A stretch of 64,000 nucleotides of DNA from an uncultured Candidatus Saccharibacteria bacterium (GTDB taxonomy: Bacteria > Patescibacteriota > Saccharimonadia > Saccharimonadales > Saccharimonadaceae): assembly GCA_947165465.1 (NCBI GenBank), contig CAMVAM010000003.1:29289-93288 (forward strand), read 5' to 3'. Below are positions 1-64,000 of the stretch, in pieces; within the stretch, counting starts at the first letter, position 1, and the number at the start of each line of letters is the position of its first letter. The notes beneath the pieces were generated by a model, which was not told the origin of the DNA, ran no database searches, and saw nothing but the letters and a program-made list of their open reading frames with translations. Both the position numbers and the translations under genes were made by a program.

Positions 1-2088
1 ATCACGAAAGTAAATATTGATAACTTTAGAAAACAGGCCAAGCGCCTTGGTTACGCTATCGACTGGGATCGCGAAATCAACACTTCCGATCCGGAATATT
101 ATAAATGGACTCAGTGGTGCTTCCTCCAGCTTTACAAAAAAGGCCTCGCCTATCAGAAGGAATCCTACCAATGGTGGTGCCCAACCGACCAAACCGTGCT
201 CGCAAATGAGCAAGTCGAAAACGGCAAGTGTTGGCGCTGCGGCTGCGAAGTCGAAAAGAAAAAGATGAAGCAGTGGTTCTTCAAAATCACCGCCTACGCT
301 GATGAACTTCTTGAAGATATCGACCATGTCGAATGGCCGGAAAAGATTAAGACCGCCCAGAAAAACTGGATTGGTCGTTCTGAAGGTGCCGAAATCACCT
401 TTAAGATTAAAGATAAGAAAGAAACTCTTACTGTCTTTACTACCCGCCCGGACACTTTGTTTGGTGCCACTTTCATGGTGATTGCTCCGGAACATCCGAT
501 TATCTCAAAACTTGTGACTAAAGATACTAAAGCCAAAGTTGAAGATTATTGCAAGAAAGCCATCAAAAAATCCGAAATCGAACGTCAAGAGAACAAAGAA
601 AAGACCGGCGTCTTTACCGGCTCTTATGCTATTAATCCGGCTACCGGCGAGCCGATTCAAATCTGGGTTGCCGACTACGTGCTCTTTGGCTATGGTACCG
701 GTGCCATTATGGCTGTACCATCCGGTGACGAACGCGACTTTGAATTCGCAACCAAATTTAAACTCCCGATTATTAAAGTTGTTGAACGCCCAGAAGGCAT
801 GGAGGATGATTCCCCATGCTATGTCGGCGAAGGTACAATGGTAAACTCCGGCCCATTCACTGGCCGTCCGTCCAGCGAAGTTCGCGAAGAAATCAACGAC
901 TGGCTCGAACAACAAGGCTTTGGTAAGAAAAAAGTCACCTACAAGATGCGTGACTGGCTGATTTCCCGCCAACGCTACTGGGGTTGCCCGATTCCAATCG
1001 CTTACGACAAAAATGGCAACCCTCATCCAATCCCAGAAGATCAACTCCCGGTAATTATCCCAGAGGTTGAGGACTATCGCCCAGATCATACTGGCCGTTC
1101 CGCTCTTGCAAAGGCCAAAGACTGGCTCAAAGTTACAATCGATGGCGAAGAAATGACTCGTGAAACCGATACACTCGATGGCTATGCCTGTTCATCATGG
1201 TATCTCTGGCGCTATGCTTCACCACATGACAGTAAGCATGCCTGGGACCCGAAAGCTATCAATTATTGGGAACCGCTCGACTATTATTGTGGTGGCGATC
1301 ACGCCGTAGCACACCTCCTCTACGTTCGTTTCTGGTGTAAATTCTTTGCTGACGAGGGCTATCTCCCATTCCGTGAGCCAATCAAACGCTTACTTTACAA
1401 TGGTTACATCAATGCCCCAGATGGCAAGAAGATGAGTAAATCCAAGGGCAATGTTATCGACCCACTCGACGTCATCAACGACGGCTATGGTGCCGACACG
1501 CTCCGTACTTACGAAATGTTCATCGGCCCGTACGACCAAGACGCTGCTTGGGATCCACGTTCTGTGGGTGGTGTTTATCGCTTCCTTAACCGCTGCTGGA
1601 ACTTAGTTTTCGATAAATCATTTAAGCCGTCCGCAAAAGGCGACACAACTGTCATCCGTCATAAGACCATCAAAAAAGTCACGGAAGACATCCATCGTTT
1701 CAGCTTCAATACTGCTGTTGCCGCTTTGATGGAATACGTCAATGAGCTCTACAAACTCGGCACCACGAAAGACGACCAAATTACGCTCGCGAAACTCTTA
1801 AAACCATTCGCACCACATCTTGCTTCCGAAATGCTCGAAAAGTTAGAAAGTGACGACGTCTGGCCAGTTTGGGATGAAAAATATCTCGCTTCTGACACTG
1901 TAGAAGTAGTTGTTCAAATCAACGGCAAACTTCGTGCTAAGCTCGTAATCGATAAGGCCGATCTTGAAGATGAAGAAAAAGTCATCGCTCTTGCAAAAGA
2001 AGATGAAAAAGTAAAGAAATATACCGAAAACGGCATCAAGAAAACCATCTTCGTAAAGAAAGCTAAACTCTTAAATATCGTTGCCTAA
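1..2088 (+). CDS. leuS: Leucyl-tRNA synthetase, 5'-truncated by the window edge
   Basis: Frame 1 is open from nt 1 (ITKVNIDNFRKQAKRLGYAIDWDREI...) and continuous with the listed 196..2088 ORF. KMSKS loop present (GKKMSKSKGNVI). Class Ia LeuRS layout. TAA stop at 2086-2088. Confidence 0.95.
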   Translation: MTKVNIDNFRKQAKRLGYAIDWDREINTSDPEYYKWTQWCFLQLYKKGLAYQKESYQWWCPTDQTVLANEQVENGKCWRCGCEVEKKKMKQWFFKITAYADELLEDIDHVEWPEKIKTAQKNWIGRSEGAEITFKIKDKKETLTVFTTRPDTLFGATFMVIAPEHPIISKLVTKDTKAKVEDYCKKAIKKSEIERQENKEKTGVFTGSYAINPATGEPIQIWVADYVLFGYGTGAIMAVPSGDERDFEFATKFKLPIIKVVERPEGMEDDSPCYVGEGTMVNSGPFTGRPSSEVREEINDWLEQQGFGKKKVTYKMRDWLISRQRYWGCPIPIAYDKNGNPHPIPEDQLPVIIPEVEDYRPDHTGRSALAKAKDWLKVTIDGEEMTRETDTLDGYACSSWYLWRYASPHDSKHAWDPKAINYWEPLDYYCGGDHAVAHLLYVRFWCKFFADEGYLPFREPIKRLLYNGYINAPDGKKMSKSKGNVIDPLDVINDGYGADTLRTYEMFIGPYDQDAAWDPRSVGGVYRFLNRCWNLVFDKSFKPSAKGDTTVIRHKTIKKVTEDIHRFSFNTAVAALMEYVNELYKLGTTKDDQITLAKLLKPFAPHLASEMLEKLESDDVWPVWDEKYLASDTVEVVVQINGKLRAKLVIDKADLEDEEKVIALAKEDEKVKKYTENGIKKTIFVKKAKLLNIVA

Positions 2089-2092
2089 TGTA

Positions 2093-2206
2093 GCAACAAA
2101 CTAAACCTTTCGGGGCCGCGTCGCTTCGGCCCGTCGCCACGGGCGAAGCGCGCTAATTCTCGCGCTGCCGCGCTCCGAAATACCCCGATAAGGTTTATTT
2201 TGTTGC
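2093..2206. terminator. GC-rich nested-hairpin element in the convergent leuS/GT4 gap; probable bidirectional terminator or structured element
   Basis: Outer arms gcaacaaactaaacctt+tcgggg (2093-2115) pair with ccccga-t-aaggtttattttgttgc (2183-2206), one mismatch. Inner hairpins are cgcttc-g-gcccgt/cgcc/acgggc-gaagcg and agcgcg/ctaattct/cgcgct. The right arm overlaps the last codons of the GT4 gene. Confidence 0.5.
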
Positions 2207-3451
2207 TTCTTTAATCACCTTATTGTATATATTCAAGAATTTATCAATTGTCTTTTCGAGATCGTGTTCTGATGCAATTTCGAGTGATGCCTTACTAAAC
2301 TTCTTCTGTAATTCGTTATCACTGAGAATCTTATAAATACTATCTGCAATTTGCGAAACATTTCCTGGTTCGCATAGGAATCCATTCTTATTCGTAATAC
2401 AGACTTCCGACACTGCGCCGGCATTCACGGCGATTAATGGCAAGCCAGTTGCGGCCGCTTCAATTAACACAATTCCCTGTGTTTCAATTTCGCTTGCAGT
2501 CGCGAACACATCACCCACTCGATATAGTTCATAAAGATCCGGTTGTAACACACGCCCAAGAATCCTCACCGAGTCGTTAATACCGAGTTTCTTAACTACT
2601 TGCTCGATTCTTAAACGGTCCACACCGTCACCCACCACCACGAGCTGAGCTTCTGGCAACTTTTCTAACACCTTTGAGAAAGCGTCCACTACAAGCCCAA
2701 CTTTCTTCTCTGGGTCCATTCTTCCAACATAAACTGCCGTTGGCACATTCTTTTTAATCTTATACTTCTCATAAACCTCATCCGATGCTCTACCTGGCTT
2801 AAAATTCGATAAATCCACGCCGTTCGAAACTGCCGCAACCGGCACCTTAAACTCCTTTTTCTTGGATAAAATTAAATTCTGAATCGCCTGCTCAGTCGGC
2901 ATCGTCACAAAGTCGCTCTTCGTCTGACGATTATAAAAATACGACGACAAAATCGCATCCACCGGTTTTTTAATTAACTTAGGCATATGTAATGGTTCAG
3001 TAAAGACCTCTGGCTGGTTATGCTCAGTGGTTACCACTGGCACATGGTTCTTTCTCGCAGTCGAGACCACCGAAAGTCCAATTGGGTCAGAAACTTGCAC
3101 GTGCACCACGTCCGGCTTAAAGTCTTTAAAAATCTTTTTTACTTGTCGATACGGGAAAACCGAAATCTTAATACTGTGTTTATAAAACACGTGCGGCATT
3201 TCTTTGCCGAGAAACTTCTTCTTTTTTGGCACATCGTGAATCTGGTCCGGGTAAATCTTCGCTGAAACCGATTTCAAGCGACATTCTTTTACGCCGTCTA
3301 CAGTTTTTACGTAATTCTTGCCAGTCTGACTCGGCGTAATTACTGCCACTTCGTGACCACGCTTCACTAAACCCGTTGCAAGGTTATGTGAGAAAACCGC
3401 CACACCATTTACCATCGGATAGTAGACGGCGGTAGCGATTAAAATTCTCAT
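2195..3451 (-). CDS. Glycosyltransferase, GT4 family (Glycos_transf_1 fold)
   Basis: 418-aa ORF. N-terminal MRILIATAVYYPMVNGVAVF...GHEV and C-terminal E-x7-E-like region (ETQGIVLIEAAATGLPLIA) are typical of GT-B retaining transferases. Confidence 0.8.
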   Translation of the reverse strand: MRILIATAVYYPMVNGVAVFSHNLATGLVKRGHEVAVITPSQTGKNYVKTVDGVKECRLKSVSAKIYPDQIHDVPKKKKFLGKEMPHVFYKHSIKISVFPYRQVKKIFKDFKPDVVHVQVSDPIGLSVVSTARKNHVPVVTTEHNQPEVFTEPLHMPKLIKKPVDAILSSYFYNRQTKSDFVTMPTEQAIQNLILSKKKEFKVPVAAVSNGVDLSNFKPGRASDEVYEKYKIKKNVPTAVYVGRMDPEKKVGLVVDAFSKVLEKLPEAQLVVVGDGVDRLRIEQVVKKLGINDSVRILGRVLQPDLYELYRVGDVFATASEIETQGIVLIEAAATGLPLIAVNAGAVSEVCITNKNGFLCEPGNVSQIADSIYKILSDNELQKKFSKASLEIASEHDLEKTIDKFLNIYNKVIKEATK

Positions 3452-4644
3452 TATAACTCCTTTGCTTTATCTAGTTGCGGATCTCGCATTGCATTAATAT
3501 CTTCATAAGTACGAGTCACTTCAATATCCGGGGTAATCCCTACACCATTAATTGAGCGTCCTTTCGGAGTTTGCCATTCGGCAATCGTAACTTTAAGCGT
3601 GCCACCATCGGAAAGATTATAAAGCCCTTGCACGACACCCTTACCATAGGTCTTTTCACCGACAATCTTTGCAATGCCATAATCTTGGAGGGCACCGGCC
3701 ACTATTTCTGCTGCTGAAGCTGTCGAGCCATTCACAAGCACTACCGTATTCATATTCCTTAGAATTGCTCTACCGGAAGTCGTCTTCGATTCGGTATCGC
3801 CATAGTGTTTGGACTTTTGTTGCACCACGGTTTGGTTGTCAATCCAAAGTGCGAGTAAGTCTTGTGCCGCTGACACATAACCACCACCATTGTTACGAAG
3901 ATCGAGAATCACCTTTGATACATTTTTGCTGGCAAATTCTTTTGCCATCTCTTGAACTTTCTTGCCGGTATCCTCATCAAATCTCGTAATGTGGACAATC
4001 GCGGTCGTACCGTCATATTCTACATAGGCAGACACGTTATTAATCTTCTCGCGAACCAAATTGAAAGTGATTTCTTTGCCGTTTCTTACTACCGTCACTT
4101 CAACATTTGTACCAGTTTCGCCACGGACCTTCACTGCAACTTCATCAGCCGTAAGTGCCCAGACCTCTTCGCCATCTATCTTAAAGATGATATCACCAGC
4201 CAGAATGCCCGCTCTTAAAGCTGGGTTATCTGGAAGCGTACGAAGTACCCTGACATAGCCATCGCGAACACCCACCTCAACGCCAATACCGGAACCAACG
4301 TTACCATGAAGATCATCATAGAAATCCGAGCTTCTTTCAGCATTCATATAAGCGGTATACTCATCACCGAGTGCTTCAACCATACCCTTCTTAGCGCCAT
4401 CAAGAATATCACTCTTTTTGATTTCACCATTATAAGACGTCGTCAGTTGATTATAAACCTCATTTAGTGGAGTCCAATCCATATCCGAAGTCTTGCGATT
4501 GGTAAGACCGAGCAGTGGTGCAAATTGGTTAAACCAAGTATCATAATTCATCCCGACAAAAACACCGAGTACCGCCATTACGGCACCAATAATAATAGCG
4601 TTTCCAAGACTAGTCTTTTTTTCTCTCCACTCCACTTTTTTCAT
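3451..4644 (-). CDS. S41 carboxyl-terminal processing protease (Ctp) with PDZ domain, N-terminal membrane anchor
   Basis: PDZ-like segment GIGVEVG...LRAGILAGDIIFKIDGEEV. Catalytic-region motifs NGSTASAAEIVAGAL and GEKTYGKG. Confidence 0.85.
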   Translation of the reverse strand: MKKVEWREKKTSLGNAIIIGAVMAVLGVFVGMNYDTWFNQFAPLLGLTNRKTSDMDWTPLNEVYNQLTTSYNGEIKKSDILDGAKKGMVEALGDEYTAYMNAERSSDFYDDLHGNVGSGIGVEVGVRDGYVRVLRTLPDNPALRAGILAGDIIFKIDGEEVWALTADEVAVKVRGETGTNVEVTVVRNGKEITFNLVREKINNVSAYVEYDGTTAIVHITRFDEDTGKKVQEMAKEFASKNVSKVILDLRNNGGGYVSAAQDLLALWIDNQTVVQQKSKHYGDTESKTTSGRAILRNMNTVVLVNGSTASAAEIVAGALQDYGIAKIVGEKTYGKGVVQGLYNLSDGGTLKVTIAEWQTPKGRSINGVGITPDIEVTRTYEDINAMRDPQLDKAKEL

Positions 4645-4650
4645 TACTCA

Positions 4651-4659
4651 ATTATAGCA
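4651..4659 (-). promoter_or_regulatory. Extended -10 box (TGCTATAAT), 6 nt upstream of the ctp ATG (4644); leaderless-type promoter
   Basis: The minus strand reads TGCTATAAT-TGAGTA-ATG. Confidence 0.55.
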
Positions 4660-4678
4660 CAGCCAGTTTAAAATAGCA

Positions 4679-5878
4679 TTAACGAACGTGAATATAGTTG
4701 TATTTTCTAGCTTCCGAAGCAGACAAGGTTTGGGCACCGAAATCGCCCACGTGGTATGAGCCAGTCAGTTTACCGGTAGACCACCAGTTGTTGTATTCGG
4801 TGATATTAACGGAACCATCAGAGTTTACGCTTTCAACCCAGAACACGTGGCCGGTGCCAGCATCGCCTGGGTTACCGCTCTGGCCAATTGAACCAGCTGA
4901 TGGGCTACGGTCAACTCTAAATCCAGCATTTCTTGCACTTTGCGCCCAGCTCTTAGCATTTCCCCACCAAGCAATCGCTACGTTACCACCAGTCGCTTCG
5001 TAAGCTTTCCAACCAGCATAGCTCGTACATTCACAAACATAACCACCGATATATTGACCACCATACATTGTATAGTACTGATCCATTTGCGATGGACAGT
5101 TGGCTTGCCATGGATAAGTATTGGCACCAGAATAAACCTGACCTTGACCGAACATTTCTGGGTGCTCACGCTGATACTTTTCCTCTGCCGCGAGTTTTTC
5201 TTGAAGTGCTCTCTTGGCCTGTTCCTCGTAAGCCGCCGCATCGTTTTCGTACTTAATCACAAGTCTTTGCTGCTCAGCTCTTGCAGCTACAAGTTGAGTC
5301 TTTGACGCTTGTTGCTGCGCCAAAAGTTGCTCGACTCTTGCCTTGTCTTCTTCAAGTTTAGCTTTTTCGGCTTTAATCTTTTCCGCCGTGGCAGTGATTT
5401 GCTGTTTCACCACTTCATTTCTTGCCATTCTTTCAGAAAGATCCGAAATCGAGCTAGCACCGGCGAGAATCGTAATCGGCTCCGCATCGCTTTCAAAATG
5501 CATATTAATGAGAAGCTCTGCAAGTGCATTTTGTTCATCAGCGAGGCGTTTCTCAGTCTTCTTAATTTGTTCTTTCAAATCTTCAACCTGCGCAGTAGTA
5601 TCAGCAATCTGACGTTGCATCGCTGCAATCTGCGAATTAAGCTCCATCACCTTAAGTTGGAACATATTTGCCGTATTGCTAGCGTTTGCTGCATTTTTAT
5701 TAGCCTGTTCCTCACGCTCTGCCGCAGCACGACATTCCGGACTTTTACTACAAGCAAGAGAAATCGCTTCTGCCTCTTTTACCATCACAAAATCAACTAC
5801 AACAGGCGTCGCACAGATAACAGTAACAATAATGCCCAGAAGAATTTTTGTGATTTTTGTTTTAGAGATAGTTCTCAT
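4679..5878 (-). CDS. Secreted coiled-coil + C-terminal CHAP-domain peptidoglycan hydrolase (PcsB/CwlO-like architecture)
   Basis: N-terminal TM/signal segment, about 200 aa of heptad-like Q/E/A/K-rich sequence, then a CHAP region (CECTSYAGWKAYE...GHVFWVESVN). Lies immediately downstream of ftsEX. Confidence 0.8.
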   Translation of the reverse strand: MRTISKTKITKILLGIIVTVICATPVVVDFVMVKEAEAISLACSKSPECRAAAEREEQANKNAANASNTANMFQLKVMELNSQIAAMQRQIADTTAQVEDLKEQIKKTEKRLADEQNALAELLINMHFESDAEPITILAGASSISDLSERMARNEVVKQQITATAEKIKAEKAKLEEDKARVEQLLAQQQASKTQLVAARAEQQRLVIKYENDAAAYEEQAKRALQEKLAAEEKYQREHPEMFGQGQVYSGANTYPWQANCPSQMDQYYTMYGGQYIGGYVCECTSYAGWKAYEATGGNVAIAWWGNAKSWAQSARNAGFRVDRSPSAGSIGQSGNPGDAGTGHVFWVESVNSDGSVNITEYNNWWSTGKLTGSYHVGDFGAQTLSASEARKYNYIHVR

Positions 5879-5884
5879 GCTTAT

Positions 5885-5893
5885 ATTATAGCA
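5885..5893 (-). promoter_or_regulatory. Extended -10 box (TGCTATAAT), 6 nt upstream of the CHAP-hydrolase ATG (5878)
   Basis: The minus strand reads TGCTATAAT-ATAAGC-ATG, inside the 21-nt ftsX/hydrolase gap. Confidence 0.55.
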
Positions 5894-5899
5894 TAAGCG

Positions 5900-6958
5900 T
5901 CAAGCTTTGTGAAGATATCTTGACACTGCAAGACGAGATGAAACACGGCCAATAATGATACCAATACCGATGAAAATCAGGAACATAATAATTAACTTAT
6001 TTGATTGGAGTAATCCAACGATTTCATCAACATTAATACCATATCCAGACAGTCTCGGAGCAAGCCACATGAAGCCAAAGTAGCTGACCGATGCCGCAAC
6101 GATACCGGCAAGCACGCCACAAAGCTCTGCCTCGACTAAAAATGGTCCGCGGATGAATCTTTTGTCTGCGCCAACTAATTTCATCATGTAAATCTCCTCA
6201 CGACGTGAGAAAATCGCCATACGAATCGTACTAAAGATAATCAGAATCGAAATCACGAGGAATACTGCCGCGAGGATAATACCACCGGTCCTTGCAATTC
6301 TTGCCCAAGACGTAATTGTTGCAATCTCAACCTGGTTCACATCATAGGTTGGTTGCTTTTCGTCATCAAGATATTCGACGAAAGTTTCATCGTTCTCAAC
6401 AATTCCCTTAATACTATCAAGATTATCTACGTTATAAACTTTAATACGCATCGTAGCCTGCATCTTCGAAATCATTAGTGCTTTCATTTCATCATCAAGC
6501 ACATTAATAATCTCATCACTACCGGCATTCTCAGTCAAAAACTTCTCGTACTCCTCCGCCGAATCCGAAGTGACAACACTCTTCGTATTGCTATCCGCCG
6601 AAATCGTCTCAGTCATCTGATCCAAGATTTCACGCGTGGTTGTCGGTTTGAAATAAATCGTAATGTCAATCTTGTCGCGCATCATATCGGCAGTGTTAGT
6701 TAGAATCACACTCGCAACCACCGTCACAAACAAAATGATGAGCGTAATCGACATCACGACTGTAGCAGCCGATGAAAGCCAGAAGTTTCTCGCAAAACCC
6801 TTTGTACCATACTTAATAATGCGACCTTCCTCACGAAGCGGATGATGCTTCCTGGTTCTTCGCATAGTCCTTAGACCAGACTTCGCAGCCTTCTTTAAAG
6901 TCTTTGGGTCTTCAACTTTTATTTCTTCTTCTTTTTTCTTGTTCTTTTTACCCACCAT
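5900..6958 (-). CDS. ftsX: Cell-division ABC transporter permease FtsX
   Basis: Four-TM FtsX topology with a large first extracytoplasmic loop. TAATG start/stop overlap with ftsE. Lys-rich N-terminal extension. Confidence 0.85.
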   Translation of the reverse strand: MVGKKNKKKEEEIKVEDPKTLKKAAKSGLRTMRRTRKHHPLREEGRIIKYGTKGFARNFWLSSAATVVMSITLIILFVTVVASVILTNTADMMRDKIDITIYFKPTTTREILDQMTETISADSNTKSVVTSDSAEEYEKFLTENAGSDEIINVLDDEMKALMISKMQATMRIKVYNVDNLDSIKGIVENDETFVEYLDDEKQPTYDVNQVEIATITSWARIARTGGIILAAVFLVISILIIFSTIRMAIFSRREEIYMMKLVGADKRFIRGPFLVEAELCGVLAGIVAASVSYFGFMWLAPRLSGYGINVDEIVGLLQSNKLIIMFLIFIGIGIIIGRVSSRLAVSRYLHKA

Positions 6959-7731
6959 TATTGAATCACCCTTCTAGGTCTTTGTTTTAAAGCATGGCCT
7001 GGAGCTTGCATCATATTCCTCACCAGCTTCGGTTGCGGAGTTTCATCAAGCTTATAAATACCACCGTTCTTCTGATCATTTACAATCTTGCCATCTTTCA
7101 TCGTCACGACACGCTTTTGGAGCGTGTTTACAATATTCTCGTTGTGTGTAGTCACTAGAATGGTCGTGCCGAAATCATTAATCTTCTTTAGAAGGCGAAT
7201 AATTTCACCAGTCGTAAGGAAATCGAGGTTTGCGGTCGGCTCGTCTGCAATAAGAATCTTCGGTTGCCTTGCTACGGAACGCGCAATACCTACACGCTGC
7301 CTCTGACCACCAGAAAGCTGATCCGGGAACTTCTTCGCTTGGTCAGAAAGATCTACAAGCTCAAGGACCTTCGGCACCGTCTTACGAATCTCTTTACCAC
7401 TCATGCCAGCAATCTCAAGCGCAAATGCTACGTTTTCATAAACAGTTCGCCTCGGCAAAAGTTTGAAATCCTGGAACACCACACCAAGGCGTCTTCGATA
7501 GCCCGGAATATGGCGCTTCTTTACATAATCAAGATCAATACCACCGATAATAATCTTACCTGAATCCGGCATCTCTTCCTTAGTAATCATCTTCATCAGA
7601 GTAGACTTACCGGCGCCTGACTTACCTACCAAAAACACAAATTCATTTGGCTCAATATGGAGCGAAACTGAATCTAGCGCCGGCTTTGTATCGCCGGGAT
7701 ACGTTTTTGTTACGCTATCAAGCAAAATCAT
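6958..7731 (-). CDS. ftsE: Cell-division ABC transporter ATPase FtsE
   Basis: Walker A GKSGAGKST, signature LSGGQRQRVGIARS, Walker B ILIADEPT. Confidence 0.9.
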   Translation of the reverse strand: MILLDSVTKTYPGDTKPALDSVSLHIEPNEFVFLVGKSGAGKSTLMKMITKEEMPDSGKIIIGGIDLDYVKKRHIPGYRRRLGVVFQDFKLLPRRTVYENVAFALEIAGMSGKEIRKTVPKVLELVDLSDQAKKFPDQLSGGQRQRVGIARSVARQPKILIADEPTANLDFLTTGEIIRLLKKINDFGTTILVTTHNENIVNTLQKRVVTMKDGKIVNDQKNGGIYKLDETPQPKLVRNMMQAPGHALKQRPRRVIQ

Positions 7732-7737
7732 AACTTG

Positions 7738-7766
7738 ATATTAACATAAACGATTTAATTTTTCAA
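7738..7766 (-). promoter_or_regulatory. Sigma70-type promoter TTGAAA-17-TAATAT; the -10 ends 6 nt before the ftsE ATG
   Basis: The minus strand reads TTGAAA aattaaatcgtttatgt TAATAT caagtt ATG. Confidence 0.6.
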
Positions 7767-7769
7767 CTT

Positions 7770-10064
7770 TTAGCGAAATTCCAAATGAAAAGTGATGTTC
7801 TTTTCTTCGGCACCCTCTGGTTGATAAATTCCAACCGGGGTAATCTCAGCTTCCGGATACTTTTCGCGTACTTCTTTCAAAGTTTCAGCGTAAGTCTTCT
7901 TAGTCGCAATCGTTAAGTCTTGCTTATCTTTAATCTCAAAGCTATTATTCACCTTCTTCGGCGTTTCAAGTGACAAGAGTACGTCAAGATCAATCTCGAA
8001 ACCAGCTAAATAATCCGCTAATTTAAAATTATGCTTCACACCGGTTCTGAATTCACCTACTACGCCGAGATAATTCTCGCCAACATAGATTTCTGCTGCA
8101 CGTTTCTTTTCAAACGGAAGTGCCTCAGCTACGTCAGTTTTTAATGGCTTAAACTCCGCCTCGAGATTAAATCTCTTTAAGAATTTCTCAACATACATCT
8201 TGGCTTTGTAATAAGCCGTACCCTGGTTCTTACGTTCAGCCAGCACAAATCCCATGCTCATTTTTTCAGTTGGCACTTCTTCGTCATTAAAACCAAGATC
8301 TTTGCGATAGACTTTGTTCATTTCAAAAAGTGCAAATTCATCAAATGGAATCTTCTGGTTCATGTGTGCTTTATCGAGCAAGCTCGGCACAATCGACTGG
8401 CGAACTAGTTGCAGTTCCGGACTAATCGAATTCACAATCTTGTATGAATTGCTCGTCTTCACTCCGGCATTTTCGAGCAACCTTTCACTTACGAAGCTGT
8501 AAGTTAGAACCTCGTTTGCGCCAAATTCTTTCATCGTGTCACGAATCTCGCGTTTTAGTGTCAGCATCTTATTCTTTGTAGCTGAATTATGACGTGGTAA
8601 AGTCGGAGTGATATTGTCGTAGCCATTAAGTCTTCCGACTTCCTCGATAATATCTTCCTTAATATGAATATCTGTGCGCCAAGCCGGAGCCGTCACTTTT
8701 AGTTCTTTTCCGGTCTCAACTTCAAACCCAACATTCGTTAAAGTATTCACAACTTTCTTTTCCGAATAGTCAGTACCAAGAAGTCTATTAATTTCATCCG
8801 TTGTAATTTCTACAACGTTTGCTTTAGCTTTGTAATCGTAAGCATCCGATACTGAAGAGATCTTAAAGCCATCCTTTAATAAACTGGCACAAGCTTCCGC
8901 TACATTAAGCGTCTGGTATGGTGGCTGACCTTTTGTGAATCTCGTAATTGCTTCCGAGAAAATGCCATGTGCCATCTGAGTTTTACGAAGATTATAAAGA
9001 CTAAACGTCGCAGACTCGAGAATCACATTCTTAGTATTCTCATCAATCATCGTCGAAGCGCCACCCATCGCACCGGCAAGTGCCACCGGAACGTCGTTAC
9101 TAGTAATCACAATGTCACTTTCGTTCATCGTGATTTCCTTGCCGTCAAGAAGTTCCATCTTCTCACCAGCATGAGCTAGGCGCACGATAATCTTTGGATT
9201 CTTACTCCCGCCTACTGCCACAAATTTGTCGTAATCAAATGCATGTAACGGTTGGCCGGTAAGTAGCATCAAATAGTTCGTGGCATCTACAATCGGATCA
9301 ATCGGGCGCATGCCGGATTTAGCAAGCAGTGTGTCCGTGAGTGTGAGATATTTTTTCTTAATCTCGCCATGTTTTTCAAATACCACTGCAGAATAGCGTT
9401 CACAAATATTGTCGCCTTCGATTTTAATATCAATCGCATTGTCCGGTTTCAAAGAACATTCTGCGGCCGGCTCGTTAAATTTCTGGCCCAAAATCCCTGC
9501 AACTTCCCTTGCAAAACCAATCAAACCAAAAGTATCCGGACGGTGCGTAAGCGACTTGTTTTCAATTTCCAAAATCAAATCGTTTAGGCCAAACACATCC
9601 GCAAGTGCATCACCTGGCTTTGCCATGTTTGAATCGATTTCCGCAATTCCGTCATGCTCGTCACCAAAGTCTAGCTCATCCGCTGCCGCAAGCATACCAT
9701 GCGAATCATATTTACCAAGCATTTTACGTGTGCCGATTACAAATGGCGCGTCTTCTTTTACGCTGGCTGGCACCGTAGCACCTGGAGCAATCCAAGCCGC
9801 AAGCATGCCTTCGCGCACATTTGGTGCACCACAGAGAACTTGCGTAAGCTCAGCCGAACCGTCATTTACCATACAAAGCGTGAGGTGTGTACCTTCAATT
9901 TTCTCTGCTGATTCCACACGTACGACTTTGATTCCATCGTACTTATGTGTCTCGTCAATCACGCCCTCAACTTCTACTAGGCGAGCACCGATAAGCCTAA
10001 TTAATTCCTCGTCCGAGACCGGAATTTCTACATATTTCTTTAACCAATTCAGTGAAATTTTCAT
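7770..10064 (-). CDS. pheT: Phenylalanyl-tRNA synthetase beta subunit
   Basis: 764-aa ORF with an N-terminal tRNA-binding fold (MKISLNWLKKYV...) and B3/4, B5 and C-terminal FDX-ACB-like regions. Directly follows pheS. Confidence 0.93.
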   Translation of the reverse strand: MKISLNWLKKYVEIPVSDEELIRLIGARLVEVEGVIDETHKYDGIKVVRVESAEKIEGTHLTLCMVNDGSAELTQVLCGAPNVREGMLAAWIAPGATVPASVKEDAPFVIGTRKMLGKYDSHGMLAAADELDFGDEHDGIAEIDSNMAKPGDALADVFGLNDLILEIENKSLTHRPDTFGLIGFAREVAGILGQKFNEPAAECSLKPDNAIDIKIEGDNICERYSAVVFEKHGEIKKKYLTLTDTLLAKSGMRPIDPIVDATNYLMLLTGQPLHAFDYDKFVAVGGSKNPKIIVRLAHAGEKMELLDGKEITMNESDIVITSNDVPVALAGAMGGASTMIDENTKNVILESATFSLYNLRKTQMAHGIFSEAITRFTKGQPPYQTLNVAEACASLLKDGFKISSVSDAYDYKAKANVVEITTDEINRLLGTDYSEKKVVNTLTNVGFEVETGKELKVTAPAWRTDIHIKEDIIEEVGRLNGYDNITPTLPRHNSATKNKMLTLKREIRDTMKEFGANEVLTYSFVSERLLENAGVKTSNSYKIVNSISPELQLVRQSIVPSLLDKAHMNQKIPFDEFALFEMNKVYRKDLGFNDEEVPTEKMSMGFVLAERKNQGTAYYKAKMYVEKFLKRFNLEAEFKPLKTDVAEALPFEKKRAAEIYVGENYLGVVGEFRTGVKHNFKLADYLAGFEIDLDVLLSLETPKKVNNSFEIKDKQDLTIATKKTYAETLKEVREKYPEAEITPVGIYQPEGAEEKNITFHLEFR

Positions 10065-11021
10065 TTAAAACTCCTTCAAGAAATTAAGGTTACCGGACTC
10101 GAAGTGACGGACATCCTTTAATCCGTACCGGAGCATCACTAGGCGGTCGATTCCACCGCCCCAAGCAAAACCATGGTACTTAGTCGGGTCAATTCCGGCC
10201 ATCTTTAGAACATTCGGGTGAATCATGCCACAACCAAGCATCTCGAGGAAATCACCCTTCTTGCCACCAAGTGACTTCGGTTTTTCAATCATAAATTCAA
10301 GTGACGGTTCCGTAAACGGGAAGTAACCCGGCTGCGTGCGAATGTTTAGTTTCTGTTCATAATACTTTTCAAAGAATTCACGCAAAATCCCGAGCATGTC
10401 GCCCATCGTACAAGTCTTTGAAACATACACGCCTTCGCATTGATAGAAAGTATGCTCGTGTGTAGCATCAACATCCTCATTACGATAAACCCTGCCTGGA
10501 ACTACTACGGCAATTTCGCCATCGTTTTCGAGTTTATCCTTATAGGCTTTAAGGACTCTATGTTGCATTGTGGAAGTGTGAGCTGGAGGAATTAAACCTT
10601 CTTCAGTGCGGAAAGTATCATAGCCATCGCGAGCTGGATGTTCTTTGGCGAAATTTAGGCTATCAAACATATGGAATTCATCATCGAGTTGGCGGGATTC
10701 CATCACGTCAAAACCCATGAGCTGATAGATTTCAACTACACGGTCAAGCTCAGTCATTAATGGATGTTTTGAGCCTTCAAATACGGAATAGACTTTTGGA
10801 ATCTCTTCGTTTGGTGCACATGGCGCCGTGATATCAAGTGGCAAAACCTCAGTATCGAGAAGTTCTTCTTCCTTCGCTTTAATCTTTGCCAAGATTTCGT
10901 TTTTCTTTGCATTTAATTCGCGCCCGAATTCACCGCGTTTCTCGGCCGGGACTTCTTTAATTCTAGCGTATTCGCTATTTAAGCTCTTTAATTCGAGCTT
11001 TAATTTCTCCAACTCTTCCAT
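10065..11021 (-). CDS. pheS: Phenylalanyl-tRNA synthetase alpha subunit
   Basis: Class II core motifs (HPARD, FRNE-like YRNEDVDATHEHTFYQCEG, GFAWGGGIDRLVMLRYG). Confidence 0.93.
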   Translation of the reverse strand: MEELEKLKLELKSLNSEYARIKEVPAEKRGEFGRELNAKKNEILAKIKAKEEELLDTEVLPLDITAPCAPNEEIPKVYSVFEGSKHPLMTELDRVVEIYQLMGFDVMESRQLDDEFHMFDSLNFAKEHPARDGYDTFRTEEGLIPPAHTSTMQHRVLKAYKDKLENDGEIAVVVPGRVYRNEDVDATHEHTFYQCEGVYVSKTCTMGDMLGILREFFEKYYEQKLNIRTQPGYFPFTEPSLEFMIEKPKSLGGKKGDFLEMLGCGMIHPNVLKMAGIDPTKYHGFAWGGGIDRLVMLRYGLKDVRHFESGNLNFLKEF

Positions 11022-11027
11022 ATAATT

Positions 11028-11036
11028 ATTATACTA
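11028..11036 (-). promoter_or_regulatory. -10 box (TAGTATAAT), 6 nt upstream of the pheS ATG (11021)
   Basis: The minus strand reads TAGTATAAT-AATTAT-ATG. The box overlaps the stop codon of the upstream 982-aa gene. Confidence 0.5.
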
Positions 11037-13977
11037 CAAAATTGCGATTTCTAACATCGGCAAATGAGATAGAGTCCACCAGAATGGCTGCCGGCGCAAC
11101 TGCAACATAGTCATTCGTCTCAAAGATGATTCTATCCGGCATTTCCACCAACGGCTGACCGAATTGATAGCGGGTGGATGAATCGTAACTGGCAATGTAA
11201 TTACCATAATCAATGATATCAAGAACAGCCACTACGGTTTCCTTATCCAGACCCGAATACCTAGCCAGAACTCCTTCATATGAGTTATCAAGTGGATTTT
11301 GTTCATAGTATTCATCTAGAAATGCCGAAACGGCGGATTTTTCAATTAACCCCATTGACTCAGCTAATGACTGGTCTTCAATAAACCTTTGATAATTTTT
11401 AGCAGTTTCCCAATCCGGAGCGTTCAATGAAATCTGCTGATTGCCTGCTACACAAGACTCGCCACTAATATAGCCCATATGCGTCAGAACTTGTGTATTT
11501 TGGGCAATATCAATAATATCACCAACCGCCGGAATCGCACCGAGTGCAGCATTTGCAAACGAATCTCTGAAGGTCCTACCAGTATCAACATTAGCGAAAG
11601 TAGCAATCTGGCTAGAAATGTTTTGGTCTGCAAAGCCAAACGAAGATGCTCTATTATCACAGAACAAGATATATTTAGCAAGATCAGAACCGGCATTAAT
11701 CTTCACATTCCCCTCGCTCGTAGTTTCATCCAGGAAATTACCTTGTTCGTCAAGAATATTAATAAATTCGGCTGGATCTTCATTAATAGTTGAAACATCA
11801 GTAATCGAATATGGATTACAATATGAATCACCCACCGCGCCGATCGATGCTAGATAAGGACAAGTTTCGGCGAATTCATCTGGCGATGGTAAAGTTTCCG
11901 CAATAGTAGCCGCCTTTGCCGTCGGAGAAATAGCGACTATAGAAGAAGTCAACACCGAACTTGACGTTGATACTATTCCAAGTAGTGAGTTTGACGATAA
12001 GAATGACATTAATTGCGTCAACAGCGAACCCATAAACGTGTATTTAGAGGTCGCGTCGAACGGGCTTCGATTCATTCGTTCATACTTCGCGTTTTCGGCA
12101 ATTACTTCCTCTCGCGCCAACGCAAATTCAGTATACTTTTCTACATTTGCAAGTGAACCGCCATTTGCACGGTGCGTATTGCCCATATAAATATTTGCAC
12201 CAGACACTAAAGCATTACCAAGATCCTCGCCACCAATATTTTTAATAATATCCCTCGTAAACATTTCTACTACAACAGGTGTTAAAAGGCTTACGGCAAG
12301 GCTAATGGCGCCACCAAGAAGCGCATTTTTCACAAAATCAAGAAGTCCATCCGTAACAAGCGGTAGACAAGCAGCGGCGGAAACACCCAATGTGAAAATC
12401 GAACCAACTAAACCGCCAATACAGCCTGCAATTTCGGTTGCTTCAGCTATGCTTGAAACCGTATTTGCTGCTACCTTCGCAATTGCACATGTTTCAAATG
12501 CATCTCCTCCAGCCATCCAGTTTGCAACACTACTAAGAACGCCTTTCGTGTTGCTCGAGAAATTAAAACTCCTAATACTTGCATCATTAGTATCAGCACG
12601 TCTTCTTTCAAAAATACCAGCAATACCCTCGGCCTCCATTGCTGTACCATCGGTAGTTTCTTCAGTTACACTATTAAAAATCCCTCTATAAACCTTATGC
12701 GTATTCTCCGTTGGTTCGTTTAAAATCTGCGCAAAGTCATTAATTGGAGATTCCTCGGCATAGCCAATTTTTGCCTTATCAATCGCCTCCAAATATCCAG
12801 TCGTAAGATTGGCAATCTGAAGAATATTAGACGCATTCACCATCAAAGTCACTGCGCCTACAAAATTTGCAACGCCACAAGCAATATTTACAATCGTGTT
12901 GGCTTTTCCACTATATTTTTCGCCAAGAGTCTGAAGCTTCGATTTAACTTCGCCCTCAGTAATAGTAGCCCGATTCCAGCTTACGCCGCCTTCGAGTGTG
13001 TCGGTTTTATGAGTAAATTCATATTCACCGGAACCAACCATTCTCGGGCTTCCATCCGCATTATAGAGAGGTTTTCCGGTTATCGGATCGGTTTCTTGAA
13101 CCATTATTTCCCTAGTTTCAGCACCGGTCGTTCTACCACCTTTAATTTCTTCGGAGCCTTCGGACATCAAATCGATGGCAACCCTCCTACTACTGCCCGG
13201 ATCGGAAGAATCAACCTCCTCTAAGTATTTCTTAAACAAGTTTCTAGTAATCTTATTACTTCTTAGAAACTTAGTCGTAATCTCCCCAAACCAGTTTGAT
13301 ATTGCTCCTCGCCACGTCATTGACCCAGCATTATACTTATTAAAGAAATCCGGATCACTATAATATGTATTTTTAAAATCACTAGCAGTCACAGTTTTTA
13401 CTTCACCGGATGCAGTTGTATATTTTAGAACAGTACCAGCGCCAGACCCTTCAACTTCTATACCCTGTTTCGCAAGCCTATTCCGTTGTTTCGTAGAAAT
13501 ATTAAATGTATCACCACGAAAAAGCGTTCCTTTAATTGGATTTTTAACTTTACCACTCCCCATCTGCATCTTGAAAAAAGTATCCGAACGATTGTTCACG
13601 GAGACGTACATAGAGTTAAATAGCTCTTTAAAATTTTCAACTAAAGCAAACGGTTGGAATAATTGAGAAACAGAAAACAGCCCACCAAAACCAAGAATTA
13701 TGCCTAGAATTAATCCAATCGGGCCCTTACCTTTTAAGAAAGATTTTCCCTTTCCTTTGCCCTTATAAGATATTGACTCCCTACCAGAACCCGTATAATA
13801 TCCATTCGCAGCTTCTTCGTTTGCGCGATTTGCTTCGAGATTATCGCCAGTCTCAGCCGGCTTTTCGGAAGTAGCACCGGCCTCCGCCGCACGCAAACCC
13901 CTCGCGGCTTCATTATTAGCCGCGTCAATCTTAGGAATATCGCTTCTTCTCTGCGACGGTTTAGACCTTTCGTCCAT
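11029..13977 (-). CDS. Large (982 aa) polytopic membrane protein of unknown function
   Basis: Disordered charged N-terminus, a TM helix (GPIGLILGIILGFGGLF), and several further hydrophobic helices mid-protein (e.g. CIGGLVGSIFTLGVSAAACLPLV, LLGGAISLAVSLLTPVVV). I recognise no domain. Confidence 0.6.
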   Translation of the reverse strand: MDERSKPSQRRSDIPKIDAANNEAARGLRAAEAGATSEKPAETGDNLEANRANEEAANGYYTGSGRESISYKGKGKGKSFLKGKGPIGLILGIILGFGGLFSVSQLFQPFALVENFKELFNSMYVSVNNRSDTFFKMQMGSGKVKNPIKGTLFRGDTFNISTKQRNRLAKQGIEVEGSGAGTVLKYTTASGEVKTVTASDFKNTYYSDPDFFNKYNAGSMTWRGAISNWFGEITTKFLRSNKITRNLFKKYLEEVDSSDPGSSRRVAIDLMSEGSEEIKGGRTTGAETREIMVQETDPITGKPLYNADGSPRMVGSGEYEFTHKTDTLEGGVSWNRATITEGEVKSKLQTLGEKYSGKANTIVNIACGVANFVGAVTLMVNASNILQIANLTTGYLEAIDKAKIGYAEESPINDFAQILNEPTENTHKVYRGIFNSVTEETTDGTAMEAEGIAGIFERRRADTNDASIRSFNFSSNTKGVLSSVANWMAGGDAFETCAIAKVAANTVSSIAEATEIAGCIGGLVGSIFTLGVSAAACLPLVTDGLLDFVKNALLGGAISLAVSLLTPVVVEMFTRDIIKNIGGEDLGNALVSGANIYMGNTHRANGGSLANVEKYTEFALAREEVIAENAKYERMNRSPFDATSKYTFMGSLLTQLMSFLSSNSLLGIVSTSSSVLTSSIVAISPTAKAATIAETLPSPDEFAETCPYLASIGAVGDSYCNPYSITDVSTINEDPAEFINILDEQGNFLDETTSEGNVKINAGSDLAKYILFCDNRASSFGFADQNISSQIATFANVDTGRTFRDSFANAALGAIPAVGDIIDIAQNTQVLTHMGYISGESCVAGNQQISLNAPDWETAKNYQRFIEDQSLAESMGLIEKSAVSAFLDEYYEQNPLDNSYEGVLARYSGLDKETVVAVLDIIDYGNYIASYDSSTRYQFGQPLVEMPDRIIFETNDYVAVAPAAILVDSISFADVRNRNFVV

Positions 13978-14033
13978 ATAATATATTATATAGCACTTAT
14001 GCTAAATTTTGAAGCGAAAAATCAAACAAAAAA

Positions 14034-14288
14034 CTAGTGTTGACCGCCCATAGCAACGCCGACAATAATCAGCACTGCCACCACAATCACAGCACCAACA
14101 ATCCAAATCCAACCATACTTGCCGGTCTTCTTTAAATCACGCACATAATCAGAATCTTCTACATAATCCGGATCTTCTTTATCGCCAACCGGCTTTGACG
14201 ATGCATTCATTTTTTCACGAAGGTCCGCATTAATTCTACGCGTTAATTCGTCAGTCACATCATCTTTTTTGCTAACCATTATGCCCAT
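14034..14288 (-). CDS. Small C-terminally anchored membrane protein (84 aa), unknown function
   Basis: Acidic N-terminal region followed by one TM (WIWIVGAVIVVAVLIIVGVAM). Has its own TGCTATAAT promoter and a leader containing AGGAAA. Confidence 0.5.
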   Translation of the reverse strand: MGIMVSKKDDVTDELTRRINADLREKMNASSKPVGDKEDPDYVEDSDYVRDLKKTGKYGWIWIVGAVIVVAVLIIVGVAMGGQH

Positions 14289-14317
14289 AATAATTTCCTA
14301 AAATTAAATACTTTTTC

Positions 14318-14346
14318 ATTATAGCACACCGAGAATATGCTATAAT
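14318..14346. promoter_or_regulatory. Back-to-back divergent extended -10 boxes (TGCTATAAT on each strand)
   Basis: attatagca (14318-14326, minus strand) and tgctataat (14338-14346, plus strand). The plus-strand leader carries AAGGAGGAG before the ATG at 14374. Confidence 0.6.
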
Positions 14347-14373
14347 AAAGTAAATATTATTTAAGGAGGAGAA

Positions 14374-15303
14374 ATGGCAACAAAAAAGCCTAAGGCATCG
14401 CCAAAGACTACGAAGTCTAAATCAACGAAGCCAAAAACTGCCGCGAAGACTGTCACAAAGCCAGTGTCCGAGGCCTCTAAAACTAACACGGTGGAGAAAG
14501 AAGTTATCACCTCAAGCAAAGGAAAATCCTGCTTCAGTGGTTTCTTCGCAAAAAAATATGAAGAAAAAGAAAGCATCTTGACTGTATTCAAGAATCACAA
14601 GTTTTACGGTGCTTTGCTCGGTGAAGTCATTGGTTCAATGTTCATCACATTGTTCCTCTTCTCGCTCGGTCTTATGGGCGTAGCCAGCGCTGCAAACTAT
14701 TCATTCTTGGTCCTTGCAGTCTTTATTGCAATTTACTCATTCTCAGGCGCCTGCCTCAATCCAGTCATCACGATTGGTATGATGGCTTCTCGCCGCATTT
14801 CAGTCATTCGTGGCTTTATGTACCTCATTGCAGAAGTACTTGGTGCCTGGTTCGGTTGGCTCATCTTCAACTCGTTCCATTTGGCTGGTGGCGAAACCGC
14901 CTACGACATTCCAAAGATGACCGCAATCGGCGAAAACCAATTCTGGGTATTCGCAATGGTTGAGCTTCTTGGCGCAATCATCATTGCATTCTTCTTTGCT
15001 CGCGCGCTTAAATACAAGCGCAGTGTCTTCACATTCGCAGCAACCGTTGCCGGTGGCGTTGTTCTTGCAATGCTCGTAGGTTTCGTTGTTTCAGCCGCAT
15101 TTATCGGCGTACAAAACAACTTCCTCTTCAACCCAGCAGCTGCATTAATGTTCAACATTTTCCCAGCATCTGGCGAAAACTTCGGCGAAATCTTCGGCGG
15201 TATCTGCCAAGCTCTTTCGGTCTGGGCATTCCTACCAATGATTGGTGGCGTAATTGGTTTCTACGTCTCCGACTTCATGGGCAAGCTCTCGGGCGAAGAA
15301 TAA
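14374..15303 (+). CDS. MIP/aquaporin-family channel with a roughly 70-aa Lys/Thr/Ser-rich N-terminal extension
   Basis: Two half-repeat signature loops, SGACLNPVITIG (NPV) and FNPAAAL (NPA). Six-TM pattern. Confidence 0.8.
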   Translation: MATKKPKASPKTTKSKSTKPKTAAKTVTKPVSEASKTNTVEKEVITSSKGKSCFSGFFAKKYEEKESILTVFKNHKFYGALLGEVIGSMFITLFLFSLGLMGVASAANYSFLVLAVFIAIYSFSGACLNPVITIGMMASRRISVIRGFMYLIAEVLGAWFGWLIFNSFHLAGGETAYDIPKMTAIGENQFWVFAMVELLGAIIIAFFFARALKYKRSVFTFAATVAGGVVLAMLVGFVVSAAFIGVQNNFLFNPAAALMFNIFPASGENFGEIFGGICQALSVWAFLPMIGGVIGFYVSDFMGKLSGEE

Positions 15304-15317
15304 TTAAGAGACAAAAT

Positions 15318-15348
15318 AACCCGTCATCACGGCGGGTTATTTTTTTAT
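15318..15348. terminator. Bidirectional intrinsic terminator between the convergent aquaporin and metG genes
   Basis: Hairpin aacccgtc/atcac/ggcgggtt followed by attttttt. An A-run lies on the other side for the minus strand. Confidence 0.7.
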
Positions 15349-15353
15349 TTCAA

Positions 15354-16766
15354 TTAATTCTTCGGAAAGAGTGGAGTTTCTGGTGGCACGATTTTACCAC
15401 TAAAAACCTTCTCAATCCTCTCAGCCGTACCCGGAATGAACGGACGAAGCATATGAGAAACACCAACTAGGCCAGCAATCATCTCGCCCATGCATTTCTT
15501 AAGTTTATCGGTCTCGCCGGCTTTAGCAAGTGCCCATGGTTTCTCATCATCAATCCTACGATTAATTCCCTGGACCTTTTCCCAAACAAAATCAAATGCT
15601 TTCGAGAATTCAAACTTATCCATCAATTCAGTGTATTCTTTTGGCAAATCAACTTTAACTTTTGGCGCTTCAATGCCATTTTTATTCGCAAGTGTAGCGA
15701 GGCGCTGCACGAGATTTCCTAAATCGTTTGCAAGCTCATTATTGTAAGCATCTTCAAACTTTTCCCAAGTAAAATCCGAGTCCGCGAATGTATCGATGTG
15801 ACGAAGGAAATAATACCTCATCGCATCAAGACCATGTTTATCCATCACTTCGAGCGGATCGACAACATTACCAATCGACTTACTCATCTTCTGGCCGTCC
15901 GCAAGAACCATACCATGTGAAACCAAAGTCTTTGGCACTGGTAATCCAAGTCCAAGTAACATTGCTGGCCAAATAATTGCATGGAATCTCAAAATGTCTT
16001 TCCCGACAAATTCCGCTGTAGCTGGCCACCAATCCGAAATATCTTTTTCCGGGAAACCAAGTACGGTAATGTAATTTGCCAGTGCATCAATCCAAACATA
16101 CATCACCTGCGTATCGTCATCCGGCACCGGCACGCCCCACGTCAGTTGTGCTTTCGGACGAGAAATCGAAACATCTGGTGAATCCTCAAGCAATTTCAAA
16201 ATTTCACGTTTTCTAAATTCCGGCAGAATCAAGAGTTCGTCGCTTTCAATCTTTTCACGAATCTCGTCTTTGAAATCTGAAATCCTAAGATAATAATTCT
16301 CTTCTTCAAGTCTTTCATAAGCCTTCTGATGATCTGGGCAAATCCCGTGGTTTTCTTCGGCTTCTTTATTTGTGATATATCTTTCACAACCGGTACAATA
16401 CCAACCTTCATATTTTGATGAATAAATATGTCCTTCAAGCTTCTTCCAAATCATTTGGCAAAGCTTTTCGTGGCTCTCATCGGTAGTACGAATGAAATCC
16501 GTGTATTCTACGCCAAGTTTATGAATAAAGTCTTGGAACTTCTTAGCATTCTCAGCGACGTATTCCTCAACCGGCACGCCGAGCTCTTTAGCTTTTAAAA
16601 AGATTTTATTACCGTGCTCGTCCGTTCCGGCTTGGAAACGCACATTATTACCAATTAATTTGTGATACCTAGCACAAGTATCTGCAAGACAATAATCCAT
16701 AGCGTGCCCGATGTGTGGCACACCGTTTACATATGGAATTGCAGTGGTTATATAAACATTAGACAT
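15354..16766 (-). CDS. metG: Methionyl-tRNA synthetase (short form, no C-terminal tRNA-binding appendage)
   Basis: HIGH motif (PHIGHA), KMSKS (QKMSKSIGN), Zn-knuckle-like CTGCERY...CPDH. Confidence 0.93.
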   Translation of the reverse strand: MSNVYITTAIPYVNGVPHIGHAMDYCLADTCARYHKLIGNNVRFQAGTDEHGNKIFLKAKELGVPVEEYVAENAKKFQDFIHKLGVEYTDFIRTTDESHEKLCQMIWKKLEGHIYSSKYEGWYCTGCERYITNKEAEENHGICPDHQKAYERLEEENYYLRISDFKDEIREKIESDELLILPEFRKREILKLLEDSPDVSISRPKAQLTWGVPVPDDDTQVMYVWIDALANYITVLGFPEKDISDWWPATAEFVGKDILRFHAIIWPAMLLGLGLPVPKTLVSHGMVLADGQKMSKSIGNVVDPLEVMDKHGLDAMRYYFLRHIDTFADSDFTWEKFEDAYNNELANDLGNLVQRLATLANKNGIEAPKVKVDLPKEYTELMDKFEFSKAFDFVWEKVQGINRRIDDEKPWALAKAGETDKLKKCMGEMIAGLVGVSHMLRPFIPGTAERIEKVFSGKIVPPETPLFPKN

Positions 16767-16793
16767 AGCATAATTTTATAATGCTATGTCTAA
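16759..16793. promoter_or_regulatory. Perfect 13-bp inverted repeat (TTAGACATAGCAT-N9-ATGCTATGTCTAA) spanning the metG start codon and -10 region
   Basis: Read directly. The left arm contains the metG ATG (16766-16764). The loop contains TAAAAT, 6 nt upstream of the ATG on the minus strand. Confidence 0.45.
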
Positions 16794-16815
16794 TTTATCA
16801 AGCGTAAGGATATAA

Positions 16816-17514
16816 TTATTTGCCTTGTGGCATGAGTTGCATCACAAGCACAACACCAAGCACCACTACGATAACTGCAGCAACCGCAACTAAGGCAATA
16901 AGAGTAGTCTTATTGTTCTTCTTCTTTGGAGCTGCCGGAGCAGAAGTGTTTGCTGGAGCATCACTAAGTGCTGGGTCCGTAAATGAAACACTTGGGGTAC
17001 GGCCTGGTTCACCAGCTGGAGCTTCGCCTTCCGGAACGGAAATCGCACTACCAATTGAACCAGGAACTGGTTCAGCAGCCTTAAATGGTGCCTTCAATTC
17101 TTCTTCAACTGGATCCGGTGCTTTCGGTGGAGCCGGCATTGTAATTGGGTCAGTCGCACCAAGTGATGGCTGTGCACCACCGGTAGGAGCCGCAAACACC
17201 TCGGAAGCGGACATCTGATTAAATACTGGAGCAGCACCAGGTGCTGGTACAGGTGGTACTGGTGGTACCGGTGCAGCAGGAGCTGGAGCTGCAGGTGCAG
17301 CAGGAGCGGCTGGTTCCGGAGCTGGTACCGGAGGCACTGGTGGTACCGGTGCAGCAGGAGCTGGAGCCGGAGCTACTGGCGCAGCTGGCGCGGCAGGTGC
17401 CGGTGCAGCAGGAGCAGCTGGTTCCGGAGCTGGTACCGGAGGCACTGGTGGTACCGGTGCAGCAGGAGCTGGAGCCGGTGTCGGGGTTGGTGTCGGATTT
17501 GTTGTTGGATCCAT
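16816..17514 (-). CDS. Pro/Ala-rich repeat protein with a single C-terminal TM anchor (232 aa)
   Basis: N-terminal TPTPTP, then repeated APAAPVPPVPPVPAPEPAAPAAP modules. C-terminal TLIALVAVAAVIVVVLGVVLV. No N-terminal signal peptide. Confidence 0.6.
   Translation of the reverse strand: MDPTTNPTPTPTPAPAPAAPVPPVPPVPAPEPAAPAAPAPAAPAAPVAPAPAPAAPVPPVPPVPAPEPAAPAAPAAPAPAAPVPPVPPVPAPGAAPVFNQMSASEVFAAPTGGAQPSLGATDPITMPAPPKAPDPVEEELKAPFKAAEPVPGSIGSAISVPEGEAPAGEPGRTPSVSFTDPALSDAPANTSAPAAPKKKNNKTTLIALVAVAAVIVVVLGVVLVMQLMPQGK
17261..17480. repeat. In-frame tandem DNA repeats encoding the PA-rich modules
   Basis: ggtggtaccggtgcagcaggagctggagc recurs starting at 17261, 17339 and 17447. The longer block gctggttccggagctggtaccggaggcactggtggtaccggtgcagcaggagctggagc recurs with a 108-nt (36-codon) period. 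Confidence 0.8.
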
Positions 17515-17581
17515 TTCTTATATTCCTTACTTTTTAATTCACATATACTTTATTTTAGTTTACCACTAACACTTTGATTTG

Positions 17582-20500
17582 TTAATACCTCGGTGCGATT
17601 TCATGAGAGTAGACTGCCGTCAGATTCTTGTGTTCATTACCAGGATCTGCTTTGGCTCTACCCCAAAGAATCGTCGAAGTATCATAATTCACGATTTCGG
17701 CCGGCACCTTTGAATTCACACCGGTCGCTGCACCATAAGTACGGTTAAAGAACAGTTTATTCGTTACAATTGCACCATTTACTTGCAAGCGATTCGAGTT
17801 TTGCCTCAAGTTGATATCGCCAGATTCGCAAGTATTCAAGTTTTCTTCCGCAATAATAATTGCATCAATTCTTGAAACCGTACAGCCAATCGTAATATTG
17901 TTTGCATAGAGAATCACCTTCGGGATTTGCTCAAGAGACGTGAATGTTGAGCTCTGGTACTGAATATTACCATTAATAGTGAGGTCTCCGGAAACATTCA
18001 CGATGTGTGTTCTACCAGTATTCACAGTATTCGCACCAATCGTTGCATTACCGTCAACATTGTATCTTACAATATTCTTCGCCGTACTATTATTAAATGT
18101 AATTGTGGAACCGCCGGCAAGATTATTCGTTAGGCTATCCTCATTTGGCAAAGCTCCAATCATCGCCTTGCGATTTGTCAGAACTGCCGAGATTCCCGAA
18201 TTACCAGTCGCCTGTGCACCCGGACAGATTGCCGACGCGATATTACTTGAGTAATTCGCTATCGAGAGCGGTACCCGGTACTTACAGTAGTTTGAGGCCG
18301 GCTCTTGTGAGCCACCTCCCGCGATGTTATTTGCAAGACCAGCTGAAGCGCCAGACGCGAGCGCAAGCACTGTACCATTTGCAACTACGCTTTGCTCTAC
18401 CCATGATGAAAATACAAACACACCGCTAAATGCTGCTAGGCCTTTCAAATTATTCTTAACTGCGGCAGTAGTCTTTACTGTGCCACCTGAATACAAGCTA
18501 CCACCCCAAACCTGGAAGCTTGGTTTTTTAGCGATGATAAAGCACTTTGATTCTGAAATGCGCCACTTGTGGCTACCTTCCTTATCGTCCCAGTTCGTGT
18601 AAGCACCGCTATTTGATGGATAAGTTGCCACCGCCACACAGAGGTGAGTCCCAGCCGGTTGATCCGGTACACTCATTTCAAGCACACGATTATTAATGAT
18701 GCCATCAATTCTACCAGTAGTGTTAAGTGGACTACTTTCCTCATTATCGTAGCGACAATTATTATTATCTTTAGTAAGACCGAAGTAGTTACAGACATCA
18801 TTTGTCTTGCCAGTACCCCAGCCACTTGATGCTGGTTTTTCGCCATTGACCGGGATGTAAACAATGATACGACCTAAGAATTCTGGTACTACCGTAGCAT
18901 ACTTTTGAGCATCCGAGCCGTCCGTAGTCTCCGGGTTCGTACGTGGCACTACGTCAATCTCGTATTTAATTTCCTTGCTCTCACCAGCATAAATCGGATC
19001 ATCATTATCGGTCTTAATCTCAAGATTTAAGTCATAGTTATATGGTACATATGCATGCGCCATACTCGTCTTACTCGATGTATCAACATTCGCAAGGTTT
19101 TCTTTTGCTGAACTATACGATGAGAACGTCACTTGGCTTGGCGTCGATGCCGTAGAGTGATTCTTAGAAAGGTTCGTAGTGGCTGATTCAGCTAAATCCT
19201 TACCTACTTCTGAAATTGCTACCCGATGCGTATTAACTTCCTTACGCTTAGTCGAATTACCAATACCATAAGAATGTGTCTGCGTGTAATTAAATGAAGT
19301 ATTGCTGTGTACTAGGAAAGCACTATTCCATGAATTATTCTGACCACGGTTTTGATTAAATAACTGGTAGAGATAATAATATGTATTTATCGAACCGGTT
19401 GGCTTCACTGCGCCACCATCAATCTGCAATCTTTGCGGAATGACGTAGGCTGAATACTGAAGCACTGGATTGTAAGATGCGCGGTATGATACCGTATTAC
19501 CTGGTTTTGCATAAACGACCTTCTGGTACTTTTGATACTTCGTCGGACCATCCGGATTCTTTACGCGCATATCAATGAATGCATCACTGAGCTGGTTATC
19601 TTCCATCGTGGTCGGATCATTAGTCGGATCGTTCGGCTGAGCCTTGCCAAGCGCCGATGCGCAAAGCTTTAGATACGTATAGCTCGGAGGAGTCACCACA
19701 TTATTATTCGGCTTAAACTGCAACGTCTCACACACCACCATGCCAGGCAGTAGCGACAAGGTCGTCTGGTTATAAACCTGATGCGGGTTTTGCGTAAAGT
19801 ATTCGTTACCACTTGCCAAGTTACCATTGGCCGGAACTCTAGTGTAGTTTGAAGAGCGCGATACTACATAGTCGGTTGAACCGGTACCGGCAGTACGTTT
19901 AAGATTGTGATTAAACGTCACCGAACAACCCGAAAGCGGACAGTTTTCGATATTTTTAGTCACAGTCTTGCTAGCATCTGTCCAATCAATCGTATCGTTA
20001 CCGGATGGCGTAGTAACGTTCACTTTACCTTGGAAAGTAGACGGCTTCGCGTAGACGCAAGACTTCACAGTCACATTTCCGTTACCCTTTGGTGAGAATA
20101 CTACATAATAACATAGTGTTTGTCCCGGATAAATTGTCTCAACATATGGATTCCGATAAGCGGAATTTAACCATACGCTGAGTGTCGATCCGGATGTACT
20201 CGGCTCAAACGGCGACGTCGGGCTCGTATATTGCTGGTAACCGGAACCATTATTCAGTTGCCGATATACTACAAAGTTCACATTACCGGCGCCTTTTTCA
20301 AGTTTCATTGCAATATCAAACGCCGCGCTACAACCTGAGTTCGGACAATCTATTTGGACATTCTGCGTTTGGTTCGACTGCACAAACCCGGTACCATTAC
20401 CAGACACTGTAGTTCCGCCCGACGCTCTCGCCCTGGCCGAGAATTCCTGGTGTTGGTAAATCGCATACATGGTCTTATTGCTCCAAAGGTATTCGCCGTA

Positions 20501-21544
20501 AGTCGCGCTCGTAGACACATTCGAGCCCCACAAACTAGTTCTCCAACCTACAAATGTATACGCTGCAGCCGTGCGCCGAGTAATACTAGCATAGTTCCCC
20601 TCCTCAACCCTATCTGATACATCCGCCATTAAAGTACGGAGCGAATTACCATCCGTATCGTAAGCTACACCAGTGAGTGTATATTCCTTAATCTCATGAT
20701 AGACCGCATATTTCGTAGTATCACTATACATATATTGACCCCACCAAATATCTGTCGATGCATAGTATGAATCACGCGGATTATTCTTCCAACCTTTAAA
20801 GACGTAATTTGTCTGATCACGCTTATAAACGTAGGCATAATTTCCTTCTTCAACCGTGCTAGTCACATCACGAATAATATTCCTAAGCGAATTGCCATTT
20901 TCATCAACTGCCCTACCGGTCAAGGTATATTCTTTAATCTGCGGTTGCACTTCTTCAACTGAGCTTGGGCCACAGAACCAACCGAGAGAGCTACCATAAT
21001 TCCAACCTGCACTAAATGTATATGGATCTTGTGCTTGAAGTGCTAGATAGATTTCTCGTACATCTTCCCACCTACCATCATTCCAGTTGTAGCCATAGGC
21101 ATATTTCATTGGGCCACCAAAGAATACTGAATAGTAAGCGCCGGAACCAATCGAACTGATACCACGCTGATCATATTTGCTATATGAGTATCCACAGTTT
21201 GAGTTACTATATCCCTTTTGTGCCACCCAAGCATAACGCCAATAGCCACCATAATCACCACAACCCGTAACCCAACCACCGGCAGCCACGCCATCTTCCT
21301 GACAAGTATAATCGTTCACGGTACCACTAATATAAAACCCATTTGAGCTAGTCGAATACCAACGCCACACGGCACCGAAACAGGTAGCAAGCACGAGGTT
21401 TTCACAACCAGGCACACCACCATAACCGCCACCATAACCTTCACCGGCCTGCACGGAGCCAATCATTACGGTGCCACTTATAATCATCGAGATAAAACCA
21501 CCAAGCAAGATTCCGCAGATTCTTTTTAGGCTAGTTTTCACCAC
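17582..21544 (-). CDS. Giant (1320 aa) secreted/surface modular protein, putative adhesin
   Basis: N-terminal signal/TM, a Gly/Trp/Tyr/Cys-rich region, and two ~80-aa repeats (IKEYTLTG...GNSLR...VEEGNYA...Y.F.GW) resembling Listeria-Bacteroides repeats. Also two modules with CP.SGCS..F, and a C-terminal region with beta-helix-like N/G/T-rich periodicity. Confidence 0.6.
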   Translation of the reverse strand: MVKTSLKRICGILLGGFISMIISGTVMIGSVQAGEGYGGGYGGVPGCENLVLATCFGAVWRWYSTSSNGFYISGTVNDYTCQEDGVAAGGWVTGCGDYGGYWRYAWVAQKGYSNSNCGYSYSKYDQRGISSIGSGAYYSVFFGGPMKYAYGYNWNDGRWEDVREIYLALQAQDPYTFSAGWNYGSSLGWFCGPSSVEEVQPQIKEYTLTGRAVDENGNSLRNIIRDVTSTVEEGNYAYVYKRDQTNYVFKGWKNNPRDSYYASTDIWWGQYMYSDTTKYAVYHEIKEYTLTGVAYDTDGNSLRTLMADVSDRVEEGNYASITRRTAAAYTFVGWRTSLWGSNVSTSATYGEYLWSNKTMYAIYQHQEFSARARASGGTTVSGNGTGFVQSNQTQNVQIDCPNSGCSAAFDIAMKLEKGAGNVNFVVYRQLNNGSGYQQYTSPTSPFEPSTSGSTLSVWLNSAYRNPYVETIYPGQTLCYYVVFSPKGNGNVTVKSCVYAKPSTFQGKVNVTTPSGNDTIDWTDASKTVTKNIENCPLSGCSVTFNHNLKRTAGTGSTDYVVSRSSNYTRVPANGNLASGNEYFTQNPHQVYNQTTLSLLPGMVVCETLQFKPNNNVVTPPSYTYLKLCASALGKAQPNDPTNDPTTMEDNQLSDAFIDMRVKNPDGPTKYQKYQKVVYAKPGNTVSYRASYNPVLQYSAYVIPQRLQIDGGAVKPTGSINTYYYLYQLFNQNRGQNNSWNSAFLVHSNTSFNYTQTHSYGIGNSTKRKEVNTHRVAISEVGKDLAESATTNLSKNHSTASTPSQVTFSSYSSAKENLANVDTSSKTSMAHAYVPYNYDLNLEIKTDNDDPIYAGESKEIKYEIDVVPRTNPETTDGSDAQKYATVVPEFLGRIIVYIPVNGEKPASSGWGTGKTNDVCNYFGLTKDNNNCRYDNEESSPLNTTGRIDGIINNRVLEMSVPDQPAGTHLCVAVATYPSNSGAYTNWDDKEGSHKWRISESKCFIIAKKPSFQVWGGSLYSGGTVKTTAAVKNNLKGLAAFSGVFVFSSWVEQSVVANGTVLALASGASAGLANNIAGGGSQEPASNYCKYRVPLSIANYSSNIASAICPGAQATGNSGISAVLTNRKAMIGALPNEDSLTNNLAGGSTITFNNSTAKNIVRYNVDGNATIGANTVNTGRTHIVNVSGDLTINGNIQYQSSTFTSLEQIPKVILYANNITIGCTVSRIDAIIIAEENLNTCESGDINLRQNSNRLQVNGAIVTNKLFFNRTYGAATGVNSKVPAEIVNYDTSTILWGRAKADPGNEHKNLTAVYSHEIAPRY

Positions 21545-22124
21545 AAGTCCCTCCCATACAACCGTAGTATTCTCTATATGCCGCTATCGATAGCTCCAAA
21601 TATTCTGCTGATTTTTGCTTGTATTCAGCAATCAATTCAGCATCCGAAGTTTCTTCATTCTGTTTAATCAAATCTTCATAAATAATCGAATAGGTCTGAT
21701 AATAATCGCCTCTAATCCTTAGTGGTACTTCCGGGAAGTTCACTTTATCCATTTCCTCGAGGGCTAAATCATAATATCCAAAACTATCTTTATCAAGCTC
21801 TTTAATGTAAGCGAGCAAGAATTCATATTTATATTCCCTGTCTTCACATTGCTCTGCATATGCTTTAAGTGTATCTAGCTCTTCACTCTCGGATAATTTC
21901 GTAGTAGTTCTTACAATCTCATTGCTAACTTCGCCGAGATCGTTAAATTCACACTTAACACTAATCTTCGAGTTATCCTTCGGACGACCGAAATTAACAT
22001 AAACAAGCCCCGCCGTTAACCCGATGATTGCAAGGATTAGAAAAGCCAAAAAGCCTTTCAGAATAATGTTATTCTGCTTTTTCTCAACCGCAACCGGTGC
22101 AGAACCACTCTCTCCCACGTCCAT
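21531..22124 (-). CDS. N-terminally anchored membrane protein (197 aa), unknown function; 14-nt overlap with the giant surface-protein gene
   Basis: One TM (ILKGFLAFLILAIIGLTAGLVYV) followed by an acidic helical ectodomain. TATAAT lies 6 nt upstream of the ATG at 22124. Confidence 0.55.
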   Translation of the reverse strand: MDVGESGSAPVAVEKKQNNIILKGFLAFLILAIIGLTAGLVYVNFGRPKDNSKISVKCEFNDLGEVSNEIVRTTTKLSESEELDTLKAYAEQCEDREYKYEFLLAYIKELDKDSFGYYDLALEEMDKVNFPEVPLRIRGDYYQTYSIIYEDLIKQNEETSDAELIAEYKQKSAEYLELSIAAYREYYGCMGGTCGEN

Positions 22125-22194
22125 ATATATATTATATTAGCACAAGTATTTTAAATTTTTAATATTATTTTTAGCGATTTTTTATAAAATTCTT

Positions 22195-24081
22195 TTAGCG
22201 GCCACCGCCTCCGCCGCCTCCGCCGCCTCCACCGGAGAACCCACCGCCTCCACCGCCGGAGAATCCAGACGAGAATCCCCCACCACCCGAAATACTGCGT
22301 GAGCTCGAATAACTCGTCGAAGTGTTTGCATATCTTGTAGCGCTACTAATTAGAGAATGCATGGCGTATGTGTCCATCCCACTGCCGTACCATTCCGGTT
22401 CTTCAATATCCACTGTTTTACAGTAATCTTCCATTTCCTTCATCCAGCTTTTTTCCAGTCCAAACACTGCCGCATATGGAAGTAGTTTCTCATATAAATT
22501 CACAATCCCCTTCGCCGAAACATCCACGCCTTCCACACTCTGAAGCATCTTCATCCTATCTGCTTCCGCCATTTTAATATACATTTTAAGTCCATCCATA
22601 AATCTCGAAGCTTCCAGTCCCTTCTTCGTTCTCGCCAAATATTTATTTGTGTTCTCGCGAAGCATTGCATAAACTATAATCGTAATAATTACGACCGCGC
22701 AAACTATCGGCCCAACATATTCTTTACCAACTACTTCGCCAACCAAAGCAGATTCAGAAGATGGATCGAAAAACTCTAAGAAAATAACGATTACAAACGG
22801 AATGAAATACCAAAAACCAAAGATTAAACCAAAAAATTGCATCAAGGCATTTCCACCACTCGATGTATATTCCGAATAATTACCTTCCGCAAGTCCCTGG
22901 TTTTTTAGATTCGAAATAATCGATTTGGTATAGTTCCTGCCAAGTTTCGCAAGCGATTCAGTTGGTGTATGTTTCTTAATTTCAATTTCATCACCATTTT
23001 TTACCGCTGTACCGCCGTTTAGGATTCTCAGGATATCGCTACCTTCTTTAGTAACTCTATCGGCCCTTTCAACCAAAATTTTCCACTTGTTCTTTTTCTT
23101 ACTCTCTTCGTCTTTAACTAAACGAATCTGTTTCTTCACGAGCATGTCAAGGAGCACTGCAACTTTCGAATCCTTTTTGTCACCAATATAAATCTCCGCC
23201 ATTTCGCCAATCGTGTATTTATTGTGCGGCTGAAACTCTGGCTTCACGAAGAATCCTTTATAAAAACGACGCTTTTCACCAACTTTAATAAATTTTCTTA
23301 ATGGGAAGAAAAGAGCTAAAAGGCAAATAGCAATCACGGCAATCATAATTAAGATCAATGTGTAGTTCTTGTCGAGCGGCGGGATAACAAAGGTGCCGGC
23401 CTTAAACTGCACGTCAAATGTTAAGTTCTCATAACGGTCCAAATTCTCCGCCACAAATTGCACACCATCTTCTAGTTCCGTTATTTCACAACGTCCATCG
23501 TTTTTGCCATATTTGCCGACGTAGCACCATTTTTTATCTTCATAATTTTCTTTTACTTCCGGCGAAAAATGCACTCTCGCCGTCACTTTACTAAACTTCT
23601 GGAACCAACCGGTACCATTGGTGTCCCAGTATAATTCCTGATATTCCGTCCAGTCCGTTACTGGCTTCACAAATTCATATTCTAATTGGTAAACTTGCGT
23701 ACCGTGTAAATACTCTTCTGTACCGGTGCAAACGCGGTAAAAACTATTAATCTTCTCTAAAGAATACGGCTTTTCTACTACGCCATTACGTTTCAAAACC
23801 AAATTCGATTCATTCAAATCATAAAGTATGATGTTTTTATTCTCGAGATTCGTGAACGGAATGTCGCGGCAGATTCCTTTGTTCTGATCCATATCCGGAA
23901 AGACCGCTGTAAATCTTTCTTTTACACCGAGTTTTGATACGCCTTCTTCATCTTTTGACAAATAATAGTCCGCCGTAAAATCACTGAAATAAAAATTCTC
24001 AGTATCAATAGCAAAAGCGTTCCCGCCAAAAAGCGTCAAAGAGATTAAGAATAAACTAATACTTAATTTGGGAAATCGCAT
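22195..24081 (-). CDS. DUF2207-family membrane protein with a C-terminal poly-Gly tail
   Basis: Signal peptide, a ~230-aa ectodomain, TM segments and a terminal SGGGGFSSGFSGGGGGGFSGGGGGGGGGGGR tail, as seen in DUF2207 proteins. Confidence 0.6.
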   Translation of the reverse strand: MRFPKLSISLFLISLTLFGGNAFAIDTENFYFSDFTADYYLSKDEEGVSKLGVKERFTAVFPDMDQNKGICRDIPFTNLENKNIILYDLNESNLVLKRNGVVEKPYSLEKINSFYRVCTGTEEYLHGTQVYQLEYEFVKPVTDWTEYQELYWDTNGTGWFQKFSKVTARVHFSPEVKENYEDKKWCYVGKYGKNDGRCEITELEDGVQFVAENLDRYENLTFDVQFKAGTFVIPPLDKNYTLILIMIAVIAICLLALFFPLRKFIKVGEKRRFYKGFFVKPEFQPHNKYTIGEMAEIYIGDKKDSKVAVLLDMLVKKQIRLVKDEESKKKNKWKILVERADRVTKEGSDILRILNGGTAVKNGDEIEIKKHTPTESLAKLGRNYTKSIISNLKNQGLAEGNYSEYTSSGGNALMQFFGLIFGFWYFIPFVIVIFLEFFDPSSESALVGEVVGKEYVGPIVCAVVIITIIVYAMLRENTNKYLARTKKGLEASRFMDGLKMYIKMAEADRMKMLQSVEGVDVSAKGIVNLYEKLLPYAAVFGLEKSWMKEMEDYCKTVDIEEPEWYGSGMDTYAMHSLISSATRYANTSTSYSSSRSISGGGGFSSGFSGGGGGGFSGGGGGGGGGGGR

Positions 24082-24970
24082 CTTTTAATACATTAATTGA
24101 TTTTTGTAATTCGATGCCTTCTTTTTCAGAAATCTTGATATCAAGACGTCTGACAATACCTTCACGACCAACCACGGTCGGCCAACCAAAACACGTATCT
24201 GAGAAAGTATCATAGGAGGATACCGGAAGAACACGCATTTCATCATTTAAAATACAATTCAAAATTTGCACACAACAAGTCGCGATACCGTAATGTGTAG
24301 CACCCTTCTTTTCGATAATGTCGTATGCTTCGTTGCGGACATATTCGGAAATATCTTTCAAAGTCTCCTTTGGTAAAATCGAAGTAATCTTCTGTCCACC
24401 AAGATCAGCAAGTGAATAAAGCGTAAGTTCGGAATCACCATGCTCGCCTACTTGGTATGCATGAATCGATTTCGGGTTCACACCAAGGAAGCTACCAAGG
24501 CGGAAACGTAGTCTAGCAGAATCCAGCACTGTGCCGGAGCCGATTACTTTCTCAGCCGGAAGACCGGAGAATTTCCAAGTGTAATAAGTGAGGACATCCA
24601 TCGGATTCGTGACCACGAGAAAAATACCATTGAAACCGCTCTCCATGATTTGTTCAACCATGCCTTTTAGAATATTCACATTTTTCTTCAAAAGTTCCAT
24701 GCGAGTTTCGCCTGGGCGCTGGGCAGCACCGGCGGTAATGACAACAACATCACAATCTTTGGCATCTTTATAAGTACCATTTCTGATTTTAATATAACTC
24801 GGCGCTACAGCTAGCGCATCAGTTAAATCCATCGCTTCGCCTTCGGCGTCTTTTGCGATAATATCGGTTAAAATAATTTCATTGACGGCTGTCCGCTGGT
24901 TTAACAAAGCAAATGCAATGCTTGCACCAACATTACCCGTGCCCACGATCATGATTTTATTATTGTCCAT
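24056..24970 (-). CDS. ldh: L-lactate dehydrogenase
   Basis: GTGNVGAS NAD-binding loop, AGAAQRPGETR (Gln at the LDH/MDH discriminating position), GEHGDS. I prefer the ATG at 24970 over the listed TTG at 24988, because TGCTATAAT sits 6 nt upstream of 24970. Confidence 0.88.
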   Translation of the reverse strand: MDNNKIMIVGTGNVGASIAFALLNQRTAVNEIILTDIIAKDAEGEAMDLTDALAVAPSYIKIRNGTYKDAKDCDVVVITAGAAQRPGETRMELLKKNVNILKGMVEQIMESGFNGIFLVVTNPMDVLTYYTWKFSGLPAEKVIGSGTVLDSARLRFRLGSFLGVNPKSIHAYQVGEHGDSELTLYSLADLGGQKITSILPKETLKDISEYVRNEAYDIIEKKGATHYGIATCCVQILNCILNDEMRVLPVSSYDTFSDTCFGWPTVVGREGIVRRLDIKISEKEGIELQKSINVLKDAISQIKY

Positions 24971-24976
24971 GCTAGT

Positions 24977-24985
24977 ATTATAGCA
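24977..24985 (-). promoter_or_regulatory. Extended -10 box (TGCTATAAT), 6 nt upstream of the ldh ATG
   Basis: The minus strand reads TGCTATAAT-ACTAGC-ATG. Confidence 0.55.
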
Positions 24986-24990
24986 CAAGC

Positions 24991-26376
24991 TTAATAATCT
25001 GTGTCAAAAAGTGATTCAAAATAAAGTTTTAATTCTTCCCCAACAAATTCGTCACGGTCATAATTTTGCGATAATTCACTTAAGAAAGTTGGTGCTAGGC
25101 GTTCCAAACGCTTATGGCGATACTCTTCCCACTTCGCAGCCTCCGCTTCGGAAAGAGATTTCGGGAAATTGCGGCCCTTGTAATGAAGCAGTAGTTCCGG
25201 CAAACGTTCGTCCGTAAAATCCGGATAATAATCTACAAGTCCATTCTCATCTTTTTCGGCCACTTTCCTAACTTTCGCACGGTCAAAATCGTCTAGGAAC
25301 CCATCATAGAGCGCACCCTCAGGCTCAATAGCCGGTGGATATTCCGGTCGGTTCTCAATCTTAAGACGCATCTGCTCGGCAAAATGCGGGTCATCAAGAA
25401 GTACCTTCAAATTCTCTTCTACCCGCTCTTTAGTCAGGCCGATTTTCTCCCAACCATCATTCTTATCGAGCACCGAGATTGGTGCAATCGCCGGACATTT
25501 ATTAAAGCAGAATTCCTTCACATATGGGAAGAATCCGCGGTCTTTCATGCCATCCGCATTCTCGTCTTTTTCTTTCGCTTTTTTCTTTAAATCTTCTAGA
25601 TTATAGCGAAGATCAAATACTAAAATGTTTCCGTTTCTAGAACTCGTTAAAGGAAATGCTACAGTTGTTTTATTAAATGCCGACTCATACCGTCCAGACG
25701 CATACACAAATGGCATTTTGTTCTCAAGATTCACATACTTTTTAATATCGCGTTTGTCACGCATCTTTAGCATGAACTTAAACATGTCCGACTGTTTTTC
25801 TTTTATGAGTTTCGCCACGGCAATCGTCGCATAAACATCCGAAAGTGCATCATGTGCGTGCTCATGTTCCAGCCCGTTTAGTTTAGTCAGAAGCTCCAAA
25901 CGGTTTGTCGGCCGGCCATCATCCGTAAATGGCCAATTAATTCCCTCCGGACGAATCGCACGAACCAAGCGTACCACGTCGAGCATATCCCAACGCGAGC
26001 GGCCATCCTTCCATTCCCATTCATACGGGTCACGGAAGTTACGCCAAAAAGTCGCGCGCATAAATTCATCATCAAATCTTACTGTATTAAAGCCAAGCGC
26101 AATCGTGTCCGGCGTAAAGATTTCTTCTAAGGCAATCTTACAGAACTCGGCTTCCGAAATCCCGTCTCGGAGTGTTTGCTGTGGCGTGATTTTCGTGACC
26201 ATAATGGCGCCCGGGCTAGGTAAAGCATCCGGCGACAGTTTCACCAAGATATTTACCGGCTCACCAATTGGATTCAAGTCCATGTCGGTCCTCTGCCCGG
26301 CAAACTGCATAATCCTATCTTCGCGTGGGTTTAAACCACTCGTTTCAAGATCATAGAAGAAAAACGTTTTATCCAT
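24991..26376 (-). CDS. sbcB: Exodeoxyribonuclease I (DEDDh 3'-5' exonuclease, SbcB-like)
   Basis: N-terminal FFFYDLETSGLNPREDRIMQFAGQRTD parallels the ExoI Exo-I motif. HDALSDVYAT is the Exo-III motif. The size (461 aa) fits ExoI. Confidence 0.8.
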   Translation of the reverse strand: MDKTFFFYDLETSGLNPREDRIMQFAGQRTDMDLNPIGEPVNILVKLSPDALPSPGAIMVTKITPQQTLRDGISEAEFCKIALEEIFTPDTIALGFNTVRFDDEFMRATFWRNFRDPYEWEWKDGRSRWDMLDVVRLVRAIRPEGINWPFTDDGRPTNRLELLTKLNGLEHEHAHDALSDVYATIAVAKLIKEKQSDMFKFMLKMRDKRDIKKYVNLENKMPFVYASGRYESAFNKTTVAFPLTSSRNGNILVFDLRYNLEDLKKKAKEKDENADGMKDRGFFPYVKEFCFNKCPAIAPISVLDKNDGWEKIGLTKERVEENLKVLLDDPHFAEQMRLKIENRPEYPPAIEPEGALYDGFLDDFDRAKVRKVAEKDENGLVDYYPDFTDERLPELLLHYKGRNFPKSLSEAEAAKWEEYRHKRLERLAPTFLSELSQNYDRDEFVGEELKLYFESLFDTDY

Positions 26377-26390
26377 ATATATATTATATA

Positions 26391-27119
26391 CTATGCTTCG
26401 TTCTGACTGATACTTTCGTAATCAATCCCGTATTGAGTAGCATAGACATATTTGAGGCGAGCCGTATTTAATTCCTCAGATAATTTCTCGAGTTCACCAC
26501 CAGTTGCCTTTGTCATTACGAGGAATTTGAGTGGCTTATTGGCGCCACAAGCAACATCCTGTTCCTTATAAGCGAGTGAGCTTGGGATCGTGATTTCACG
26601 AATGCCATTTAGCTTCATCCCTACAATACCAGTGAGCCATCCTTCCACCATGTTTGGCGAACCGGCTAGGACCGACTCGAATGCAGTTGGGTTAGTCGAA
26701 TCGTTGTAAGACGAATCAAAGATGGTTTCGTCCGCACACCAACCCACATAATATGCAAGATAATCGGTATCATTTTCGCCTAGAGCTCGCCCATCGCCTA
26801 CGACATAGTCACGTGTCTGAACACCATTTTCATTGGCGGTCGTCTCGTTATAAGCCTTAACCGCCTTCTTAAATGCAATAAATTTATCGAAATCCTTCTG
26901 GCTCTTCTTCTTGAAATTCGTGAGCGCAGTATTGTATTCTTCCTCATACTGCATTTTCTTCTCTTCAGAGATACTATTTTGATTAGTGTTATTATTGTTA
27001 CCGTTACTACCAAGAATAATCGCGGCATATCCGGCAACCATCGAACCCAACATGATGACAGCAATCAACGCAATAAAGATGCGCTGCTTCGGACTGGTCT
27101 TCAGTTCTTTTTCTTCCAT
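26391..27119 (-). CDS. Membrane-anchored FKBP-type peptidyl-prolyl cis-trans isomerase (putative)
   Basis: N-terminal TM, then an FKBP-like C-terminal domain (YVVGDG...YLAYYVGW...IFDSSY...GMKLNGIREITIPSSLAY). Confidence 0.6.
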   Translation of the reverse strand: MEEKELKTSPKQRIFIALIAVIMLGSMVAGYAAIILGSNGNNNNTNQNSISEEKKMQYEEEYNTALTNFKKKSQKDFDKFIAFKKAVKAYNETTANENGVQTRDYVVGDGRALGENDTDYLAYYVGWCADETIFDSSYNDSTNPTAFESVLAGSPNMVEGWLTGIVGMKLNGIREITIPSSLAYKEQDVACGANKPLKFLVMTKATGGELEKLSEELNTARLKYVYATQYGIDYESISQNEA

Positions 27120-27153
27120 TTTACACTCCGTTAATCTAGAATTATTTTATCAC

Positions 27154-27190
27154 AAAAATAACCCCTGTAGTAGGGGTTATTTTGATTTTT
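27154..27190. terminator. Intrinsic terminator downstream of rplO (usable on both strands)
   Basis: Hairpin ataacccct/gtagt/aggggttat flanked by A-run and T-run. Immediately followed on the minus strand by TGATAAAAT and a GGAG leader for the FKBP gene. Confidence 0.7.
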
Positions 27191-27197
27191 TAAGCTA

Positions 27198-27662
27198 TTA
27201 TTCAGCTTTTTTAGCTGGCTTTGCGATGATAGCGACTTTCTTAAACGAACCGCCGGCTTTCTTGATAGCTTCAACTGCGGACTTAGAAGCAAATTGAGTT
27301 TCAAGATCGATTTTGTTGGTAATTTCACCACGAGTGATGACCTTAACCTTTACAAATGGGCTCGAAATAAGTGAAGCTTCAGCAAGCTTGTAGTTATCAA
27401 CTTTACCCTTAAGTTCGTTCAAGCGATCAGTGTAGACAACTTCAGCCTTAGCGTGGAAGGATTTGAAACCTTTGAGCTTTGGCACAGCCTGCATGATAGC
27501 GCGCTGACCACCCATGAAGCCGTTAGGCATCTTGCGATGACCGGTACGAGCTTTCTGACCCTTAGTACCACGACCGGCGGTTTTACCCTGACCGGCGGAG
27601 ATACCACGACCCTTACGGGATGGGCGAGTGTTCTTCTCGACTACTAAATCATTGTATTTCAT
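27198..27662 (-). CDS. rplO: 50S ribosomal protein L15
   Basis: MKYNDLVVEKNTRPSRKGRGISAGQGKTAGRGTKGQKAR... is a typical L15 N-terminus. TAATG overlap with rpsE. Confidence 0.95.
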   Translation of the reverse strand: MKYNDLVVEKNTRPSRKGRGISAGQGKTAGRGTKGQKARTGHRKMPNGFMGGQRAIMQAVPKLKGFKSFHAKAEVVYTDRLNELKGKVDNYKLAEASLISSPFVKVKVITRGEITNKIDLETQFASKSAVEAIKKAGGSFKKVAIIAKPAKKAE

Positions 27663-28432
27663 TACTTAGCCTCCTTCTTAGCAGCTGGTTTTTTGGCAGC
27701 TGGCTTCTTAGCTGGAGCAGCTTTCTTTGCGACAGCAGGCTTAGCGGCTGGCTTTTCAGCCTTTGGTGCTTCAGCCTTTGGAGCTTCGGCCTTTGGAGCT
27801 TCGGCTGGCTTCTCGGCCTTAGCAGGAGCAGCCTTGTGGCCAGTCCATTCACTGCGTGGAACTTGCTGACGAAGACCTTCAATCACTGCATAGGCAATGT
27901 TGACTTTATTCGTCGAACCAAGTGACTTCGAAATCAGGTTCTTTACGCCGGTAAGGCCCATAATAGAACGAACCGTACCACCGGCGATAATACCTGTACC
28001 AGGAGCAGCTGGCTTAAGGAGCACATCTGCACCAGTTACCTTCGTACGAACTTCGTGGCAAATCGTCTCACCGTCCATGTTGAAAGTAATCATGGTCTTT
28101 TTAGCTTTTGAAGTAGCCTTAGCAACAGCGGTAGTAACATCGTTACCCTTAGCTACGCCAATACCAACTTTGTTCTTATGATTTCCGATTGCAACGAGTG
28201 CTTTGAAACGCATACGGCGACCACCGGCCACAGTACGAGAAACACGATCAACTGCAATAGTGATTTCATCAAATTCTTTTGGAGCCACGTCAGCCTTGAC
28301 ACGGTCACGGCGATTTCTGCGATCCATTTTCTTTCCGGCAATATCGCGAGTTTCCTTAGAAGCTGCGACTTTGTCTTCCATCTTAAGGGTGCCGGATTTG
28401 TTAATTACCCTTGGTTTCTTATCTTCAGGCAT
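27662..28432 (-). CDS. rpsE: 30S ribosomal protein S5 with N-terminal extension and ~60-aa Lys/Ala/Pro-rich C-terminal tail
   Basis: S5 core (ITIAVDRVSRTVAGGRRMRFKALVAIGN...GTGIIAGGTVR). The tail is AKAEKPAEAPKAEAPKAEAPKAEKPAAKPAVAKKAAPAKKPAAKKPAAKKEAK. Confidence 0.95.
   Translation of the reverse strand: MPEDKKPRVINKSGTLKMEDKVAASKETRDIAGKKMDRRNRRDRVKADVAPKEFDEITIAVDRVSRTVAGGRRMRFKALVAIGNHKNKVGIGVAKGNDVTTAVAKATSKAKKTMITFNMDGETICHEVRTKVTGADVLLKPAAPGTGIIAGGTVRSIMGLTGVKNLISKSLGSTNKVNIAYAVIEGLRQQVPRSEWTGHKAAPAKAEKPAEAPKAEAPKAEAPKAEKPAAKPAVAKKAAPAKKPAAKKPAAKKEAK
27756..27800. repeat. Three tandem 15-nt units encoding (AEAPK)x3 in the S5 tail
   Basis: tcagcctttggtgct / tcagcctttggagct / tcggcctttggagct, read directly. 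Confidence 0.8.
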
Positions 28433-28434
28433 AA

Positions 28435-28764
28435 TTAAAACTCAAGTCCTTCCTTGCGAGCGGCATCTGCGAGTGCAGTCATGCGACCTGCATATAGTTT
28501 AGAACCACGGTCAAAGACGACTTTCTTAACCTTAGCGGCTTTTGCCTTCTTGGCGATTTCCTCACCAATCTTGGCGGCCTTTTCGGTCTTAGAACCGGTC
28601 ATTTTAGCGCCAACGGTAGTGGCATAAGCTAAAGTGACTTTCTTGTCATCATCAATAACCTGGGCTGTAATGTGTAGGTTCGAAAAATGAACCGTAAGAC
28701 GCGGGCGTTCCGCGGTACCGTGAATCTTAGCACGGGTACGATTTGCTCTAAATACCTTATTCAT
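28435..28764 (-). CDS. rplR: 50S ribosomal protein L18
   Basis: RLTVHFSNLHITAQVIDD...VFDRGSKLYAGRMTALADAARKEGLEF. Confidence 0.95.
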   Translation of the reverse strand: MNKVFRANRTRAKIHGTAERPRLTVHFSNLHITAQVIDDDKKVTLAYATTVGAKMTGSKTEKAAKIGEEIAKKAKAAKVKKVVFDRGSKLYAGRMTALADAARKEGLEF

Positions 28765-29300
28765 TATTTCTTCCCTGCCTTTCCAGCCTTGCGGATGATT
28801 ACTTCATCAACATACTTGATACCTTTGCCCTTGTATGGCTCTGGTTTCTTGAGGCTGCGGATTTCAGCGGCGACCTGACCGACTTTTTGCTTGTCGATGC
28901 CAGAGACCGTGATCTCCATTTTATTCGTGGTGAGTTGGACACCTTCTGGGGCTCTATATTTCACTGGGTGTGAAAAGCCAAGTGCCATCTCGATTTCCTG
29001 TCCACCACCAGATAGACGGAAACCTACACCATTAATTTCTAGTTTTTTCTCGAAACCTTTGGTCACACCTTGTACGGCATTATTAAGCAATGCGCGCTGA
29101 AGGCCGTGCCAAGCACGAGATTTTGGCTCGTCATCCTCACGGGTAACGATCACCTGAGTGCCTTCGACCTTGGTAGTGGTCTTTGGCTGAACCGGAACGA
29201 TGAGCTGACCCTTCGGTCCAGCAACAGTAATCTCTCTGTCGCCGACCGTGATTGTCACTCCCGCCGGAATATCGATGGGTTGTTTTCCGATACGACTCAT
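28764..29300 (-). CDS. rplF: 50S ribosomal protein L6
   Basis: MSRIGKQPIDIPAGVTITV...GPKG... has the duplicated L6 fold pattern. Confidence 0.95.
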   Translation of the reverse strand: MSRIGKQPIDIPAGVTITVGDREITVAGPKGQLIVPVQPKTTTKVEGTQVIVTREDDEPKSRAWHGLQRALLNNAVQGVTKGFEKKLEINGVGFRLSGGGQEIEMALGFSHPVKYRAPEGVQLTTNKMEITVSGIDKQKVGQVAAEIRSLKKPEPYKGKGIKYVDEVIIRKAGKAGKK

Positions 29301-29328
29301 ATATTTCCTTTAAGTTAATATCCGTACT

Positions 29329-29357
29329 ATTATACCACACCTTTTATCTGTTGACAA
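29329..29357 (-). promoter_or_regulatory. Strong sigma70-type promoter (TTGTCA-17-TGGTATAAT) driving rplF-rplR-rpsE-rplO
   Basis: The minus strand reads TTGTCA acagataaaaggtgtgg TATAAT, then a ~28-nt leader with AAAGGAAAT before the ATG at 29300. Confidence 0.65.
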
Positions 29358-29359
29358 GA

Positions 29360-30064
29360 TTAGAATAAGATTTGTGCCGGGTTACGCACCAGAACTTCGT
29401 CTAACTCTTGTTCATCCAAATACTTCGCAAGCTTTTTTCTAGCAGCAATTAGATAATCAGTCCCGCCCGGACGATGTAAATCGGAGCCAAATGCGAACAC
29501 CATTTTGTTTTTTAGCATCTTAATCAAAACTTTTCGTGCCTTTTTGCCGTAGCGATCCACGAGCGAGCCGAGATTGCACTGGAACAGCACGCCACATTCG
29601 TGTAAGTTTACAATCAAATCAAAATCTTCCTTAAAGCTCTCATATCTTTCCGGATGCGCCAAAATCACCTTAAAGCCACGTTGCATCAGCTCCAGGAAAA
29701 TATCTTCATAATTCGGGAATTCGCCACTCATCGGAAGCTCAATGAGAAGATATTTGCTTCCATTAATCCCGGTAATCTCCTGGCGTTCAATCAGCTTTTC
29801 GATATCGCGACAAATATAAATCTCATTGCCTAGATAGATATTCACATTAACTCCGGCCTTCTCAAGCTCAGAGCGTAGTTTCACTACAAGTGTAGCGTTT
29901 TTTACAGAGGAAACGGTATAATCCGTCTCATCCACATAGTGTGGTGTCGCAACCACGTCCGTAAAACCTTGACGCCCCAACCACTTCACCATTTCAACAC
30001 TGGTCCCAAAGTCTCTCGACCCATCGTCGACTCCCGGTAAAATGTGTGAATGAATATCAATCAT
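29360..30064 (-). CDS. cpsB: PHP-family protein-tyrosine phosphatase (CpsB/Wzh-like)
   Basis: MIDIHSHILPGVDDGS metal-binding N-terminus and HPERY motif. Adjacent to the BY-kinase gene. Confidence 0.88.
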   Translation of the reverse strand: MIDIHSHILPGVDDGSRDFGTSVEMVKWLGRQGFTDVVATPHYVDETDYTVSSVKNATLVVKLRSELEKAGVNVNIYLGNEIYICRDIEKLIERQEITGINGSKYLLIELPMSGEFPNYEDIFLELMQRGFKVILAHPERYESFKEDFDLIVNLHECGVLFQCNLGSLVDRYGKKARKVLIKMLKNKMVFAFGSDLHRPGGTDYLIAARKKLAKYLDEQELDEVLVRNPAQILF

Positions 30065-30066
30065 TT

Positions 30067-31425
30067 TTATTTCGCCGAATCACCATAATAATAATTATAG
30101 TATTTCGAGGATTTCTTGTTCACCATATTAAAGACAATACCGGCAATTCTGGCGCCAACTTTTTCTAGCGATTCCTTGGCTACCATGAGATCGCCCTTCG
30201 CGGTTTCGCCGTCTTTCACGACGATAAGCGTTTCATCTACGAAACTAGAAAGAATCACAGAGTCAGCAAGACCACCAACCGGCGCACCATCAAAGATGAT
30301 AATGTCGTAGTAATCGCAAAGCATATCGATGAGGCGTTTGTTCTTCTTGGATGCAAGAAGTTCACTTGGGTTTGGTGGATAAGTACCGCAAGTAATGATG
30401 TCGAGATTCTTGATTTTAGTCTTTTGGATATACTTTCCAAAGTATCTTAAATCATTAGTTAGAAGATTGGACAAACCATTCGTATTTGGAACTCCAAATA
30501 GTTTGTGCAAACGCCCTTTTCTTAAATCGCAGTCAACAATAAGGACTCTCTTATCGGCCTGGGCGAAAGAAATCGCAAGGTTCGATGAAATAAAGCTCTT
30601 ACCTTCGCTAGCATTGGTACTGGTAATTAAAATCGTCTTCAAATCTTTATCAACTGCGGTAAACTGCAAGTTAGTTCTAAGACTCTTAATATTCTCGCTT
30701 ACGATGGCCTTTGGTGATTTCTCAACCACGAGTTCACTTAGCTTTCTCTTCTCATCGCTCTTTAATACGCGCCCAGCAACCGGCATGCCAATCGTCTTTT
30801 CCACATCATCACTATGCTTAACGGAATCATCAAGATAGAATCTAAGGAAGGCAAAGCCGGCCACGGCAAAGATGGAAATCACGACAGCAAGGATAAGATC
30901 ACGCTTCAAAGTGTCATTAGCAGGTTTCTCCGGCTCAACCGCCACGCTAAGCTGCGTCACGTTCTCAATCTTGTAAATCCTAGCCACTTCAGCCGAGAAC
31001 ACACTGGCAATCTTATTAGCAATCACAGCAGACATCTCAGCAGTCGGATATTTAACAGTAATACCAAGAACTGCAGTATCATCTACCGGTTTAATGGTAA
31101 GGTTCTTGCTAAGCTCGCTTGCGGTAGTGTTAAGCTCCAACTCATTAATCACCTGATTCAAAACCAATTCGCTTTTTGCGATGACGCTATAGGTAGAAGC
31201 GAGCTTCTGGCTAGCGTTGATTTCGTTCAAGGTCGTTGCCGTACCGACTTCCGTTTCGTCGGATTTAGCAATCACAACTGTGGTCTGTGCCTGATAAATC
31301 GGTTTCTTAAACATCGATTCGTAAATAGTCACGCCAACAGCCGCGACCAACGCGAAAACAATAAAAGCCAAAATATAGTGCTTCAAATAACTAAAAAATT
31401 CTTTTATATTGATTTCTTCCATCAC
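30067..31425 (-). CDS. Fused Wzz-type chain-length modulator + bacterial tyrosine (BY) kinase (CpsC-CpsD fusion)
   Basis: N-terminal Wzz region with two TMs. Walker A ITSTNASEGKS, Walker A'/B (LIVDCDLRKG, IIIFDGAP). Tyr-rich C-terminus KYYNYYYGDS. Start is GTG at 31425 or ATG at 31422, preceded by TGCTATAAT and a GGAG leader. Confidence 0.88.
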   Translation of the reverse strand: MMEEINIKEFFSYLKHYILAFIVFALVAAVGVTIYESMFKKPIYQAQTTVVIAKSDETEVGTATTLNEINASQKLASTYSVIAKSELVLNQVINELELNTTASELSKNLTIKPVDDTAVLGITVKYPTAEMSAVIANKIASVFSAEVARIYKIENVTQLSVAVEPEKPANDTLKRDLILAVVISIFAVAGFAFLRFYLDDSVKHSDDVEKTIGMPVAGRVLKSDEKRKLSELVVEKSPKAIVSENIKSLRTNLQFTAVDKDLKTILITSTNASEGKSFISSNLAISFAQADKRVLIVDCDLRKGRLHKLFGVPNTNGLSNLLTNDLRYFGKYIQKTKIKNLDIITCGTYPPNPSELLASKKNKRLIDMLCDYYDIIIFDGAPVGGLADSVILSSFVDETLIVVKDGETAKGDLMVAKESLEKVGARIAGIVFNMVNKKSSKYYNYYYGDSAK

Positions 31426-31467
31426 TTACATTCTCCATTTATCATTATAGCATAACCACCAAAAGGT

Positions 31468-32625
31468 TTAAACATCATTATCCAAGTATTCATTCATTTT
31501 CCTCACAATTTCCTTGTACGATTCTTCATCCGGAATCATCGCCCAAAGTGGCATATCTTCACCATAAGTATAAGTCGGATACAAATCGCCCTCGCCATCG
31601 AGACCAATCGATTCAATCTTCCAACCGGTCCTGTTCGCGAGCAAGAACTTAAGAAATGTCGTAATATCGTCACGCGTAAAGCTAGTTTCGAAAGTGTTTC
31701 CGGCGATTTCGAGGATTTCCGGAAGTCTTAGCAATTGATCGTTCGAGCTTAAGAACTTATTAATAATTCCCGTCAAAACTTCCTGCTGGTTTTCACCACG
31801 ATGCCTGTCACCGCGATAATATTTCTTTCTTTCCCTCGAAAATGCTAAAGCGCATTTTCCATCTATTTGTTGTGGTCCATATACAAATACACATTTCCCA
31901 CCACCATCCCTGGCGTTCAAAGTCATCGCAGTGTCCGAGAAGATTTCAATTCCGCCTAGCTCATCGACTACTTCCACTACCGTATCAAAGCTTACTCTAA
32001 TCGTGTGATAAATATTAAATCCGAGAAAATCCTCGAGAGTCTGCCGACTAAGTTCCGTATTATTATTCAGCCCTGCATGAGTGAGCTTATCCTTTAAACC
32101 TGTCGTACCATGTAGTTGCACATAAGTATCGCGTGGAATGTTGACTAGAAGAATCTTCTTTTTCTCCGGGTTCATCACAGCGAGAATATTCACATCGCTT
32201 CTAGCCGTTGGGTCGTCAATATCCGTACGTGAATCAGTGCCAGAAATATAGACAATATATGGATCCTTCGTAATGTCCACAGAATAATCCGGCCTAGTTT
32301 CGCTACTTATACTGATATTCGAACTCACCTTATCGAGAAAGGCATTAAATGCATTGGTGTAACGAAGCGCAAATATTCCTCCCGCGATACAGGCGGCCGA
32401 TACCAACATACATAGGACTCTAAGTACTAAGAGCGATTTTTTCTTCACGAAAAACATCGTCACGCATAGCGCAAATAGTACCGCAAGAATCACCGCCGCG
32501 AGCACCACCACCCATGAATCCAAAATGTGTAGTCTCGCGACCGATACTAAGCACATCACAGACACCACTGCTTGTGCTAGTGCCAGTAACAGTCCAATAA
32601 TTCGCCACACCAAATAGTTTTTCAT
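31468..32625 (-). CDS. LytR-CpsA-Psr (LCP) family glycopolymer-peptidoglycan ligase
   Basis: Three N-terminal TMs, then the LCP core (SDVNILAVMNPEKKKILLVNIPRDTYV...). TAATG overlap with ugd. Confidence 0.85.
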   Translation of the reverse strand: MKNYLVWRIIGLLLALAQAVVSVMCLVSVARLHILDSWVVVLAAVILAVLFALCVTMFFVKKKSLLVLRVLCMLVSAACIAGGIFALRYTNAFNAFLDKVSSNISISSETRPDYSVDITKDPYIVYISGTDSRTDIDDPTARSDVNILAVMNPEKKKILLVNIPRDTYVQLHGTTGLKDKLTHAGLNNNTELSRQTLEDFLGFNIYHTIRVSFDTVVEVVDELGGIEIFSDTAMTLNARDGGGKCVFVYGPQQIDGKCALAFSRERKKYYRGDRHRGENQQEVLTGIINKFLSSNDQLLRLPEILEIAGNTFETSFTRDDITTFLKFLLANRTGWKIESIGLDGEGDLYPTYTYGEDMPLWAMIPDEESYKEIVRKMNEYLDNDV

Positions 32626-33809
32626 TAGTCCCTCGCAAACAAATCACGTGTGTAAACGATATCAGCTACATCGCGTAAGTGTTCCTCGAGGCGGTTTGCG
32701 ATGATTAAATCGCTACGCTTAGCAAACTCATCAAATTGGTTTACGATTTCAAATCCGGCATATCTTTTTTCGGAAAGCGTTGGTTCATAAATAATCACTT
32801 CGATACCCTCGCCACGAAGCTGCTTAATCACATCATGAATGGCTGCCGAACGGAAGTTGTCCGAGCCGCTCTTCATAGTCAAACGGTACACGCCCACAGT
32901 ACTTGGTTTACGCTTGCAAATATCTTTCACGATGAAATCTTTACGAGTCTTGTTGGCCTGTACGATTGCCCTAATGAGGTCTTGAGGCACATTGTGATAG
33001 TTTGCAAGAAGTTGCTTAGTATCTTTTGGCAAGCAGTAGCCACCATAACCAAAAGATGGGTTGTTGTAATGCGCACCGATGCGAGGATCAAGACAAACAC
33101 CATCAATAATAGACTTAGTGTCAAGCCCCTTCACCTGGGCATAGGTATCAAGCTCGTTAAAGAACGAAACTCTAAGCGCAAGATAAGTATTAGCAAAGAG
33201 CTTAATTGCCTCGGCTTCGGTTGGTTGAACGAACAGTACCGGCACGTCCTTGGCAAGTGCTGCAGACTGGAGCATCTTGGCAAATTTCTGGGCAGCAGGA
33301 GTTTCATCACCCACGATGATACGTGAAGGATAGAGGTTGTCATAAAGCGCCTTACCCTCGCGGAGAAATTCCGGCGAGAAGAAGATGTTATTAATGCTAT
33401 ATTTTTTACGAACTTTTTCGATATAGCCCACCGGGATGGTAGATTTCACGACAATCGTCATCTTGTCGTCTTTCATCTTGATGGCTTTTTCGATGATGTC
33501 TTCCACGGCAGAAGTATCGAAAGTATTCGTTTCGTCATCGTAATTAGTCGGGGTTGCAACGATTACAAACTCGGCGCCTTCCATGGCCTCCTTGTAGTCA
33601 ACGCTACCGCGAATGTTGAGTTTACGCTCACCCCGCTTGGCTTCATCGAAGAACTTCTCGATGTATTCATCACGAATCGGCGATTCTAAGTTACTGATTT
33701 TATCGGCTTTATCCTGGTGAATCTCTAAGACCACCACCTCATTCTTTTGGCTGAGTAATGTGGCTAGAGACAGACCAACATAACCACCACCTGCTACAGT
33801 TATTTTCAT
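32625..33809 (-). CDS. ugd: UDP-glucose 6-dehydrogenase
   Basis: MKITVAGGGYVGLS Rossmann start and catalytic-Cys region GYGGYCLPKD. I prefer the ATG at 33809 (GGAGAA 5 nt upstream) over 33824. Confidence 0.92.
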   Translation of the reverse strand: MKITVAGGGYVGLSLATLLSQKNEVVVLEIHQDKADKISNLESPIRDEYIEKFFDEAKRGERKLNIRGSVDYKEAMEGAEFVIVATPTNYDDETNTFDTSAVEDIIEKAIKMKDDKMTIVVKSTIPVGYIEKVRKKYSINNIFFSPEFLREGKALYDNLYPSRIIVGDETPAAQKFAKMLQSAALAKDVPVLFVQPTEAEAIKLFANTYLALRVSFFNELDTYAQVKGLDTKSIIDGVCLDPRIGAHYNNPSFGYGGYCLPKDTKQLLANYHNVPQDLIRAIVQANKTRKDFIVKDICKRKPSTVGVYRLTMKSGSDNFRSAAIHDVIKQLRGEGIEVIIYEPTLSEKRYAGFEIVNQFDEFAKRSDLIIANRLEEHLRDVADIVYTRDLFARD

Positions 33810-33848
33810 TTTTTCTCCATTCAAAAAATAATAAAATTACTTAATAAT

Positions 33849-33877
33849 ATTATATCTGATTTTTAGCTTTTTGTCAA
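33849..33877 (-). promoter_or_regulatory. Consensus sigma70 promoter (TTGACA-17-TATAAT) for the ugd-LCP-kinase-phosphatase unit
   Basis: The minus strand reads TTGACA aaaagctaaaaatcaga TATAAT, about 35 nt upstream of the ugd ATG. Confidence 0.7.
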
Positions 33878-33891
33878 TTAAACTATCCCTC

Positions 33892-33978
33892 TTGCCAGCT
33901 CTTAATGGGTGTGGTATAATCAAAACATATTCGGGAATACCCGCACCACCCCATTCGCAAGACTGGGGGATATTTTTT
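33892..33978 (+). ncRNA. Candidate ~50-nt plus-strand small RNA (promoter + two hairpins + T-run), convergent with the MazF-like gene
   Basis: TTGCCA-17-TGGTATAAT (33892-33920), then hairpin cggg/aata/cccg and hairpin cccca/ttcgcaagac/tgggg followed by gatatttttt. The same hairpins could simply terminate the minus-strand toxin gene. Confidence 0.3.
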
Positions 33979-34369
33979 AGTTAAAATATAAACTCTGAAA
34001 ACCGTTCTTCACTATTTGCAAATCAGACCCAGGGACCATACCCATCTTTTTATAAAGTCTCGACACACTAAAAACTCTTATTTGAGCTAAAGACGCGTAT
34101 TGTTTTCTGTTTTTAAAACAAAAACTAACATACCAACTACCATCATGTTCTTTGGATGTTAGCGGCACACCGAGAAATCCATATCGACTCAATTTCTTCA
34201 GAACTAGAACCGGCCGAGAAAAAGCACTATTCTTTCCATTTATTTCAACCCCAACATTCTCGCCAACAGCACACCACCATATTTCACCATCACGAATATC
34301 CGGTACCCTACCAGCATAGTGTACATTTTCTTTTACCCCGATCCACTCTTCAAAACGTTTTTCTTCCAT
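33977..34369 (-). CDS. PemK/MazF-family toxin-like protein with no adjacent antitoxin ORF
   Basis: GEIWWCAVGENVGVEINGKNSAFSRPVLVLKKLS...GVPLTSKE...LAQIRVFSVSRL matches the PemK/MazF SH3-like barrel signature. I prefer the ATG at 34369 (AGGAG 4 nt upstream) over the listed TTG at 34417. Confidence 0.7.
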   Translation of the reverse strand: MEEKRFEEWIGVKENVHYAGRVPDIRDGEIWWCAVGENVGVEINGKNSAFSRPVLVLKKLSRYGFLGVPLTSKEHDGSWYVSFCFKNRKQYASLAQIRVFSVSRLYKKMGMVPGSDLQIVKNGFQSLYFN

Positions 34370-34442
34370 AAAACTCCTGTATTTATTTTCAACAAAAAAT
34401 AAATCATGCGGAGTCAAAAACTACAACCCCCCACCTATATAA

Positions 34443-35492
34443 CTACTTATAGAATTCTTTGTACCACTCAGCGAATTTGCGAAGACCATCGCGAAGTGAA
34501 GTATGTGGTTTGAATCCAAAATCTCTTTCAAGCGCCGAAGTATCAGCATAAGTTATCGGCACATCGCCAGGCTGCATCGGGACGAGCTCTTTGTGGGCTT
34601 CAAAATCATAGTCTTCCGGCAAAACCTTCGCACGGATCAATTCTTCCTGCAAAATCTGGACGAAATCGAGTAAATTCTCTGGATTGGAATTACCGATATT
34701 GTACACAGCATACGGTGCAAGTGGCAAACCATCTTCCCCGTCCTTTTTCTCCGGGGCTTTGGCCATCACGCGCATCACGCCTTCGACAATGTCGTCAATA
34801 TAGGTAAAGTCACGCTTACAGTTGCCATAGTTAAAAATCTGGATCTTTTCACCATTAATGAGTTTATTGGTAAACCCAAAGTAAGCCATGTCCGGGCGTC
34901 CAGCCGGTCCATAAACCGTAAAGAATCTGAGGCCCGTAGAAGGAATATTATAGAGTTTAGAATACGCATGCGCAAGAAGCTCATTAGATTTCTTCGTCGC
35001 AGCATATAGGCTCACCGGATTATCGACTTTATCTTCTACAGCAAACGGCACCTTCTTGTTACCACCATACACAGAAGACGAAGAAGCATAGACCAAATGC
35101 TCCGGCATGTGGTAACGGCAAGCTTCAAGGATGTTGTAGAAGCCAATTAAATTCGATTCGATATAAGCATCCGGATGCTCAATCGAATAACGTACACCAG
35201 CCTGAGCCGCAAGGTTCACTACGATGTTTGGCTGATACTTTTCAAAAACCTCATCCACGGCTTTCTTGTCCGCCAAATTTCCTTTGATGAATTCGAAATT
35301 CTTAAAGGATTCGAGCTCTTTCAAGCGATACTCTTTTAGTCTTACATCATAATAATCATTGACCGAGTCAAAACCAATCACCTTGGCATCTGGATTTTCC
35401 ATACAAACACGTTTTGCCAAGGCGGCACCAATAAAACCGGCTGCACCGGTAATCAGAATAGTCTTATTGTCAAAAACAGCGTACCTATCCAT
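34443..35492 (-). CDS. NAD-dependent UDP-glucuronate 4-epimerase (SDR family)
   Basis: ILITGAAGFIGAAL, YAATKKSNE catalytic YxxxK, overall Cap1J/LpsL-type sequence. Neighbour of ugd. Confidence 0.85.
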   Translation of the reverse strand: MDRYAVFDNKTILITGAAGFIGAALAKRVCMENPDAKVIGFDSVNDYYDVRLKEYRLKELESFKNFEFIKGNLADKKAVDEVFEKYQPNIVVNLAAQAGVRYSIEHPDAYIESNLIGFYNILEACRYHMPEHLVYASSSSVYGGNKKVPFAVEDKVDNPVSLYAATKKSNELLAHAYSKLYNIPSTGLRFFTVYGPAGRPDMAYFGFTNKLINGEKIQIFNYGNCKRDFTYIDDIVEGVMRVMAKAPEKKDGEDGLPLAPYAVYNIGNSNPENLLDFVQILQEELIRAKVLPEDYDFEAHKELVPMQPGDVPITYADTSALERDFGFKPHTSLRDGLRKFAEWYKEFYK

Positions 35493-35498
35493 ATTACT

Positions 35499-35507
35499 AT
35501 TATACCA
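35499..35507 (-). promoter_or_regulatory. Extended -10 box (TGGTATAAT), 6 nt upstream of the epimerase ATG (35492)
   Basis: The minus strand reads TGGTATAAT-AGTAAT-ATG. Confidence 0.55.
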
Positions 35508-35540
35508 TATCTAATAGTGCTTAACTTATCTCTTAAATAC

Positions 35541-37055
35541 TCAATTCTTCCTTTTTATCAATAATAATCTTCTCAATAGCTTTTTTGATGATTTCAGTTC
35601 TTCACGGAAAAACAAGAGATTAAATATAAGAGTCACCACACAAGCAACACCAAATACCATTAAGGCATTTAATATCCAATTCAGATAATTGCTATTCTCA
35701 GTAAACGGCAATAATTGCGATACCATTACTATTATAATTGTCTCAATAGCAACCAATAATAATTTTTTAATACTTTCCCAAATAGATCTTTCGAGTATGT
35801 ATTTATTGGTATGATAAACGAACTCTGCGGTGCGAATAGTCATAGCTACAATCGTGCCTATCGCAACACCGACTATACCGAGCCAGTTAACCAATAATAT
35901 TGAAATAATAATATTGGTCAAACACTCCACCCATGCGCCTGTGCGAGTTTCTTTAAAATGTCCCGCAGCCAGGATAATCGAATTATATGGCTGACGAATA
36001 GCCCAGATAAATTCACTTATAACAATAAGTACGCCAAATACGGGCCTTATATAATCCGCATCGGTAGTTCCATTCATATAAATAGAAATGAATGGAGTAA
36101 TCAGTACAATTGCAGTAGCAAAAGAAATAGTGCTAATAGTCCCATATAGTACTTCAAACATTGAAAACTTTCTACTTAAATTCTGTTTTTCGTTCTTTGC
36201 AATCATATCTCCAAATGTTGCATCAACACTACCAGAAAAAACGCCAATAATAGACTTAACACCCCTAACTACTAGATAATATATAGAATAAACAGACACC
36301 TCACTCAACGATGAAAAAATAGTTAAAACCGTAACATCAGTTTTAGTGTGAATAACATACGCAACATGTTGCGCTAAGCCATCCCATTTCTTTTCAAGCT
36401 TATAGTTGCTCGAATTGCCAGTATAATCTATATTGTATTTCTTCTTAACATATATATTTAAAATTAGTGGACGAAGAATAAAGACCGCTCCACTTATTAG
36501 TTTAATAAGATGAATCCCGGCCCCAATTCTTGCCAATACAACTACAAATAACATCGATAGTAAGTAAGTACATATTTGAATATTTGAGATAATGTATTTT
36601 TTTTGCTTAGCTTGTAAGAATAGAGTATACGTCATCCCAAAATAGTATTCTGCAAAAGTACTAATTCCAATTATTGCAATAAGCGAAGCAGTAAATGCCC
36701 ATTCGTAATCGCTATTAATCATCGTCGGATATACTATACAAAGAATGGCAATATATCCGAGAAAAATAATAGCAATTATTCTAAAGAATCTTTCAGAAGT
36801 CCTTAAAATGCTTCCAATTGTCTTGTTGTCTTTATTTGCAATTGGTTTATATAACGCCGCCTTTACTACCGGGCCAAAACCAGACTCCAACAGAGTAATA
36901 TAAGCTAAAAACTGCGTAATAGAAGAAACGAGTCCATTAACCGCGGAGCCAAATGAACCGATAATAATCTTCGGTATAATAAAGCCACTGATAATTATTA
37001 CTGCCTGTAAGACAATATTGCTTATAATATTATACAAAGCCTTTTTGCTTCTCAT
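35541..37055 (-). CDS. wzx: Wzx-type polysaccharide flippase (MOP superfamily)
   Basis: 504-aa highly hydrophobic ORF with about 12-14 TMs and the typical N-terminus (KALYNIISNIVLQAV). ATGA overlap with the upstream GT2 gene. Confidence 0.75.
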   Translation of the reverse strand: MRSKKALYNIISNIVLQAVIIISGFIIPKIIIGSFGSAVNGLVSSITQFLAYITLLESGFGPVVKAALYKPIANKDNKTIGSILRTSERFFRIIAIIFLGYIAILCIVYPTMINSDYEWAFTASLIAIIGISTFAEYYFGMTYTLFLQAKQKKYIISNIQICTYLLSMLFVVVLARIGAGIHLIKLISGAVFILRPLILNIYVKKKYNIDYTGNSSNYKLEKKWDGLAQHVAYVIHTKTDVTVLTIFSSLSEVSVYSIYYLVVRGVKSIIGVFSGSVDATFGDMIAKNEKQNLSRKFSMFEVLYGTISTISFATAIVLITPFISIYMNGTTDADYIRPVFGVLIVISEFIWAIRQPYNSIILAAGHFKETRTGAWVECLTNIIISILLVNWLGIVGVAIGTIVAMTIRTAEFVYHTNKYILERSIWESIKKLLLVAIETIIIVMVSQLLPFTENSNYLNWILNALMVFGVACVVTLIFNLLFFREELKSSKKLLRRLLLIKRKN

Positions 37056-38113
37056 TTAATTACCCCCACCATTTTCAATATCTTGCAAATTGGTCTATAC
37101 CGAAGGTTTTTTAAATAGTCGCCATTTAGTATATTTTTACAAATCGCTTTCTTTATCATGTTTTGTCTTATGCTTGATGAGTCAAAGCCGACAAGATAAG
37201 CTGGTAATACTACCCTTAAACCTTCTTGAATTTCTATAAGGTCATCTTTGGGAGTAATGCTATTTGCTAATACTGCAATGATTCTTCCAGACAAAGCCGA
37301 CAAGGTCATATTAATGAGTTTTTCTTCATCTACGCATCCGAATCTTTCGATTGCAATTCTTTTTCTTACGCCATTAATAAAGATGCTCTCTCTTATATTA
37401 CTAATAATCCTTTTTGCACTAATATTATTAGTAGCTCCATCGGGATTATCTACATAATGATATAAATTATCCTCCAGAAAAACAATTTTTTTTGCTTTCA
37501 AAAAAATATGAAGATTTATTTGTAAATCATCCCCCTGACGGACGGCATTATCAAAGATTTTATCATCAAAATCGTAAAGTTGTCTTTTTACCATTTCATT
37601 CCAAACAGAATTACATTCCACGCTATATATTAACAGCTTTATTATCTGGTCAATTCTTTCGCCCACGACAACTCTTTCGGTCACCAAACGTTCATTTAAT
37701 ATGTTTTTTTCTTTTTTAGATGGCTCACAAATGTACCCAAATTTAACAATATCAACATTCTCTTCTGTTTTAGTGACTTCCACGCATTTTTTTACTAAAT
37801 CGCTCTCCAACCAATCATCAGAGTCCTCAATTATAACATAATCGCCACTCGCCCTTCGTATTCCATTCTTTCTAGCAATCACAGGGCCACTATTCTTTTG
37901 ATTTAAAACAATTATTCTATTATCTTTTTTTGCAAACTCCTTGGCTATTTCTAATGATTTATCCTCTGATCCATCGTTGACGAGAATAATCTCAATGTTC
38001 TTATACGTTTGTTTACATATAGACTCGATACATCTAGGTAAGTATTTTTCCGTATTATAAATCGGTACAATTACGGACACTAATATCGATTCTTGATTAT
38101 TATTACCTTCCAT
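37052..38113 (-). CDS. Glycosyltransferase family 2
   Basis: VSVIVPIYNTEKYLPRCIESICKQTYKNIEIILVNDGSEDKS and a DxD-like EDSDD. Confidence 0.88.
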   Translation of the reverse strand: MEGNNNQESILVSVIVPIYNTEKYLPRCIESICKQTYKNIEIILVNDGSEDKSLEIAKEFAKKDNRIIVLNQKNSGPVIARKNGIRRASGDYVIIEDSDDWLESDLVKKCVEVTKTEENVDIVKFGYICEPSKKEKNILNERLVTERVVVGERIDQIIKLLIYSVECNSVWNEMVKRQLYDFDDKIFDNAVRQGDDLQINLHIFLKAKKIVFLEDNLYHYVDNPDGATNNISAKRIISNIRESIFINGVRKRIAIERFGCVDEEKLINMTLSALSGRIIAVLANSITPKDDLIEIQEGLRVVLPAYLVGFDSSSIRQNMIKKAICKNILNGDYLKNLRYRPICKILKMVGVIK

Positions 38114-38135
38114 AGTTTATCCTTATTGTACCAAT

Positions 38136-38681
38136 TTAATCGTGTAGTTTTTTTATAATTAACCGTCGATCATTCGTGACTAAAGAGTTATCCGGTATTA
38201 AACCTTTTACAACGGTTCCTGCACCAATTATACAATTATCTCCGATTCTCGTATTCTTCAAAACTATCACATTTGCTCCTATCCATACATTATTACCAAT
38301 TGTTACTTTTCCTATTGAATACCCTTCTTTTTTTCCATTTCTTCCGAATGCATGATCATGATCATATATGTGACAATTTGGGCCTATTACGACATTGTTA
38401 CCAATAGATATCTCTCCCTTTGAAACAATCATCGAATTAACATTAACAAATAGATTGTCTCCAATCGTCATTTTTGCACCACTATTTGCTGATATAATAA
38501 CTCGTTCACACACCGAAATCGCCCCACGTAGAACCATAATAGATTTTTTTACAATAATGCTATCCATCGATTCGATATTGCAGTGAATAGTTTTTTTATT
38601 AATACAAAGTCCACTTCCATACTTAATTTTTAAACATAGAAGCCTACAAACTGACTTAATCTTTTTTATTACTTTTTTCAT
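38136..38681 (-). CDS. Hexapeptide-repeat (LbH) O-acetyltransferase
   Basis: Repeated [LIV]G-x4 units (ISIGNNVVIGPNCHIYD..., VTIGNNVWIGANVIVLKNTRIGDNCIIGAGTVV). Confidence 0.85.
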   Translation of the reverse strand: MKKVIKKIKSVCRLLCLKIKYGSGLCINKKTIHCNIESMDSIIVKKSIMVLRGAISVCERVIISANSGAKMTIGDNLFVNVNSMIVSKGEISIGNNVVIGPNCHIYDHDHAFGRNGKKEGYSIGKVTIGNNVWIGANVIVLKNTRIGDNCIIGAGTVVKGLIPDNSLVTNDRRLIIKKLHD

Positions 38682-39598
38682 TTTTCATCCTTATTTTTAG
38701 AATCCGGCAGCCTAATCATTTTGCCAAGTTTATTATTCCATTTTTCATCGTCAAATTGTTCAAAACCACCAGCCGGAAAGAAAGTCATCTCCCCAAAATA
38801 AACCTTTCCGTTTATTTCGTATAAGTCCACGCGGACGTGTGGGATGCCACTAGATAGTTTCTCAGCAATTTTTTTCATTTCCCCAAACCGTGATGGCATT
38901 TCTAAATCTGTCCTGCTCTTATGCCCACCCTCTCTTAGATTAATTAGTTTAAAATCCTCGTCCAACCAAGTTTCTTCCAAATCTTTCTGACGATTGGTAC
39001 AAACAAGTACAATTCCAATCTTTCCATCAAAACAGAAAAACTTATAATCTCTTAGTTCGCCATATTTATCATCTTCCATATATTTTTCAATTATTATTCG
39101 TGGTTTTACACCACTATATGGCCATTCTCTCGATGTAAGAAAAAAATCCCTCTTCATAGACTTATTAATAATTCTCTTTGCCTTAGCCGTATCAAATGAA
39201 TCTTTTTTCTTACATATAACCAACCCTCCAGAATTATGTGTACACTTAATAACAAATTGGTCTGGCAGATCGTCAAAACAAATATCGTCAAATTTATCAT
39301 ACACGCCTATTGTTGGGATGATATATTTTCCCCCTATTATGTTGGCTACATATTTTTTTGCTTCATATTTATCCACCATGACGGTATAAATATCTTTGCG
39401 ATCGTTTAATTTCAGCCACTGCAACTTCTCATTATAGGATTCAGGGTTGTCCAAATTGAGCTTTTTACCGGTCTTTATTCTATAAAGAATAGAAAGATAT
39501 TTTTCATCCGGAAGAACAACTATACCTCGATTATTCAGAAAAACTAGAATATTCCTTGGGTCTTTTATGGTATCTTTAATTTTCTTTGACAATTTCAT
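38678..39598 (-). CDS. ATP-grasp fold amidoligase, TupA-like
   Basis: KLNLDNPESYNEKLQWLKLNDRKD...VDKYEAKKYV...IIPTIGVY and C-terminal VRVDLYEINGKVYFGEMTFFPAGG match the TupA-like ATP-grasp family pattern. I prefer the ATG at 39598 (AAGGAGA upstream). Confidence 0.8.
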   Translation of the reverse strand: MKLSKKIKDTIKDPRNILVFLNNRGIVVLPDEKYLSILYRIKTGKKLNLDNPESYNEKLQWLKLNDRKDIYTVMVDKYEAKKYVANIIGGKYIIPTIGVYDKFDDICFDDLPDQFVIKCTHNSGGLVICKKKDSFDTAKAKRIINKSMKRDFFLTSREWPYSGVKPRIIIEKYMEDDKYGELRDYKFFCFDGKIGIVLVCTNRQKDLEETWLDEDFKLINLREGGHKSRTDLEMPSRFGEMKKIAEKLSSGIPHVRVDLYEINGKVYFGEMTFFPAGGFEQFDDEKWNNKLGKMIRLPDSKNKDEK

Positions 39599-40802
39599 AT
39601 TCATTCTCCTTCTCGCTTTTAACACCTGCTGCACCCAACAGCAATCCAAATAGTATATACTCGAACTCTGATGAATAAGTGATAGCAGAAATATCTACAA
39701 CCAACATTATTGGTAACAAAACCTTTATTATTATATGGTAATTGCTACCTTTAGCTCCCCTATAAATTATAAAATATAGAGAATAATAAATGGCAAAACC
39801 TATTACACCAAGATTTGCGAGTAGCTCGGCATAGTTATTGTGCGAATATATTCCTTTCATGCTACTCTCATACCTAAAACCATCCTGACCGACGCCAATT
39901 ACTGGATTGTCCTTAAAGACTTGTATTGCTTCCCCTAATAGCCTTCTTCGAACTGCCGTAGATTGCATATTAGAACTAGAATCATCAGACGTCATTGTCT
40001 CAATAAAGCTATCAATCCTGTAACCTATAGAATTATATAACAAAGGCGTATTTTGGATTATCATATATCCACTCAGAATAAAAATCATCGTAATTACTAA
40101 TGTTTTAATTATCTTTACTATGTTTTTTGAGTTTAATAGTAATACAATTACAGATCCAATAACAAATATCAAAATGCTTTTCTTAGTTCCCATTAATAAA
40201 GCAATCGCCATAAAAGCTAAGATTAAACAGACGCAAGATATTTTTTTCCATTTCTTCATCTTGTGATTAAATATCAACTTCCAAAATAGAATTACCGAAG
40301 CATATGCCAGGGCGATTGCTGGAGTATTTGAGCCAAAAATAGTATCCTTTGAAAAACGCTCTCCATTCCCCCATTGCGACACCGGTACAGTCAAGATAAA
40401 CCTAGCTACCAAGACACCAGCAGCAGCAATAATATACTTAAATGTTCTGTCTACAGCGTTTTGTTTGCCATCACAATATATTATTATGACGATAGATAAT
40501 AAAACAACCTGTATAATAGATAAAATCGTCATAAAGGCCGTATTGTTTTCTTCCGATATCCACAATATGGATAGCGAGCTATAAAGGATAAATAGAAGAG
40601 CCCACAAAAAGTACTTGATGACAATAGTATTTTTTATTCTTTTATTCTTTATCACTATTGGAATTGCAAAGAATAAGGCTAATGCTTGTAATGATAGAAA
40701 AAGGATTTTTATGTCATAGAATGAAACACTAGCAACAACGGCTAATAGCACGGCAATATCAAACAATCGTATTTTATTTTTGCGCATAGCCACCCTTGTC
40801 AA
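39576..40802 (-). CDS. wzy: Wzy-type polysaccharide polymerase (O-antigen ligase-like fold)
   Basis: About 10 TMs and a Wzy_C-like loop (GIYSHNNYAELLANLGVIGFAIY). The start may be the ATG at 40787. Confidence 0.7.
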   Translation of the reverse strand: MTRVAMRKNKIRLFDIAVLLAVVASVSFYDIKILFLSLQALALFFAIPIVIKNKRIKNTIVIKYFLWALLFILYSSLSILWISEENNTAFMTILSIIQVVLLSIVIIIYCDGKQNAVDRTFKYIIAAAGVLVARFILTVPVSQWGNGERFSKDTIFGSNTPAIALAYASVILFWKLIFNHKMKKWKKISCVCLILAFMAIALLMGTKKSILIFVIGSVIVLLLNSKNIVKIIKTLVITMIFILSGYMIIQNTPLLYNSIGYRIDSFIETMTSDDSSSNMQSTAVRRRLLGEAIQVFKDNPVIGVGQDGFRYESSMKGIYSHNNYAELLANLGVIGFAIYYSLYFIIYRGAKGSNYHIIIKVLLPIMLVVDISAITYSSEFEYILFGLLLGAAGVKSEKENEYEIVKEN

Positions 40803-41919
40803 ATATGAAATTCAATATATTCTTTGCTCTTTCTTTAATAGTTATTTTTCTTGCCGTCTTCAAAGCCATCATTGACATATTTTCTCTTTTATTCTTATCA
40901 TTCTTTATACTTCTAATGGCGGTCTTAATATCTTGCAAATCATCCGGATTAATCAATATGGAATTATCGTTGTCTAAAATATCGTAATTAAACCGCTTAT
41001 CTGACGATATTACCGGTAACCCACACCCCATTGCCTCGATTATCGCGTTGCAACACCCTTCGTTTCTAGTCGGCAAGACGAATACATCGGATGTTGCATA
41101 AAAAATAGGTAAATCATCATGGTCAATCGGTGCATTCCATACGCAGTTCTTCGAAGTCGGTTTTAGCTTTCCTTTCCCTGCTGCAGCAAGTTTTACATCA
41201 CCACCAAAACTATCAACAGCCTTCTCCAACCGATCTATTCCCTTTCTTTCATCAAAACTCCCAACAAATGAAACAATAAAGTCTTTTTCATTAAAACCAA
41301 GTTTTTTTCTAGCTATTGTTTTATCGCTAGGCTTAAATAATTTTTCGTTAATCGCGTTCGGAAACACTTTTACGATTTTTGGATTCACATAATCAGAAAT
41401 CATCTCCTTATTCTGGGTCGACACAGCAATCACGCCAGTCAAAGAAGACAGCTCTCTTTTGACGGCCTTTTCTCCAAAATGCTTAATTGTCTGCAACGTC
41501 GCCTCACCATGCGCAAGAAAGGATGGTCTATTGTACTTCCTTCCTAATCTTGCAACGGCTATACCCGCTGGAGTAACAAAATGTGCATAAAAAACATCTA
41601 TATCACCCAAAGATTCATTGCTATCAATTAGCTTTTCAATAGCCTTTGTAAAACAATGGGTAGTTATTTTTGCGGGATTAAAAAACAAATAATCTCTCTG
41701 CCCTAGACCAAAATACCTTGGATAATACACCGTCACATTGTTTTCGGCCCTCTTTAGAGGTAACTTCTTATAGTTCTTATTGATGTTTGTAGGGACTGGA
41801 CTTATGACACTACATTTAATTCCTTGGCCAGCAATCTCGTCTACTAATTGTTTTAGAAAAATCGTAGTGTTTTTATCGACCTCATTCGGATACTTATTAG
41901 TAACAAAACAAATGTGCAT
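40774..41919 (-). CDS. Glycosyltransferase, GT4 family
   Basis: GT-B C-terminal signature (VFVLPTRNEGCCNAIIEAMGCGLPVISSD). Confidence 0.85.
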   Translation of the reverse strand: MHICFVTNKYPNEVDKNTTIFLKQLVDEIAGQGIKCSVISPVPTNINKNYKKLPLKRAENNVTVYYPRYFGLGQRDYLFFNPAKITTHCFTKAIEKLIDSNESLGDIDVFYAHFVTPAGIAVARLGRKYNRPSFLAHGEATLQTIKHFGEKAVKRELSSLTGVIAVSTQNKEMISDYVNPKIVKVFPNAINEKLFKPSDKTIARKKLGFNEKDFIVSFVGSFDERKGIDRLEKAVDSFGGDVKLAAAGKGKLKPTSKNCVWNAPIDHDDLPIFYATSDVFVLPTRNEGCCNAIIEAMGCGLPVISSDKRFNYDILDNDNSILINPDDLQDIKTAIRSIKNDKNKRENMSMMALKTARKITIKERAKNILNFIFDKGGYAQK

Positions 41920-41920
41920 T

Positions 41921-43297
41921 TTATTTCTCCGGCAATAATAGTTTTTGCCCCATTTCTAAATCGAACTCGTATGGAGTCACCTTATCAAAACCAGCCCCCA
42001 TAGTAAATGTTATTTCCCCAAAATAAATCTTTTCTTTAACTATATATAAATCTACTCTCGCGTGCGGGAATCCCTGCGAGAGAATACTCGCATAATTTAA
42101 TAATTTTTTTGTCACTTCCTTTGGCAGTGGCTGCATTGGTTCTCCATTTGGAAAATCCATCCTAACGCCCTTCAAAAATTTCCAATCTGTTGTGTATATG
42201 TTTTTTCTGTGATCCGTAAACCTATTAGTATCTACAGTAATGTATTCTGGCTTTCCACCAAAACACATAATTTTATAGTCCTCTGGCGATTCGCCTGACC
42301 CATTGTCTAGATACTCTTCAATTATTATTCGCGGTTTTTCCACACCATAAAACCACTCGCCATAACACTTAATAAATTTATACTTCAACCACTTTTTCAG
42401 TATTTTTTTAGTTTTCTTCCGATCGAGAAGCTTTGTATTTTTACAAATTATGTTTAATCCGCTACCATGCGTAACCTTTATCACGCATTTTTCAGGGAGT
42501 TTATTCCATGGAATACTCTCTGGGTCAAATCCTTGCCATATAAGCTTGTCTAATATTTCCGGACATCTCTCTTCAACATATTGTCTGACGGTATACTTAT
42601 CAACAAGCTTTGGCAGCAGCGGATTCTTATAATATAGTTTAATCCACTGTAGTTTTTCTGAATATGTTTTTGGATTCTTTAAATCTAACTTTTGACCATG
42701 TTTTAATCTAAACAGGATTTTCAATGCGGTCTTCGGGCTAATATCATACAAAAGATTTAACGGCGTAAGAATCGCACTTTTTGCTAAAGGCGTCAGCCCC
42801 TTTCTTTTCTTCTTTTTGCTATTTTCTTCAATATATTGATCCACTAGGCCAAAAACATCTGATTCCTTATTGTAGACCTTTACTATCGGTTTTTCTTTAA
42901 TCTTTTGAATTGACCGACCCAATTTTTCTATATCCCTTACTTCTAACAACAGCTTTTGTTCAGCAAGAACACCAGTGATTTGTGTTTGGTGGTCATCGAT
43001 ATGTTCGCCATATTTAGCTAATCTTGGCACGGCAATAACCTGTTTCTTCTTTTTTAATGCCCCAATAATCGCACCGGTCCCACCATGAGTAACAATCAAA
43101 TCCGCCTCATCTTGATACTTATTGAACTCTTTCTCGTCAAGAAAACGAGAATATTTATAATGTTTTGGTACATAATTCGAATCTGCTATCTGCGCAAATA
43201 CTTCATCCTTTATTACGCCACTCTCAATCAAAGAATCAACTTCTTTTAATAATCTATTAAACTGATATTCTCTTGAGCCAACACAAACGAAAATCAT
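41921..43297 (-). CDS. Fusion protein: Alg13/Cps14G-like glycosyltransferase C-terminal subunit + TupA-like ATP-grasp amidoligase
   Basis: Residues ~1-150 are MIFVCVGSREYQFNRLL...THGGTGAIIGAL...AVPRLAKYGEHIDDHQTQI (Glyco_tran_28_C/Alg13-like). Residues ~190-458 are LDLKNPKTYSEKLQWIKLYYKNPLL...VDKYTVRQYV...ARVDLYIVKEKIYFGEITFTMGAG (TupA-like). Confidence 0.8.
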   Translation of the reverse strand: MIFVCVGSREYQFNRLLKEVDSLIESGVIKDEVFAQIADSNYVPKHYKYSRFLDEKEFNKYQDEADLIVTHGGTGAIIGALKKKKQVIAVPRLAKYGEHIDDHQTQITGVLAEQKLLLEVRDIEKLGRSIQKIKEKPIVKVYNKESDVFGLVDQYIEENSKKKKRKGLTPLAKSAILTPLNLLYDISPKTALKILFRLKHGQKLDLKNPKTYSEKLQWIKLYYKNPLLPKLVDKYTVRQYVEERCPEILDKLIWQGFDPESIPWNKLPEKCVIKVTHGSGLNIICKNTKLLDRKKTKKILKKWLKYKFIKCYGEWFYGVEKPRIIIEEYLDNGSGESPEDYKIMCFGGKPEYITVDTNRFTDHRKNIYTTDWKFLKGVRMDFPNGEPMQPLPKEVTKKLLNYASILSQGFPHARVDLYIVKEKIYFGEITFTMGAGFDKVTPYEFDLEMGQKLLLPEK

Positions 43298-43758
43298 TAG
43301 TAAATACTCCCTCCATATATACCATCAGGATAATATTTAGCTAGCTGCTCCCATTGATAAATGAATAAATCTGCTTTACCATACATAAATTTACCAGCCC
43401 TAGTACAATCAGTGACTCTTGAAAATGTCTCAATAAATATTACTTTTTTCCTGAGAATCTTACAAAAAATACACATAGGAATAGCTACCATCGTACCAGT
43501 AGTCACAACAAAATCCGGTCGCTCTTTAGCAATAATATAAATCGTTTTAAAGCTGTTCAATAACGTCTTAATCGGGAATAGCCAATCTTTTAACCCAGAC
43601 TGCAATAAATGGTAATCTGCAATACTTTTATATTTCGTTGATTCTGTAACAACAAAAATATCATAATGCTCACCTAAAGGTTTTAGCATGCAAAGCTGCT
43701 GGTAATGACCACCAGACGACGAGATAAGACAAACTTTTGGCTTCTTTTGTCTACGCAT
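43297..43758 (-). CDS. Alg14/Cps14F-like membrane-anchoring glycosyltransferase subunit
   Basis: VCLISSSGGHYQQL...VVTTGTMVAIPMC pattern. 1-nt overlap with the Alg13-like fusion gene. Confidence 0.8.
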   Translation of the reverse strand: MRRQKKPKVCLISSSGGHYQQLCMLKPLGEHYDIFVVTESTKYKSIADYHLLQSGLKDWLFPIKTLLNSFKTIYIIAKERPDFVVTTGTMVAIPMCIFCKILRKKVIFIETFSRVTDCTRAGKFMYGKADLFIYQWEQLAKYYPDGIYGGSIY

Positions 43759-43872
43759 AATTCTTTTATAATTCTACACTTTTCCACATATTATTCTACC
43801 ACAAAACAGAGCAAAAGTAAAAAGCTTAAGTTTACTATTCCCCTAAAAAGCTATCCCCCCATAAACCTATAA

Positions 43873-43910
43873 AAATACCACCATATATTATATATAGTGG
43901 TATTTTACGT
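43873..43910 (-). terminator. Weak AT-rich hairpin + U-tract downstream of rpsH (possible partial terminator)
   Basis: aaataccac / catatattatatata / gtggtattt; on the minus strand it is followed by UUUUUAUA. The stem is AT-rich, so efficiency is uncertain. Confidence 0.35.
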
Positions 43911-43951
43911 AAAGCGGTCAAACTTTATTGTGTGCTCGCGCTAGCAACGAA

Positions 43952-44353
43952 TTACCAAACGCGAACGAGGATCTCGCCACCAAGACGATTCTTCTTGGCA
44001 TCACGACCGGTCATGAGACCCTTAGACGTGGATACGATTACCGTACCACGACCAGACTTCACTACCGGAAGTTCATCTGCGGACGAGTACACACGGCGAC
44101 CTGGCTTAGAAACCTTAGTGATTTCATTGATTTGTGCCAAAGTGCCTGGCTCGTTGATGACAATGTGGAGCATACCACGTGGTTTTGCATCTTCCACAGA
44201 GTATGAAGCGAGATAGCCGTTTTTCACTAAAATCTCGACGATAGCTAACTTCAATTTGGAAGTAGGAACGAGAATTTCAGTCTTGTTTGCCGAAATCGCA
44301 TTACGAATGCGGGTAAGTAAATCGGCGATTTGATCAGTTGTTTGTAATGACAT
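43952..44353 (-). CDS. rpsH: 30S ribosomal protein S8
   Basis: TDQIADLLTRIRNAISA...GGEILVRVW. Confidence 0.95.
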   Translation of the reverse strand: MSLQTTDQIADLLTRIRNAISANKTEILVPTSKLKLAIVEILVKNGYLASYSVEDAKPRGMLHIVINEPGTLAQINEITKVSKPGRRVYSSADELPVVKSGRGTVIVSTSKGLMTGRDAKKNRLGGEILVRVW

Positions 44354-44368
44354 GTCTTCTCCTTTCTC

Positions 44369-44638
44369 CTACCAGCTACTCTTAGTTACACCAGGAATTT
44401 CGCCTTTAGATGCTTTTTCCCGGAAATTAATACGACTGAGGCCAAAGCGGCGCATATAGCCACGTGGACGGCCATCGAGCATATCGCGGTTTTTGAGGCG
44501 AGTTGGTGATGCGTTACGTGGGAGCTTCTGGAGACCTTCGAGGTCACCGGCAGCTTTTAGTTCAGCGCGTTTAGCTTTATATTTTTCGTACATTTTGCGG
44601 CGTTTTTCGTCACGGAGAACTGCAGATTTCTTAGCCAT
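44369..44638 (-). CDS. rpsN: 30S ribosomal protein S14 (long, non-zinc type)
   Basis: [20 protein letters not shown]...[11 protein letters not shown]. The ATG at 44638 has a GGAG upstream; the listed ORF start at 44659 would overlap rplE. Confidence 0.93.
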
Positions 44639-44639
44639 C

Positions 44640-45224
44640 TTACTTGTCTCCTTTCTCAAACGGCATTCCGAAGAGTTCTAGCAATTTAGTGCTTCCTTCC
44701 TTTGAACCATTCTTAATAATAAACGTAACTTCAAGGCCGTGAAGCACAGCTGCATCTTCGAAAGTGATTTCTGGGAATACAGTTTGCTCTTTAAGACCGA
44801 GATTGTAATTACCTTGTTTATCAAATGCAGTGCGAGACACACCGTGGAAGTCACGGACGTGTGGCAATGCGATGTTGATAAGACGATCCACAAATTCGTA
44901 CATTTTGTCGTTTCTGAGGGTAGTGAGGTAACCAACTGGTGCACCCATACCTTTACGAATCTTAAATGTAGCAATCGATTTCTTTGCGAGTCTCGAAGTG
45001 GCTGCTTGACCGGTAATCTTAGCGATGGTAAGTTCTACCGTTTCGGTGAATTTCTTATCTTCGCGCTTCTTACCGACACCACAAGAGACGATAACTTTCT
45101 TAAGCTCTGGAACTTCATTGATGTTCTTGAGTTTAAGTTCTTTCATGAGTTTCGCCTTCAGCTCGTTGTTGTAGAGCTCTTTAAGGCGAGGTGCAGTCTT
45201 AGCTGCAGATTTCTTTTCCGCCAT
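44640..45224 (-). CDS. rplE: 50S ribosomal protein L5
   Basis: [19 protein letters not shown]...[18 protein letters not shown]. Confidence 0.95.
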
Positions 45225-45517
45225 TACTTAGCTCCTTTCTTTGCCTTAGCGTCTTTTTTATCTGCTTTCTTAGCAGTCTTTTCAACCTTTGCAGCTTCTA
45301 CAAGCTTCAAATTCGATAAATCAATTCCAACATGAATGGTCTTTTTGCCACCTTGTGGGTTGGTATAAGATTTCTTCATGTGACGTTCAACTACACCGAT
45401 ACCCTCGAGCATAGCTTTGCCTGCTTTGCGATCGATTTTGACAATTTTAGCTTTCTTGCCTTTGTTGTCACCTGCGATTACAAGCACGGTGTCATTTGCT
45501 TTCAAATTCTGTGCCAT
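45224..45517 (-). CDS. rplX: 50S ribosomal protein L24 with Lys-rich C-terminal tail
   Basis: KOW motif (DTVLVIAGDNKGKKAKIVKI). The tail is AAKVEKTAKKADKKDAKAKKGAK. Confidence 0.93.
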   Translation of the reverse strand: MAQNLKANDTVLVIAGDNKGKKAKIVKIDRKAGKAMLEGIGVVERHMKKSYTNPQGGKKTIHVGIDLSNLKLVEAAKVEKTAKKADKKDAKAKKGAK

Positions 45518-45518
45518 A

Positions 45519-45887
45519 TTAGAGTACCTCCGGTGCTAAGCTAATAATCTTCGTAAATCCGAGATCACGAAGCTCGCGTGGGATTGGGCCAAAGACACGA
45601 GTGCCTTTTGGCGTCTTGTCTTCATTTACGAGCACAGCTGCGTTTTCGTCGAAGCGGATGGTAGAACCATCTGGACGGCGGATTGGTTGTACGGTGCGCA
45701 CAATCACTGCCTTTACCACAGCTTTTTTCTTCACGTTACCGGTTGGGGATGCATCCTTCACCGAGCAAGTGACGATATCGCCGACACGTGCATAACGAGC
45801 ACGGGTACCGCCGAGCACGCGGATGACTCCGAGCTCCTTGGCGCCGCTGTTGTCAGCAACTTTTAATCTGGTTTCTTGTTGAATCAT
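45519..45887 (-). CDS. rplN: 50S ribosomal protein L14
   Basis: [27 protein letters not shown]... I prefer the ATG at 45887, directly after the rpsQ stop. Confidence 0.95.
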
Positions 45888-45888
45888 A

Positions 45889-46224
45889 TTATTCTTCCCC
45901 CTTCTCTGCCTTAGCGACTTTGTCAGCGCCAATCTTTTCCGGCATTTCCACGGTGTTTACATCGTCCTTAAGTTCGACGGTACCACGTGATTTCTCGAGA
46001 ATCTTCACGAGCTTGTATGCCTTGGTCTTAGAGATTGGAGCGACCATCATGATTTCGACTTTGTCGCCAACCTTGGCCTCATTCTTCTCATCGTGAGCGG
46101 TGTACTTACGAGTCTTCGTGTACTGCTTGCGATAGAGAGGATGAGTCTCACGACTTACGATGGAGACGGTAATGGTCTTATCACGCTTGTCGGAGGTCAC
46201 GATTCCTTGTAATGTGTGTGCCAT
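45889..46224 (-). CDS. rpsQ: 30S ribosomal protein S17 with C-terminal extension
   Basis: [42 protein letters not shown]... Confidence 0.95.
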
Positions 46225-46225
46225 A

Positions 46226-46645
46226 TTAGAACTCCTCTTTCTTAATAATTTTGCATTTAACTGGCAACTTGTGAGAAGCTAGGCGAAGTGCCTCTTTTGC
46301 TTGCTCATCAGTTACGTCAGCAATCTCAAACATCACGGTACCGGCTTTGACCTTAGCTACGAAGAACTGTGGTTCACCTTTACCGGAACCCATTTTCACA
46401 TCAAGTGGTTTCTTGGTCACTGGAGTATGCGGGAAAATGCGAATCCAGATTTTACCACCACGCTTAATGTAACGGGTAATAGCTTGACGGGCGGCCTCGA
46501 TTTGGCGGCTGTTAATACGCTCGTTGTCGAGTGACATTAGACCGTAATCACCGAAAGCGACCGTGTTGCAACGAGTTGCAACGCCTTCGTTTTTACCTTT
46601 GCGTACCTTGCGGTGTGCAGTTTTCTTTGGAAGTAAAATAGCCAT
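46226..46645 (-). CDS. rplP: 50S ribosomal protein L16
   Basis: LLPKKTAHRKVRKGKNEGVATR...IEAARQAITRYIKRGGKIWIRIFP. Confidence 0.95.
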   Translation of the reverse strand: MAILLPKKTAHRKVRKGKNEGVATRCNTVAFGDYGLMSLDNERINSRQIEAARQAITRYIKRGGKIWIRIFPHTPVTKKPLDVKMGSGKGEPQFFVAKVKAGTVMFEIADVTDEQAKEALRLASHKLPVKCKIIKKEEF

Positions 46646-46646
46646 A

Positions 46647-47273
46647 TTATTTCTCCCCCTTGTAGATCCAAACCTTTACGCCTACGATACCGGCAATGGT
46701 TGGAGCATGATGACAATGGAAATCAATGTCTGCTCTTAAGGTATGTAGTGGCACTGAACCTTCAATGAATTTCTCACGGCGAGACATTTCAGCACCGTTA
46801 AGACGGCCGGAAACCTCGATACGTACACCCTTAGCACCTGCATTCATCGTTGATTGAAGTGCCATCTTGACTGCACGACGGAAATTCATACGCTTGCCGA
46901 GTTGGAAACCGATGTTTTCAGCTACGAGCTTTGCGTTTAGTTCTGGTTTTTTAACTTCTTCGACGTTGATACGAACTGGACCAGCGACGATCTTTTCGAG
47001 CTCTTTCTTAAGCTCATTGATACCTGCGCCTTGCTTACCAATCACGGCACCAGCCTTAGCGGTGAGAATCGTAATAGTAGTAAGGTTAGCGGAGCGTTCA
47101 ATATTGATTCTAGCGATGGTTGGGCGGCTCTTGAAGCGTTCCTCAATCATTTCGCGAATCTTGACGTCCTCAACAAGCCAGTGACGGAAATCGGCTTTTC
47201 TAGTGAACCACTTCGAAGACCAATCCTTGCTGACTTGGAGACGGTAAGAGATGGGATTAACCTTTTGACCCAT
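46647..47273 (-). CDS. rpsC: 30S ribosomal protein S3
   Basis: MGQKVNPISYRLQVSKDWSSKWF..., with a KH domain and C-terminal domain. Confidence 0.95.
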   Translation of the reverse strand: MGQKVNPISYRLQVSKDWSSKWFTRKADFRHWLVEDVKIREMIEERFKSRPTIARINIERSANLTTITILTAKAGAVIGKQGAGINELKKELEKIVAGPVRINVEEVKKPELNAKLVAENIGFQLGKRMNFRRAVKMALQSTMNAGAKGVRIEVSGRLNGAEMSRREKFIEGSVPLHTLRADIDFHCHHAPTIAGIVGVKVWIYKGEK

Positions 47274-47274
47274 A

Positions 47275-47676
47275 TTACTTCTTCTCCTTCTTCGCTTCTG
47301 CCTTCTCTTCGGCAGCTTTCTTTACTTTTTCTTCGCCGGCGACCTCGACGAAGATATTACTACTAATCTTTTCGTAAGGAAGTGCACGACCACGTGATGC
47401 CGGGACATAGCGACGCATACGGGTGCCACTCGTTACAAAGATACGGGCGATTCTAATGGTTTTCGGATCAATCGAAACCTTAGAATTATTAATCAAATTT
47501 GCGTTGGCAGACTCTACAGCCTTAAGTACTGCACGAGCAGCACGGCGTGGAGTGTTTTCGAGAATCACAACTGCGTCAGATACATAGCGATCACGTACGA
47601 GTGATGCAACTACGCTAGTCTTGCGTGGCTGTGAATCGATGCCTTTTTCATATGCATGTGCGAAATAAGTAGTCAT
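47275..47676 (-). CDS. rplV: 50S ribosomal protein L22 with Lys/Glu-rich tail
   Basis: SQPRKTSVVASLVRDRYVSDAVVILENTPRRAARAV... The tail is EEKVKKAAEEKAEAKKEKK. Confidence 0.93.
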   Translation of the reverse strand: MTTYFAHAYEKGIDSQPRKTSVVASLVRDRYVSDAVVILENTPRRAARAVLKAVESANANLINNSKVSIDPKTIRIARIFVTSGTRMRRYVPASRGRALPYEKISSNIFVEVAGEEKVKKAAEEKAEAKKEKK

Positions 47677-47678
47677 AA

Positions 47679-47972
47679 TTATGCCTTTCCTTTCGCAGCT
47701 GCAGCTTCAGCGGCTTTCTTACCGCCATGGCGCTTAAATTTACGGGTTGGCGCGAACTCGCCAAGCTTGTGACCGACCATGTTTTCTGAAATAAACACAG
47801 GCACGTGCATTTTACCGTTATGAACGGCAATCGTACGACCAACCATTTCTGGTGAAATCGTCGACTGGCGGGCCCAAGTCTTGATCACGGTGCGATCTTC
47901 GGCGGAGAGAGCGGCAACCTTCTTCGCGAGTTTGTAGTCTACAAATAGACCTTTCTTAAGACTCCGAGACAT
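47679..47972 (-). CDS. rpsS: 30S ribosomal protein S19
   Basis: [15 protein letters not shown]...[38 protein letters not shown]. Confidence 0.95.
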
Positions 47973-48805
47973 TATTTCCTCTTTCCTTCGTGGCGACTGC
48001 GCACGATCATTTTATTAGTTTTCTTATTATGACGAGTACGGTAACCAAGCGTGAGCTGACCCCATGGTGTACGTGGAGCTTTACCAGAACCGTGACGACC
48101 ACCGTCACCACCACCGTGTGGGTGATCCGTAGCGTTCATTACGACACCACGTACAGTTGGGCGGATGCCTTTGCGGCGCTTGCGACCGGCAGCACCGATT
48201 TTAACGTTCTGGTGCTGGAGGTTTGAAACCGTACCAATCGAAGCTTCACAGCTAGCGAGCACCTTGCGGACTTCGCCTGATGGCATCTTAAGAGTGGCAT
48301 AGCCATCTTCTTTTGCCATTAATTGTGCTGAAGCACCGGCAGCGCGGACCATCTGGGCACCACGGCCTGGTGTGAGTTCGATTGCGTAAACAAATGTACC
48401 GACTGGGATGTTTTCGAGTGGTAAACGGTTAGAATCTTCAACTTCTACATCACCGGTCTTAAAAGTGGTACCTTTAACCATTTTGGTATCAGCGAGTACA
48501 TAATAATATGTACCGTTTTGATCTTTCACACGTGCGATACGTGCAGAGCGGTTTGGATCGTATTCGATTTCCTGAACCTCAAGGGTAAGACCTTTTGGAA
48601 GGTTATAGGTCATGATACGATAGTGGCGCTTGACACCACCACCACGATGGCGGACGGTGATACGGCCTTGATTGTTTTTACCCGCCTGTTGCTTCTTGGC
48701 TTTAAGAAGTGACTTCATCGGCTTATTAGTCGTGATTTGGTCATAATCTTCTGTCGTCTTCTGACGTTGCGCCGGAGTAATCGGGCGATATGCTTTAATA
48801 GCCAT
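47972..48805 (-). CDS. rplB: 50S ribosomal protein L2
   Basis: [17 protein letters not shown]...[14 protein letters not shown]. Confidence 0.96.
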
Positions 48806-49215
48806 TATTTATTCTCCTTACCTGCATTCTTGTCTGCCTTCTTTGCAGCTTTTTCTGCTTTTTTGGCTTCCTTTGCGCTGGTTTTATTATCTTCTTTTTC
48901 CGGCTCATCAAATACACGAATTGAATTGCCTTCAGCTAAAGTCACATAAGCGAACTTTCTGTCCTGGCGGTGAGTAATGCCTGGGTAAGCATGCTTGCCC
49001 TTGCTGAATTTAGTTTTCTTACCGTCGCGAACTAAAGTGCGAACATCTGTAACTTTCACATTAAATTCTTTTTCAACCATCTTGGCAACTTCTTGCTTTG
49101 AAGTGGAGCGCTTTACGATAAATACGTAAGTGCGCTTGGTTTGCTCAAGATAGGTCTTCTCGGTAGCACGTGGCTCGAGGATGTGAAGCTTAATATTGGT
49201 TTTATCGTCTGCCAT
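48805..49215 (-). CDS. rplW: 50S ribosomal protein L23 with ~35-aa Lys-rich tail
   Basis: L23 core (ILEPRATEKTY...YVFIVKRSTSKQEVAKMVEKEFNVKV). The tail is EKEDNKTSAKEAKKAEKAAKKADKNAGKENK. Confidence 0.93.
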   Translation of the reverse strand: MADDKTNIKLHILEPRATEKTYLEQTKRTYVFIVKRSTSKQEVAKMVEKEFNVKVTDVRTLVRDGKKTKFSKGKHAYPGITHRQDRKFAYVTLAEGNSIRVFDEPEKEDNKTSAKEAKKAEKAAKKADKNAGKENK

Positions 49216-49216
49216 T

Positions 49217-49813
49217 TTACTTCTCTCCCTTCAACCACTTTACAGTTGCTTTATAACCTGCATCACCGAATACGATTGCATCGGCGTTCATGATATCAAA
49301 TACATTGAGATAAGTGCTACGAACAAGTTTGACATTTGGAAGGTTGTTGGTTGAGCGAAGAACTTCTGGAGTCTTCTCAGCTACAACAGCAAGTACCAAC
49401 TTGTCTTCGAGCTTCATATCTTTAAGAACCTTAGCTGCAGTCTTGGTCTTGCCATCAAGTTTGATGGTTGGCTCAAGCACAAATACAGCTTTGTCTTTGT
49501 TCTTAAGTGATAGTGCCTGGCATACAGCTTGGAGTTTAGCCGAGCGAGAGATCTTCTTGGTGAAGTTTTCTTCGCCAGTGCGACCAAATGCTACACCACC
49601 ATGGCGCCAGATTGGGTTACGAGTCGAACCGAAACGAGCACGACCGGTACCTTTTTGCTTCCATGGCTTCTTGCCACCACCACGAACTTCGCCACGCTTC
49701 AAAGTTTTTGCGTGTGATGAACGTGAGTTTGCAAGATATGCATCGTATGCAAGCTTAATTAATTCATGATTTTCGACGGAAAGGCCGAATACATCTTTAT
49801 CTAAAGTAGCCAT
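49217..49813 (-). CDS. rplD: 50S ribosomal protein L4
   Basis: GEVRGGGKKPWKQKGTGRARFGSTRNPIWRHGGVAFG. Confidence 0.95.
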   Translation of the reverse strand: MATLDKDVFGLSVENHELIKLAYDAYLANSRSSHAKTLKRGEVRGGGKKPWKQKGTGRARFGSTRNPIWRHGGVAFGRTGEENFTKKISRSAKLQAVCQALSLKNKDKAVFVLEPTIKLDGKTKTAAKVLKDMKLEDKLVLAVVAEKTPEVLRSTNNLPNVKLVRSTYLNVFDIMNADAIVFGDAGYKATVKWLKGEK

Positions 49814-49814
49814 C

Positions 49815-50435
49815 TTATTCCTTTCCCTCCACCGTTACGATTCCTTTTTTCGGACCAGGCACAGCGCCTTTCAGACCGATTAGATTGTTGGCTGCATCGA
49901 TGTATGCAACAACAAGATTTTTGACAGTGACGGTGTCGTGGCCCATACGGCCTGGCATTCTTTTGCCTTTAAAAACCTTCTGTGGGTACATGGAACCAAT
50001 GGAACCGACTTTACGAATGTCGCCCTTAAAACCATGGGTATTGCGGGATTCGTTGAAGTTCCAGCGTTTAACGGTACCGGCATAGCCTTTACCTTTGCTT
50101 GTTCCGGTCACAGAAACTTTGTCACCAAGCTTGAAGCTCTCTACCGTGAGAGTATCACCAAGCTTTAGGCCTTCTGGGATTTCGTCAACACGAAATTCCT
50201 TTAGAACCTTAGGATTAATATTTTCACCGGCCTTCTTAACGTGGCCAGCAACCGACTTGCTCAGATTCTTACCCTGACCATAACCCACCTGCACAGCGTT
50301 ATAACCATCGGTTTCGACGGTTTTAATCTGAGTCACCGTGGCTGGGCCGGCTTGAAGAATAGTCACAGGAGTAACTACGCCATCTTCGCCGATGATCTGA
50401 GTCATACCAATTTTGGTGCCGAGAATGACTTGCAT
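49815..50435 (-). CDS. rplC: 50S ribosomal protein L3
   Basis: ILGTKIGMTQI...GTSKGKGYAGTVKRWNF... Confidence 0.95.
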   Translation of the reverse strand: MQVILGTKIGMTQIIGEDGVVTPVTILQAGPATVTQIKTVETDGYNAVQVGYGQGKNLSKSVAGHVKKAGENINPKVLKEFRVDEIPEGLKLGDTLTVESFKLGDKVSVTGTSKGKGYAGTVKRWNFNESRNTHGFKGDIRKVGSIGSMYPQKVFKGKRMPGRMGHDTVTVKNLVVAYIDAANNLIGLKGAVPGPKKGIVTVEGKE

Positions 50436-50570
50436 CCTTATCCTTTCCTTAATTTTTTTACACTATTAAAACTAGACTTTTAGGCCGGTTTCCCCTGTTA
50501 AAATCACAGAAGACCTCACCTTATGTCTAGATAACGCTTTAATTTTACCACACTTTTAGGTGGATTACAA
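50436..50570 (-). promoter_or_regulatory. Promoter (TTGTAA-17-TGGTAAAAT, 50542-50570) plus ~100-nt structured leader of the rplC operon
   Basis: The minus strand reads TTGTAA tccacctaaaagtgtgg TAAAAT. The leader holds the inverted repeat ctagac...gtctag and the SD AAGGAAAGGA before the ATG at 50435. Confidence 0.6.
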
Positions 50571-50588
50571 GGGGTTTTTAAGAGATTT

Positions 50589-51107
50589 TTACTTATCTTC
50601 GTGTTTTGTAATCACGATGTCAATGTCTTTAATGGAACCTTTGGTGTCCATATTCACATCAAACGACTCGCCTTCGTTCGTCACAAACATAAAATACATG
50701 GTCGTACGCTTGGTATTCGTGTATTTGTAGCTATCTTTTTTGTAGCTGATTTGCTTCGCATTCGGGCAATTCTTTGAAACATACTGCGCAAGCGTATTTA
50801 CGAGCTTCGAATATTGGTCAGCCATGAGACCCATCTTCTTTAGCTGATAAATACCAATCATTAGAAGCTTGCCGTCTTTGTTTTCGGTTTCTTGCTTCAC
50901 TTTACGAATCGTTTCGCCGGAAACCGGGTCAACTTCGGTTGTAATTCTTTCATCGTCAGATGGCAGACCTGGCTTATCGTCACCGATTTTAATCACACCA
51001 AGCCCCATTAAAATGAGTAGAACAATAATCGCGACCACAAATAGCCCGCCAATTATCAGAATGACTCTTCCTCTTTTTGTACTGGTTAATAAATTCTCGT
51101 TATTCAT
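50589..51107 (-). CDS. N-terminally anchored membrane protein (172 aa), unknown function; paralogous region shared with the 245-aa protein at 52470..53207
   Basis: One TM (VILIIGGLFVVAIIVLLILMGLGV). The ectodomain contains KKDSYKYTNTKRTTMYFMFVTNEGESFDVNMD. Confidence 0.55.
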   Translation of the reverse strand: MNNENLLTSTKRGRVILIIGGLFVVAIIVLLILMGLGVIKIGDDKPGLPSDDERITTEVDPVSGETIRKVKQETENKDGKLLMIGIYQLKKMGLMADQYSKLVNTLAQYVSKNCPNAKQISYKKDSYKYTNTKRTTMYFMFVTNEGESFDVNMDTKGSIKDIDIVITKHEDK

Positions 51108-51108
51108 A

Positions 51109-52422
51109 CTATTTACTTATTGCGTAGGCGTTTGAAAGGCCTGATGTTACTTGATACGGATCGTAGCTAGCTACTGGGTCGTGGCTTCCGGCCGAATCAG
51201 CCACAATCCATTCACCAGAATCTGTAATGCCAACGATTGCTACATAGTGACCACCCTCGGTGAATGGCAAACCGCCCGCACCGACTGCGTGAACCATCTT
51301 ACCGGCTTTTAGTGCCGCATTAATCGTATCTACACTTGCATTGCCGAGGTTCTCGGCTTGGAGTCCATAATGTTGCGCGAGTACCCTAGATATTTCCCAG
51401 CTACTACCACACAAACTACCGTCACTACACCGTACATGCATACCCGCCTGACCGGCAATGTCTGCCGTCTCGGCCGGAGTTACGCTCATGCCCATCGTAG
51501 CGAGGATAGAAGCAAATGAAGTCGGACCACAGCCGGATTCGCAAATCGAGTTCATATCGCTACCATGAATACCTTGGTTACCATAGTTGAGGCTTCCCCA
51601 TTCCGGGTCGCACTGGTTGTATGAAACTACACCATCTACCGTAACAGGTGTGCCGGCACCGCCATAACCTTCTGGTTGGCAGTTCACATATTCACCACTA
51701 CCGCCACCAGTGCCATCGCCCGGCGCTAATTCTGGTAATTCGCTCGGATCAATGCCGAGGAATTGGTAAGCATAGCTAAGACGAGTGTTGTAATCTTCTG
51801 TCGCTGGGTTTTCGTAATTACGCCAAATACCATACACGGCATCTTCCATGCTCATCGCATTTAGCGCACTTGGGCCGTAGCCATATTGCGGAAGCTCCTC
51901 AATTGCCCAACCTACCTGCGCCTGCATCGAAGTCACTGGGTAGCCATGGCTATCTGCATAGTTCTGAAGGCCCTCGACGCGAGACCAGAAGTCCCACTGC
52001 ACTAAGCCGAAACCACCAGAATAAGTCTTGCTACCATTATCATAGGCGCGGAAATCTTCCGACACAATCGCACCACCTTGAAGAATACGTGGGTTCAGTC
52101 CGGACTCGGCATACATGTTGCCAATAATCGCTGCCGCTGACTGCTCGGAATAGCCATTTGCCATCAAAGTACCCATAATTGCACTCGCGTTATCGTCTGC
52201 ATTAATATAAACCGTCGACGGATCTACTACTTGGTAGTTTTCCGAACCGGCATCCACACAAGCATTTGAACCATACGGATCGTAGAACAAAATGTTGTTC
52301 TGCGCGAACTTTTCGAGCATTTCTTCAGGCATCGTTGCATGAGTCACCGAAGCGGCCGGCCCCACAACAGCCACCACGAAAGTCATAGCCACAGCAAGAA
52401 CAGCTTTGATTCTACTTTTCAT
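51109..52422 (-). CDS. Secreted bifunctional cell-wall hydrolase: lysozyme-like (phage-tail-lysozyme-type) N-domain + C39-like cysteine peptidase C-domain
   Basis: Signal peptide from MKSRIKAVLAVAMTFVVAVVGPAASVTHA. AAAIIGNMYAESGLNP...GFGLVQW is lysozyme-like. SGCGPTSFASILATMG...GGHYVAIVG is Peptidase_C39_2-like. I prefer the ATG at 52422 over the TTG at 52458. Confidence 0.7.
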   Translation of the reverse strand: MKSRIKAVLAVAMTFVVAVVGPAASVTHATMPEEMLEKFAQNNILFYDPYGSNACVDAGSENYQVVDPSTVYINADDNASAIMGTLMANGYSEQSAAAIIGNMYAESGLNPRILQGGAIVSEDFRAYDNGSKTYSGGFGLVQWDFWSRVEGLQNYADSHGYPVTSMQAQVGWAIEELPQYGYGPSALNAMSMEDAVYGIWRNYENPATEDYNTRLSYAYQFLGIDPSELPELAPGDGTGGGSGEYVNCQPEGYGGAGTPVTVDGVVSYNQCDPEWGSLNYGNQGIHGSDMNSICESGCGPTSFASILATMGMSVTPAETADIAGQAGMHVRCSDGSLCGSSWEISRVLAQHYGLQAENLGNASVDTINAALKAGKMVHAVGAGGLPFTEGGHYVAIVGITDSGEWIVADSAGSHDPVASYDPYQVTSGLSNAYAISK

Positions 52423-52469
52423 TAATATAAGTATAATATTTTTTCTAAAAGATATCAAGCATAATGCTT

Positions 52470-53207
52470 TTATTCTTGCTCAGGAAAATCGTTGTATTGG
52501 TCAGTCATGTCGTAATAATTAACAGTCGCATTTCCATTAAACTCATAGCCCTTTTGTTGAAGCACATCCATTGCCGTTTCCCTTAGGCCGCCAGTGTAAT
52601 CTACAATCGAAAATAACAGTGAACCGTCTTCAAGCACCGCCCCGCGAATCTCAAAATGAATTGCTCTTCTTGATTCAAAATCAAATGCATCTACTACTAT
52701 TGGAAAGTCTTTTAATCCTCTTACTTCGTCAAAAGTATTTGCCATCTCCGTGTTGTCATACATGCTTTCGCAGTGACTCTCCGGATATTTACTTTCCTTT
52801 GTAGTAGCACAGCGAATAATAATTCCGTCTGATACCTCCACCTTTTTGGACCAATCCATCACTACTTTATATGTTTGCTTATAGTCATCCACATCGATTA
52901 AGAAATTCGCCGTCGTTATATCCTGCTCGGTGCTAGTGCCATAAGAATCTTCTCGAATCGTCGCGCTGATTCTGTCGTCTTCTTTCGCTCCGGCCTTTGC
53001 GACAAGCAGATTTTTTAATTGTAGTCCAAGTCCTTCCACTTGATCTTTTGGCATCGATTCCGGTGCACCCGAAATCGTCACGTGACTTTTTTGCCATGAC
53101 TGGCTCTGCATTATCGACATAATCACGGCGATTATTACTACCAGCATCGTCACGCCGGCACTGATGGTTCCTATTTTTGGTAATGAAAGCGGTTGTTTTT
53201 CGAACAT
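52470..53207 (-). CDS. N-terminally anchored membrane protein (245 aa), unknown function
   Basis: One TM (ISAGVTMLVVIIAVIMSIM). The ectodomain contains IREDSYGTSTEQDITTANFLIDVDDYKQTYKVVMD. Abuts the stop codon of the upstream hydrolase gene. Confidence 0.55.
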   Translation of the reverse strand: MFEKQPLSLPKIGTISAGVTMLVVIIAVIMSIMQSQSWQKSHVTISGAPESMPKDQVEGLGLQLKNLLVAKAGAKEDDRISATIREDSYGTSTEQDITTANFLIDVDDYKQTYKVVMDWSKKVEVSDGIIIRCATTKESKYPESHCESMYDNTEMANTFDEVRGLKDFPIVVDAFDFESRRAIHFEIRGAVLEDGSLLFSIVDYTGGLRETAMDVLQQKGYEFNGNATVNYYDMTDQYNDFPEQE

Positions 53208-54542
53208 TTAGATTCCTTTCAATACATTATCCGTATATGCGTATGTCGGCCCGTACGGGCTGGATGAATTCGTGTATTCAGACAGGCTATAAACCTGTGC
53301 GCGTGGGCGATAGCTTCTGGCGCCCTTACCGGAGCCACAGCTCGCCTCACCAATGATAATCTGATCTTTTTCTTTGTTGATACCGAGCACAATGCCGGTG
53401 TGATTTGCCCAACCACCCGCCGAGCCGCTCGTCGGCCCGGAACTCATCACGGCATATAGTTTCGGAATCTTGCCACCGTCTTTTAGTTGCGGATGCATCG
53501 CTAGGTTCTGCTTTACCGCCTGCGAACCTTGAATTAAAGACACGCCACTCGGACCAAGCGTTGTGTATCTGTTTAAGAACCATTTCGTAAAGGCCGAGCA
53601 GTTATTTAGTGACCCACTTGGACAGCCCACATCTTCAATCTTGACTCCTTCAAATGTCACAAGCCCATGTTGCATTTTGTCCGCTTCTCTCGCATACGCT
53701 TCCATAAATGACTGTGCCTGAGCTAAGTCCATGCCACCATTTATGAGTTTCCCTTCCGCCGCCGCTGTGTTTTCTTCGGCCTTAGTTTCGGTAGTTTTAT
53801 TCACCACGCAAGACGAAATTTCATCAAGCCCGACGCCATCGCCGCCGTCACCACCACCGGCCGCGTTTCTGGCTGCATTTTCATACCATTCCGGATGTTC
53901 ATCCGCGAGTTCCTTTGATGATTTCCAACCCTCTTCCTCAGAAACTCTTTCAATCATCAAAATTAAGGAGCTCAGCTTCGAAACATAATTCGGATCGGTC
54001 GCGTATCCCGCATTTTTAATCGCCTGCGCGTAGGCATACGGATTCGTCACCGTATCGCCCTGGAATACGCCATGGTTACGATAGGTTGGTGTATTTACGA
54101 TGTTTTTATAATAACCTTCCCAGCCTGCTTCCGGCGTTTCGTACGAGAATGCATTATCCGGATTACTATCAAATGCGCCAATCCCAAAGAAATTATTTCT
54201 TTCCCTCGCAAAATACGAAGTCCCCGACGCCGATTCCAAAATTCCCTGCGCCATCACCGTTTCCCAAGGGATACCATAGTTAATACTGTGCATTACTGCA
54301 ATATCATGATAAGTCTTAATAAATCCTACCTGCGTGCCATCCGGCTCCCCACTAAGGACTCCGCCCTCACCTGAACCAATACAATTTCCGTACGGGTCAT
54401 AAAACAGAATATTATTATCCGCATAAATCCCCAGTTCCTCTTCCGTCATCCGGCTTTTCGCGCTAGCCGGAGCCACCAAAAACGCCGCTCCGATAAAGAG
54501 AAATAGCACTAAAAGTAGTTTACGCTTCATCACTTTGAGCAT
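53208..54542 (-). CDS. Secreted bifunctional cell-wall hydrolase: N-acetylglucosaminidase (GH73-like) + C-terminal CHAP domain
   Basis: Signal peptide. AQGILESASGTSYFARERNNFFGIGAFD is glucosaminidase-like. NNCSAFTKWFLNRY...GHTGIVLGI is CHAP Cys/His. Overlaps the prfB 3' end by 11-23 nt depending on the start chosen. Confidence 0.78.
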   Translation of the reverse strand: MLKVMKRKLLLVLFLFIGAAFLVAPASAKSRMTEEELGIYADNNILFYDPYGNCIGSGEGGVLSGEPDGTQVGFIKTYHDIAVMHSINYGIPWETVMAQGILESASGTSYFARERNNFFGIGAFDSNPDNAFSYETPEAGWEGYYKNIVNTPTYRNHGVFQGDTVTNPYAYAQAIKNAGYATDPNYVSKLSSLILMIERVSEEEGWKSSKELADEHPEWYENAARNAAGGGDGGDGVGLDEISSCVVNKTTETKAEENTAAAEGKLINGGMDLAQAQSFMEAYAREADKMQHGLVTFEGVKIEDVGCPSGSLNNCSAFTKWFLNRYTTLGPSGVSLIQGSQAVKQNLAMHPQLKDGGKIPKLYAVMSSGPTSGSAGGWANHTGIVLGINKEKDQIIIGEASCGSGKGARSYRPRAQVYSLSEYTNSSSPYGPTYAYTDNVLKGI

Positions 54543-55614
54543 AACAATTTTCTAAGAAATTATCAATAAACCCATCAATCTCGCCGTCTAGCACCGCATC
54601 CGGATCGGTCTCCTCATACCCGGTGCGCGTATCTTTTACTAACTTATACGGTTGAAGTACATAATTTCGAATCTGCTGCCCCCATCCGGCCGACTCGCCG
54701 GCACGAAGCTTATCGATGGATTCCGCATGCTGTTCGAGTTGCATCTGTACCAACTTCCCACGGAGAATTTCCATCGCCTTTTCCTTGTTTTGGAGCTGCG
54801 AACGTTCGTTTTGAATCGCCACTACAGTATTGGTCGGAATATGCGTAATGCGGACTGCCGAATTAGTCGTATTCACACTCTGCCCACCATGCCCGCCGGA
54901 ATGATAGACATCAATCCTGAGGTCCTTTTCATCGATTTTTACGTCTGTATCCGCCTTAATTACCGGGAGAACTTCCACTAGCGCAAACGAAGTCTGGCGA
55001 AGATTATTTGCATTAAATGGCGAAAGTCGAACTAACCTATGCACACCATGCTCAGATTTAAGTAGACCATATACATTTGTACCATTTACTTCATAAACTC
55101 CGGTTTTAATCCCGGCTTCTTCACCGGCCACCCGCTCCAGAGTCGAGACTTTAAACCCTTTTCGTTCAAAGAATCTTAGATACATGCGCTCGAGCATCCC
55201 GGACCAATCCATCGCTTCCGTCCCACCGGCTCCCGCGGTGATGCGAATGATTGCATCTTTGTCGTCATATGGCCCGTTAAATCGTAAGGCTTTCTTCAGC
55301 TCTTCGAAATTCTTTTCCATTGCCTCGACTTGCCCCGCCATCTCGTCTTTTAGCGAGTCGTCGCTCATCTCGAATAGTTCTTTTAAATCTTCAATTTGAG
55401 TTTTAAGAAGTCGCCACGGCTGCGTTTCGTCATTAATCCGCGCAAGTTCCTGGTTTTTCGAAGTCGCTTCCTCCACATTATTCCAAATTTCCGGCACCGC
55501 CACTTCTTCTTCCAGCTTGGCAAGTTTCGCCAGTTTCTCATCAATTTTCAGTCGTTCGTACGCTACCAAAAAATCATCTTCAAGTTCCGTCAACCGCTTC
55601 TGTAATTCCTGCAT
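54520..55614 (-). CDS. prfB: Peptide chain release factor 2, single uninterrupted ORF (no programmed frameshift)
   Basis: SPF tripeptide (RLSPFNANN) and GGQ (SGGHGGQSVNTT). The N-terminal domain is contiguous in one frame. Confidence 0.93.
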   Translation of the reverse strand: MQELQKRLTELEDDFLVAYERLKIDEKLAKLAKLEEEVAVPEIWNNVEEATSKNQELARINDETQPWRLLKTQIEDLKELFEMSDDSLKDEMAGQVEAMEKNFEELKKALRFNGPYDDKDAIIRITAGAGGTEAMDWSGMLERMYLRFFERKGFKVSTLERVAGEEAGIKTGVYEVNGTNVYGLLKSEHGVHRLVRLSPFNANNLRQTSFALVEVLPVIKADTDVKIDEKDLRIDVYHSGGHGGQSVNTTNSAVRITHIPTNTVVAIQNERSQLQNKEKAMEILRGKLVQMQLEQHAESIDKLRAGESAGWGQQIRNYVLQPYKLVKDTRTGYEETDPDAVLDGEIDGFIDNFLENCYAQSDEA

Positions 55615-55620
55615 ATCTTT

Positions 55621-55629
55621 ATTATAACA
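55621..55629 (-). promoter_or_regulatory. Extended -10 box (TGTTATAAT), 6 nt upstream of the prfB ATG (55614)
   Basis: The minus strand reads TGTTATAAT-AAAGAT-ATG. Confidence 0.5.
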
Positions 55630-57816
55630 TTATTCTTGAGAGTACTTCAGGATTCCCTCAATCTCTCCGATGTAACGGCTTCGTTTATCCTTTTTACCAG
55701 ACAATAAAATCACCTTTTTCTTTGTTCTGGTTAGCGCAACATAGAATAACCTTCTGAATTCCGGATATTCAATTTTTTCCGTTTCCGGTTCATTCCTAAA
55801 CAAATCTCTCATCCAAAAAACATCAAATGGATCATGTGGGAACCCTTCCGGCAAAGGCAGAACTATTACCCAGTCATAAGTCAGACCTTTTGATTTATGT
55901 ATCGTCATTAAATCAAAATAGAAATCATCAATACCGCGTATTTTTACTTTATTCTCAGCCGAATCAATCAAATCTGGGCAACTCTTCAATAGATTCCTTA
56001 TAGCATTGTTTGTGTGCCCAAGAACCAGAATTGAATCGTCCGGATATGCTTCATGAATGCCGACTATAAAACGCTTTAATACGGTGTTTCTATTGTATTT
56101 TTCCTCGCCGTTTTCATCAATCACGGTACAACCGACGATTTGAATTGGATTCTTATAGTCTTTATCAGATTTCAAATCTTTTTCAATCTGATACCCGTTC
56201 CTCATAATAAAAGTCCCGGCTGCTTTGACCAGCGACCTCGCATTACGATACGTCTTGCTAATAAAGAAAGTCTTTGCGCCCGGAAAGAAATGGTTAAAAT
56301 CATGAATGTATTTTACTTTACCACCCATAAACGAAAAGATTGATTGCCAATCATCACCAACAGCCATAAAACGCGCATTCGACCTATCAATCGTCTCTTT
56401 TAACAGCTCATAGCGTTTCACAGAAATATCCTGATACTCATCCACAATCACGTAATCGTATTTCATCGAATAATCATTAATCTCGTTCAGCCTACCAAGC
56501 ACACCGGTAATCATATCGCTAAAATCAACATGTTCTATATCTGTGTCGCTATTTTTCTCTTTATAATACTTCCAGAAATCATTAATAAAATTGTACTGTT
56601 TTTTCATTATTTCCCTACGCTGTGCCGGCGCAAGATTAATCCTGTTAGCACACATCTTAGCCACATCACCGCCACTACGAACCGTTTCCGAGCTCTTAAT
56701 GATTTCGATCGTCTCGAAAATGAATTTCTTGAGATTAAAGAACTCTGCCAACGGATTCTGACCCAAAATCTGACGGTAAATTGTTTCCGGATCACGAAGT
56801 TTTAACTCTACCCCATATTTTATAAGTTCTTTCTCTAAATCCTTCAGATACCCCCTATGTGGCTTGTAATCTAAAGAGATAAATCTATTGCCGTGAGATC
56901 TATGATACAGCTCTTTTTTCTCACGAATCCTTTCATAGCTCTTATTATCCAACTTGTTTCCAGACTTGCCGAAAAACTCAATATAAATCTTTTCACCGCC
57001 AACATCCACCGTAAAATCTGGCTTATAAACTCGATTTTCATCCATCAACTCACTATAAATCCGTTCGTATTCATAATCTACACCGTTGCAATACAGAAAA
57101 TTTGCGATTACGGCCTCACCCTTAGATTTAACTATCTCATTTTTTATCGTGCGCGAAACTTCGCCATTCACCATTTGGTCTACTATATGATCAATTTTCT
57201 CCTGCATACTTTGCGTGTTTAGGGATTCTTTTATCTTTTTATCAACATAGGATGCAAAGTATTCATCAAAAGAGTTATATTCGTTAAAATGCTCTTTAAA
57301 GTAATTCCCATACGTGTAACCCTCTGCCGGCCAATGTATTTCATTGTCATTAAATATCTCTATCATCTCCTGAAGCTTTTCCTTTGATGGGAAAATCACC
57401 TCTTTTAGATATGATAAGAATACCTTGTTCTGGTAATTGTTATCTATTGGAACAATCTTCTTATTAGGATTGAGTAACCGGTAATAAGCAAGTCCAAGCG
57501 AATGAAATGTTCTAATCTCGGCATTTATTCCGAGGTCCACCTTTATTCTCCGTTCTAGTTCTTCGGTAGCTTTCTTCGTGTAGCTCATCACTAGGATTTT
57601 TTCCGGAGTAACATGTTCCTTTTCAACCAAATAACGCACTTTAGCAGCTACAGTTGTAGTTTTTCCGGTTCCTGCACCCGCGATAACTAGGATGCATTTA
57701 TCATCAGAAAGAACCACGCTTTTTTGTTCATTATCAAGTTTTATTGCCGAATCTATCGGGTCGAGAATATGGTCCAGATACTCGTTATCCGAATTAAAAG
57801 ACGACAAAATGCTCAT
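55630..57816 (-). CDS. UvrD/Rep-family SF1 DNA helicase with an embedded PD-(D/E)xK-like nuclease module
   Basis: Walker A AGAGTGKTT, VIVDEYQD, MTIHKSKGLTYDWV, YVALTRTKKK. An insert after motif I (GEAVIANFLYCNGVDYEYERIY...YKPDFTVDVGGEKIYIEFFGK) resembles a restriction-endonuclease-fold core. Confidence 0.75.
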   Translation of the reverse strand: MSILSSFNSDNEYLDHILDPIDSAIKLDNEQKSVVLSDDKCILVIAGAGTGKTTTVAAKVRYLVEKEHVTPEKILVMSYTKKATEELERRIKVDLGINAEIRTFHSLGLAYYRLLNPNKKIVPIDNNYQNKVFLSYLKEVIFPSKEKLQEMIEIFNDNEIHWPAEGYTYGNYFKEHFNEYNSFDEYFASYVDKKIKESLNTQSMQEKIDHIVDQMVNGEVSRTIKNEIVKSKGEAVIANFLYCNGVDYEYERIYSELMDENRVYKPDFTVDVGGEKIYIEFFGKSGNKLDNKSYERIREKKELYHRSHGNRFISLDYKPHRGYLKDLEKELIKYGVELKLRDPETIYRQILGQNPLAEFFNLKKFIFETIEIIKSSETVRSGGDVAKMCANRINLAPAQRREIMKKQYNFINDFWKYYKEKNSDTDIEHVDFSDMITGVLGRLNEINDYSMKYDYVIVDEYQDISVKRYELLKETIDRSNARFMAVGDDWQSIFSFMGGKVKYIHDFNHFFPGAKTFFISKTYRNARSLVKAAGTFIMRNGYQIEKDLKSDKDYKNPIQIVGCTVIDENGEEKYNRNTVLKRFIVGIHEAYPDDSILVLGHTNNAIRNLLKSCPDLIDSAENKVKIRGIDDFYFDLMTIHKSKGLTYDWVIVLPLPEGFPHDPFDVFWMRDLFRNEPETEKIEYPEFRRLFYVALTRTKKKVILLSGKKDKRSRYIGEIEGILKYSQE

Positions 57817-57822
57817 GCTTAT

Positions 57823-57831
57823 ATTATAACA
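57823..57831 (-). promoter_or_regulatory. Extended -10 box (TGTTATAAT), 6 nt upstream of the helicase ATG (57816)
   Basis: The minus strand reads TGTTATAAT-ATAAGC-ATG. Confidence 0.55.
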
Positions 57832-57833
57832 CT

Positions 57834-57983
57834 CATATCTTTAGTTCTTTGAAACATTTTGGAATCTCCCGATGATAATTAAAATCTCACGGTTTGAGAA
57901 TGATACTGTAATATCATTCGAGAACCGACTGAGATTTTAATTATCATCAGGCGAGATTACAAGTTTCAAAAACTAAAGATATG
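57834..57983. repeat. Near-perfect palindrome of about 150 bp (long imperfect hairpin) filling the space between two divergent leaderless promoters
   Basis: Left arm catatctttagttctttgaaac...aatctc-ccgatgataattaaaatctca-cggtt-tgagaatgata pairs with right arm tatcattcgaga-accg-ac-tgagattttaattatcatcagg-cgagatt...gtttcaaaaactaaagatatg. The centre is near 57908. Confidence 0.85.
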
Positions 57984-57986
57984 GGG

Positions 57987-57995
57987 TGGTATAAT
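57987..57995 (+). promoter_or_regulatory. Extended -10 box (TGGTATAAT), 6 nt upstream of the ATG at 58002
   Basis: The plus strand reads TGGTATAAT-GAAAGT-ATG. This argues for a start at 58002 rather than the listed 57981. Confidence 0.55.
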
Positions 57996-58001
57996 GAAAG
58001 T

Positions 58002-58760
58002 ATGGAAAAGTTAACACCCTCACACGAATCATTAGAAACCTCAAAATCTCGCGATCAAAAAATCGGCGAAACCGCTCTCGAAGAAACCTCCAAAAAAGAA
58101 CGTGTCGCCACCTGGGCCGAACGCTACTACCAAACCGAAAAGAACTATATGCGCCATCGCAAAAACATCGTTTCTCTCGATTACGAAGATCTCGTTGACT
58201 GGGAAAATCGTGCCAAAATCTCCTTTGATGCTATGCAAAACGCCGAAAAATCGGCCGGTTTTCGCTCCCGTTACGAGCGCGATCGCACCGAAAATATCGG
58301 ATTCCTAAACCCAGACGAAAACATCGAAGCCGACTCCGGTAAATTCTACATTCGTCGCCAGCGTGCTCTCAATAAAGCTATCGAGGAGTCCGACTCTAAG
58401 ACCAAAGATGAAGACTTGAAAGCCGGTGACGAACTCTACCGTTTCGTCGGCGAACACCTCTATTACGAGCACGATTACGAGACCAGAGGAAGCGATTTGC
58501 AGGCTTACAACAGCCGCCGTCGCGCCGCCCATAACGCCCTTATCAACCATCTCAATCATATGAACGATCTCGCCCGCCAGTACGGCGTCACCCCTTTTAC
58601 TTTCCGTAATTTCGAAGATAACGACTTCACCTATATCAAATCCTCCGATGTTGGTGGCTTCACCGATGCCCGCTCTGAATATGATCGTTCTACCGTCGAA
58701 GCCTACTGCAGGAATGCCTTTAGCTCTGCCTACGAAAAAGCCGAAAAAGACCATCGCTAA
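58002..58760 (+). CDS. Hypothetical cytoplasmic protein (252 aa), charged and helical, no recognised domain
   Basis: Long ORF with coding-like composition. The antisense ORF 58305..58754 is judged a shadow. Confidence 0.55.
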   Translation: MEKLTPSHESLETSKSRDQKIGETALEETSKKERVATWAERYYQTEKNYMRHRKNIVSLDYEDLVDWENRAKISFDAMQNAEKSAGFRSRYERDRTENIGFLNPDENIEADSGKFYIRRQRALNKAIEESDSKTKDEDLKAGDELYRFVGEHLYYEHDYETRGSDLQAYNSRRRAAHNALINHLNHMNDLARQYGVTPFTFRNFEDNDFTYIKSSDVGGFTDARSEYDRSTVEAYCRNAFSSAYEKAEKDHR

Positions 58761-58772
58761 CAGATAATACTA

Positions 58773-58801
58773 TTGACTTTTTTAAGCATATGTGCTATAA
58801 T
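58773..58801 (+). promoter_or_regulatory. Consensus-like sigma70 promoter TTGACT-17-TATAAT
   Basis: TTGACT (58773-58778), 17-nt spacer, TATAAT (58796-58801). Followed by the SD GAGGGGGG and the GTG at 58841. Confidence 0.7.
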
Positions 58802-58840
58802 TAAGACATCGTTCTATCTTTAATGAGGGGGGTGGTCAAA

Positions 58841-59113
58841 GTGAACGAGCATTTTAAGGTCTTCGATGCCGAGGGCTTTGTCAAGAATCTGAAAAATGAT
58901 GTTTTCCACGATGAATTCATCAACAAACTTGGTCGGACTCTCGCATTTTCGAAGCTCCGCTGCGGCGGGGAGCATCGCTTAACCGGTGAAGAATGGGCTG
59001 TTATTGAACGAGGTTTCAGAAACCTTGGTGTACCCATGGTTCTTTCTACCAGTGAATCTGTCGAACTCGCCCACGCACTTTCGGCTCGCGCCGTCACATC
59101 TGCCCACTTTTAG
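58841..59113 (+). CDS. Hypothetical small protein (90 aa)
   Basis: Own promoter, strong SD and intrinsic terminator. The start could be the ATG at 58823, but that codon lies inside the SD. No recognised domain. Confidence 0.5.
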   Translation: MNEHFKVFDAEGFVKNLKNDVFHDEFINKLGRTLAFSKLRCGGEHRLTGEEWAVIERGFRNLGVPMVLSTSESVELAHALSARAVTSAHF

Positions 59114-59121
59114 TGGGTCAT

Positions 59122-59147
59122 AGCCCGCCTACTTGCGGGCTTTTTTA
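59122..59147 (+). terminator. Intrinsic terminator
   Basis: agcccgc/ctactt/gcgggct followed by tttttt. Confidence 0.8.
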
Positions 59148-59151
59148 TATC

Positions 59152-59189
59152 AAAAAAGCAGAGAGGCCCCTATAAAGGGGCCATTCTCT
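59152..59189 (-). terminator. Intrinsic terminator for the minus-strand 84-aa gene
   Basis: On the minus strand: agaga-at-ggcccct/ttat/aggggcc-tctct, then gctttttt. Confidence 0.7.
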
Positions 59190-59442
59190 ACCGTGTGAGA
59201 TGCCAGGACAAATCACTTGAGTTGAACTCAAGTCGCATTTGTTCCCGACCAACCAGAATGTCGAAAATGTGAAGCGTGGCTTGCCCCGCGAAGTGAATAT
59301 GGGTGCGGAGCAGCTCTGTCACTTCAGTTTCCGTTTGTCCACGTCGCCTGAAAGTGAGAGGCTGGCATGGCGTCATTTCGTAACTGAAAAGCGCCATCAC
59401 TTCGACTTGTTCTGTTTTGTTGTTTTTGTTAAAGTTTTTCAT
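59188..59442 (-). CDS. Hypothetical small protein (84 aa)
   Basis: SD AAGGAG 6 nt upstream of the ATG, own terminator, and a ~150-nt leader from a TGGTAAAAT box. No recognised domain. Confidence 0.5.
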   Translation of the reverse strand: MKNFNKNNKTEQVEVMALFSYEMTPCQPLTFRRRGQTETEVTELLRTHIHFAGQATLHIFDILVGREQMRLEFNSSDLSWHLTR

Positions 59443-59587
59443 AAAAGACTCCTTTAAATTAAATTATTAGAGCCATTTATGTGAGCCTCTGTTTTATTGG
59501 CTCGTAGTAAAAGGGCTAAATGACAACGCCCTGATACCATAAACTTTTCTCTTTACCAGTGACCGAAGTATAGCAAGAGACACTTCT

Positions 59588-59609
59588 ATTTTACCACATG
59601 TGGTATAAT
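59588..59609. promoter_or_regulatory. Back-to-back divergent extended -10 boxes sharing the palindrome taccacatgtggta
   Basis: attttacca (TGGTAAAAT on the minus strand) abuts tggtataat on the plus strand. The 14-bp perfect palindrome is centred at 59598/59599. Confidence 0.6.
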
Positions 59610-59649
59610 AGTAACCCTGGGAGAACATTAAAAAAAGGAGGTGGTTGAT

Positions 59650-60495
59650 ATGGAGAGAGCAGTCTCTGCTATCGATGACCTGAAAAAGCTTGGTGATAGG
59701 TTAATAGTATTCGAAGATGATGCTACAAATCCGCCGTCGCTTACTATCGTAAAATTTCCCGAAAATCGTGGAACCATCATCTATAATGATAAACTTTACG
59801 ATTGGTACGGCCGCGAAGTCGAACTCGGAGAAAGCATCAAACGCATCGTTGAGCCATTTGGACATTATACCGACGGCATCGACCTGACGCATTGTCACGA
59901 CAATTTTGTCGTAGAGCTAAAAGACGGCACTTTTGCAATTAGTGGCATTAAATATTATCGCTTGCCAAGATCGGAATGTTTAGGTTATTCTGGCCTAAAA
60001 TATGCCATTACAGGCGGTGCCTTAAAAATGGTACCACACATGTATTTAGACGGATCACTTCCGCGTTATGAAGAAGTCAAACTAAATGCCTTAAAAGACA
60101 CTTGTTTTGAAATCTTCAAACGTTGGAATGGTCCCCATGAATACGCTTTTGGCATCAATCCATTTTTCTGCGATTCGGTCGAAAAAGGCATCACGCATCT
60201 TATTTGCGGCGAACTTGCCGGCGGTAATGGCAGATGTTGGTTTTCTATCGCAGAGAACCGCGAAATACTCTTAAAAACCACCAAGACTAAACTCGGTCGC
60301 ATGGAAGAACCCCCACTTTATCTCAGCATGGACGAAATCTTTGGCGAAATTACAGTCTCAAAAGACGGCAATAAACTTACCGCCAGAGTCCCCAAAAAGC
60401 ATTTCACCAAAGAATCGATTCGTATCTCTACGGACGCTGAAGTTTTGGGGCACATGGAAGAGTCCCACTTTTGGTGGTACCTTGACCCAATCTAA
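59650..60495 (+). CDS. Hypothetical protein (281 aa), no recognised domain
   Basis: SD GGAGGTG 6 nt upstream of the ATG at 59650. Terminator immediately downstream. Confidence 0.55.
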   Translation: MERAVSAIDDLKKLGDRLIVFEDDATNPPSLTIVKFPENRGTIIYNDKLYDWYGREVELGESIKRIVEPFGHYTDGIDLTHCHDNFVVELKDGTFAISGIKYYRLPRSECLGYSGLKYAITGGALKMVPHMYLDGSLPRYEEVKLNALKDTCFEIFKRWNGPHEYAFGINPFFCDSVEKGITHLICGELAGGNGRCWFSIAENREILLKTTKTKLGRMEEPPLYLSMDEIFGEITVSKDGNKLTARVPKKHFTKESIRISTDAEVLGHMEESHFWWYLDPI

Positions 60496-60503
60496 TCCCA
60501 GAC

Positions 60504-60531
60504 TCCCCGTTTTTTACAACGGGGATTTTTT
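60504..60531 (+). terminator. Intrinsic terminator
   Basis: tccccgtt/ttttac/aacgggga followed by tttttt. Confidence 0.8.
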
Positions 60532-60532
60532 A

Positions 60533-60541
60533 TGTTATAAT
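60533..60541 (+). promoter_or_regulatory. Extended -10 box (TGTTATAAT), 7 nt upstream of the dus ATG (60549)
   Basis: The plus strand reads TGTTATAAT-ATTTCTT-ATG. Confidence 0.55.
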
Positions 60542-60548
60542 ATTTCTT

Positions 60549-61487
60549 ATGATTTGGAACGATTTAAAGAGACCATTTCTGATTTTAGCTCCGATGGAAG
60601 GCGTCACTGACGTGATTTTTCGTCAGGTGGTCGCACGCGCCGGTCGTCCGGATCTCTTTTTCACGGAATTTACCAATGTTTCGAGCTACGCCTCCGAAAA
60701 AGGCCGCGCTAACGCCCTCGAACGTCTTGAAATCGCTCCAACCGATTCCCCGATTATCGCTCAAATCTGGGGCAAAAACCCAGAACATTTCGCTGAGACT
60801 TGCGAGGCTCTCGAAGGGCTCGGCTTCTCTGGTGTCGACCTTAACTTTGGCTGCCCAGACAAGCACGTCAACAAAGCCGGCGGTGGCGCCGCTATGATTA
60901 AAACCCCAGACCTCGCCGTCGAATGTTTTCGTAATGCTAAAAAGTCTACGAATCTTCCGGTTTCAATTAAGACTCGCCTCGGTTGGGCCAAAGTCGAAGA
61001 ATACCAGGGTTGGCTTTCAACACTTTTAAACGAGCACCCGGCCGCCCTCACCGTCCACCTTCGTACTAAGAAAGAAATGAGCAAAGTCGACGCCCACTAC
61101 GAATTGATTCCGGAGATTATTAAACTCCGTAATTCCCTTAGTCCGGAAACCAAGCTAATTATTAATGGCGACATTAAAGATAAGTCCGCCGCTCTAAAAC
61201 TCCACGAAAAATATCCGGAAATTGATGGTTTTATGATTGGTCGTGGCGTTTTTACTAATCCATATTGTTTTACCGACCACACCGCTACCCGCGAAGAACT
61301 AATGGAACTCCTAAATTACCACCTAGATTTATATGAAGAAAAATCAAAAACTACCTATCTCTCCTACGAACCACTCAAACATTTCTTCAAAATGTACATC
61401 AACAACTTCCCTGGCGCTTCCGACCTCCGCGCCAAGCTGATGGAAACCCATTCCGTCTCCGAAGCCCGTGCTATAATAGAGTCATGA
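60549..61487 (+). CDS. tRNA-dihydrouridine synthase (Dus family)
   Basis: LAPMEGVTDVIFRQV, DLNFGCP (catalytic Cys region), TIM-barrel length. Confidence 0.88.
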   Translation: MIWNDLKRPFLILAPMEGVTDVIFRQVVARAGRPDLFFTEFTNVSSYASEKGRANALERLEIAPTDSPIIAQIWGKNPEHFAETCEALEGLGFSGVDLNFGCPDKHVNKAGGGAAMIKTPDLAVECFRNAKKSTNLPVSIKTRLGWAKVEEYQGWLSTLLNEHPAALTVHLRTKKEMSKVDAHYELIPEIIKLRNSLSPETKLIINGDIKDKSAALKLHEKYPEIDGFMIGRGVFTNPYCFTDHTATREELMELLNYHLDLYEEKSKTTYLSYEPLKHFFKMYINNFPGASDLRAKLMETHSVSEARAIIES

Positions 61488-62710
61488 AAATTGCATTATT
61501 AGGTTACGGCAAAGAAGGTAAAGCCGCCGAAAAGTATTTCAAAGAGAAATTTAATGCCGATTTCGAGATTTTCGAGAACTTCACTCGCGAAGAAATCGAA
61601 AAAAAGGATTTTTCCGGCTTCGATTTAGTGCTTCGTAGTCCTTCCGTGCCACCGCTTCATCTTAAAAACGAATCCAGTCTCACCCGCTATTTCTTTGATC
61701 ACTGCCCTTGCCCGATTATCGGCGTCACCGCTACTAAGGGTAAAGGCACCACTTGTTCGTTTATTAAATCACTGCTCGACGCCATGGGTGAAGATGCATT
61801 TATTGTCGGGAACATCGGCACTCCGGCCATCGAATCCCTCGATTCCCTTAAAGAAACCTCAGTTGTAGTTTACGAAATGTCCAGCTTCCAGCTCTGGGAC
61901 CTCGAAAAATCTCCACACGTCGCCGTCGTTGGCACCATCGAACCGGATCACTTAAACGTCCATAATGGTTTTGATGATTATGTGAACGCCAAAGCCAACA
62001 TCTGCCGCCATCAATCCACAGACGATTATTTAGTTTACTATTCCAAAAACAACGACACTAAAAGAATCGCGGATAATAGCAAAGCAAAGAAGCTTACTTA
62101 CCCATTTGATTTACCAAAAGATGTCGAAGAAGCCATCGTTATCCCTGGTGAGCACAACAAAATGAACGCCATGGCCGCTATCGCCGCCGTCGCTTGTTAC
62201 AAAAATATATCACCAGACGAATATTTAAGCACATATAAAACCGAGATTATTAATGGTCTTAAGAATTTCAAAGGCCTCCCACATCGTCTCGAATACGTCC
62301 GCGAATTAAATGGTGTTAAATATTATGACGATAATTTCTCTACCAATCCAGCTTCTACCAGGGTTGCGATTGATGCTTTCCCGAATAATTCCGTCGTCGC
62401 CATTATCGGTGGTCGCGACAAAACCGGAAACGTCGATCTCCCGGAAATCTACGAAGTTATTTCTGCGAAGAACGTGAAGAAAGTCGTCCTAATGGGCGAA
62501 TCTGGCCACGAAATCTTTAGCAGATGGCAAGATGACCGCTTTATCCTGGTCGAATCTCTTGAAGAAGCCGTGAACACCGCGAAATCAGAAGCCGAAAAAC
62601 TAGCTAGCGCCATCGTTCTGATGTCCCCCTCCGCTGCCAGCTTTGATATGTTTGAAAACGTCTATGATCGAGGCGCTAAATATCAAGCTTTAATTAAAAG
62701 CCTCTCTTAA
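61484..62710 (+). CDS. murD: UDP-N-acetylmuramoyl-L-alanine--D-glutamate ligase
   Basis: Short N-terminal Rossmann domain, P-loop GVTATKGKGTT, GLPHRLEYV. ATGA overlap with dus. Confidence 0.85.
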   Translation: MKIALLGYGKEGKAAEKYFKEKFNADFEIFENFTREEIEKKDFSGFDLVLRSPSVPPLHLKNESSLTRYFFDHCPCPIIGVTATKGKGTTCSFIKSLLDAMGEDAFIVGNIGTPAIESLDSLKETSVVVYEMSSFQLWDLEKSPHVAVVGTIEPDHLNVHNGFDDYVNAKANICRHQSTDDYLVYYSKNNDTKRIADNSKAKKLTYPFDLPKDVEEAIVIPGEHNKMNAMAAIAAVACYKNISPDEYLSTYKTEIINGLKNFKGLPHRLEYVRELNGVKYYDDNFSTNPASTRVAIDAFPNNSVVAIIGGRDKTGNVDLPEIYEVISAKNVKKVVLMGESGHEIFSRWQDDRFILVESLEEAVNTAKSEAEKLASAIVLMSPSAASFDMFENVYDRGAKYQALIKSLS

Positions 62711-63742
62711 TTCTTCCTCAGTCACCGGTTTTAATGTTTCCGGATTCACCACCGGTGTTACTACCGTACCGGTTCCCGGCGTTTCGATAGTATTCTTAAA
62801 CGGGTTTTCTTTTTCCGGTTCGGTCGGCGTGCCTTCGCCACCTTCTGAACCTTTATCTTTTTTGCCCTTACCAAGCTTCTTAATTAATAAGAAGATTAGG
62901 CCAAGCAGAATCAATGCACCTTCAGCGATTGCGATAATCATCCAAAGTGGCGATTCTTCTTCTTTTATGACCGGATTGTTATTTTCACATTTCGGGCAAG
63001 ACGGACAACTCGCTCTCAAGATTTCTACAACATAATCCTGTCTCGTACCGTCTTCGGCCGTCACAATCACTATGAATTTATTAGTGCCGATTTTAAGAAT
63101 CTGTTTCCCCACCGAACCGGTCACGGTCGCCTTGCTATCGGTCGTAGTTACATCAATATTAACTTCCGATACTTCGTTTGCAACTTCAATCTTATAGCTT
63201 TCGCCTTCAAGTTTGGCTTCTTCGTCACCAACTTTTACGGTCTTTACACTCGCATCACTACTTTTCTTCTCCGGTTCTGGAGTTGGAGTTGGAGTCGGTG
63301 TTGGGGTAGGTGTAGGAGTTGGAGTCGGTGTTGGGTCCGTGTGCGGTACCGGTACCGGCGCCGGATCTTTAACCGTTACTTGTATATTGCGTGTTACATC
63401 TAGATGCTCATCATCGTAGGTCGTCATATCCGTAGAATATACAGTAATGACTGTATTACCAGCCACTAAACCATTCACCGTAACAGTGACGCTACTATTG
63501 TCTAGGAATTCTTTTGCGGTCGAAACTGATGCCACGCCCGAGTTAGCTACGGAGATGTCTACTCGGCCGGCTGAATTCGTCGCGGTCACTTTAAAAGTCG
63601 CAGATTTGCCCTTCTCGATAGTGATCGAACCGGTTGATATGGTCATATCACCGGTCGCAAACGCTAACCCAGAAGGAAGAAGAATTGAAAAAGATAATAT
63701 AAAAGTAAGTAAAATTTTTTTGAGGTTCTTTACGGTCGCCAT
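62690..63742 (-). CDS. Surface protein: signal peptide, Ig-like (Big-type) domain, (TP)n linker, cadherin-like beta-sandwich domain, TM and cytoplasmic tail
   Basis: MATVKNLKKILLTFILSFSILLPSGLAFA, then TDPTPTPTPTPTPTPTPTPTPEPE, then SDASVKTVKVGDEE...NKFIVIVTAEDGTRQDYVVEILR, then WMIIAIAEGALILLGLIFLLI. The 3' end overlaps the murD 3' end by 21 nt (convergent). Confidence 0.65.
   Translation of the reverse strand: MATVKNLKKILLTFILSFSILLPSGLAFATGDMTISTGSITIEKGKSATFKVTATNSAGRVDISVANSGVASVSTAKEFLDNSSVTVTVNGLVAGNTVITVYSTDMTTYDDEHLDVTRNIQVTVKDPAPVPVPHTDPTPTPTPTPTPTPTPTPTPEPEKKSSDASVKTVKVGDEEAKLEGESYKIEVANEVSEVNIDVTTTDSKATVTGSVGKQILKIGTNKFIVIVTAEDGTRQDYVVEILRASCPSCPKCENNNPVIKEEESPLWMIIAIAEGALILLGLIFLLIKKLGKGKKDKGSEGGEGTPTEPEKENPFKNTIETPGTGTVVTPVVNPETLKPVTEEELREAFN
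63273..63337. repeat. Hexanucleotide-type coding repeat encoding the Thr-Pro linker
   Basis: ggttctggagttggagttggagtcggtgttggggtaggtgtaggagttggagtcggtgttgggtc. Confidence 0.8.
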
Positions 63743-64000
63743 TCGCCAGTCCCGTCCATAATATATAGTCTAACTTTTACGTAATCGGCAGAAGTGATTG
63801 TGTTATTTTTATTGATATCGGCAGCGAACCAAGTCTTGGATTGATAAGCTATTGTCTCGCTTTCCATAATATGCTTCTTAATCTTGATGTAGTCACCAGA
63901 GTTTACTAAACCATCGCCATTTACATCACCAAGGAATGCTAGAACATAGTCAAAGTTTACACCACCAATCGTAATTCTGAGAATATCACCGGTTTTCACT
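63730..64000 (-). CDS. C-terminal end of a larger protein carrying a dockerin-like double EF-hand repeat (5' part outside the window)
   Basis: DVNGDGLVNSGDYIKIKKHIM and ADINKNNTITSADYVKVRLYIM are two dockerin-type Ca-binding repeats. The frame is open to the window edge. Confidence 0.6.
   Translation of the reverse strand, partial: VKTGDILRITIGGVNFDYVLAFLGDVNGDGLVNSGDYIKIKKHIMESETIAYQSKTWFAADINKNNTITSADYVKVRLYIMDGTGEWRP

Follow-up and report, generated by a model that had tools for sequence, protein, structure and literature searches.

A probable surface-polysaccharide island at a variable site between rpsH and rplF in Saccharibacteria

The Klebsiella K locus and the O-antigen loci of Escherichia coli (galF-gnd/ugd) are replacement-type flexible islands in which types are switched via homologous recombination in the conserved flanks, and a low GC content of the wzx/wzy part is usual in such loci. 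In SAR11, a hypervariable region named HVR2 is bounded by the 23S and 5S rRNA genes (PMC3448164). The island described here, found in a window of 64 kb (the whole stretch of DNA that was analysed), belongs with the replacement-type surface-glycan islands, and its nearest analogue is SAR11 HVR2. The host organism is a Candidatus Saccharibacteria bacterium, probably from the ruminant gut; Saccharibacteria are tiny bacteria living on other bacteria. A normally unbroken row of ribosomal-protein genes is split by an island of surface genes that appears to be swapped in and out, and the split differs between strains. A literature search found no publication describing an S8-L6 split or variable island in Saccharibacteria.

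Every window feature given below is on the minus strand. In the window, rpsH (ribosomal protein S8; 43952-44353; Pfam Ribosomal_S8, E 6e-39), with which the upstream L3...S8 unit ends, and rplF (ribosomal protein L6; 28764-29300; Pfam Ribosomal_L6, E 8e-34), with which the downstream L6-L18-S5-L15 unit begins, are 14,651 nt apart and form the left and right conserved flanks of the island. The interval holds 14 open reading frames (ORFs), all intact and all in the same direction as the ribosomal genes. Pfam matches and ORF calls agree with the initial annotation on the coordinates, the length and gene content of the gap and the co-orientation (14 of 14 ORFs).

Adjacency of S8 and L6 had been taken as the norm, and the gap is indeed at most 269 nt in all of the approximately 85 non-Saccharibacteria loci carrying both genes. 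Among relatives the junction is variable and holds other cps loci, unrelated cargo or nothing. Cps genes are found after S8 in L123, L129 and L178, and directly upstream of L6 in L101-L105, where CpsB is only 52-75% identical (10 kb fetched per locus, with the S8 end beyond). Other cargo in sister species includes signal-peptide, C-terminally anchored proteins, VWA/Cna_B/tip-pilin-like adhesins and a camelysin-like cluster, and the cargo is partly on the opposite strand in L029, L101 and L105. The site is empty in L026, L115, L117, L118, L148 and L175. The clade is also without S10 before L3 and without SecY after L15. A routine split in relatives and unrelated phyla alike had been named as an argument against novelty; relatives routinely separate S8 and L6, and the split is therefore a lineage trait, whereas unrelated phyla do not. 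Judged from the loci compared, the S8-L6 junction is a lineage-specific hypervariable site, and the position is tied to no one function because the same site carries unrelated cargo or nothing.

At least five cps types occur at the same junction in strains with L6-L18 DNA that is 98.6-100% identical. One contig, ERZ1061516 scaffold_6819 (18 kb), crosses both junctions in the order S14-S8-(different cps type)-L6-L18-S5-L15. When it is compared with the window by blastn, the left arm (44720-43766) is conserved at 95% and the right arm (35509-25936) at 90-93%, while the cassette between them (43766-35509) is unrelated. The GC content is 0.31-0.39 in the cassette compared with 0.42-0.47 in the flanks. 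The identities of the conserved module are out of step with those of the ribosomal proteins: L101 is nearest in L6/L18 (97/96%) yet has a Wzz/kinase of 64% identity, and L102 is more distant in L6/L18 (92/84%) yet reaches 80% in Wzz/kinase, 85% in Ugd and 55% in CpsB. This mismatch indicates exchange between lineages. The earlier suggestion that the S8-L6 site is a hotspot of recombination, or replacement, is supported by the cps types of near-identical strains and by the unrelated or missing cargo of sister species. As suggested by the mosaic identities, cassettes would be replaced by homologous recombination between conserved arms, the left one consisting of rpsH and the promoter-like site P1 (see below) and the right one of the conserved module and rplF. 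Replacement would probably be aided by natural competence, as in cultured Saccharibacteria; competence, and recombination with arms of roughly 1 kb, has been shown in oral Saccharibacteria only (PMC10633639). The outcome might be a serotype-like diversity of the surface facing host bacteria, phages and grazers.

The type-specific cassette begins with an Alg14-like membrane subunit of a two-part glycosyltransferase (PssD/Cps14F family; 43297..43758; Pfam Alg14, E 1e-12), which scores 146.8 bits against the NCBIfam PssD/Cps14F equivalog cutoff of 110. The following gene encodes a fusion of an Alg13-like catalytic subunit (PssE/Cps14G) and a TupA-like ATP-grasp amidoligase (41921..43297; Pfam Glyco_tran_28_C and ATPgrasp_TupA) with 143 bits for NCBIfam PssE against a cutoff of 120; among 5.8 billion proteins searched it has only four full-length homologues, of at most 75% identity. 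Next are a GT4 glycosyltransferase (40774..41919), which in NCBIfam most resembles TuaC from teichuronic acid synthesis but scores under the family cutoff, and a Wzy-type repeat-unit polymerase with about ten hydrophobic segments (39576..40802; Pfam Wzy_C, E 1e-13). In Campylobacter jejuni, GlcA of the capsule is amidated by the C-terminal domain of Cj1438, a TupA-like ATP-grasp domain attached to a glycosyltransferase (PMC11800379), and by analogy the stand-alone TupA-like ATP-grasp enzyme of the island (38678..39649; Pfam ATPgrasp_TupA, E 8e-69) is predicted to be a uronic-acid amidoligase. It is followed by a hexapeptide-repeat O-acetyltransferase (38136..38681; Pfam Hexapep; NCBIfam WbbJ, LacA and Maa all below cutoff) and a GT2 glycosyltransferase (37052..38113; Pfam Glycos_transf_2, E 7e-37). 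The last cassette gene (35541..37055) encodes a 504-aa polytopic membrane protein with at least ten hydrophobic segments. It has no match in Pfam, NCBIfam or PDB sequence searches, and its AlphaFold2 single-sequence model was too poor for use. Profile comparison with the flippases (annotated MurJ/Polysacc_synt) that take this position in other cps types gave a probability of 91% and E 1e-6 over 386 columns; the protein is probably a divergent MOP-family flippase (Wzx).

The conserved module begins with an NAD-dependent sugar-nucleotide epimerase (34443..35492; Pfam Epimerase), 87-97% identical in other strains and species. Its PDB matches are 5u4q (E 4e-112) and then the UDP-GlcA 4-epimerase of Bacillus cereus (6zl6/6zla, E 4e-41); it is probably a UDP-glucuronate 4-epimerase, a substrate that we infer. 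Then comes a 554-bp insert (33888..34441) with an ORF for a PemK/MazF-like toxin (33977-34369 from ATG, 33977-34417 from TTG; Pfam PemK_toxin, 35.7 bits against a cutoff of 23.1), beside which no antitoxin ORF is apparent and which has no PADLOC match. The insert is strain-specific, being absent from all other strains compared, and in L107 the genes after S8 start with a 60%-identical MazF homologue. In gene order, MazF stands after the epimerase and before Ugd, and not after both as first listed. The module continues with ugd for UDP-glucose 6-dehydrogenase (32625..33809; three UDPG_MGDP_dh Pfam domains; 98% identical in other strains) and an LCP (LytR-CpsA-Psr) glycopolymer-to-peptidoglycan ligase (31468..32625; Pfam LytR_cpsA_psr, E 7e-32). 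CpsC and CpsD are combined in a single protein, a Wzz-type modulator fused to a bacterial tyrosine kinase (30067..31422; Pfam Wzz and CbiA/AAA_31/ParA), whose translation shows a Walker A GKS, a Walker B IIIFDGAP and, at the C terminus, a YYNYYY cluster. The last island gene encodes the PHP-type phosphotyrosine phosphatase CpsB (29360..30064; Pfam CpsB_CapC, E 4e-54, full length).

These homologies confirm the predicted nature of the island as a Gram-positive-type Wzx/Wzy surface-polysaccharide locus. A lipid-linked repeat unit would be begun by a transferase from another part of the genome and, judged by homology, extended by the two-part Cps14F/G-type enzyme, the GT4 and the GT2. Ugd and the UDP-GlcA 4-epimerase would supply uronic acids, which the two TupA-like ATP-grasp amidoligases probably amidate, and the hexapeptide transferase would O-acetylate the unit. 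The divergent Wzx would then flip the unit and Wzy polymerise it, with assembly controlled by the Wzz/tyrosine-kinase fusion and by the phosphatase CpsB, and the LCP enzyme would ligate the polymer to peptidoglycan. No initiating phosphoglycosyltransferase (Bac_transf or Glycos_transf_4) was found in the island or the 64-kb window. Activity of the locus depends on a gene outside the window for this reason, and the description of the locus as complete-looking was overstated.

A terminator-like hairpin (43866..43906) with a stem of 15-16 bp and a 3-nt loop, followed by a U-run, is located 46 nt past the rpsH stop. It was also recognised as inverted repeat I13, and its folded centroid is -16 kcal/mol (z -3.3). 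The hairpin is kept in strains of the same species with other cps types and in sister species whose cargo differs (L021, L107, L112, L123 and L129); among the loci folded, a hairpin with U-run follows S8 in 16/16 occupied loci of sister species but in 0/4 empty ones. It had been called weak, which the long stem, the U-run and the conservation across species contradict, and we infer that it acts as a terminator.

The first of four promoter-like sites, P1 (TTTACT-17-TGgTAGAAT; 43793..43821), belongs to the type-specific cassette and was recognised by promoter scan, a 10-locus alignment and motif enrichment; in the alignment, similarity between cps types stops just past its -10 element. P2 is an extended -10 element (aTGGTATAATA; 35495..35512) just upstream of the epimerase gene, in direct repeat D19 shared with the rplF promoter. 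It is the first conserved sequence past the divergent cassettes in the alignment, the blastn similarity to scaffold_6819 resumes at 35509, and P2 marks the right edge of the cassette. P3 (TTGACA-17-TATAAT; 33849..33877), upstream of ugd, matches the consensus in 12/12 positions of the promoter scan and is identical in strains with other cps types. P1 to P3 are additional to the strong promoter first reported before rplF, which was found again as P4 (TTGTCA-17-TGgTATAAT; 29329..29357; 11/12 plus TG in the promoter scan), with a -35 element that begins 3 nt past the cpsB stop and no terminator between. P4 is 100% conserved among strains and has an equivalent before rplF in sister species regardless of cargo; an rplF promoter-like element is also present at the empty site L026, and -10-like elements at the empty sites L115, L117 and L118. 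The motif TGGTAKAAT occurs seven times compared with 1.2 expected, and four of these are at unit boundaries of the island. The simple promoter scan was not enriched overall (58 sites compared with 53 expected), and the terminator and the four promoters are sequence predictions. The island is ordered as rpsH, hairpin, P1, low-GC cassette, P2, epimerase, P3, ugd-lcp-wzz/kinase-cpsB, P4 and rplF.

With this arrangement the island looks insulated from the ribosomal operon rather than coupled to it, and the spc cluster of the clade would consist of two transcription units. DNA between the rpsH stop and the rplF promoter would not starve the downstream ribosomal genes because rplF has a strong promoter-like element of its own at empty sites as well. 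Cargo at occupied sites looks insulated upstream because of the hairpin after rpsH and the promoter of the cargo. The sole junction without a terminator is that of cpsB and rplF.

Metagenome assembly often goes wrong at hypervariable regions, with breaks or misjoins, and many of the contigs found are short, which could favour an assembly chimera of two unrelated contigs joined at the ribosomal genes. However, the identical S8 protein was followed by a cps gene on each of 22 contigs examined, and the identical L6 protein was preceded by cpsB on each of 22, in both cases from many independent assemblies. Each junction is present on at least 20 independent metagenome contigs and recurs in about 20 independent assemblies, a second contig, scaffold_6819, spans the whole island, and the intergenic sequences at both flanks are conserved base for base. 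The cassette of the window has a best protein match of 75% identity in the collection searched and no near-identical copy, so that its S8-to-Alg14 junction is corroborated only by the shared intergenic region and the homologous arrangement in L178. The chimera has a negligible probability and is effectively refuted, which answers the concern of the initial annotation about the assembly. A mobile genomic island, inserted by site-specific recombination or transposition, would be in line with a cassette GC below that of the flanks and with toxin genes within or beside such islands. It is nevertheless very improbable: the low GC is customary for the wzx/wzy part, and the conserved module is native to Saccharibacteria, with CpsB homologues that are 50-75% identical and come from Saccharibacteria in every named case. 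The absence of mobility signs noted from the start held throughout, with no integrase or transposase in any window ORF, no tRNA or Rfam match in the 64 kb, and neither direct nor inverted repeats flanking the island.

A locus in place and intact in its reading frames might still be decaying or inactive in this strain, its initiating transferase lost and a toxin gene inserted. Neither Bac_transf nor Glycos_transf_4 is encoded anywhere in the window, in the related L179 cassette Alg14 is preceded by CapD, Bac_transf and an epimerase, and the MazF insert is unique to the window strain. Decay is unlikely, however, with 14/14 ORFs intact, the insert placed between genes and P3 untouched. Furthermore, L178, from another species, likewise has Alg14 as the first cassette gene, immediately behind the terminator and promoter that follow S8, and because L178 shares it, a start without an in-locus initiating transferase is a recurrent design. 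This design is compatible with a WecA/TagO-type initiator encoded elsewhere. Slightly less likely again is functional coupling, in which transcripts of the highly expressed L3-S8 unit would read through into the glycan genes and make capsule synthesis scale with growth rate. The co-orientation of all 14 genes agrees with it, the AT-rich hairpin of the window strain could leak, and cps transcription would enter rplF. Against it are the strong hairpin and U-run directly after rpsH in the occupied loci folded and in none of the empty ones, the conserved promoter-like sites of the cassette, the epimerase and ugd, and a site that is empty in some loci and in others carries unrelated cargo, in part on the opposite strand. 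The coupling proposed earlier is not supported as stated, given the predicted hairpin, the promoter-like site of the cps genes and the rplF promoter at empty sites. The reading we consider probable is a surface-polysaccharide (capsule or wall-polymer) locus at a hypervariable rpsH-rplF site, insulated and with types replaced by recombination.

The cps locus of Streptococcus pneumoniae (dexB-aliA) and other Gram-positive Wzx/Wzy capsule/EPS loci share LCP (CpsA), CpsB and the CpsC/D tyrosine-kinase pair with the island. They also share Wzy, a flippase, serotype-specific glycosyltransferases including Cps14F/G-type subunits, a low-GC type-specific centre between conserved arms, and many types per species. 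In S. pneumoniae, however, the regulators are located 5' as cpsABCD, whereas lcp, wzz/kinase and cpsB are at the 3' end of the Saccharibacteria island, with CpsC and CpsD fused in one protein. The cassette type of the window also lacks a CpsE-type initiating transferase within the locus, ribosomal-protein genes form the flanks, and the host is a Saccharibacteria epibiont. The Klebsiella K and E. coli O-antigen loci resemble the island with ugd in a conserved arm and low-GC wzx and wzy, but have Gram-negative export (Wza/Wzc or ligation to LPS) and flanks of sugar-metabolism genes, not essential ribosomal ones.

Ugd-dependent uronic-acid chemistry is shared with the tua teichuronic acid locus of Bacillus subtilis, and the GT4 and GT2 of the island resemble TuaC and TuaG below the family cutoffs. 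TupA-like ATP-grasp domains are shared with TupA of Bacillus halodurans teichuronopeptide. As in C. jejuni Cj1438 (PMC11800379), such a domain is fused to a glycosyltransferase, but its partner in the island is a Cps14G-type half-enzyme and not a GT2. The resemblance to tua, TupA and Cj1438 does not go beyond the family level, scores being under the equivalog cutoffs.

In the passages compared from a published account of how conserved clusters become disconnected, the insertion of a few genes is the first step, as in the Saccharibacteria split. The insertions highlighted in those passages are between operons, whereas the Saccharibacteria break is inside spc, between otherwise adjacent genes, and persists as a variable cargo site instead of leading to full separation.

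SAR11 HVR2 has approximately 50 or more genes of mixed function, in a different phylum and envelope, and no capsule module of LCP, tyrosine kinase and CpsB has been described in it (PMC3448164). HVR2 splits the rRNA operon and the Saccharibacteria island the spc ribosomal-protein operon, yet both are fixed-position hypervariable islands rich in glycosyltransferases and membrane proteins, inside a translation-apparatus operon of a genome-streamlined bacterium and between ultra-conserved flanking genes (PMC3448164).

The genes for S8 (rpsH, 43952-44353) and L6 (rplF, 28764-29300), both located with Pfam on the minus strand, are 14,651 nt apart in the window, and the interval is filled with 14 intact ORFs on the same strand. 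The initial annotation was thus right that a polysaccharide locus splits the pair. The flanks keep their usual neighbours: L5 and S14 precede S8, and L18, S5 and L15 come after L6 (Pfam). The canonical spc operon has the order L14-L24-L5-S14-S8-L6-L18-S5-L30-L15-SecY, and few known gene adjacencies are as conserved as S8-L6, to which the island is an exception. Instead of adjacent and co-transcribed S8 and L6 genes, the window has this gap, a terminator-like hairpin and a separate predicted promoter for rplF. After S8 the island encodes Alg14, a fusion of Glyco_tran_28_C with a TupA-like ATP-grasp domain, GT4, Wzy_C, a second TupA-like ATP-grasp, a hexapeptide acetyltransferase, GT2, a 504-aa membrane protein without a family match, an NAD-dependent epimerase, a PemK/MazF-like protein, UDP-glucose dehydrogenase (Ugd), LCP, a Wzz-kinase fusion and CpsB. 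The type-specific part is referred to here as the cassette, and the epimerase, ugd, lcp, wzz/kinase and cpsB genes as the conserved module. GC content is 0.31-0.39 over 35-44 kb versus 0.42-0.47 elsewhere in the window.

The ribosomal supercluster of the window is also eroded at 27198-28432 and 49815-54542. S10 is missing before L3, where a 172-aa unknown protein and three peptidoglycan-hydrolase-type genes are found instead, L30 is absent between S5 and L15, and SecY, Adk and Map are replaced after L15 by FKBP, exonuclease I, lactate dehydrogenase and DUF2207. The window genes around the island are housekeeping genes (aminoacyl-tRNA synthetases, a release factor, FtsEX, peptidoglycan hydrolases and UvrD). 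Two very large ORFs without a Pfam match, 17582-21544 (1320 aa) and 11029-13977 (982 aa), may encode further surface proteins. All named closest homologues of the window L6 and CpsB are labelled Candidatus Saccharibacteria and the related species representatives are goat duodenum MAGs and other Saccharibacteria MAGs; we infer that the organism is a ruminant-gut Saccharibacteria bacterium.

An assembly artefact does not explain the split. The exact L6 protein was found on 22 contigs examined, which come from numerous independent ENA assemblies, with LCP, Wzz/kinase and CpsB directly upstream in every one shown, and the exact S8 protein on 22 contigs examined, with polysaccharide genes next wherever the contig extends past S8. 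Both junctions, for which a check of the assembly had been proposed, therefore recur independently, and one scaffold of 18,143 nt (ERZ1061516 scaffold_6819) spans the whole island, covering S14-S8-[cps]-L6-L18-S5-L15-FKBP unbroken. The window's own Alg14 and Alg13-ATP-grasp fusion had no exact match elsewhere in protein look-ups, so that its cassette is without an independent copy and is corroborated by the shared intergenic region and by L178, a locus from another species. Many metagenome contigs stop at or just within the island (L014, L018, L003 and many short contigs carrying identical S8 or L6). Because so many end near S8 or L6, strain heterogeneity at the island probably fragments assemblies amid the ribosomal-protein marker block.

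Comparison with scaffold_6819 by blastn shows how close strains differ. The left arm (window 44720-43766) is 95% identical and the right arm (35509-25936) 90-93% identical, with an unrelated 8.3-kb cassette between them (43766-35509) in which the sole match is an ATP-grasp gene at 70%; about 554 nt of the window (34441-33887) are missing from the scaffold. At least five cassette designs occur among contigs sharing identical S8 or L6 proteins: the window type, GT4/Hexapep/GT4/EpsG/ATP-grasp/flippase/GT2/Acyl_transf_3, a type beginning CapD/Bac_transf/epimerase, PGA_cap/GT2/flippase/Acyl_transf_3, and others. Across strains with different cassettes the L6-L18 DNA is 98.6-100% identical and the Wzz-CpsB module 93-100%. 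In alignments, similarity between cassette types stops just past the -10 element of P1, a promoter-like site at 43821..43793 on the minus strand (TTTACT-17-TGgTAGAAT) that is kept across cassette types, and restarts exactly at P2, an extended -10 (aTGGTATAATA, about 35512-35495, minus strand) before the epimerase gene, recovered by both repeat search and alignment. A fixed position, conserved arms and several unrelated cassettes in close strains are the pattern of a replacement-type island, and they support the earlier idea of a recombination hotspot. Exchange may run through homologous recombination in the arms; similarity comparison shows breakpoints at P1 and P2 and mosaic identities of the module across species.

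Within the clade the S8-L6 junction, whose comparison in relatives had been called for, is occupied, variable or empty. CpsB homologues from other Saccharibacteria species (52-75% identity) lie directly upstream of L6-L18-S5-L15-FKBP in four cases (L101, L102/L103, L104 and L105), and cps genes follow S8 in L123, L129 and L178; in L106 the cps locus is elsewhere and not upstream of L6. The cps arrangement was established as a trait of the clade through these CpsB homologues and their contigs, and among the matches listed in a scan of genome contigs no species representative had cps genes upstream of its L6 gene. Identities in the conserved module are out of step with those of the ribosomal proteins. 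Compared with the window, L101 has L6 and L18 at 97% and 96%, the Wzz-kinase at 64%, CpsB at 75% and no match for Ugd, and L102 has L6 and L18 at 92% and 84%, the Wzz-kinase at 80%, Ugd at 85% and CpsB at 55%. We read these figures as an apparent exchange of the module between lineages.

Other loci of the clade, taken from species representatives and metagenome contigs, carry other cargo in the S8-L6 interval: a single 585-aa anchored protein (L021), a 2098-aa VWA/Cna_B/FctA adhesin (L023), a cluster with Big_2, signal-peptidase-like and camelysin-like proteins (L022), a GBS104 tip pilin-like protein (L127), leucyl-tRNA synthetase (L121 and L122), and further proteins (L112, L114, L116 and L128), most with a signal peptide and several also with a C-terminal hydrophobic anchor and basic tail. 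The site is empty in L026, L115, L117, L118, L148 and L175, with a gap of 26-70 nt. More distant Saccharibacteria mostly have S8 and L6 adjacent, with a few independent insertions (L029, L035/L036 and L041), and in other phyla the gap is at most 269 nt in all of about 85 loci having both genes. The S8|L6 junction is thus a reproducible, lineage-conserved hypervariable site for surface determinants inside the spc cluster. Many of the non-cps cargo proteins (L021-L023, L112, L116 and L127) have a hydrophobic helix near the C-terminus and, after it, a short basic tail such as KFAKRK or LMRRR, and a pattern search of these found no LPXTG before the helix, which suggests that they share a C-terminal anchoring or sorting signal.

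The initial annotation had noted the lack of an integrase, transposase, tRNA or flanking repeat, and the searches agreed. No tRNA or Rfam family was found anywhere in the 64-kb window, no integrase or transposase among its ORFs, and no direct or inverted repeats flanking the island, the repeat search giving only the promoter -10 motif at unit boundaries. A mobile integrative element was considered and rejected, as integrase, transposase, tRNA or att target and flanking repeats are all absent.

The MazF-like gene (Pfam PemK_toxin, 35.7 bits against a cutoff of 23.1) sits on a strain-specific 554-bp insert (33888-34441). The insert leaves about 75 nt upstream and 90 nt downstream of the MazF ORF, neither with an ORF, so that there is no adjacent antitoxin, and PADLOC gave no match for MazF or two nearby unknown ORFs. 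A promoter-like site at the 3' end of the insert (TTGCCA-17-TGgTATAAT, 33892-33920, plus strand) points back through the gene and could drive an antisense RNA to it. Toxin genes recur in or beside cps islands: besides the window, L107 has a MazF 60% identical to the window copy as first gene after S8 (901-1302), L106 a ParE pair (6620-7235) and L179 a Zeta toxin (20213-20893).

The initial annotation also raised the idea of coupling between glycan and ribosomal transcription, and the predicted layout argues against it. A terminator-like hairpin of 15-16 bp with a U-run is predicted directly after the rpsH stop, in the window and in strains of its own species. In sister species a strong hairpin with a U-run, differing in sequence, follows S8 in 16 of 16 folded occupied loci and in none of four folded empty ones. 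Besides P1 and P2, there are two more promoter-like sites, P3 (33877..33849, minus strand, TTGACA-17-TATAAT), identical in all strains, and P4 (29357..29329, minus strand, TTGTCA-17-TGgTATAAT), which would serve rplF and starts 3 nt past the cpsB stop; the cpsB-rplF junction is the sole one without a terminator. An equivalent of P4 precedes rplF in sister species regardless of cargo and at the empty site L026, and -10-like elements are present at the empty sites L115, L117 and L118. A generic promoter scan was not enriched over shuffles (58 versus 53 sites), and reliance was therefore placed on conservation across strains and on motif enrichment. TGGTAKAAT occurs seven times in the window against 1.2 expected, four of them at unit boundaries of the island (43793, 35499, 33912 on the plus strand, and 29329) and the others at 18708, 57987 and 59601. 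The variable cassette lies between two directly oriented copies.

In this clade the spc cluster would accordingly form two transcription units, with cargo insulated on the upstream side by the terminator, and the coupling considered earlier finds no support in the predicted layout. The rplF promoter may predate the S8|L6 insertions or have arisen independently of them; a promoter of its own for rplF would in our reading make the junction tolerant of inserted DNA. The comparison of loci suggests that the break became tolerable through an internal rplF promoter first and terminator-insulated cargo later.

The first two island proteins score above the NCBIfam equivalog cutoffs of PssD/Cps14F and PssE/Cps14G, which as two halves make up a beta-1,4-glycosyltransferase. 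GT4 resembles TuaC and GT2 resembles TuaG of teichuronic acid synthesis, both below the NCBIfam cutoff. A Wzy polymerase (Wzy_C, E 1e-13, 51.8 bits against a cutoff of 31.7), a CpsA-like LCP ligase (LytR_cpsA_psr, E 7e-32) and a CpsB PHP phosphatase (CpsB_CapC, E 4e-54) are present, and the tyrosine kinase fused to the Wzz modulator has P-loop domains, with GKS, IIIFDGAP and a C-terminal YYNYYY cluster in the translation. The 504-aa protein, a candidate Wzx flippase of the MOP family at the position of flippases in other cassettes, gave no Pfam, NCBIfam or PDB match and is polytopic, with at least ten hydrophobic segments. Its family aligned to same-position flippases annotated MurJ/Polysacc_synt with an hhalign probability of 91% (E 1e-6), a value reached after adding a MurJ-annotated flippase, the probability against two flippases alone being 56%; its single-sequence AlphaFold2 model (pLDDT 45.7) was too poor for a fold search.

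Ugd and the epimerase are kept in most cassette types at the site, and the best solved relatives of the epimerase in a PDB search are 5u4q and then the Bacillus cereus UDP-glucuronate 4-epimerase. This pair suggests that the polymer contains GlcA or GalA. In the Campylobacter jejuni capsule, a TupA-like ATP-grasp domain fused to a glycosyltransferase amidates the GlcA carboxylate (PMC11800379), and the window island holds two TupA-like domains. The fusion of a Cps14G-type half with such a domain (41921-43297) is rare: a search of 5.8 billion proteins gave four full-length homologues, none above 75% identity. Taken by itself, the ATP-grasp half matches many proteins at 55-67% identity, and the few with a name are labelled Bacillota, Erysipelotrichaceae or Acetivibrio, which hints at exchange of cassette genes across phyla in the gut.

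The one missing part of the cps set is the initiating phosphoglycosyltransferase. No Bac_transf or Glycos_transf_4 match was found with Pfam in any ORF of the island or the 64-kb window, and tblastn of the Bac_transf proteins of L017 and L101 gave no match in the window; initiators of this type are present in other cassettes at the same site (L017, L123, L129 and L101). We think that the initiator is probably encoded elsewhere rather than lost, because the cassette of L178 likewise opens with Alg14 directly after the S8 terminator-like hairpin and a promoter-like site. However, the related cassette in L179 has CapD, Bac_transf and an epimerase upstream, which counts against this reading. From its gene content we infer that the island is a uronic-acid-type capsule or wall-polymer locus.

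Saccharibacteria live as obligate epibionts; to our knowledge, little is known of what determines their host range, phage sensitivity and persistence. For all three, an island of capsule or adhesin genes that varies between strains offers concrete, typable candidates. The syntenic ribosomal-protein block is used to build phylogenies of candidate phyla radiation (CPR) bacteria and to bin their genomes, and assembly breaks at an island in mid-block would split the marker set across contigs, which bears on ribosomal-marker phylogenomics and binning. The finding is relevant to Saccharibacteria and CPR research and to genome architecture.

Cultured Saccharibacteria are naturally competent and recombine with arms of about 1 kb, and Tn-seq in a cultured relative shows an effect of EPS genes on fitness (PMC10633639). 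Our tentative proposal, held at less than even confidence, is that the rpsH|rplF junction of gut Saccharibacteria is a site dedicated to the exchange of surface determinants. The near-invariant ribosomal genes would then act as homology arms of universal use, and naturally competent cells could trade entire cassettes for a capsule, adhesin or pilus between strains and even species. Promoter elements delimit these cassettes, and toxin genes sometimes come with them.

Within the literature covered, on Saccharibacteria capsule loci, spc-operon insertions and interrupted CPR ribosomal clusters and with most subscription journals outside it, no S8|L6 island or capsule locus in a Saccharibacteria ribosomal cluster was found described. 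The parts list of the island is that of Gram-positive cps/eps loci, and its population pattern matches replacement-type surface-glycan islands, among them pneumococcal cps, the Klebsiella K locus and the E. coli O-antigen locus. What sets it apart is the position inside the spc cluster. The closest conceptual precedent found is HVR2 of SAR11, a hypervariable, glycosyltransferase-rich region bounded by the 23S and 5S rRNA genes (PMC3448164). If the proposed exchange site is real, it would parallel HVR2, in an rRNA operon, in a second streamlined lineage and would suggest a general rule by which reduced genomes place the surface genes that vary most between the genes that are most conserved. Together, HVR2 and the S8|L6 island hint that streamlined genomes park hypervariable surface genes among ultra-conserved translation genes.

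Follow-up and report, generated by a model that had tools for sequence, protein, structure and literature searches.

Why should two secreted enzymes with unrelated catalytic domains begin with almost the same peptide, and why should each be followed by the gene of a small membrane protein? The question is raised by a locus in a stretch of 64,000 nucleotides, called the window below, whose source organism is a Saccharibacterium (TM7), an epibiont of other bacteria (PMC10633639). The features discussed here are the following.

54520..55614, minus strand: prfB (RF2), upstream context gene, from the list of open reading frames
53208..54542, minus strand: hydA, Sec-exported bifunctional peptidoglycan hydrolase, 444 aa (Pfam and homologues)
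54381..54458, minus strand: hydA tag and first cysteine C1, residues 29-54, KSRMTEEELGIYADNNILFYDPYGNC (motif position and tag set)
53958..54299, minus strand: hydA GH73 glucosaminidase, residues 82-195 (PF01832)
53808..53810, minus strand: hydA Cys245 (C2), in the Gly-rich linker before the C-terminal module (conservation and linker context)
53346..53606, minus strand: hydA CHAP-like Cys peptidase, residues 313-399 (PF05257, below cut-off)
52470..53207, minus strand: partner A, bitopic membrane protein, 245 aa (AF2 model)
51109..52422, minus strand: hydB, Sec-exported bifunctional hydrolase, 437 aa from the ATG at 52422 (Pfam)
52258..52335, minus strand: hydB tag and C1, residues 30-55, TMPEEMLEKFAQNNILFYDPYGSNAC (motif position and tag set)
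50589..51107, minus strand: partner B, bitopic membrane protein, 172 aa (AF2 model and relatives)
49815..50435, minus strand: rplC, downstream boundary (synteny with relatives)
11029..13977, minus strand: 982-aa open reading frame beside pheS/pheT (tblastn)

The five minus-strand reading frames that a sequence-only reading had listed all lie where it had placed them, and the 3' end of prfB runs 23 nt into the start of hydA.

Two hydrolases and one tag

The hydA product consists of a signal peptide, the tag, a GH73 glucosaminidase and a CHAP-like Cys peptidase. The match to Glucosaminidase is strong (PF01832, E 7e-24, 85.2 bits for a cut-off of 30.2); the match to CHAP (PF05257) is weak, with E 0.012, under the Pfam cut-off. 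A precomputed CHAP match is present on several homologues, and Cys315, 100% conserved in the orthologues, is the proposed nucleophile of this domain. In hydB, the signal peptide and the tag are followed by a phage-tail-type lysozyme (residues 77-221; Phage_lysozyme2, E 3e-25) and a C39-like Cys peptidase (residues 265-411; Peptidase_C39_2, E 3e-16); read from the ATG at 52422, the protein has a canonical signal peptide, as in L058 and L088. The domains first claimed for the two enzymes are present, CHAP below threshold. The nearest solved structures are the GH73 domains of FlgJ/LytB for hydA, and phi29 gp13 lysozyme for hydB. Among the 323 homologues of hydA, every named source is Candidatus Saccharibacteria.

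The catalytic domains of hydA and hydB are unrelated, and the similarity between the two proteins is confined to their first ~59 residues (39% identity, E 4e-9). This segment holds the motif NNILFYDPYG, at 54387-54416 and 52270-52299 exactly as claimed, and these are its only two copies in the six frames of the window. Of the 10 codons of the motif, 7 carry synonymous differences between the two genes, so that it is the peptide that has been conserved, and not DNA that was recently copied. The motif is the core of a tag of 19 residues at the mature N-terminus, with consensus L-[ST]-E-x-x-L-x-[FM]-[YF]-[AS]-Q-N-[NG]-I-[LY]-[FY]-Y-[DN]-P, composed of a helix-like half, L-S/T-E-x-x-L-x-F-F/Y-A-Q, then N-N-I-L-F-Y-D-P. 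The same octapeptide is found in PLD-type cardiolipin synthases, so that, formally, the motif does occur in unrelated contexts; as it is there C-terminal, cytoplasmic and in unrelated proteins, the match is a coincidence.

In hydA the tag starts the mature protein, after a predicted signal-peptidase site between ASA and K, assigned by inspection and family consensus. The 135 distinct tags that we collected all lie equally far from the signal-peptidase site, and each is followed by a Cys 1-13 residues past the tag Pro. The strict tag pattern fits 86 of 120 hydA homologues, and a looser one nearly all. The carriers, peptidoglycan hydrolases exported by Sec, represent about ten catalytic families: Glucosaminidase, Phage_lysozyme2, Amidase_2, NlpC/P60, CHAP, C39_2, VanY, M15_4, GDSL, plus M23. 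The conserved N-terminal tag on unrelated muralytic enzymes, proposed from two proteins, is thus real and more general, and it is best read as a common docking signal.

Gene coupling and the history of the locus

Among complete tagged genes with downstream sequence in the fetched locus, the next gene encodes a single-pass membrane protein and starts -44 to +14 nt from the hydrolase stop, with L039, where a partner was not seen after the tagged gene, as the sole exception. The two genes are translationally coupled, and the conservation of the pairs as neighbours, which the sequence-only reading had made a test of its interpretation, is very strong. The reverse association holds where testable: P0220 is preceded by a tagged GDSL hydrolase, and P0191 by a hydA-like C-terminus. 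This pairing recurs across Saccharibacteria and is previously undescribed.

The order prfB-hydA is kept in L027, L051, L058, L069, L088, L092, L098 and L110, and rplC directly adjoins partner A in L051, L074 and L098, relatives without hydB-partnerB. These gene orders indicate that prfB-hydA-partnerA-rplC is ancestral, and hydB-partnerB a clade-specific insertion. To call the cassette "duplicated" is misleading, because hydA and hydB have unrelated catalytic domains and a subclade alone carries the second cassette, as an insertion: it is not a simple duplication.

The partner proteins

The AF2 model of partner A (pLDDT 91.3) has a transmembrane helix at residues 12-37, a domain D1 at 43-133, a Cys133/Cys146 pair, and a domain D2 at 170-233. 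Its family counts 159 representative clusters, and partner A has no match in Pfam, NCBIfam, PHROG or PDB. In the model of partner B (pLDDT 64 overall, 71-83 for residues 86-170), an N-terminal transmembrane helix at 11-35 and a low-confidence linker precede a helix and 4-strand domain at 96-168; D2 and the Cys pair are absent. Partner B has only 14 relatives, each at least 57% identical, and its D1 signal is weak (E 0.012-0.036).

The two partners were first described as sharing a region, and hence as paralogues. The shared region is not significant (BLASTP E 2.4; hhalign E 0.086, probability <1%), and the deep-profile score of the pair is equalled in 3 of 100 column shuffles. The only further support is the predicted secondary-structure order of partner B 96-168, which agrees with D1 of partner A. 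Paralogy is unproven, partner B having no significant similarity to the partner A family; at best, partner B is possibly a diverged, truncated, D1-only relative.

More generally, 29 of 34 partners of tagged hydrolases belong to one BLAST-linked, unannotated family that includes partner A and has no significant fold match. Their topology is N-in/C-out, and their build is D2, alone or joined to D1 or a PEGA-like domain; D2 is found in 31 of 36 partners. Several observations count against docking: none of the partner domains is present throughout, D2 is missing from partner B though the tag of hydB is perfect, the partner of L095 is unrelated to the family, and L039 has no visible partner.

Partners evolve 2-4 times faster than hydrolases, and versions of partner A differ strongly between closely related genomes (40% vs 80% identity). 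A strict lock-and-key pair is hard to reconcile with a near-invariant tag and fast partners, unless conservation resides in D2.

It is natural to ask, as the sequence-only reading did, whether the tagged hydrolases are weapons directed at the host wall, with the anchored partner as cognate immunity protein at the organism's own surface. The order, with a small coupled gene after that of the enzyme, is typical of such pairs, the partners are the faster-evolving members, the organism lives on other bacteria, and the catalytic domains are like those of phage lysins. However, known immunity proteins are specific to the active site of the effector. Here, a single family, characterized by D2, is paired with enzymes of about ten unrelated catalytic folds, among them glycosidases, amidases, Cys-peptidases, Zn-peptidases and an esterase, and the partner is therefore not an active-site-specific inhibitor. 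Moreover, the place of the hydA cassette, beside prfB and rplC, is a conserved housekeeping one, and the four window genes are under purifying selection (omega 0.04-0.13, and 0.04-0.08 for hydA), with no sign of positive selection, though dS is saturated. We consider a classical effector-immunity pair unlikely; the regulated autolysin, offered as an alternative to it, is closer to our conclusion.

A docking tag or a tag acting in cis

The five Cys of hydA are 98-100% conserved, and Cys245 is 100% conserved among orthologues. The number of Cys is odd in 7 of 7 proteins with a single Cys peptidase, and even in 3 of 3 proteins with a Zn-peptidase only. This parity suggests that the tag Cys forms an intramolecular disulfide, Cys54-Cys245 in hydA; in three-Cys proteins, C1-C2 is the sole possible one.

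Were the tag stapled to the C-terminal module by C1-C2, it could work in cis, as a strand or helix, or as a propeptide-like lid on the C-terminal peptidase, and the partner would do other work, such as envelope scaffolding or that of a Lif-like dedicated foldase. The invariant Cys after the tag, the second conserved Cys just ahead of the C-terminal module, the parity, and a perfect tag in hydB next to a partner without D2 all fit such a role. However, the C-terminal modules belong to differing families (CHAP, NlpC/P60, C39-like, VanY, M15), those of hydA and hydB being linked only through a multidomain protein, and a tag packed on such varied surfaces should co-vary with them, whereas it is almost invariant. 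Since the tag is the best-conserved part of these proteins, we argue for one common trans-acting ligand, and regard a role in cis as doubtful.

The link to type IV secretion

Saccharibacterial T4SS operons end with a tagged hydrolase and its partner in L130, L131, L133 and L135. The order in L133 is VirB6-PrgI-TraC-like-VirB4-991 aa-D1-only-tagged hydrolase-D1+D2 partner, and the arrangement is similar in the other three. Genes of the T4SS operon are needed for growth of S. epibionticum, including the hydrolase SEML1_0006: SEML1_0004 to SEML1_0010 score GD/ES/ES, and SEML1_0011 ES/ES/ES (PMC10633639). This operon apparently also ends in a tagged hydrolase, the tag of SEML1_0006 being putative, and a partner, SEML1_0005, annotated with a PEGA and an OmpATb-N-like domain and no D1 (PMC10633639). 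That the hydrolase itself is required, beyond the partner alone, is a further point against immunity, though polar effects inside the operon could explain why SEML1_0005 and 0006 score as essential.

The window holds a distant relation of this system outside the cassettes: the 982-aa reading frame matches the 853-aa protein of L131 (tblastn, E 5e-43) and the 991-aa protein of L133 (E 1.6e-17), and its homologues in other Saccharibacteria are the large proteins encoded after virB4 and before the tagged hydrolase.

Could the tag, then, route Sec-exported hydrolases to the extracytoplasmic part of the T4SS, for action at or through the epibiont-host junction, with the partners as accessory components of the machine? 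The ends of the operons and the D1-only protein inside that of L133 would agree with this, as would D1 itself, a helix and a curved sheet that is possibly NTF2/VirB8-like: the weak fold matches of both partner models are NTF2/cystatin-like proteins, and VirB8 is reported missing from Saccharibacteria (PMC12102498). However, the window cassettes, L132 and many others are far from T4SS genes, SEML1_0005 is annotated without D1, and neither VirB8 nor any NTF2-like structure is a significant Foldseek match (best E 0.014 and 0.32). Such routing seems to us quite improbable.

A model of the module

The reading that we prefer, tentatively and at somewhat less than an even chance, is that the partner tethers or regulates a wall hydrolase through the tag, each cassette being one copy of a Saccharibacteria-wide two-gene module. 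The first gene would produce a Sec-exported enzyme with two peptidoglycan-cleaving domains, whose tag is exposed once the signal peptide is removed. We infer that the extracytoplasmic domains of the partner capture the enzyme by this tag, the sole element common to all the enzymes, and that the hydrolase, kept on the epibiont's membrane surface, would act locally and under control, neither diffusing away nor causing autolysis. The tag Cys, probably bonded to the linker Cys, would leave the first catalytic domain looped out, with the tag beside the second. The copy of the T4SS operon plausibly does a VirB1-like wall-opening job; the hydrolases encoded downstream of virB4 are regarded as VirB1 substitutes (PMC12102498). 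The two copies of the window would be extra paralogous modules, located next to prfB and the operon of ribosomal proteins, and would probably serve to remodel the wall of the epibiont, possibly that of the host at the contact site.

Comparison with known systems

In the Tae-Tai and Tge-Tgi pairs of T6SS/T7SS, an enzyme gene is also followed by that of a small, faster-evolving extracytoplasmic partner, but those immunity families are specific to an effector fold, whereas here one family meets unrelated folds, export is by Sec, and the hydrolase itself is needed for growth of S. epibionticum. VirB8, TraM, PrgL and TcpC resemble the partners in their N-terminal transmembrane helix and helix/curved-sheet ectodomain, and some partners are encoded in T4SS operons (the 176-aa and 231-aa genes of L133); there is no sequence match to these proteins. 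Lif-LipA offers an analogy, an N-terminally anchored extracytoplasmic helper encoded directly downstream of a secreted enzyme, but Lif, an all-alpha protein, wraps a single enzyme family, and the partners here are alpha/beta, two-domain, and serve many.

In FtsEX-PcsB/CwlO/RipC, SpdC-SagB and ActH-LytH, a cognate membrane protein directs a wall hydrolase and makes it safe. Partners of this type are polytopic or ABC-type complexes, specific to one enzyme; without homology to them, a single-pass family here accompanies about ten enzyme families, with a short N-terminal tag as the apparent shared handle. The proposed binding has its analogy in the dockerin-cohesin pairs of the cellulosome, where a small conserved module on diverse secreted enzymes meets an anchored receptor. 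The two systems are related neither in sequence nor in fold; the tag, of ~19 residues, stands at the N-terminus, and a receptor gene lies one-to-one beside each enzyme, in place of a multi-cohesin scaffoldin.

The VirB1-like hydrolases TraG of pIP501, PrgK of pCF10 and CwlT of ICEBs1 also join a glycan cleaver to a CHAP or NlpC/P60-type Cys peptidase, and a tagged member lies immediately downstream of virB4 in Saccharibacterial T4SS operons. In contrast, the window copies are outside any T4SS locus, their glycosidase is GH73 or a phage-tail lysozyme rather than SLT, and a cleavable Sec signal and a tag replace the N-terminal transmembrane anchor. In Saccharibacteria, a dedicated anchored partner gene comes next (L039 excepted), and the module has multiplied and taken on many other catalytic domains.

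Hydrolase genes and their surroundings

The window encodes two secreted wall hydrolases, hydA and hydB, and just 3' of each the gene of an anchored protein, here called partner A and partner B. The genes are arranged as follows, with rplC next after partner B:

54520-55614, minus strand: prfB
53208-54542, minus strand: hydA
52470-53207, minus strand: partner A
51109-52422 (counted from the ATG), minus strand: hydB
50589-51107, minus strand: partner B

The surroundings are those of housekeeping genes (prfB, a UvrD-like helicase, ribosomal proteins), and inspection of the neighbouring genes revealed no type IV secretion system (T4SS) gene cluster around the two cassettes. A scan of the region for promoters and terminators gave matches at chance level, and no terminators between the cassette genes.

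Two other regions of the window deserve mention. Positions 36000-44000, directly downstream of rpsH/rplE on the minus strand, have a GC content of 33-35%, against 42-47% elsewhere; this stretch, which contains a glycosyltransferase-28/TupA-like ATP-grasp fusion at 41921-43297 and several ORFs without a family, looks like an acquired surface-glycan island. A 350-aa ORF at 62690-63742, minus strand, with a Cadherin-like beta-sandwich domain, adjoins a Mur-ligase gene and is possibly a surface adhesin.

Both enzymes carry recognizable catalytic domains. In hydA, Pfam finds a GH73 domain (Glucosaminidase, PF01832) at residues 82-195, with 85.2 bits against a cut-off of 30.2 (E 7e-24); its relatives in the PDB are FlgJ and LytB-type enzymes. 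It contains AQGILESASG, in which the Glu of the ILES segment is the candidate GH73 catalytic residue. The hydA C-terminus matches CHAP (PF05257) below threshold, with 16.5 bits for a cut-off of 26 in Pfam; several hydA homologues bear precomputed CHAP matches, and in the CHAP-like region Cys315 is conserved in 100% of sequences and the His of NHTGIV can be seen by inspection. In hydB, the Pfam matches are Phage_lysozyme2 (PF18013, phage tail lysozyme; 89.4 bits, cut-off 28.2, E 3e-25), a domain to which phi29 gp13 aligns with E 1.3e-5, and Peptidase_C39_2 (PF13529) at residues 265-411 (60.7 bits, cut-off 24, E 3e-16).

A conserved tag on unrelated enzymes

The sequence-only reading had located one copy of NNILFYDPYG in each hydrolase; both positions are exact, and the window holds no other copy. 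It had also described a nearly identical segment following the signal peptide of enzymes with unlike catalytic domains, and the likeness between hydA and hydB is indeed limited to their first ~59 residues (E 4e-9). Since 7 of the 10 motif codons differ synonymously between the two genes, it is the peptide that has been conserved, by selection, and not a recent copy of the DNA.

The motif stands right after the signal peptide in nearly all of the 120 hydA homologues listed, while the C-terminal domains vary; every homologue with a named source comes from Candidatus Saccharibacteria. Further occurrences were sought by a back-translated DNA scan of species-representative genomes, which gave at least 119 loci, all counts being lower bounds. 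The matches form two groups. The first comprises at least ~46 Saccharibacterial secreted proteins of 280-960 aa, in which the tag lies 35-57 residues from the start, or up to ~76 where the ORF call begins upstream; one match outside this group comes from a MAG labelled Nomurabacteria (L043). The second comprises PLD-type cardiolipin-synthase-like proteins of Planctomycetes, Verrucomicrobia and Proteobacteria (L001, L003, L004 and at least ~60 further loci), in which the exact octapeptide NNILFYDP comes after the HKD motif and directly behind GSANMDRRSF(D/E)LNYE, ~55 residues short of the C-terminus. The octapeptide is thus found in an unrelated context, one of the outcomes that the sequence-only reading had considered adverse; however, this context is C-terminal and cytoplasmic, and the idea that the octapeptide is a piece of a generic domain was rejected, the resemblance being a coincidence.

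Extended beyond the window, the search for motif-bearing proteins revealed a Saccharibacteria-wide tag. Pfam annotation of 20 tagged proteins yields Glucosaminidase, Phage_lysozyme2, Amidase_2, NlpC/P60, CHAP, C39_2, VanY, M15_4 and GDSL, and M23, present among the hydA homologues, brings the number of catalytic families to about ten. A single homologous domain underlying all the C-terminal modules was considered and rejected: their single BLAST cluster arises via multidomain proteins such as that of L101.

Counted from the signal-peptidase site, the consensus of 135 distinct tags is A|L-[ST]-E-x-x-L-x-[FM]-[YF]-[AS]-Q-N-[NG]-I-[LY]-[FY]-Y-[DN]-P-x-G. A Cys follows the tag Pro by 1-13 residues in all 135, and by 3-7 residues in 94% of them. 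The tag lies past an AXA-type cleavage site, with its Cys 20-30 residues into the mature protein; position and pattern rule out a lipobox, a YSIRK or a prepilin motif. The tag is not covered by any model in Pfam, NCBIfam or PHROGs, and we found no mention of it, or of the partner family, in the literature searched. A scan of viral contigs for the tag on phage lysins yielded unrelated giant-virus ORFs only. One glucosaminidase homologue of unusual architecture (P0079, 621 aa, L128 3001-4866) has a GtrA-like multi-pass domain ahead of the signal-anchor, the tag FYNENGILYYDPQGGDDC and GH73; its gene is followed by that of a partner made of a PEGA-like domain and D2, a domain described below.

Invariant cysteines

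In hydA, Cys54, 245, 307, 315 and 402 are each conserved at 98-100%. Across tagged proteins, the Cys after the tag (C1) is accompanied by a second one (C2) in a linker that is rich in Gly, Ser and Asp and leads directly into the C-terminal module. Among tagged proteins, 84% of those scanned, including a few cut off by a contig end, have Cys in odd number; the number is odd in 7/7 proteins with one detected Cys-peptidase domain and even in 3/3 with Zn-peptidases only. These counts fit a pattern in which every non-catalytic Cys would be disulfide-bonded within the tagged protein. If all of them are bonded, then in tagged proteins with three Cys the C1-C2 pairing is forced. Such a disulfide would place the tag beside domain 2, with domain 1 looped out; a tag acting purely in cis is a live rival to one that is read by the partner. 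We rejected a disulfide that would join the tag Cys to the partner, since members of the partner family share two invariant Cys and mostly have an even total, 2 or 4, and partner B has 0-1 Cys, non-conserved.

The partner family

The pairing of each hydrolase with an anchored protein extends well beyond the window: at every complete locus with downstream sequence, except L039, the gene after the tagged hydrolase is coupled to it, starting -44 to +14 nt from its stop. The products have 170-310 aa and a single N-terminal TM helix, and 29/34, partner A included, fall into one BLAST-linked family irrespective of the type of enzyme. An exhaustive HMMER search gives 159 representative clusters, all of about 150-300 aa, whose signature is IR..S, FxVDID, QTYxV..W, two invariant Cys, a motif called LP, then a second domain.

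Partner A has the full signature: the TM helix, a first ectodomain D1 (E 2.6e-37), the invariant Cys pair, the LP motif and a second ectodomain D2 (E 2.3e-9). In its AF2 model (pLDDT 91), the TM helix is followed by D1, residues 43-133, a helix and an antiparallel sheet, and by D2, residues 170-233, in the order beta-beta-beta-alpha-beta. D2 is near-universal, being detected in 31/36 partners, preceded by D1 or by a PEGA-like domain; D1-only proteins, of 148-188 aa, also occur. Pfam finds nothing in partner A or partner B, and no model of Pfam, NCBIfam or PHROGs covers the family. Foldseek searches against the PDB and the viral models of BFVD, and profile searches against PDB sequences, returned nothing significant; compared with VirB8, TraM and PrgL, the partner models gave no Foldseek match at E<=1e-3, and scattered NTF2/cystatin-like matches at E 0.1-1. 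At one housekeeping locus, near Mur ligases and GroEL (L132, 8241-11701), a 643-aa tagged hydrolase has a partner-family gene on either side, the upstream one encoding PEGA plus D2 and the downstream one D1 plus D2.

Partner B is a harder case. The sequence-only reading had seen a shared region, and paralogy, between the two partners; BLASTP detects no similarity between them (E 2.4). Compared with the family signature, partner B has the TM helix, a D1 match at E 0.014, no Cys pair, no LP motif and no D2 (E 1.1), and the 14 relatives found for it are each at least 57% identical. Profile-profile comparison with hhalign gives a co-linear alignment of 81 columns onto D1 with E 0.086, and 3 of 100 column shuffles match the real score, an empirical P of about 0.03. 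Where its AF2 model is confident, at residues 86-170 (pLDDT 71-83), a helix and four strands follow one another in the order seen in D1; its weak fold matches, to NTF2/cystatin-like structures and to curved sheets, are akin to those of partner A, and D1-only family members of similar size exist. It is thus probable, but unproven, that partner B is a diverged D1-only relative of the family.

Origin of the second cassette and divergence of partner A

The arrangement prfB-hydA-partnerA-rplC is found in L051, L074 and L098; hydB and partner B separate partner A from rplC in the window, L058, L088 and L092 alone. Since the hydB-partnerB pair is an insertion in a subset of genomes, the two cassettes are not a tandem duplication, and the "duplicated" cassette of the sequence-only reading has to be given up. 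A sigma-70-like site (TTGATA-17-TATACT, 10/12 matches) at 52430-52458, minus strand, just 5' of the hydB ATG and within the inserted cassette, may be an internal promoter, although promoter-like sites across the region occur at chance frequency.

Between the window and L092, identity is 94% for prfB, 80% for hydA, 40% for partner A and 99.5% for rplC: partner A diverges far faster than its neighbours. A dN/dS test for positive selection on the partners gave low omega; the values for the four window genes, 0.04-0.13, indicate purifying selection on each of them, with the reservation that dS is saturated. When partner A (52470-53207) is compared with its counterparts in L069/L092 and in L027/L051/L110, close relatives (hydA 79-87%, rplC 98-100%) are seen to bear at least three versions, with 76%, 44-48% and 40% identity to the window copy. 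The pattern suggests either that alleles have been replaced or that a surface-exposed protein has diverged very rapidly.

Link to type IV secretion

At one locus from another genome, L133, the gene order is VirB6/TrbL, PrgI, TraC-like, VirB4, a 991-aa CHAP protein, a 176-aa D1-only protein, a tagged hydrolase with the tag variant FFNNNGIYFYNPNDVGC, a D1+D2 partner, then recF-dnaN-dnaA; L130, L131 and L135 have parts of a similar arrangement. Unlike the window copies, the paralogues in L131, L133 and L135 are encoded within the T4SS gene cluster. A tag serving as T4SS routing signal is a second live rival to a tag read by the partner.

In S. epibionticum ML1, Tn-seq found SEML1_0010, 0008, 0007, 0006 and 0005 all needed for growth (PMC10633639 supplements). 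These are PrgI, VirB4, a 1113-aa protein with a DD-peptidase fold, a 643-aa protein with GH73, lysozyme and Cys proteinase, and a 211-aa exported PEGA plus OmpATb-N-like protein, respectively (PMC10633639 supplements), corresponding to the T4SS, hydrolase and partner genes of the L133 type. Such hydrolases have been named as possible VirB1 substitutes in a study that reports no VirB8 homologue found, and that describes neither the tag nor the partner (PMC12102498).

Two large ORFs of the window, both on the minus strand, have no Pfam family: 11029-13977 (982 aa) and 17582-21544 (1320 aa). The first is homologous to the large protein that other Saccharibacteria encode between virB4 and the gene of the tagged hydrolase; it lies directly upstream of pheS/pheT, with no T4SS genes nearby.

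A model for the tag and its partner

A single partner family goes with unrelated catalytic folds, and the tag is the sole element that the enzymes share; the most economical model is therefore that the partner would bind the tag, and would tether or regulate the hydrolase at the membrane surface. The T4SS copy of the module would then be a VirB1-like wall opener, and the two cassettes of the window additional paralogous modules. The sequence-only reading had favoured pairs of effector and immunity protein. We disfavour this explanation: one would expect immunity proteins to be specific to a fold, whereas the D2 family follows about ten catalytic families, and in S. epibionticum the hydrolase itself is required.

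A bolder version of the tag-binding model, which we consider unlikely, would make the tag a new extracytoplasmic sorting or docking signal on the whole wall-enzyme arsenal. Anchored D2 receptors, perhaps with D1 filling in for the "missing" VirB8, would read it and place the enzymes at the T4SS or host-contact site, opening both own and host wall for feeding.

The module bears on a question that concerns Saccharibacteria and other Patescibacteria alike: how an epibiont can breach and remodel walls where it meets its host without lysing itself. It spans about ten enzyme types and includes the pair that ends the essential T4SS operon. The peptide tag, the invariant Cys and the one-to-one partner gene can each be mutated in the genetically tractable S. 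epibionticum and TM7x. There is also a gap in annotation: with two simple sequence models, several genes in each Saccharibacterial genome could be labelled.

As enzymes, the hydrolases are ordinary, all belonging to known families, and bifunctional hydrolases near T4SS genes were already known. Three things appear not to have been described before: the N-terminal tag that the enzymes share, with its invariant Cys; the family of anchored partners dedicated to them; and the strict pairing of the two across many enzyme types. If the disulfide is real, it gives the secreted enzymes of a monoderm an unusual domain-looping architecture; if the partner does bind the tag, the pair forms a compact dockerin-like system for murein hydrolases.
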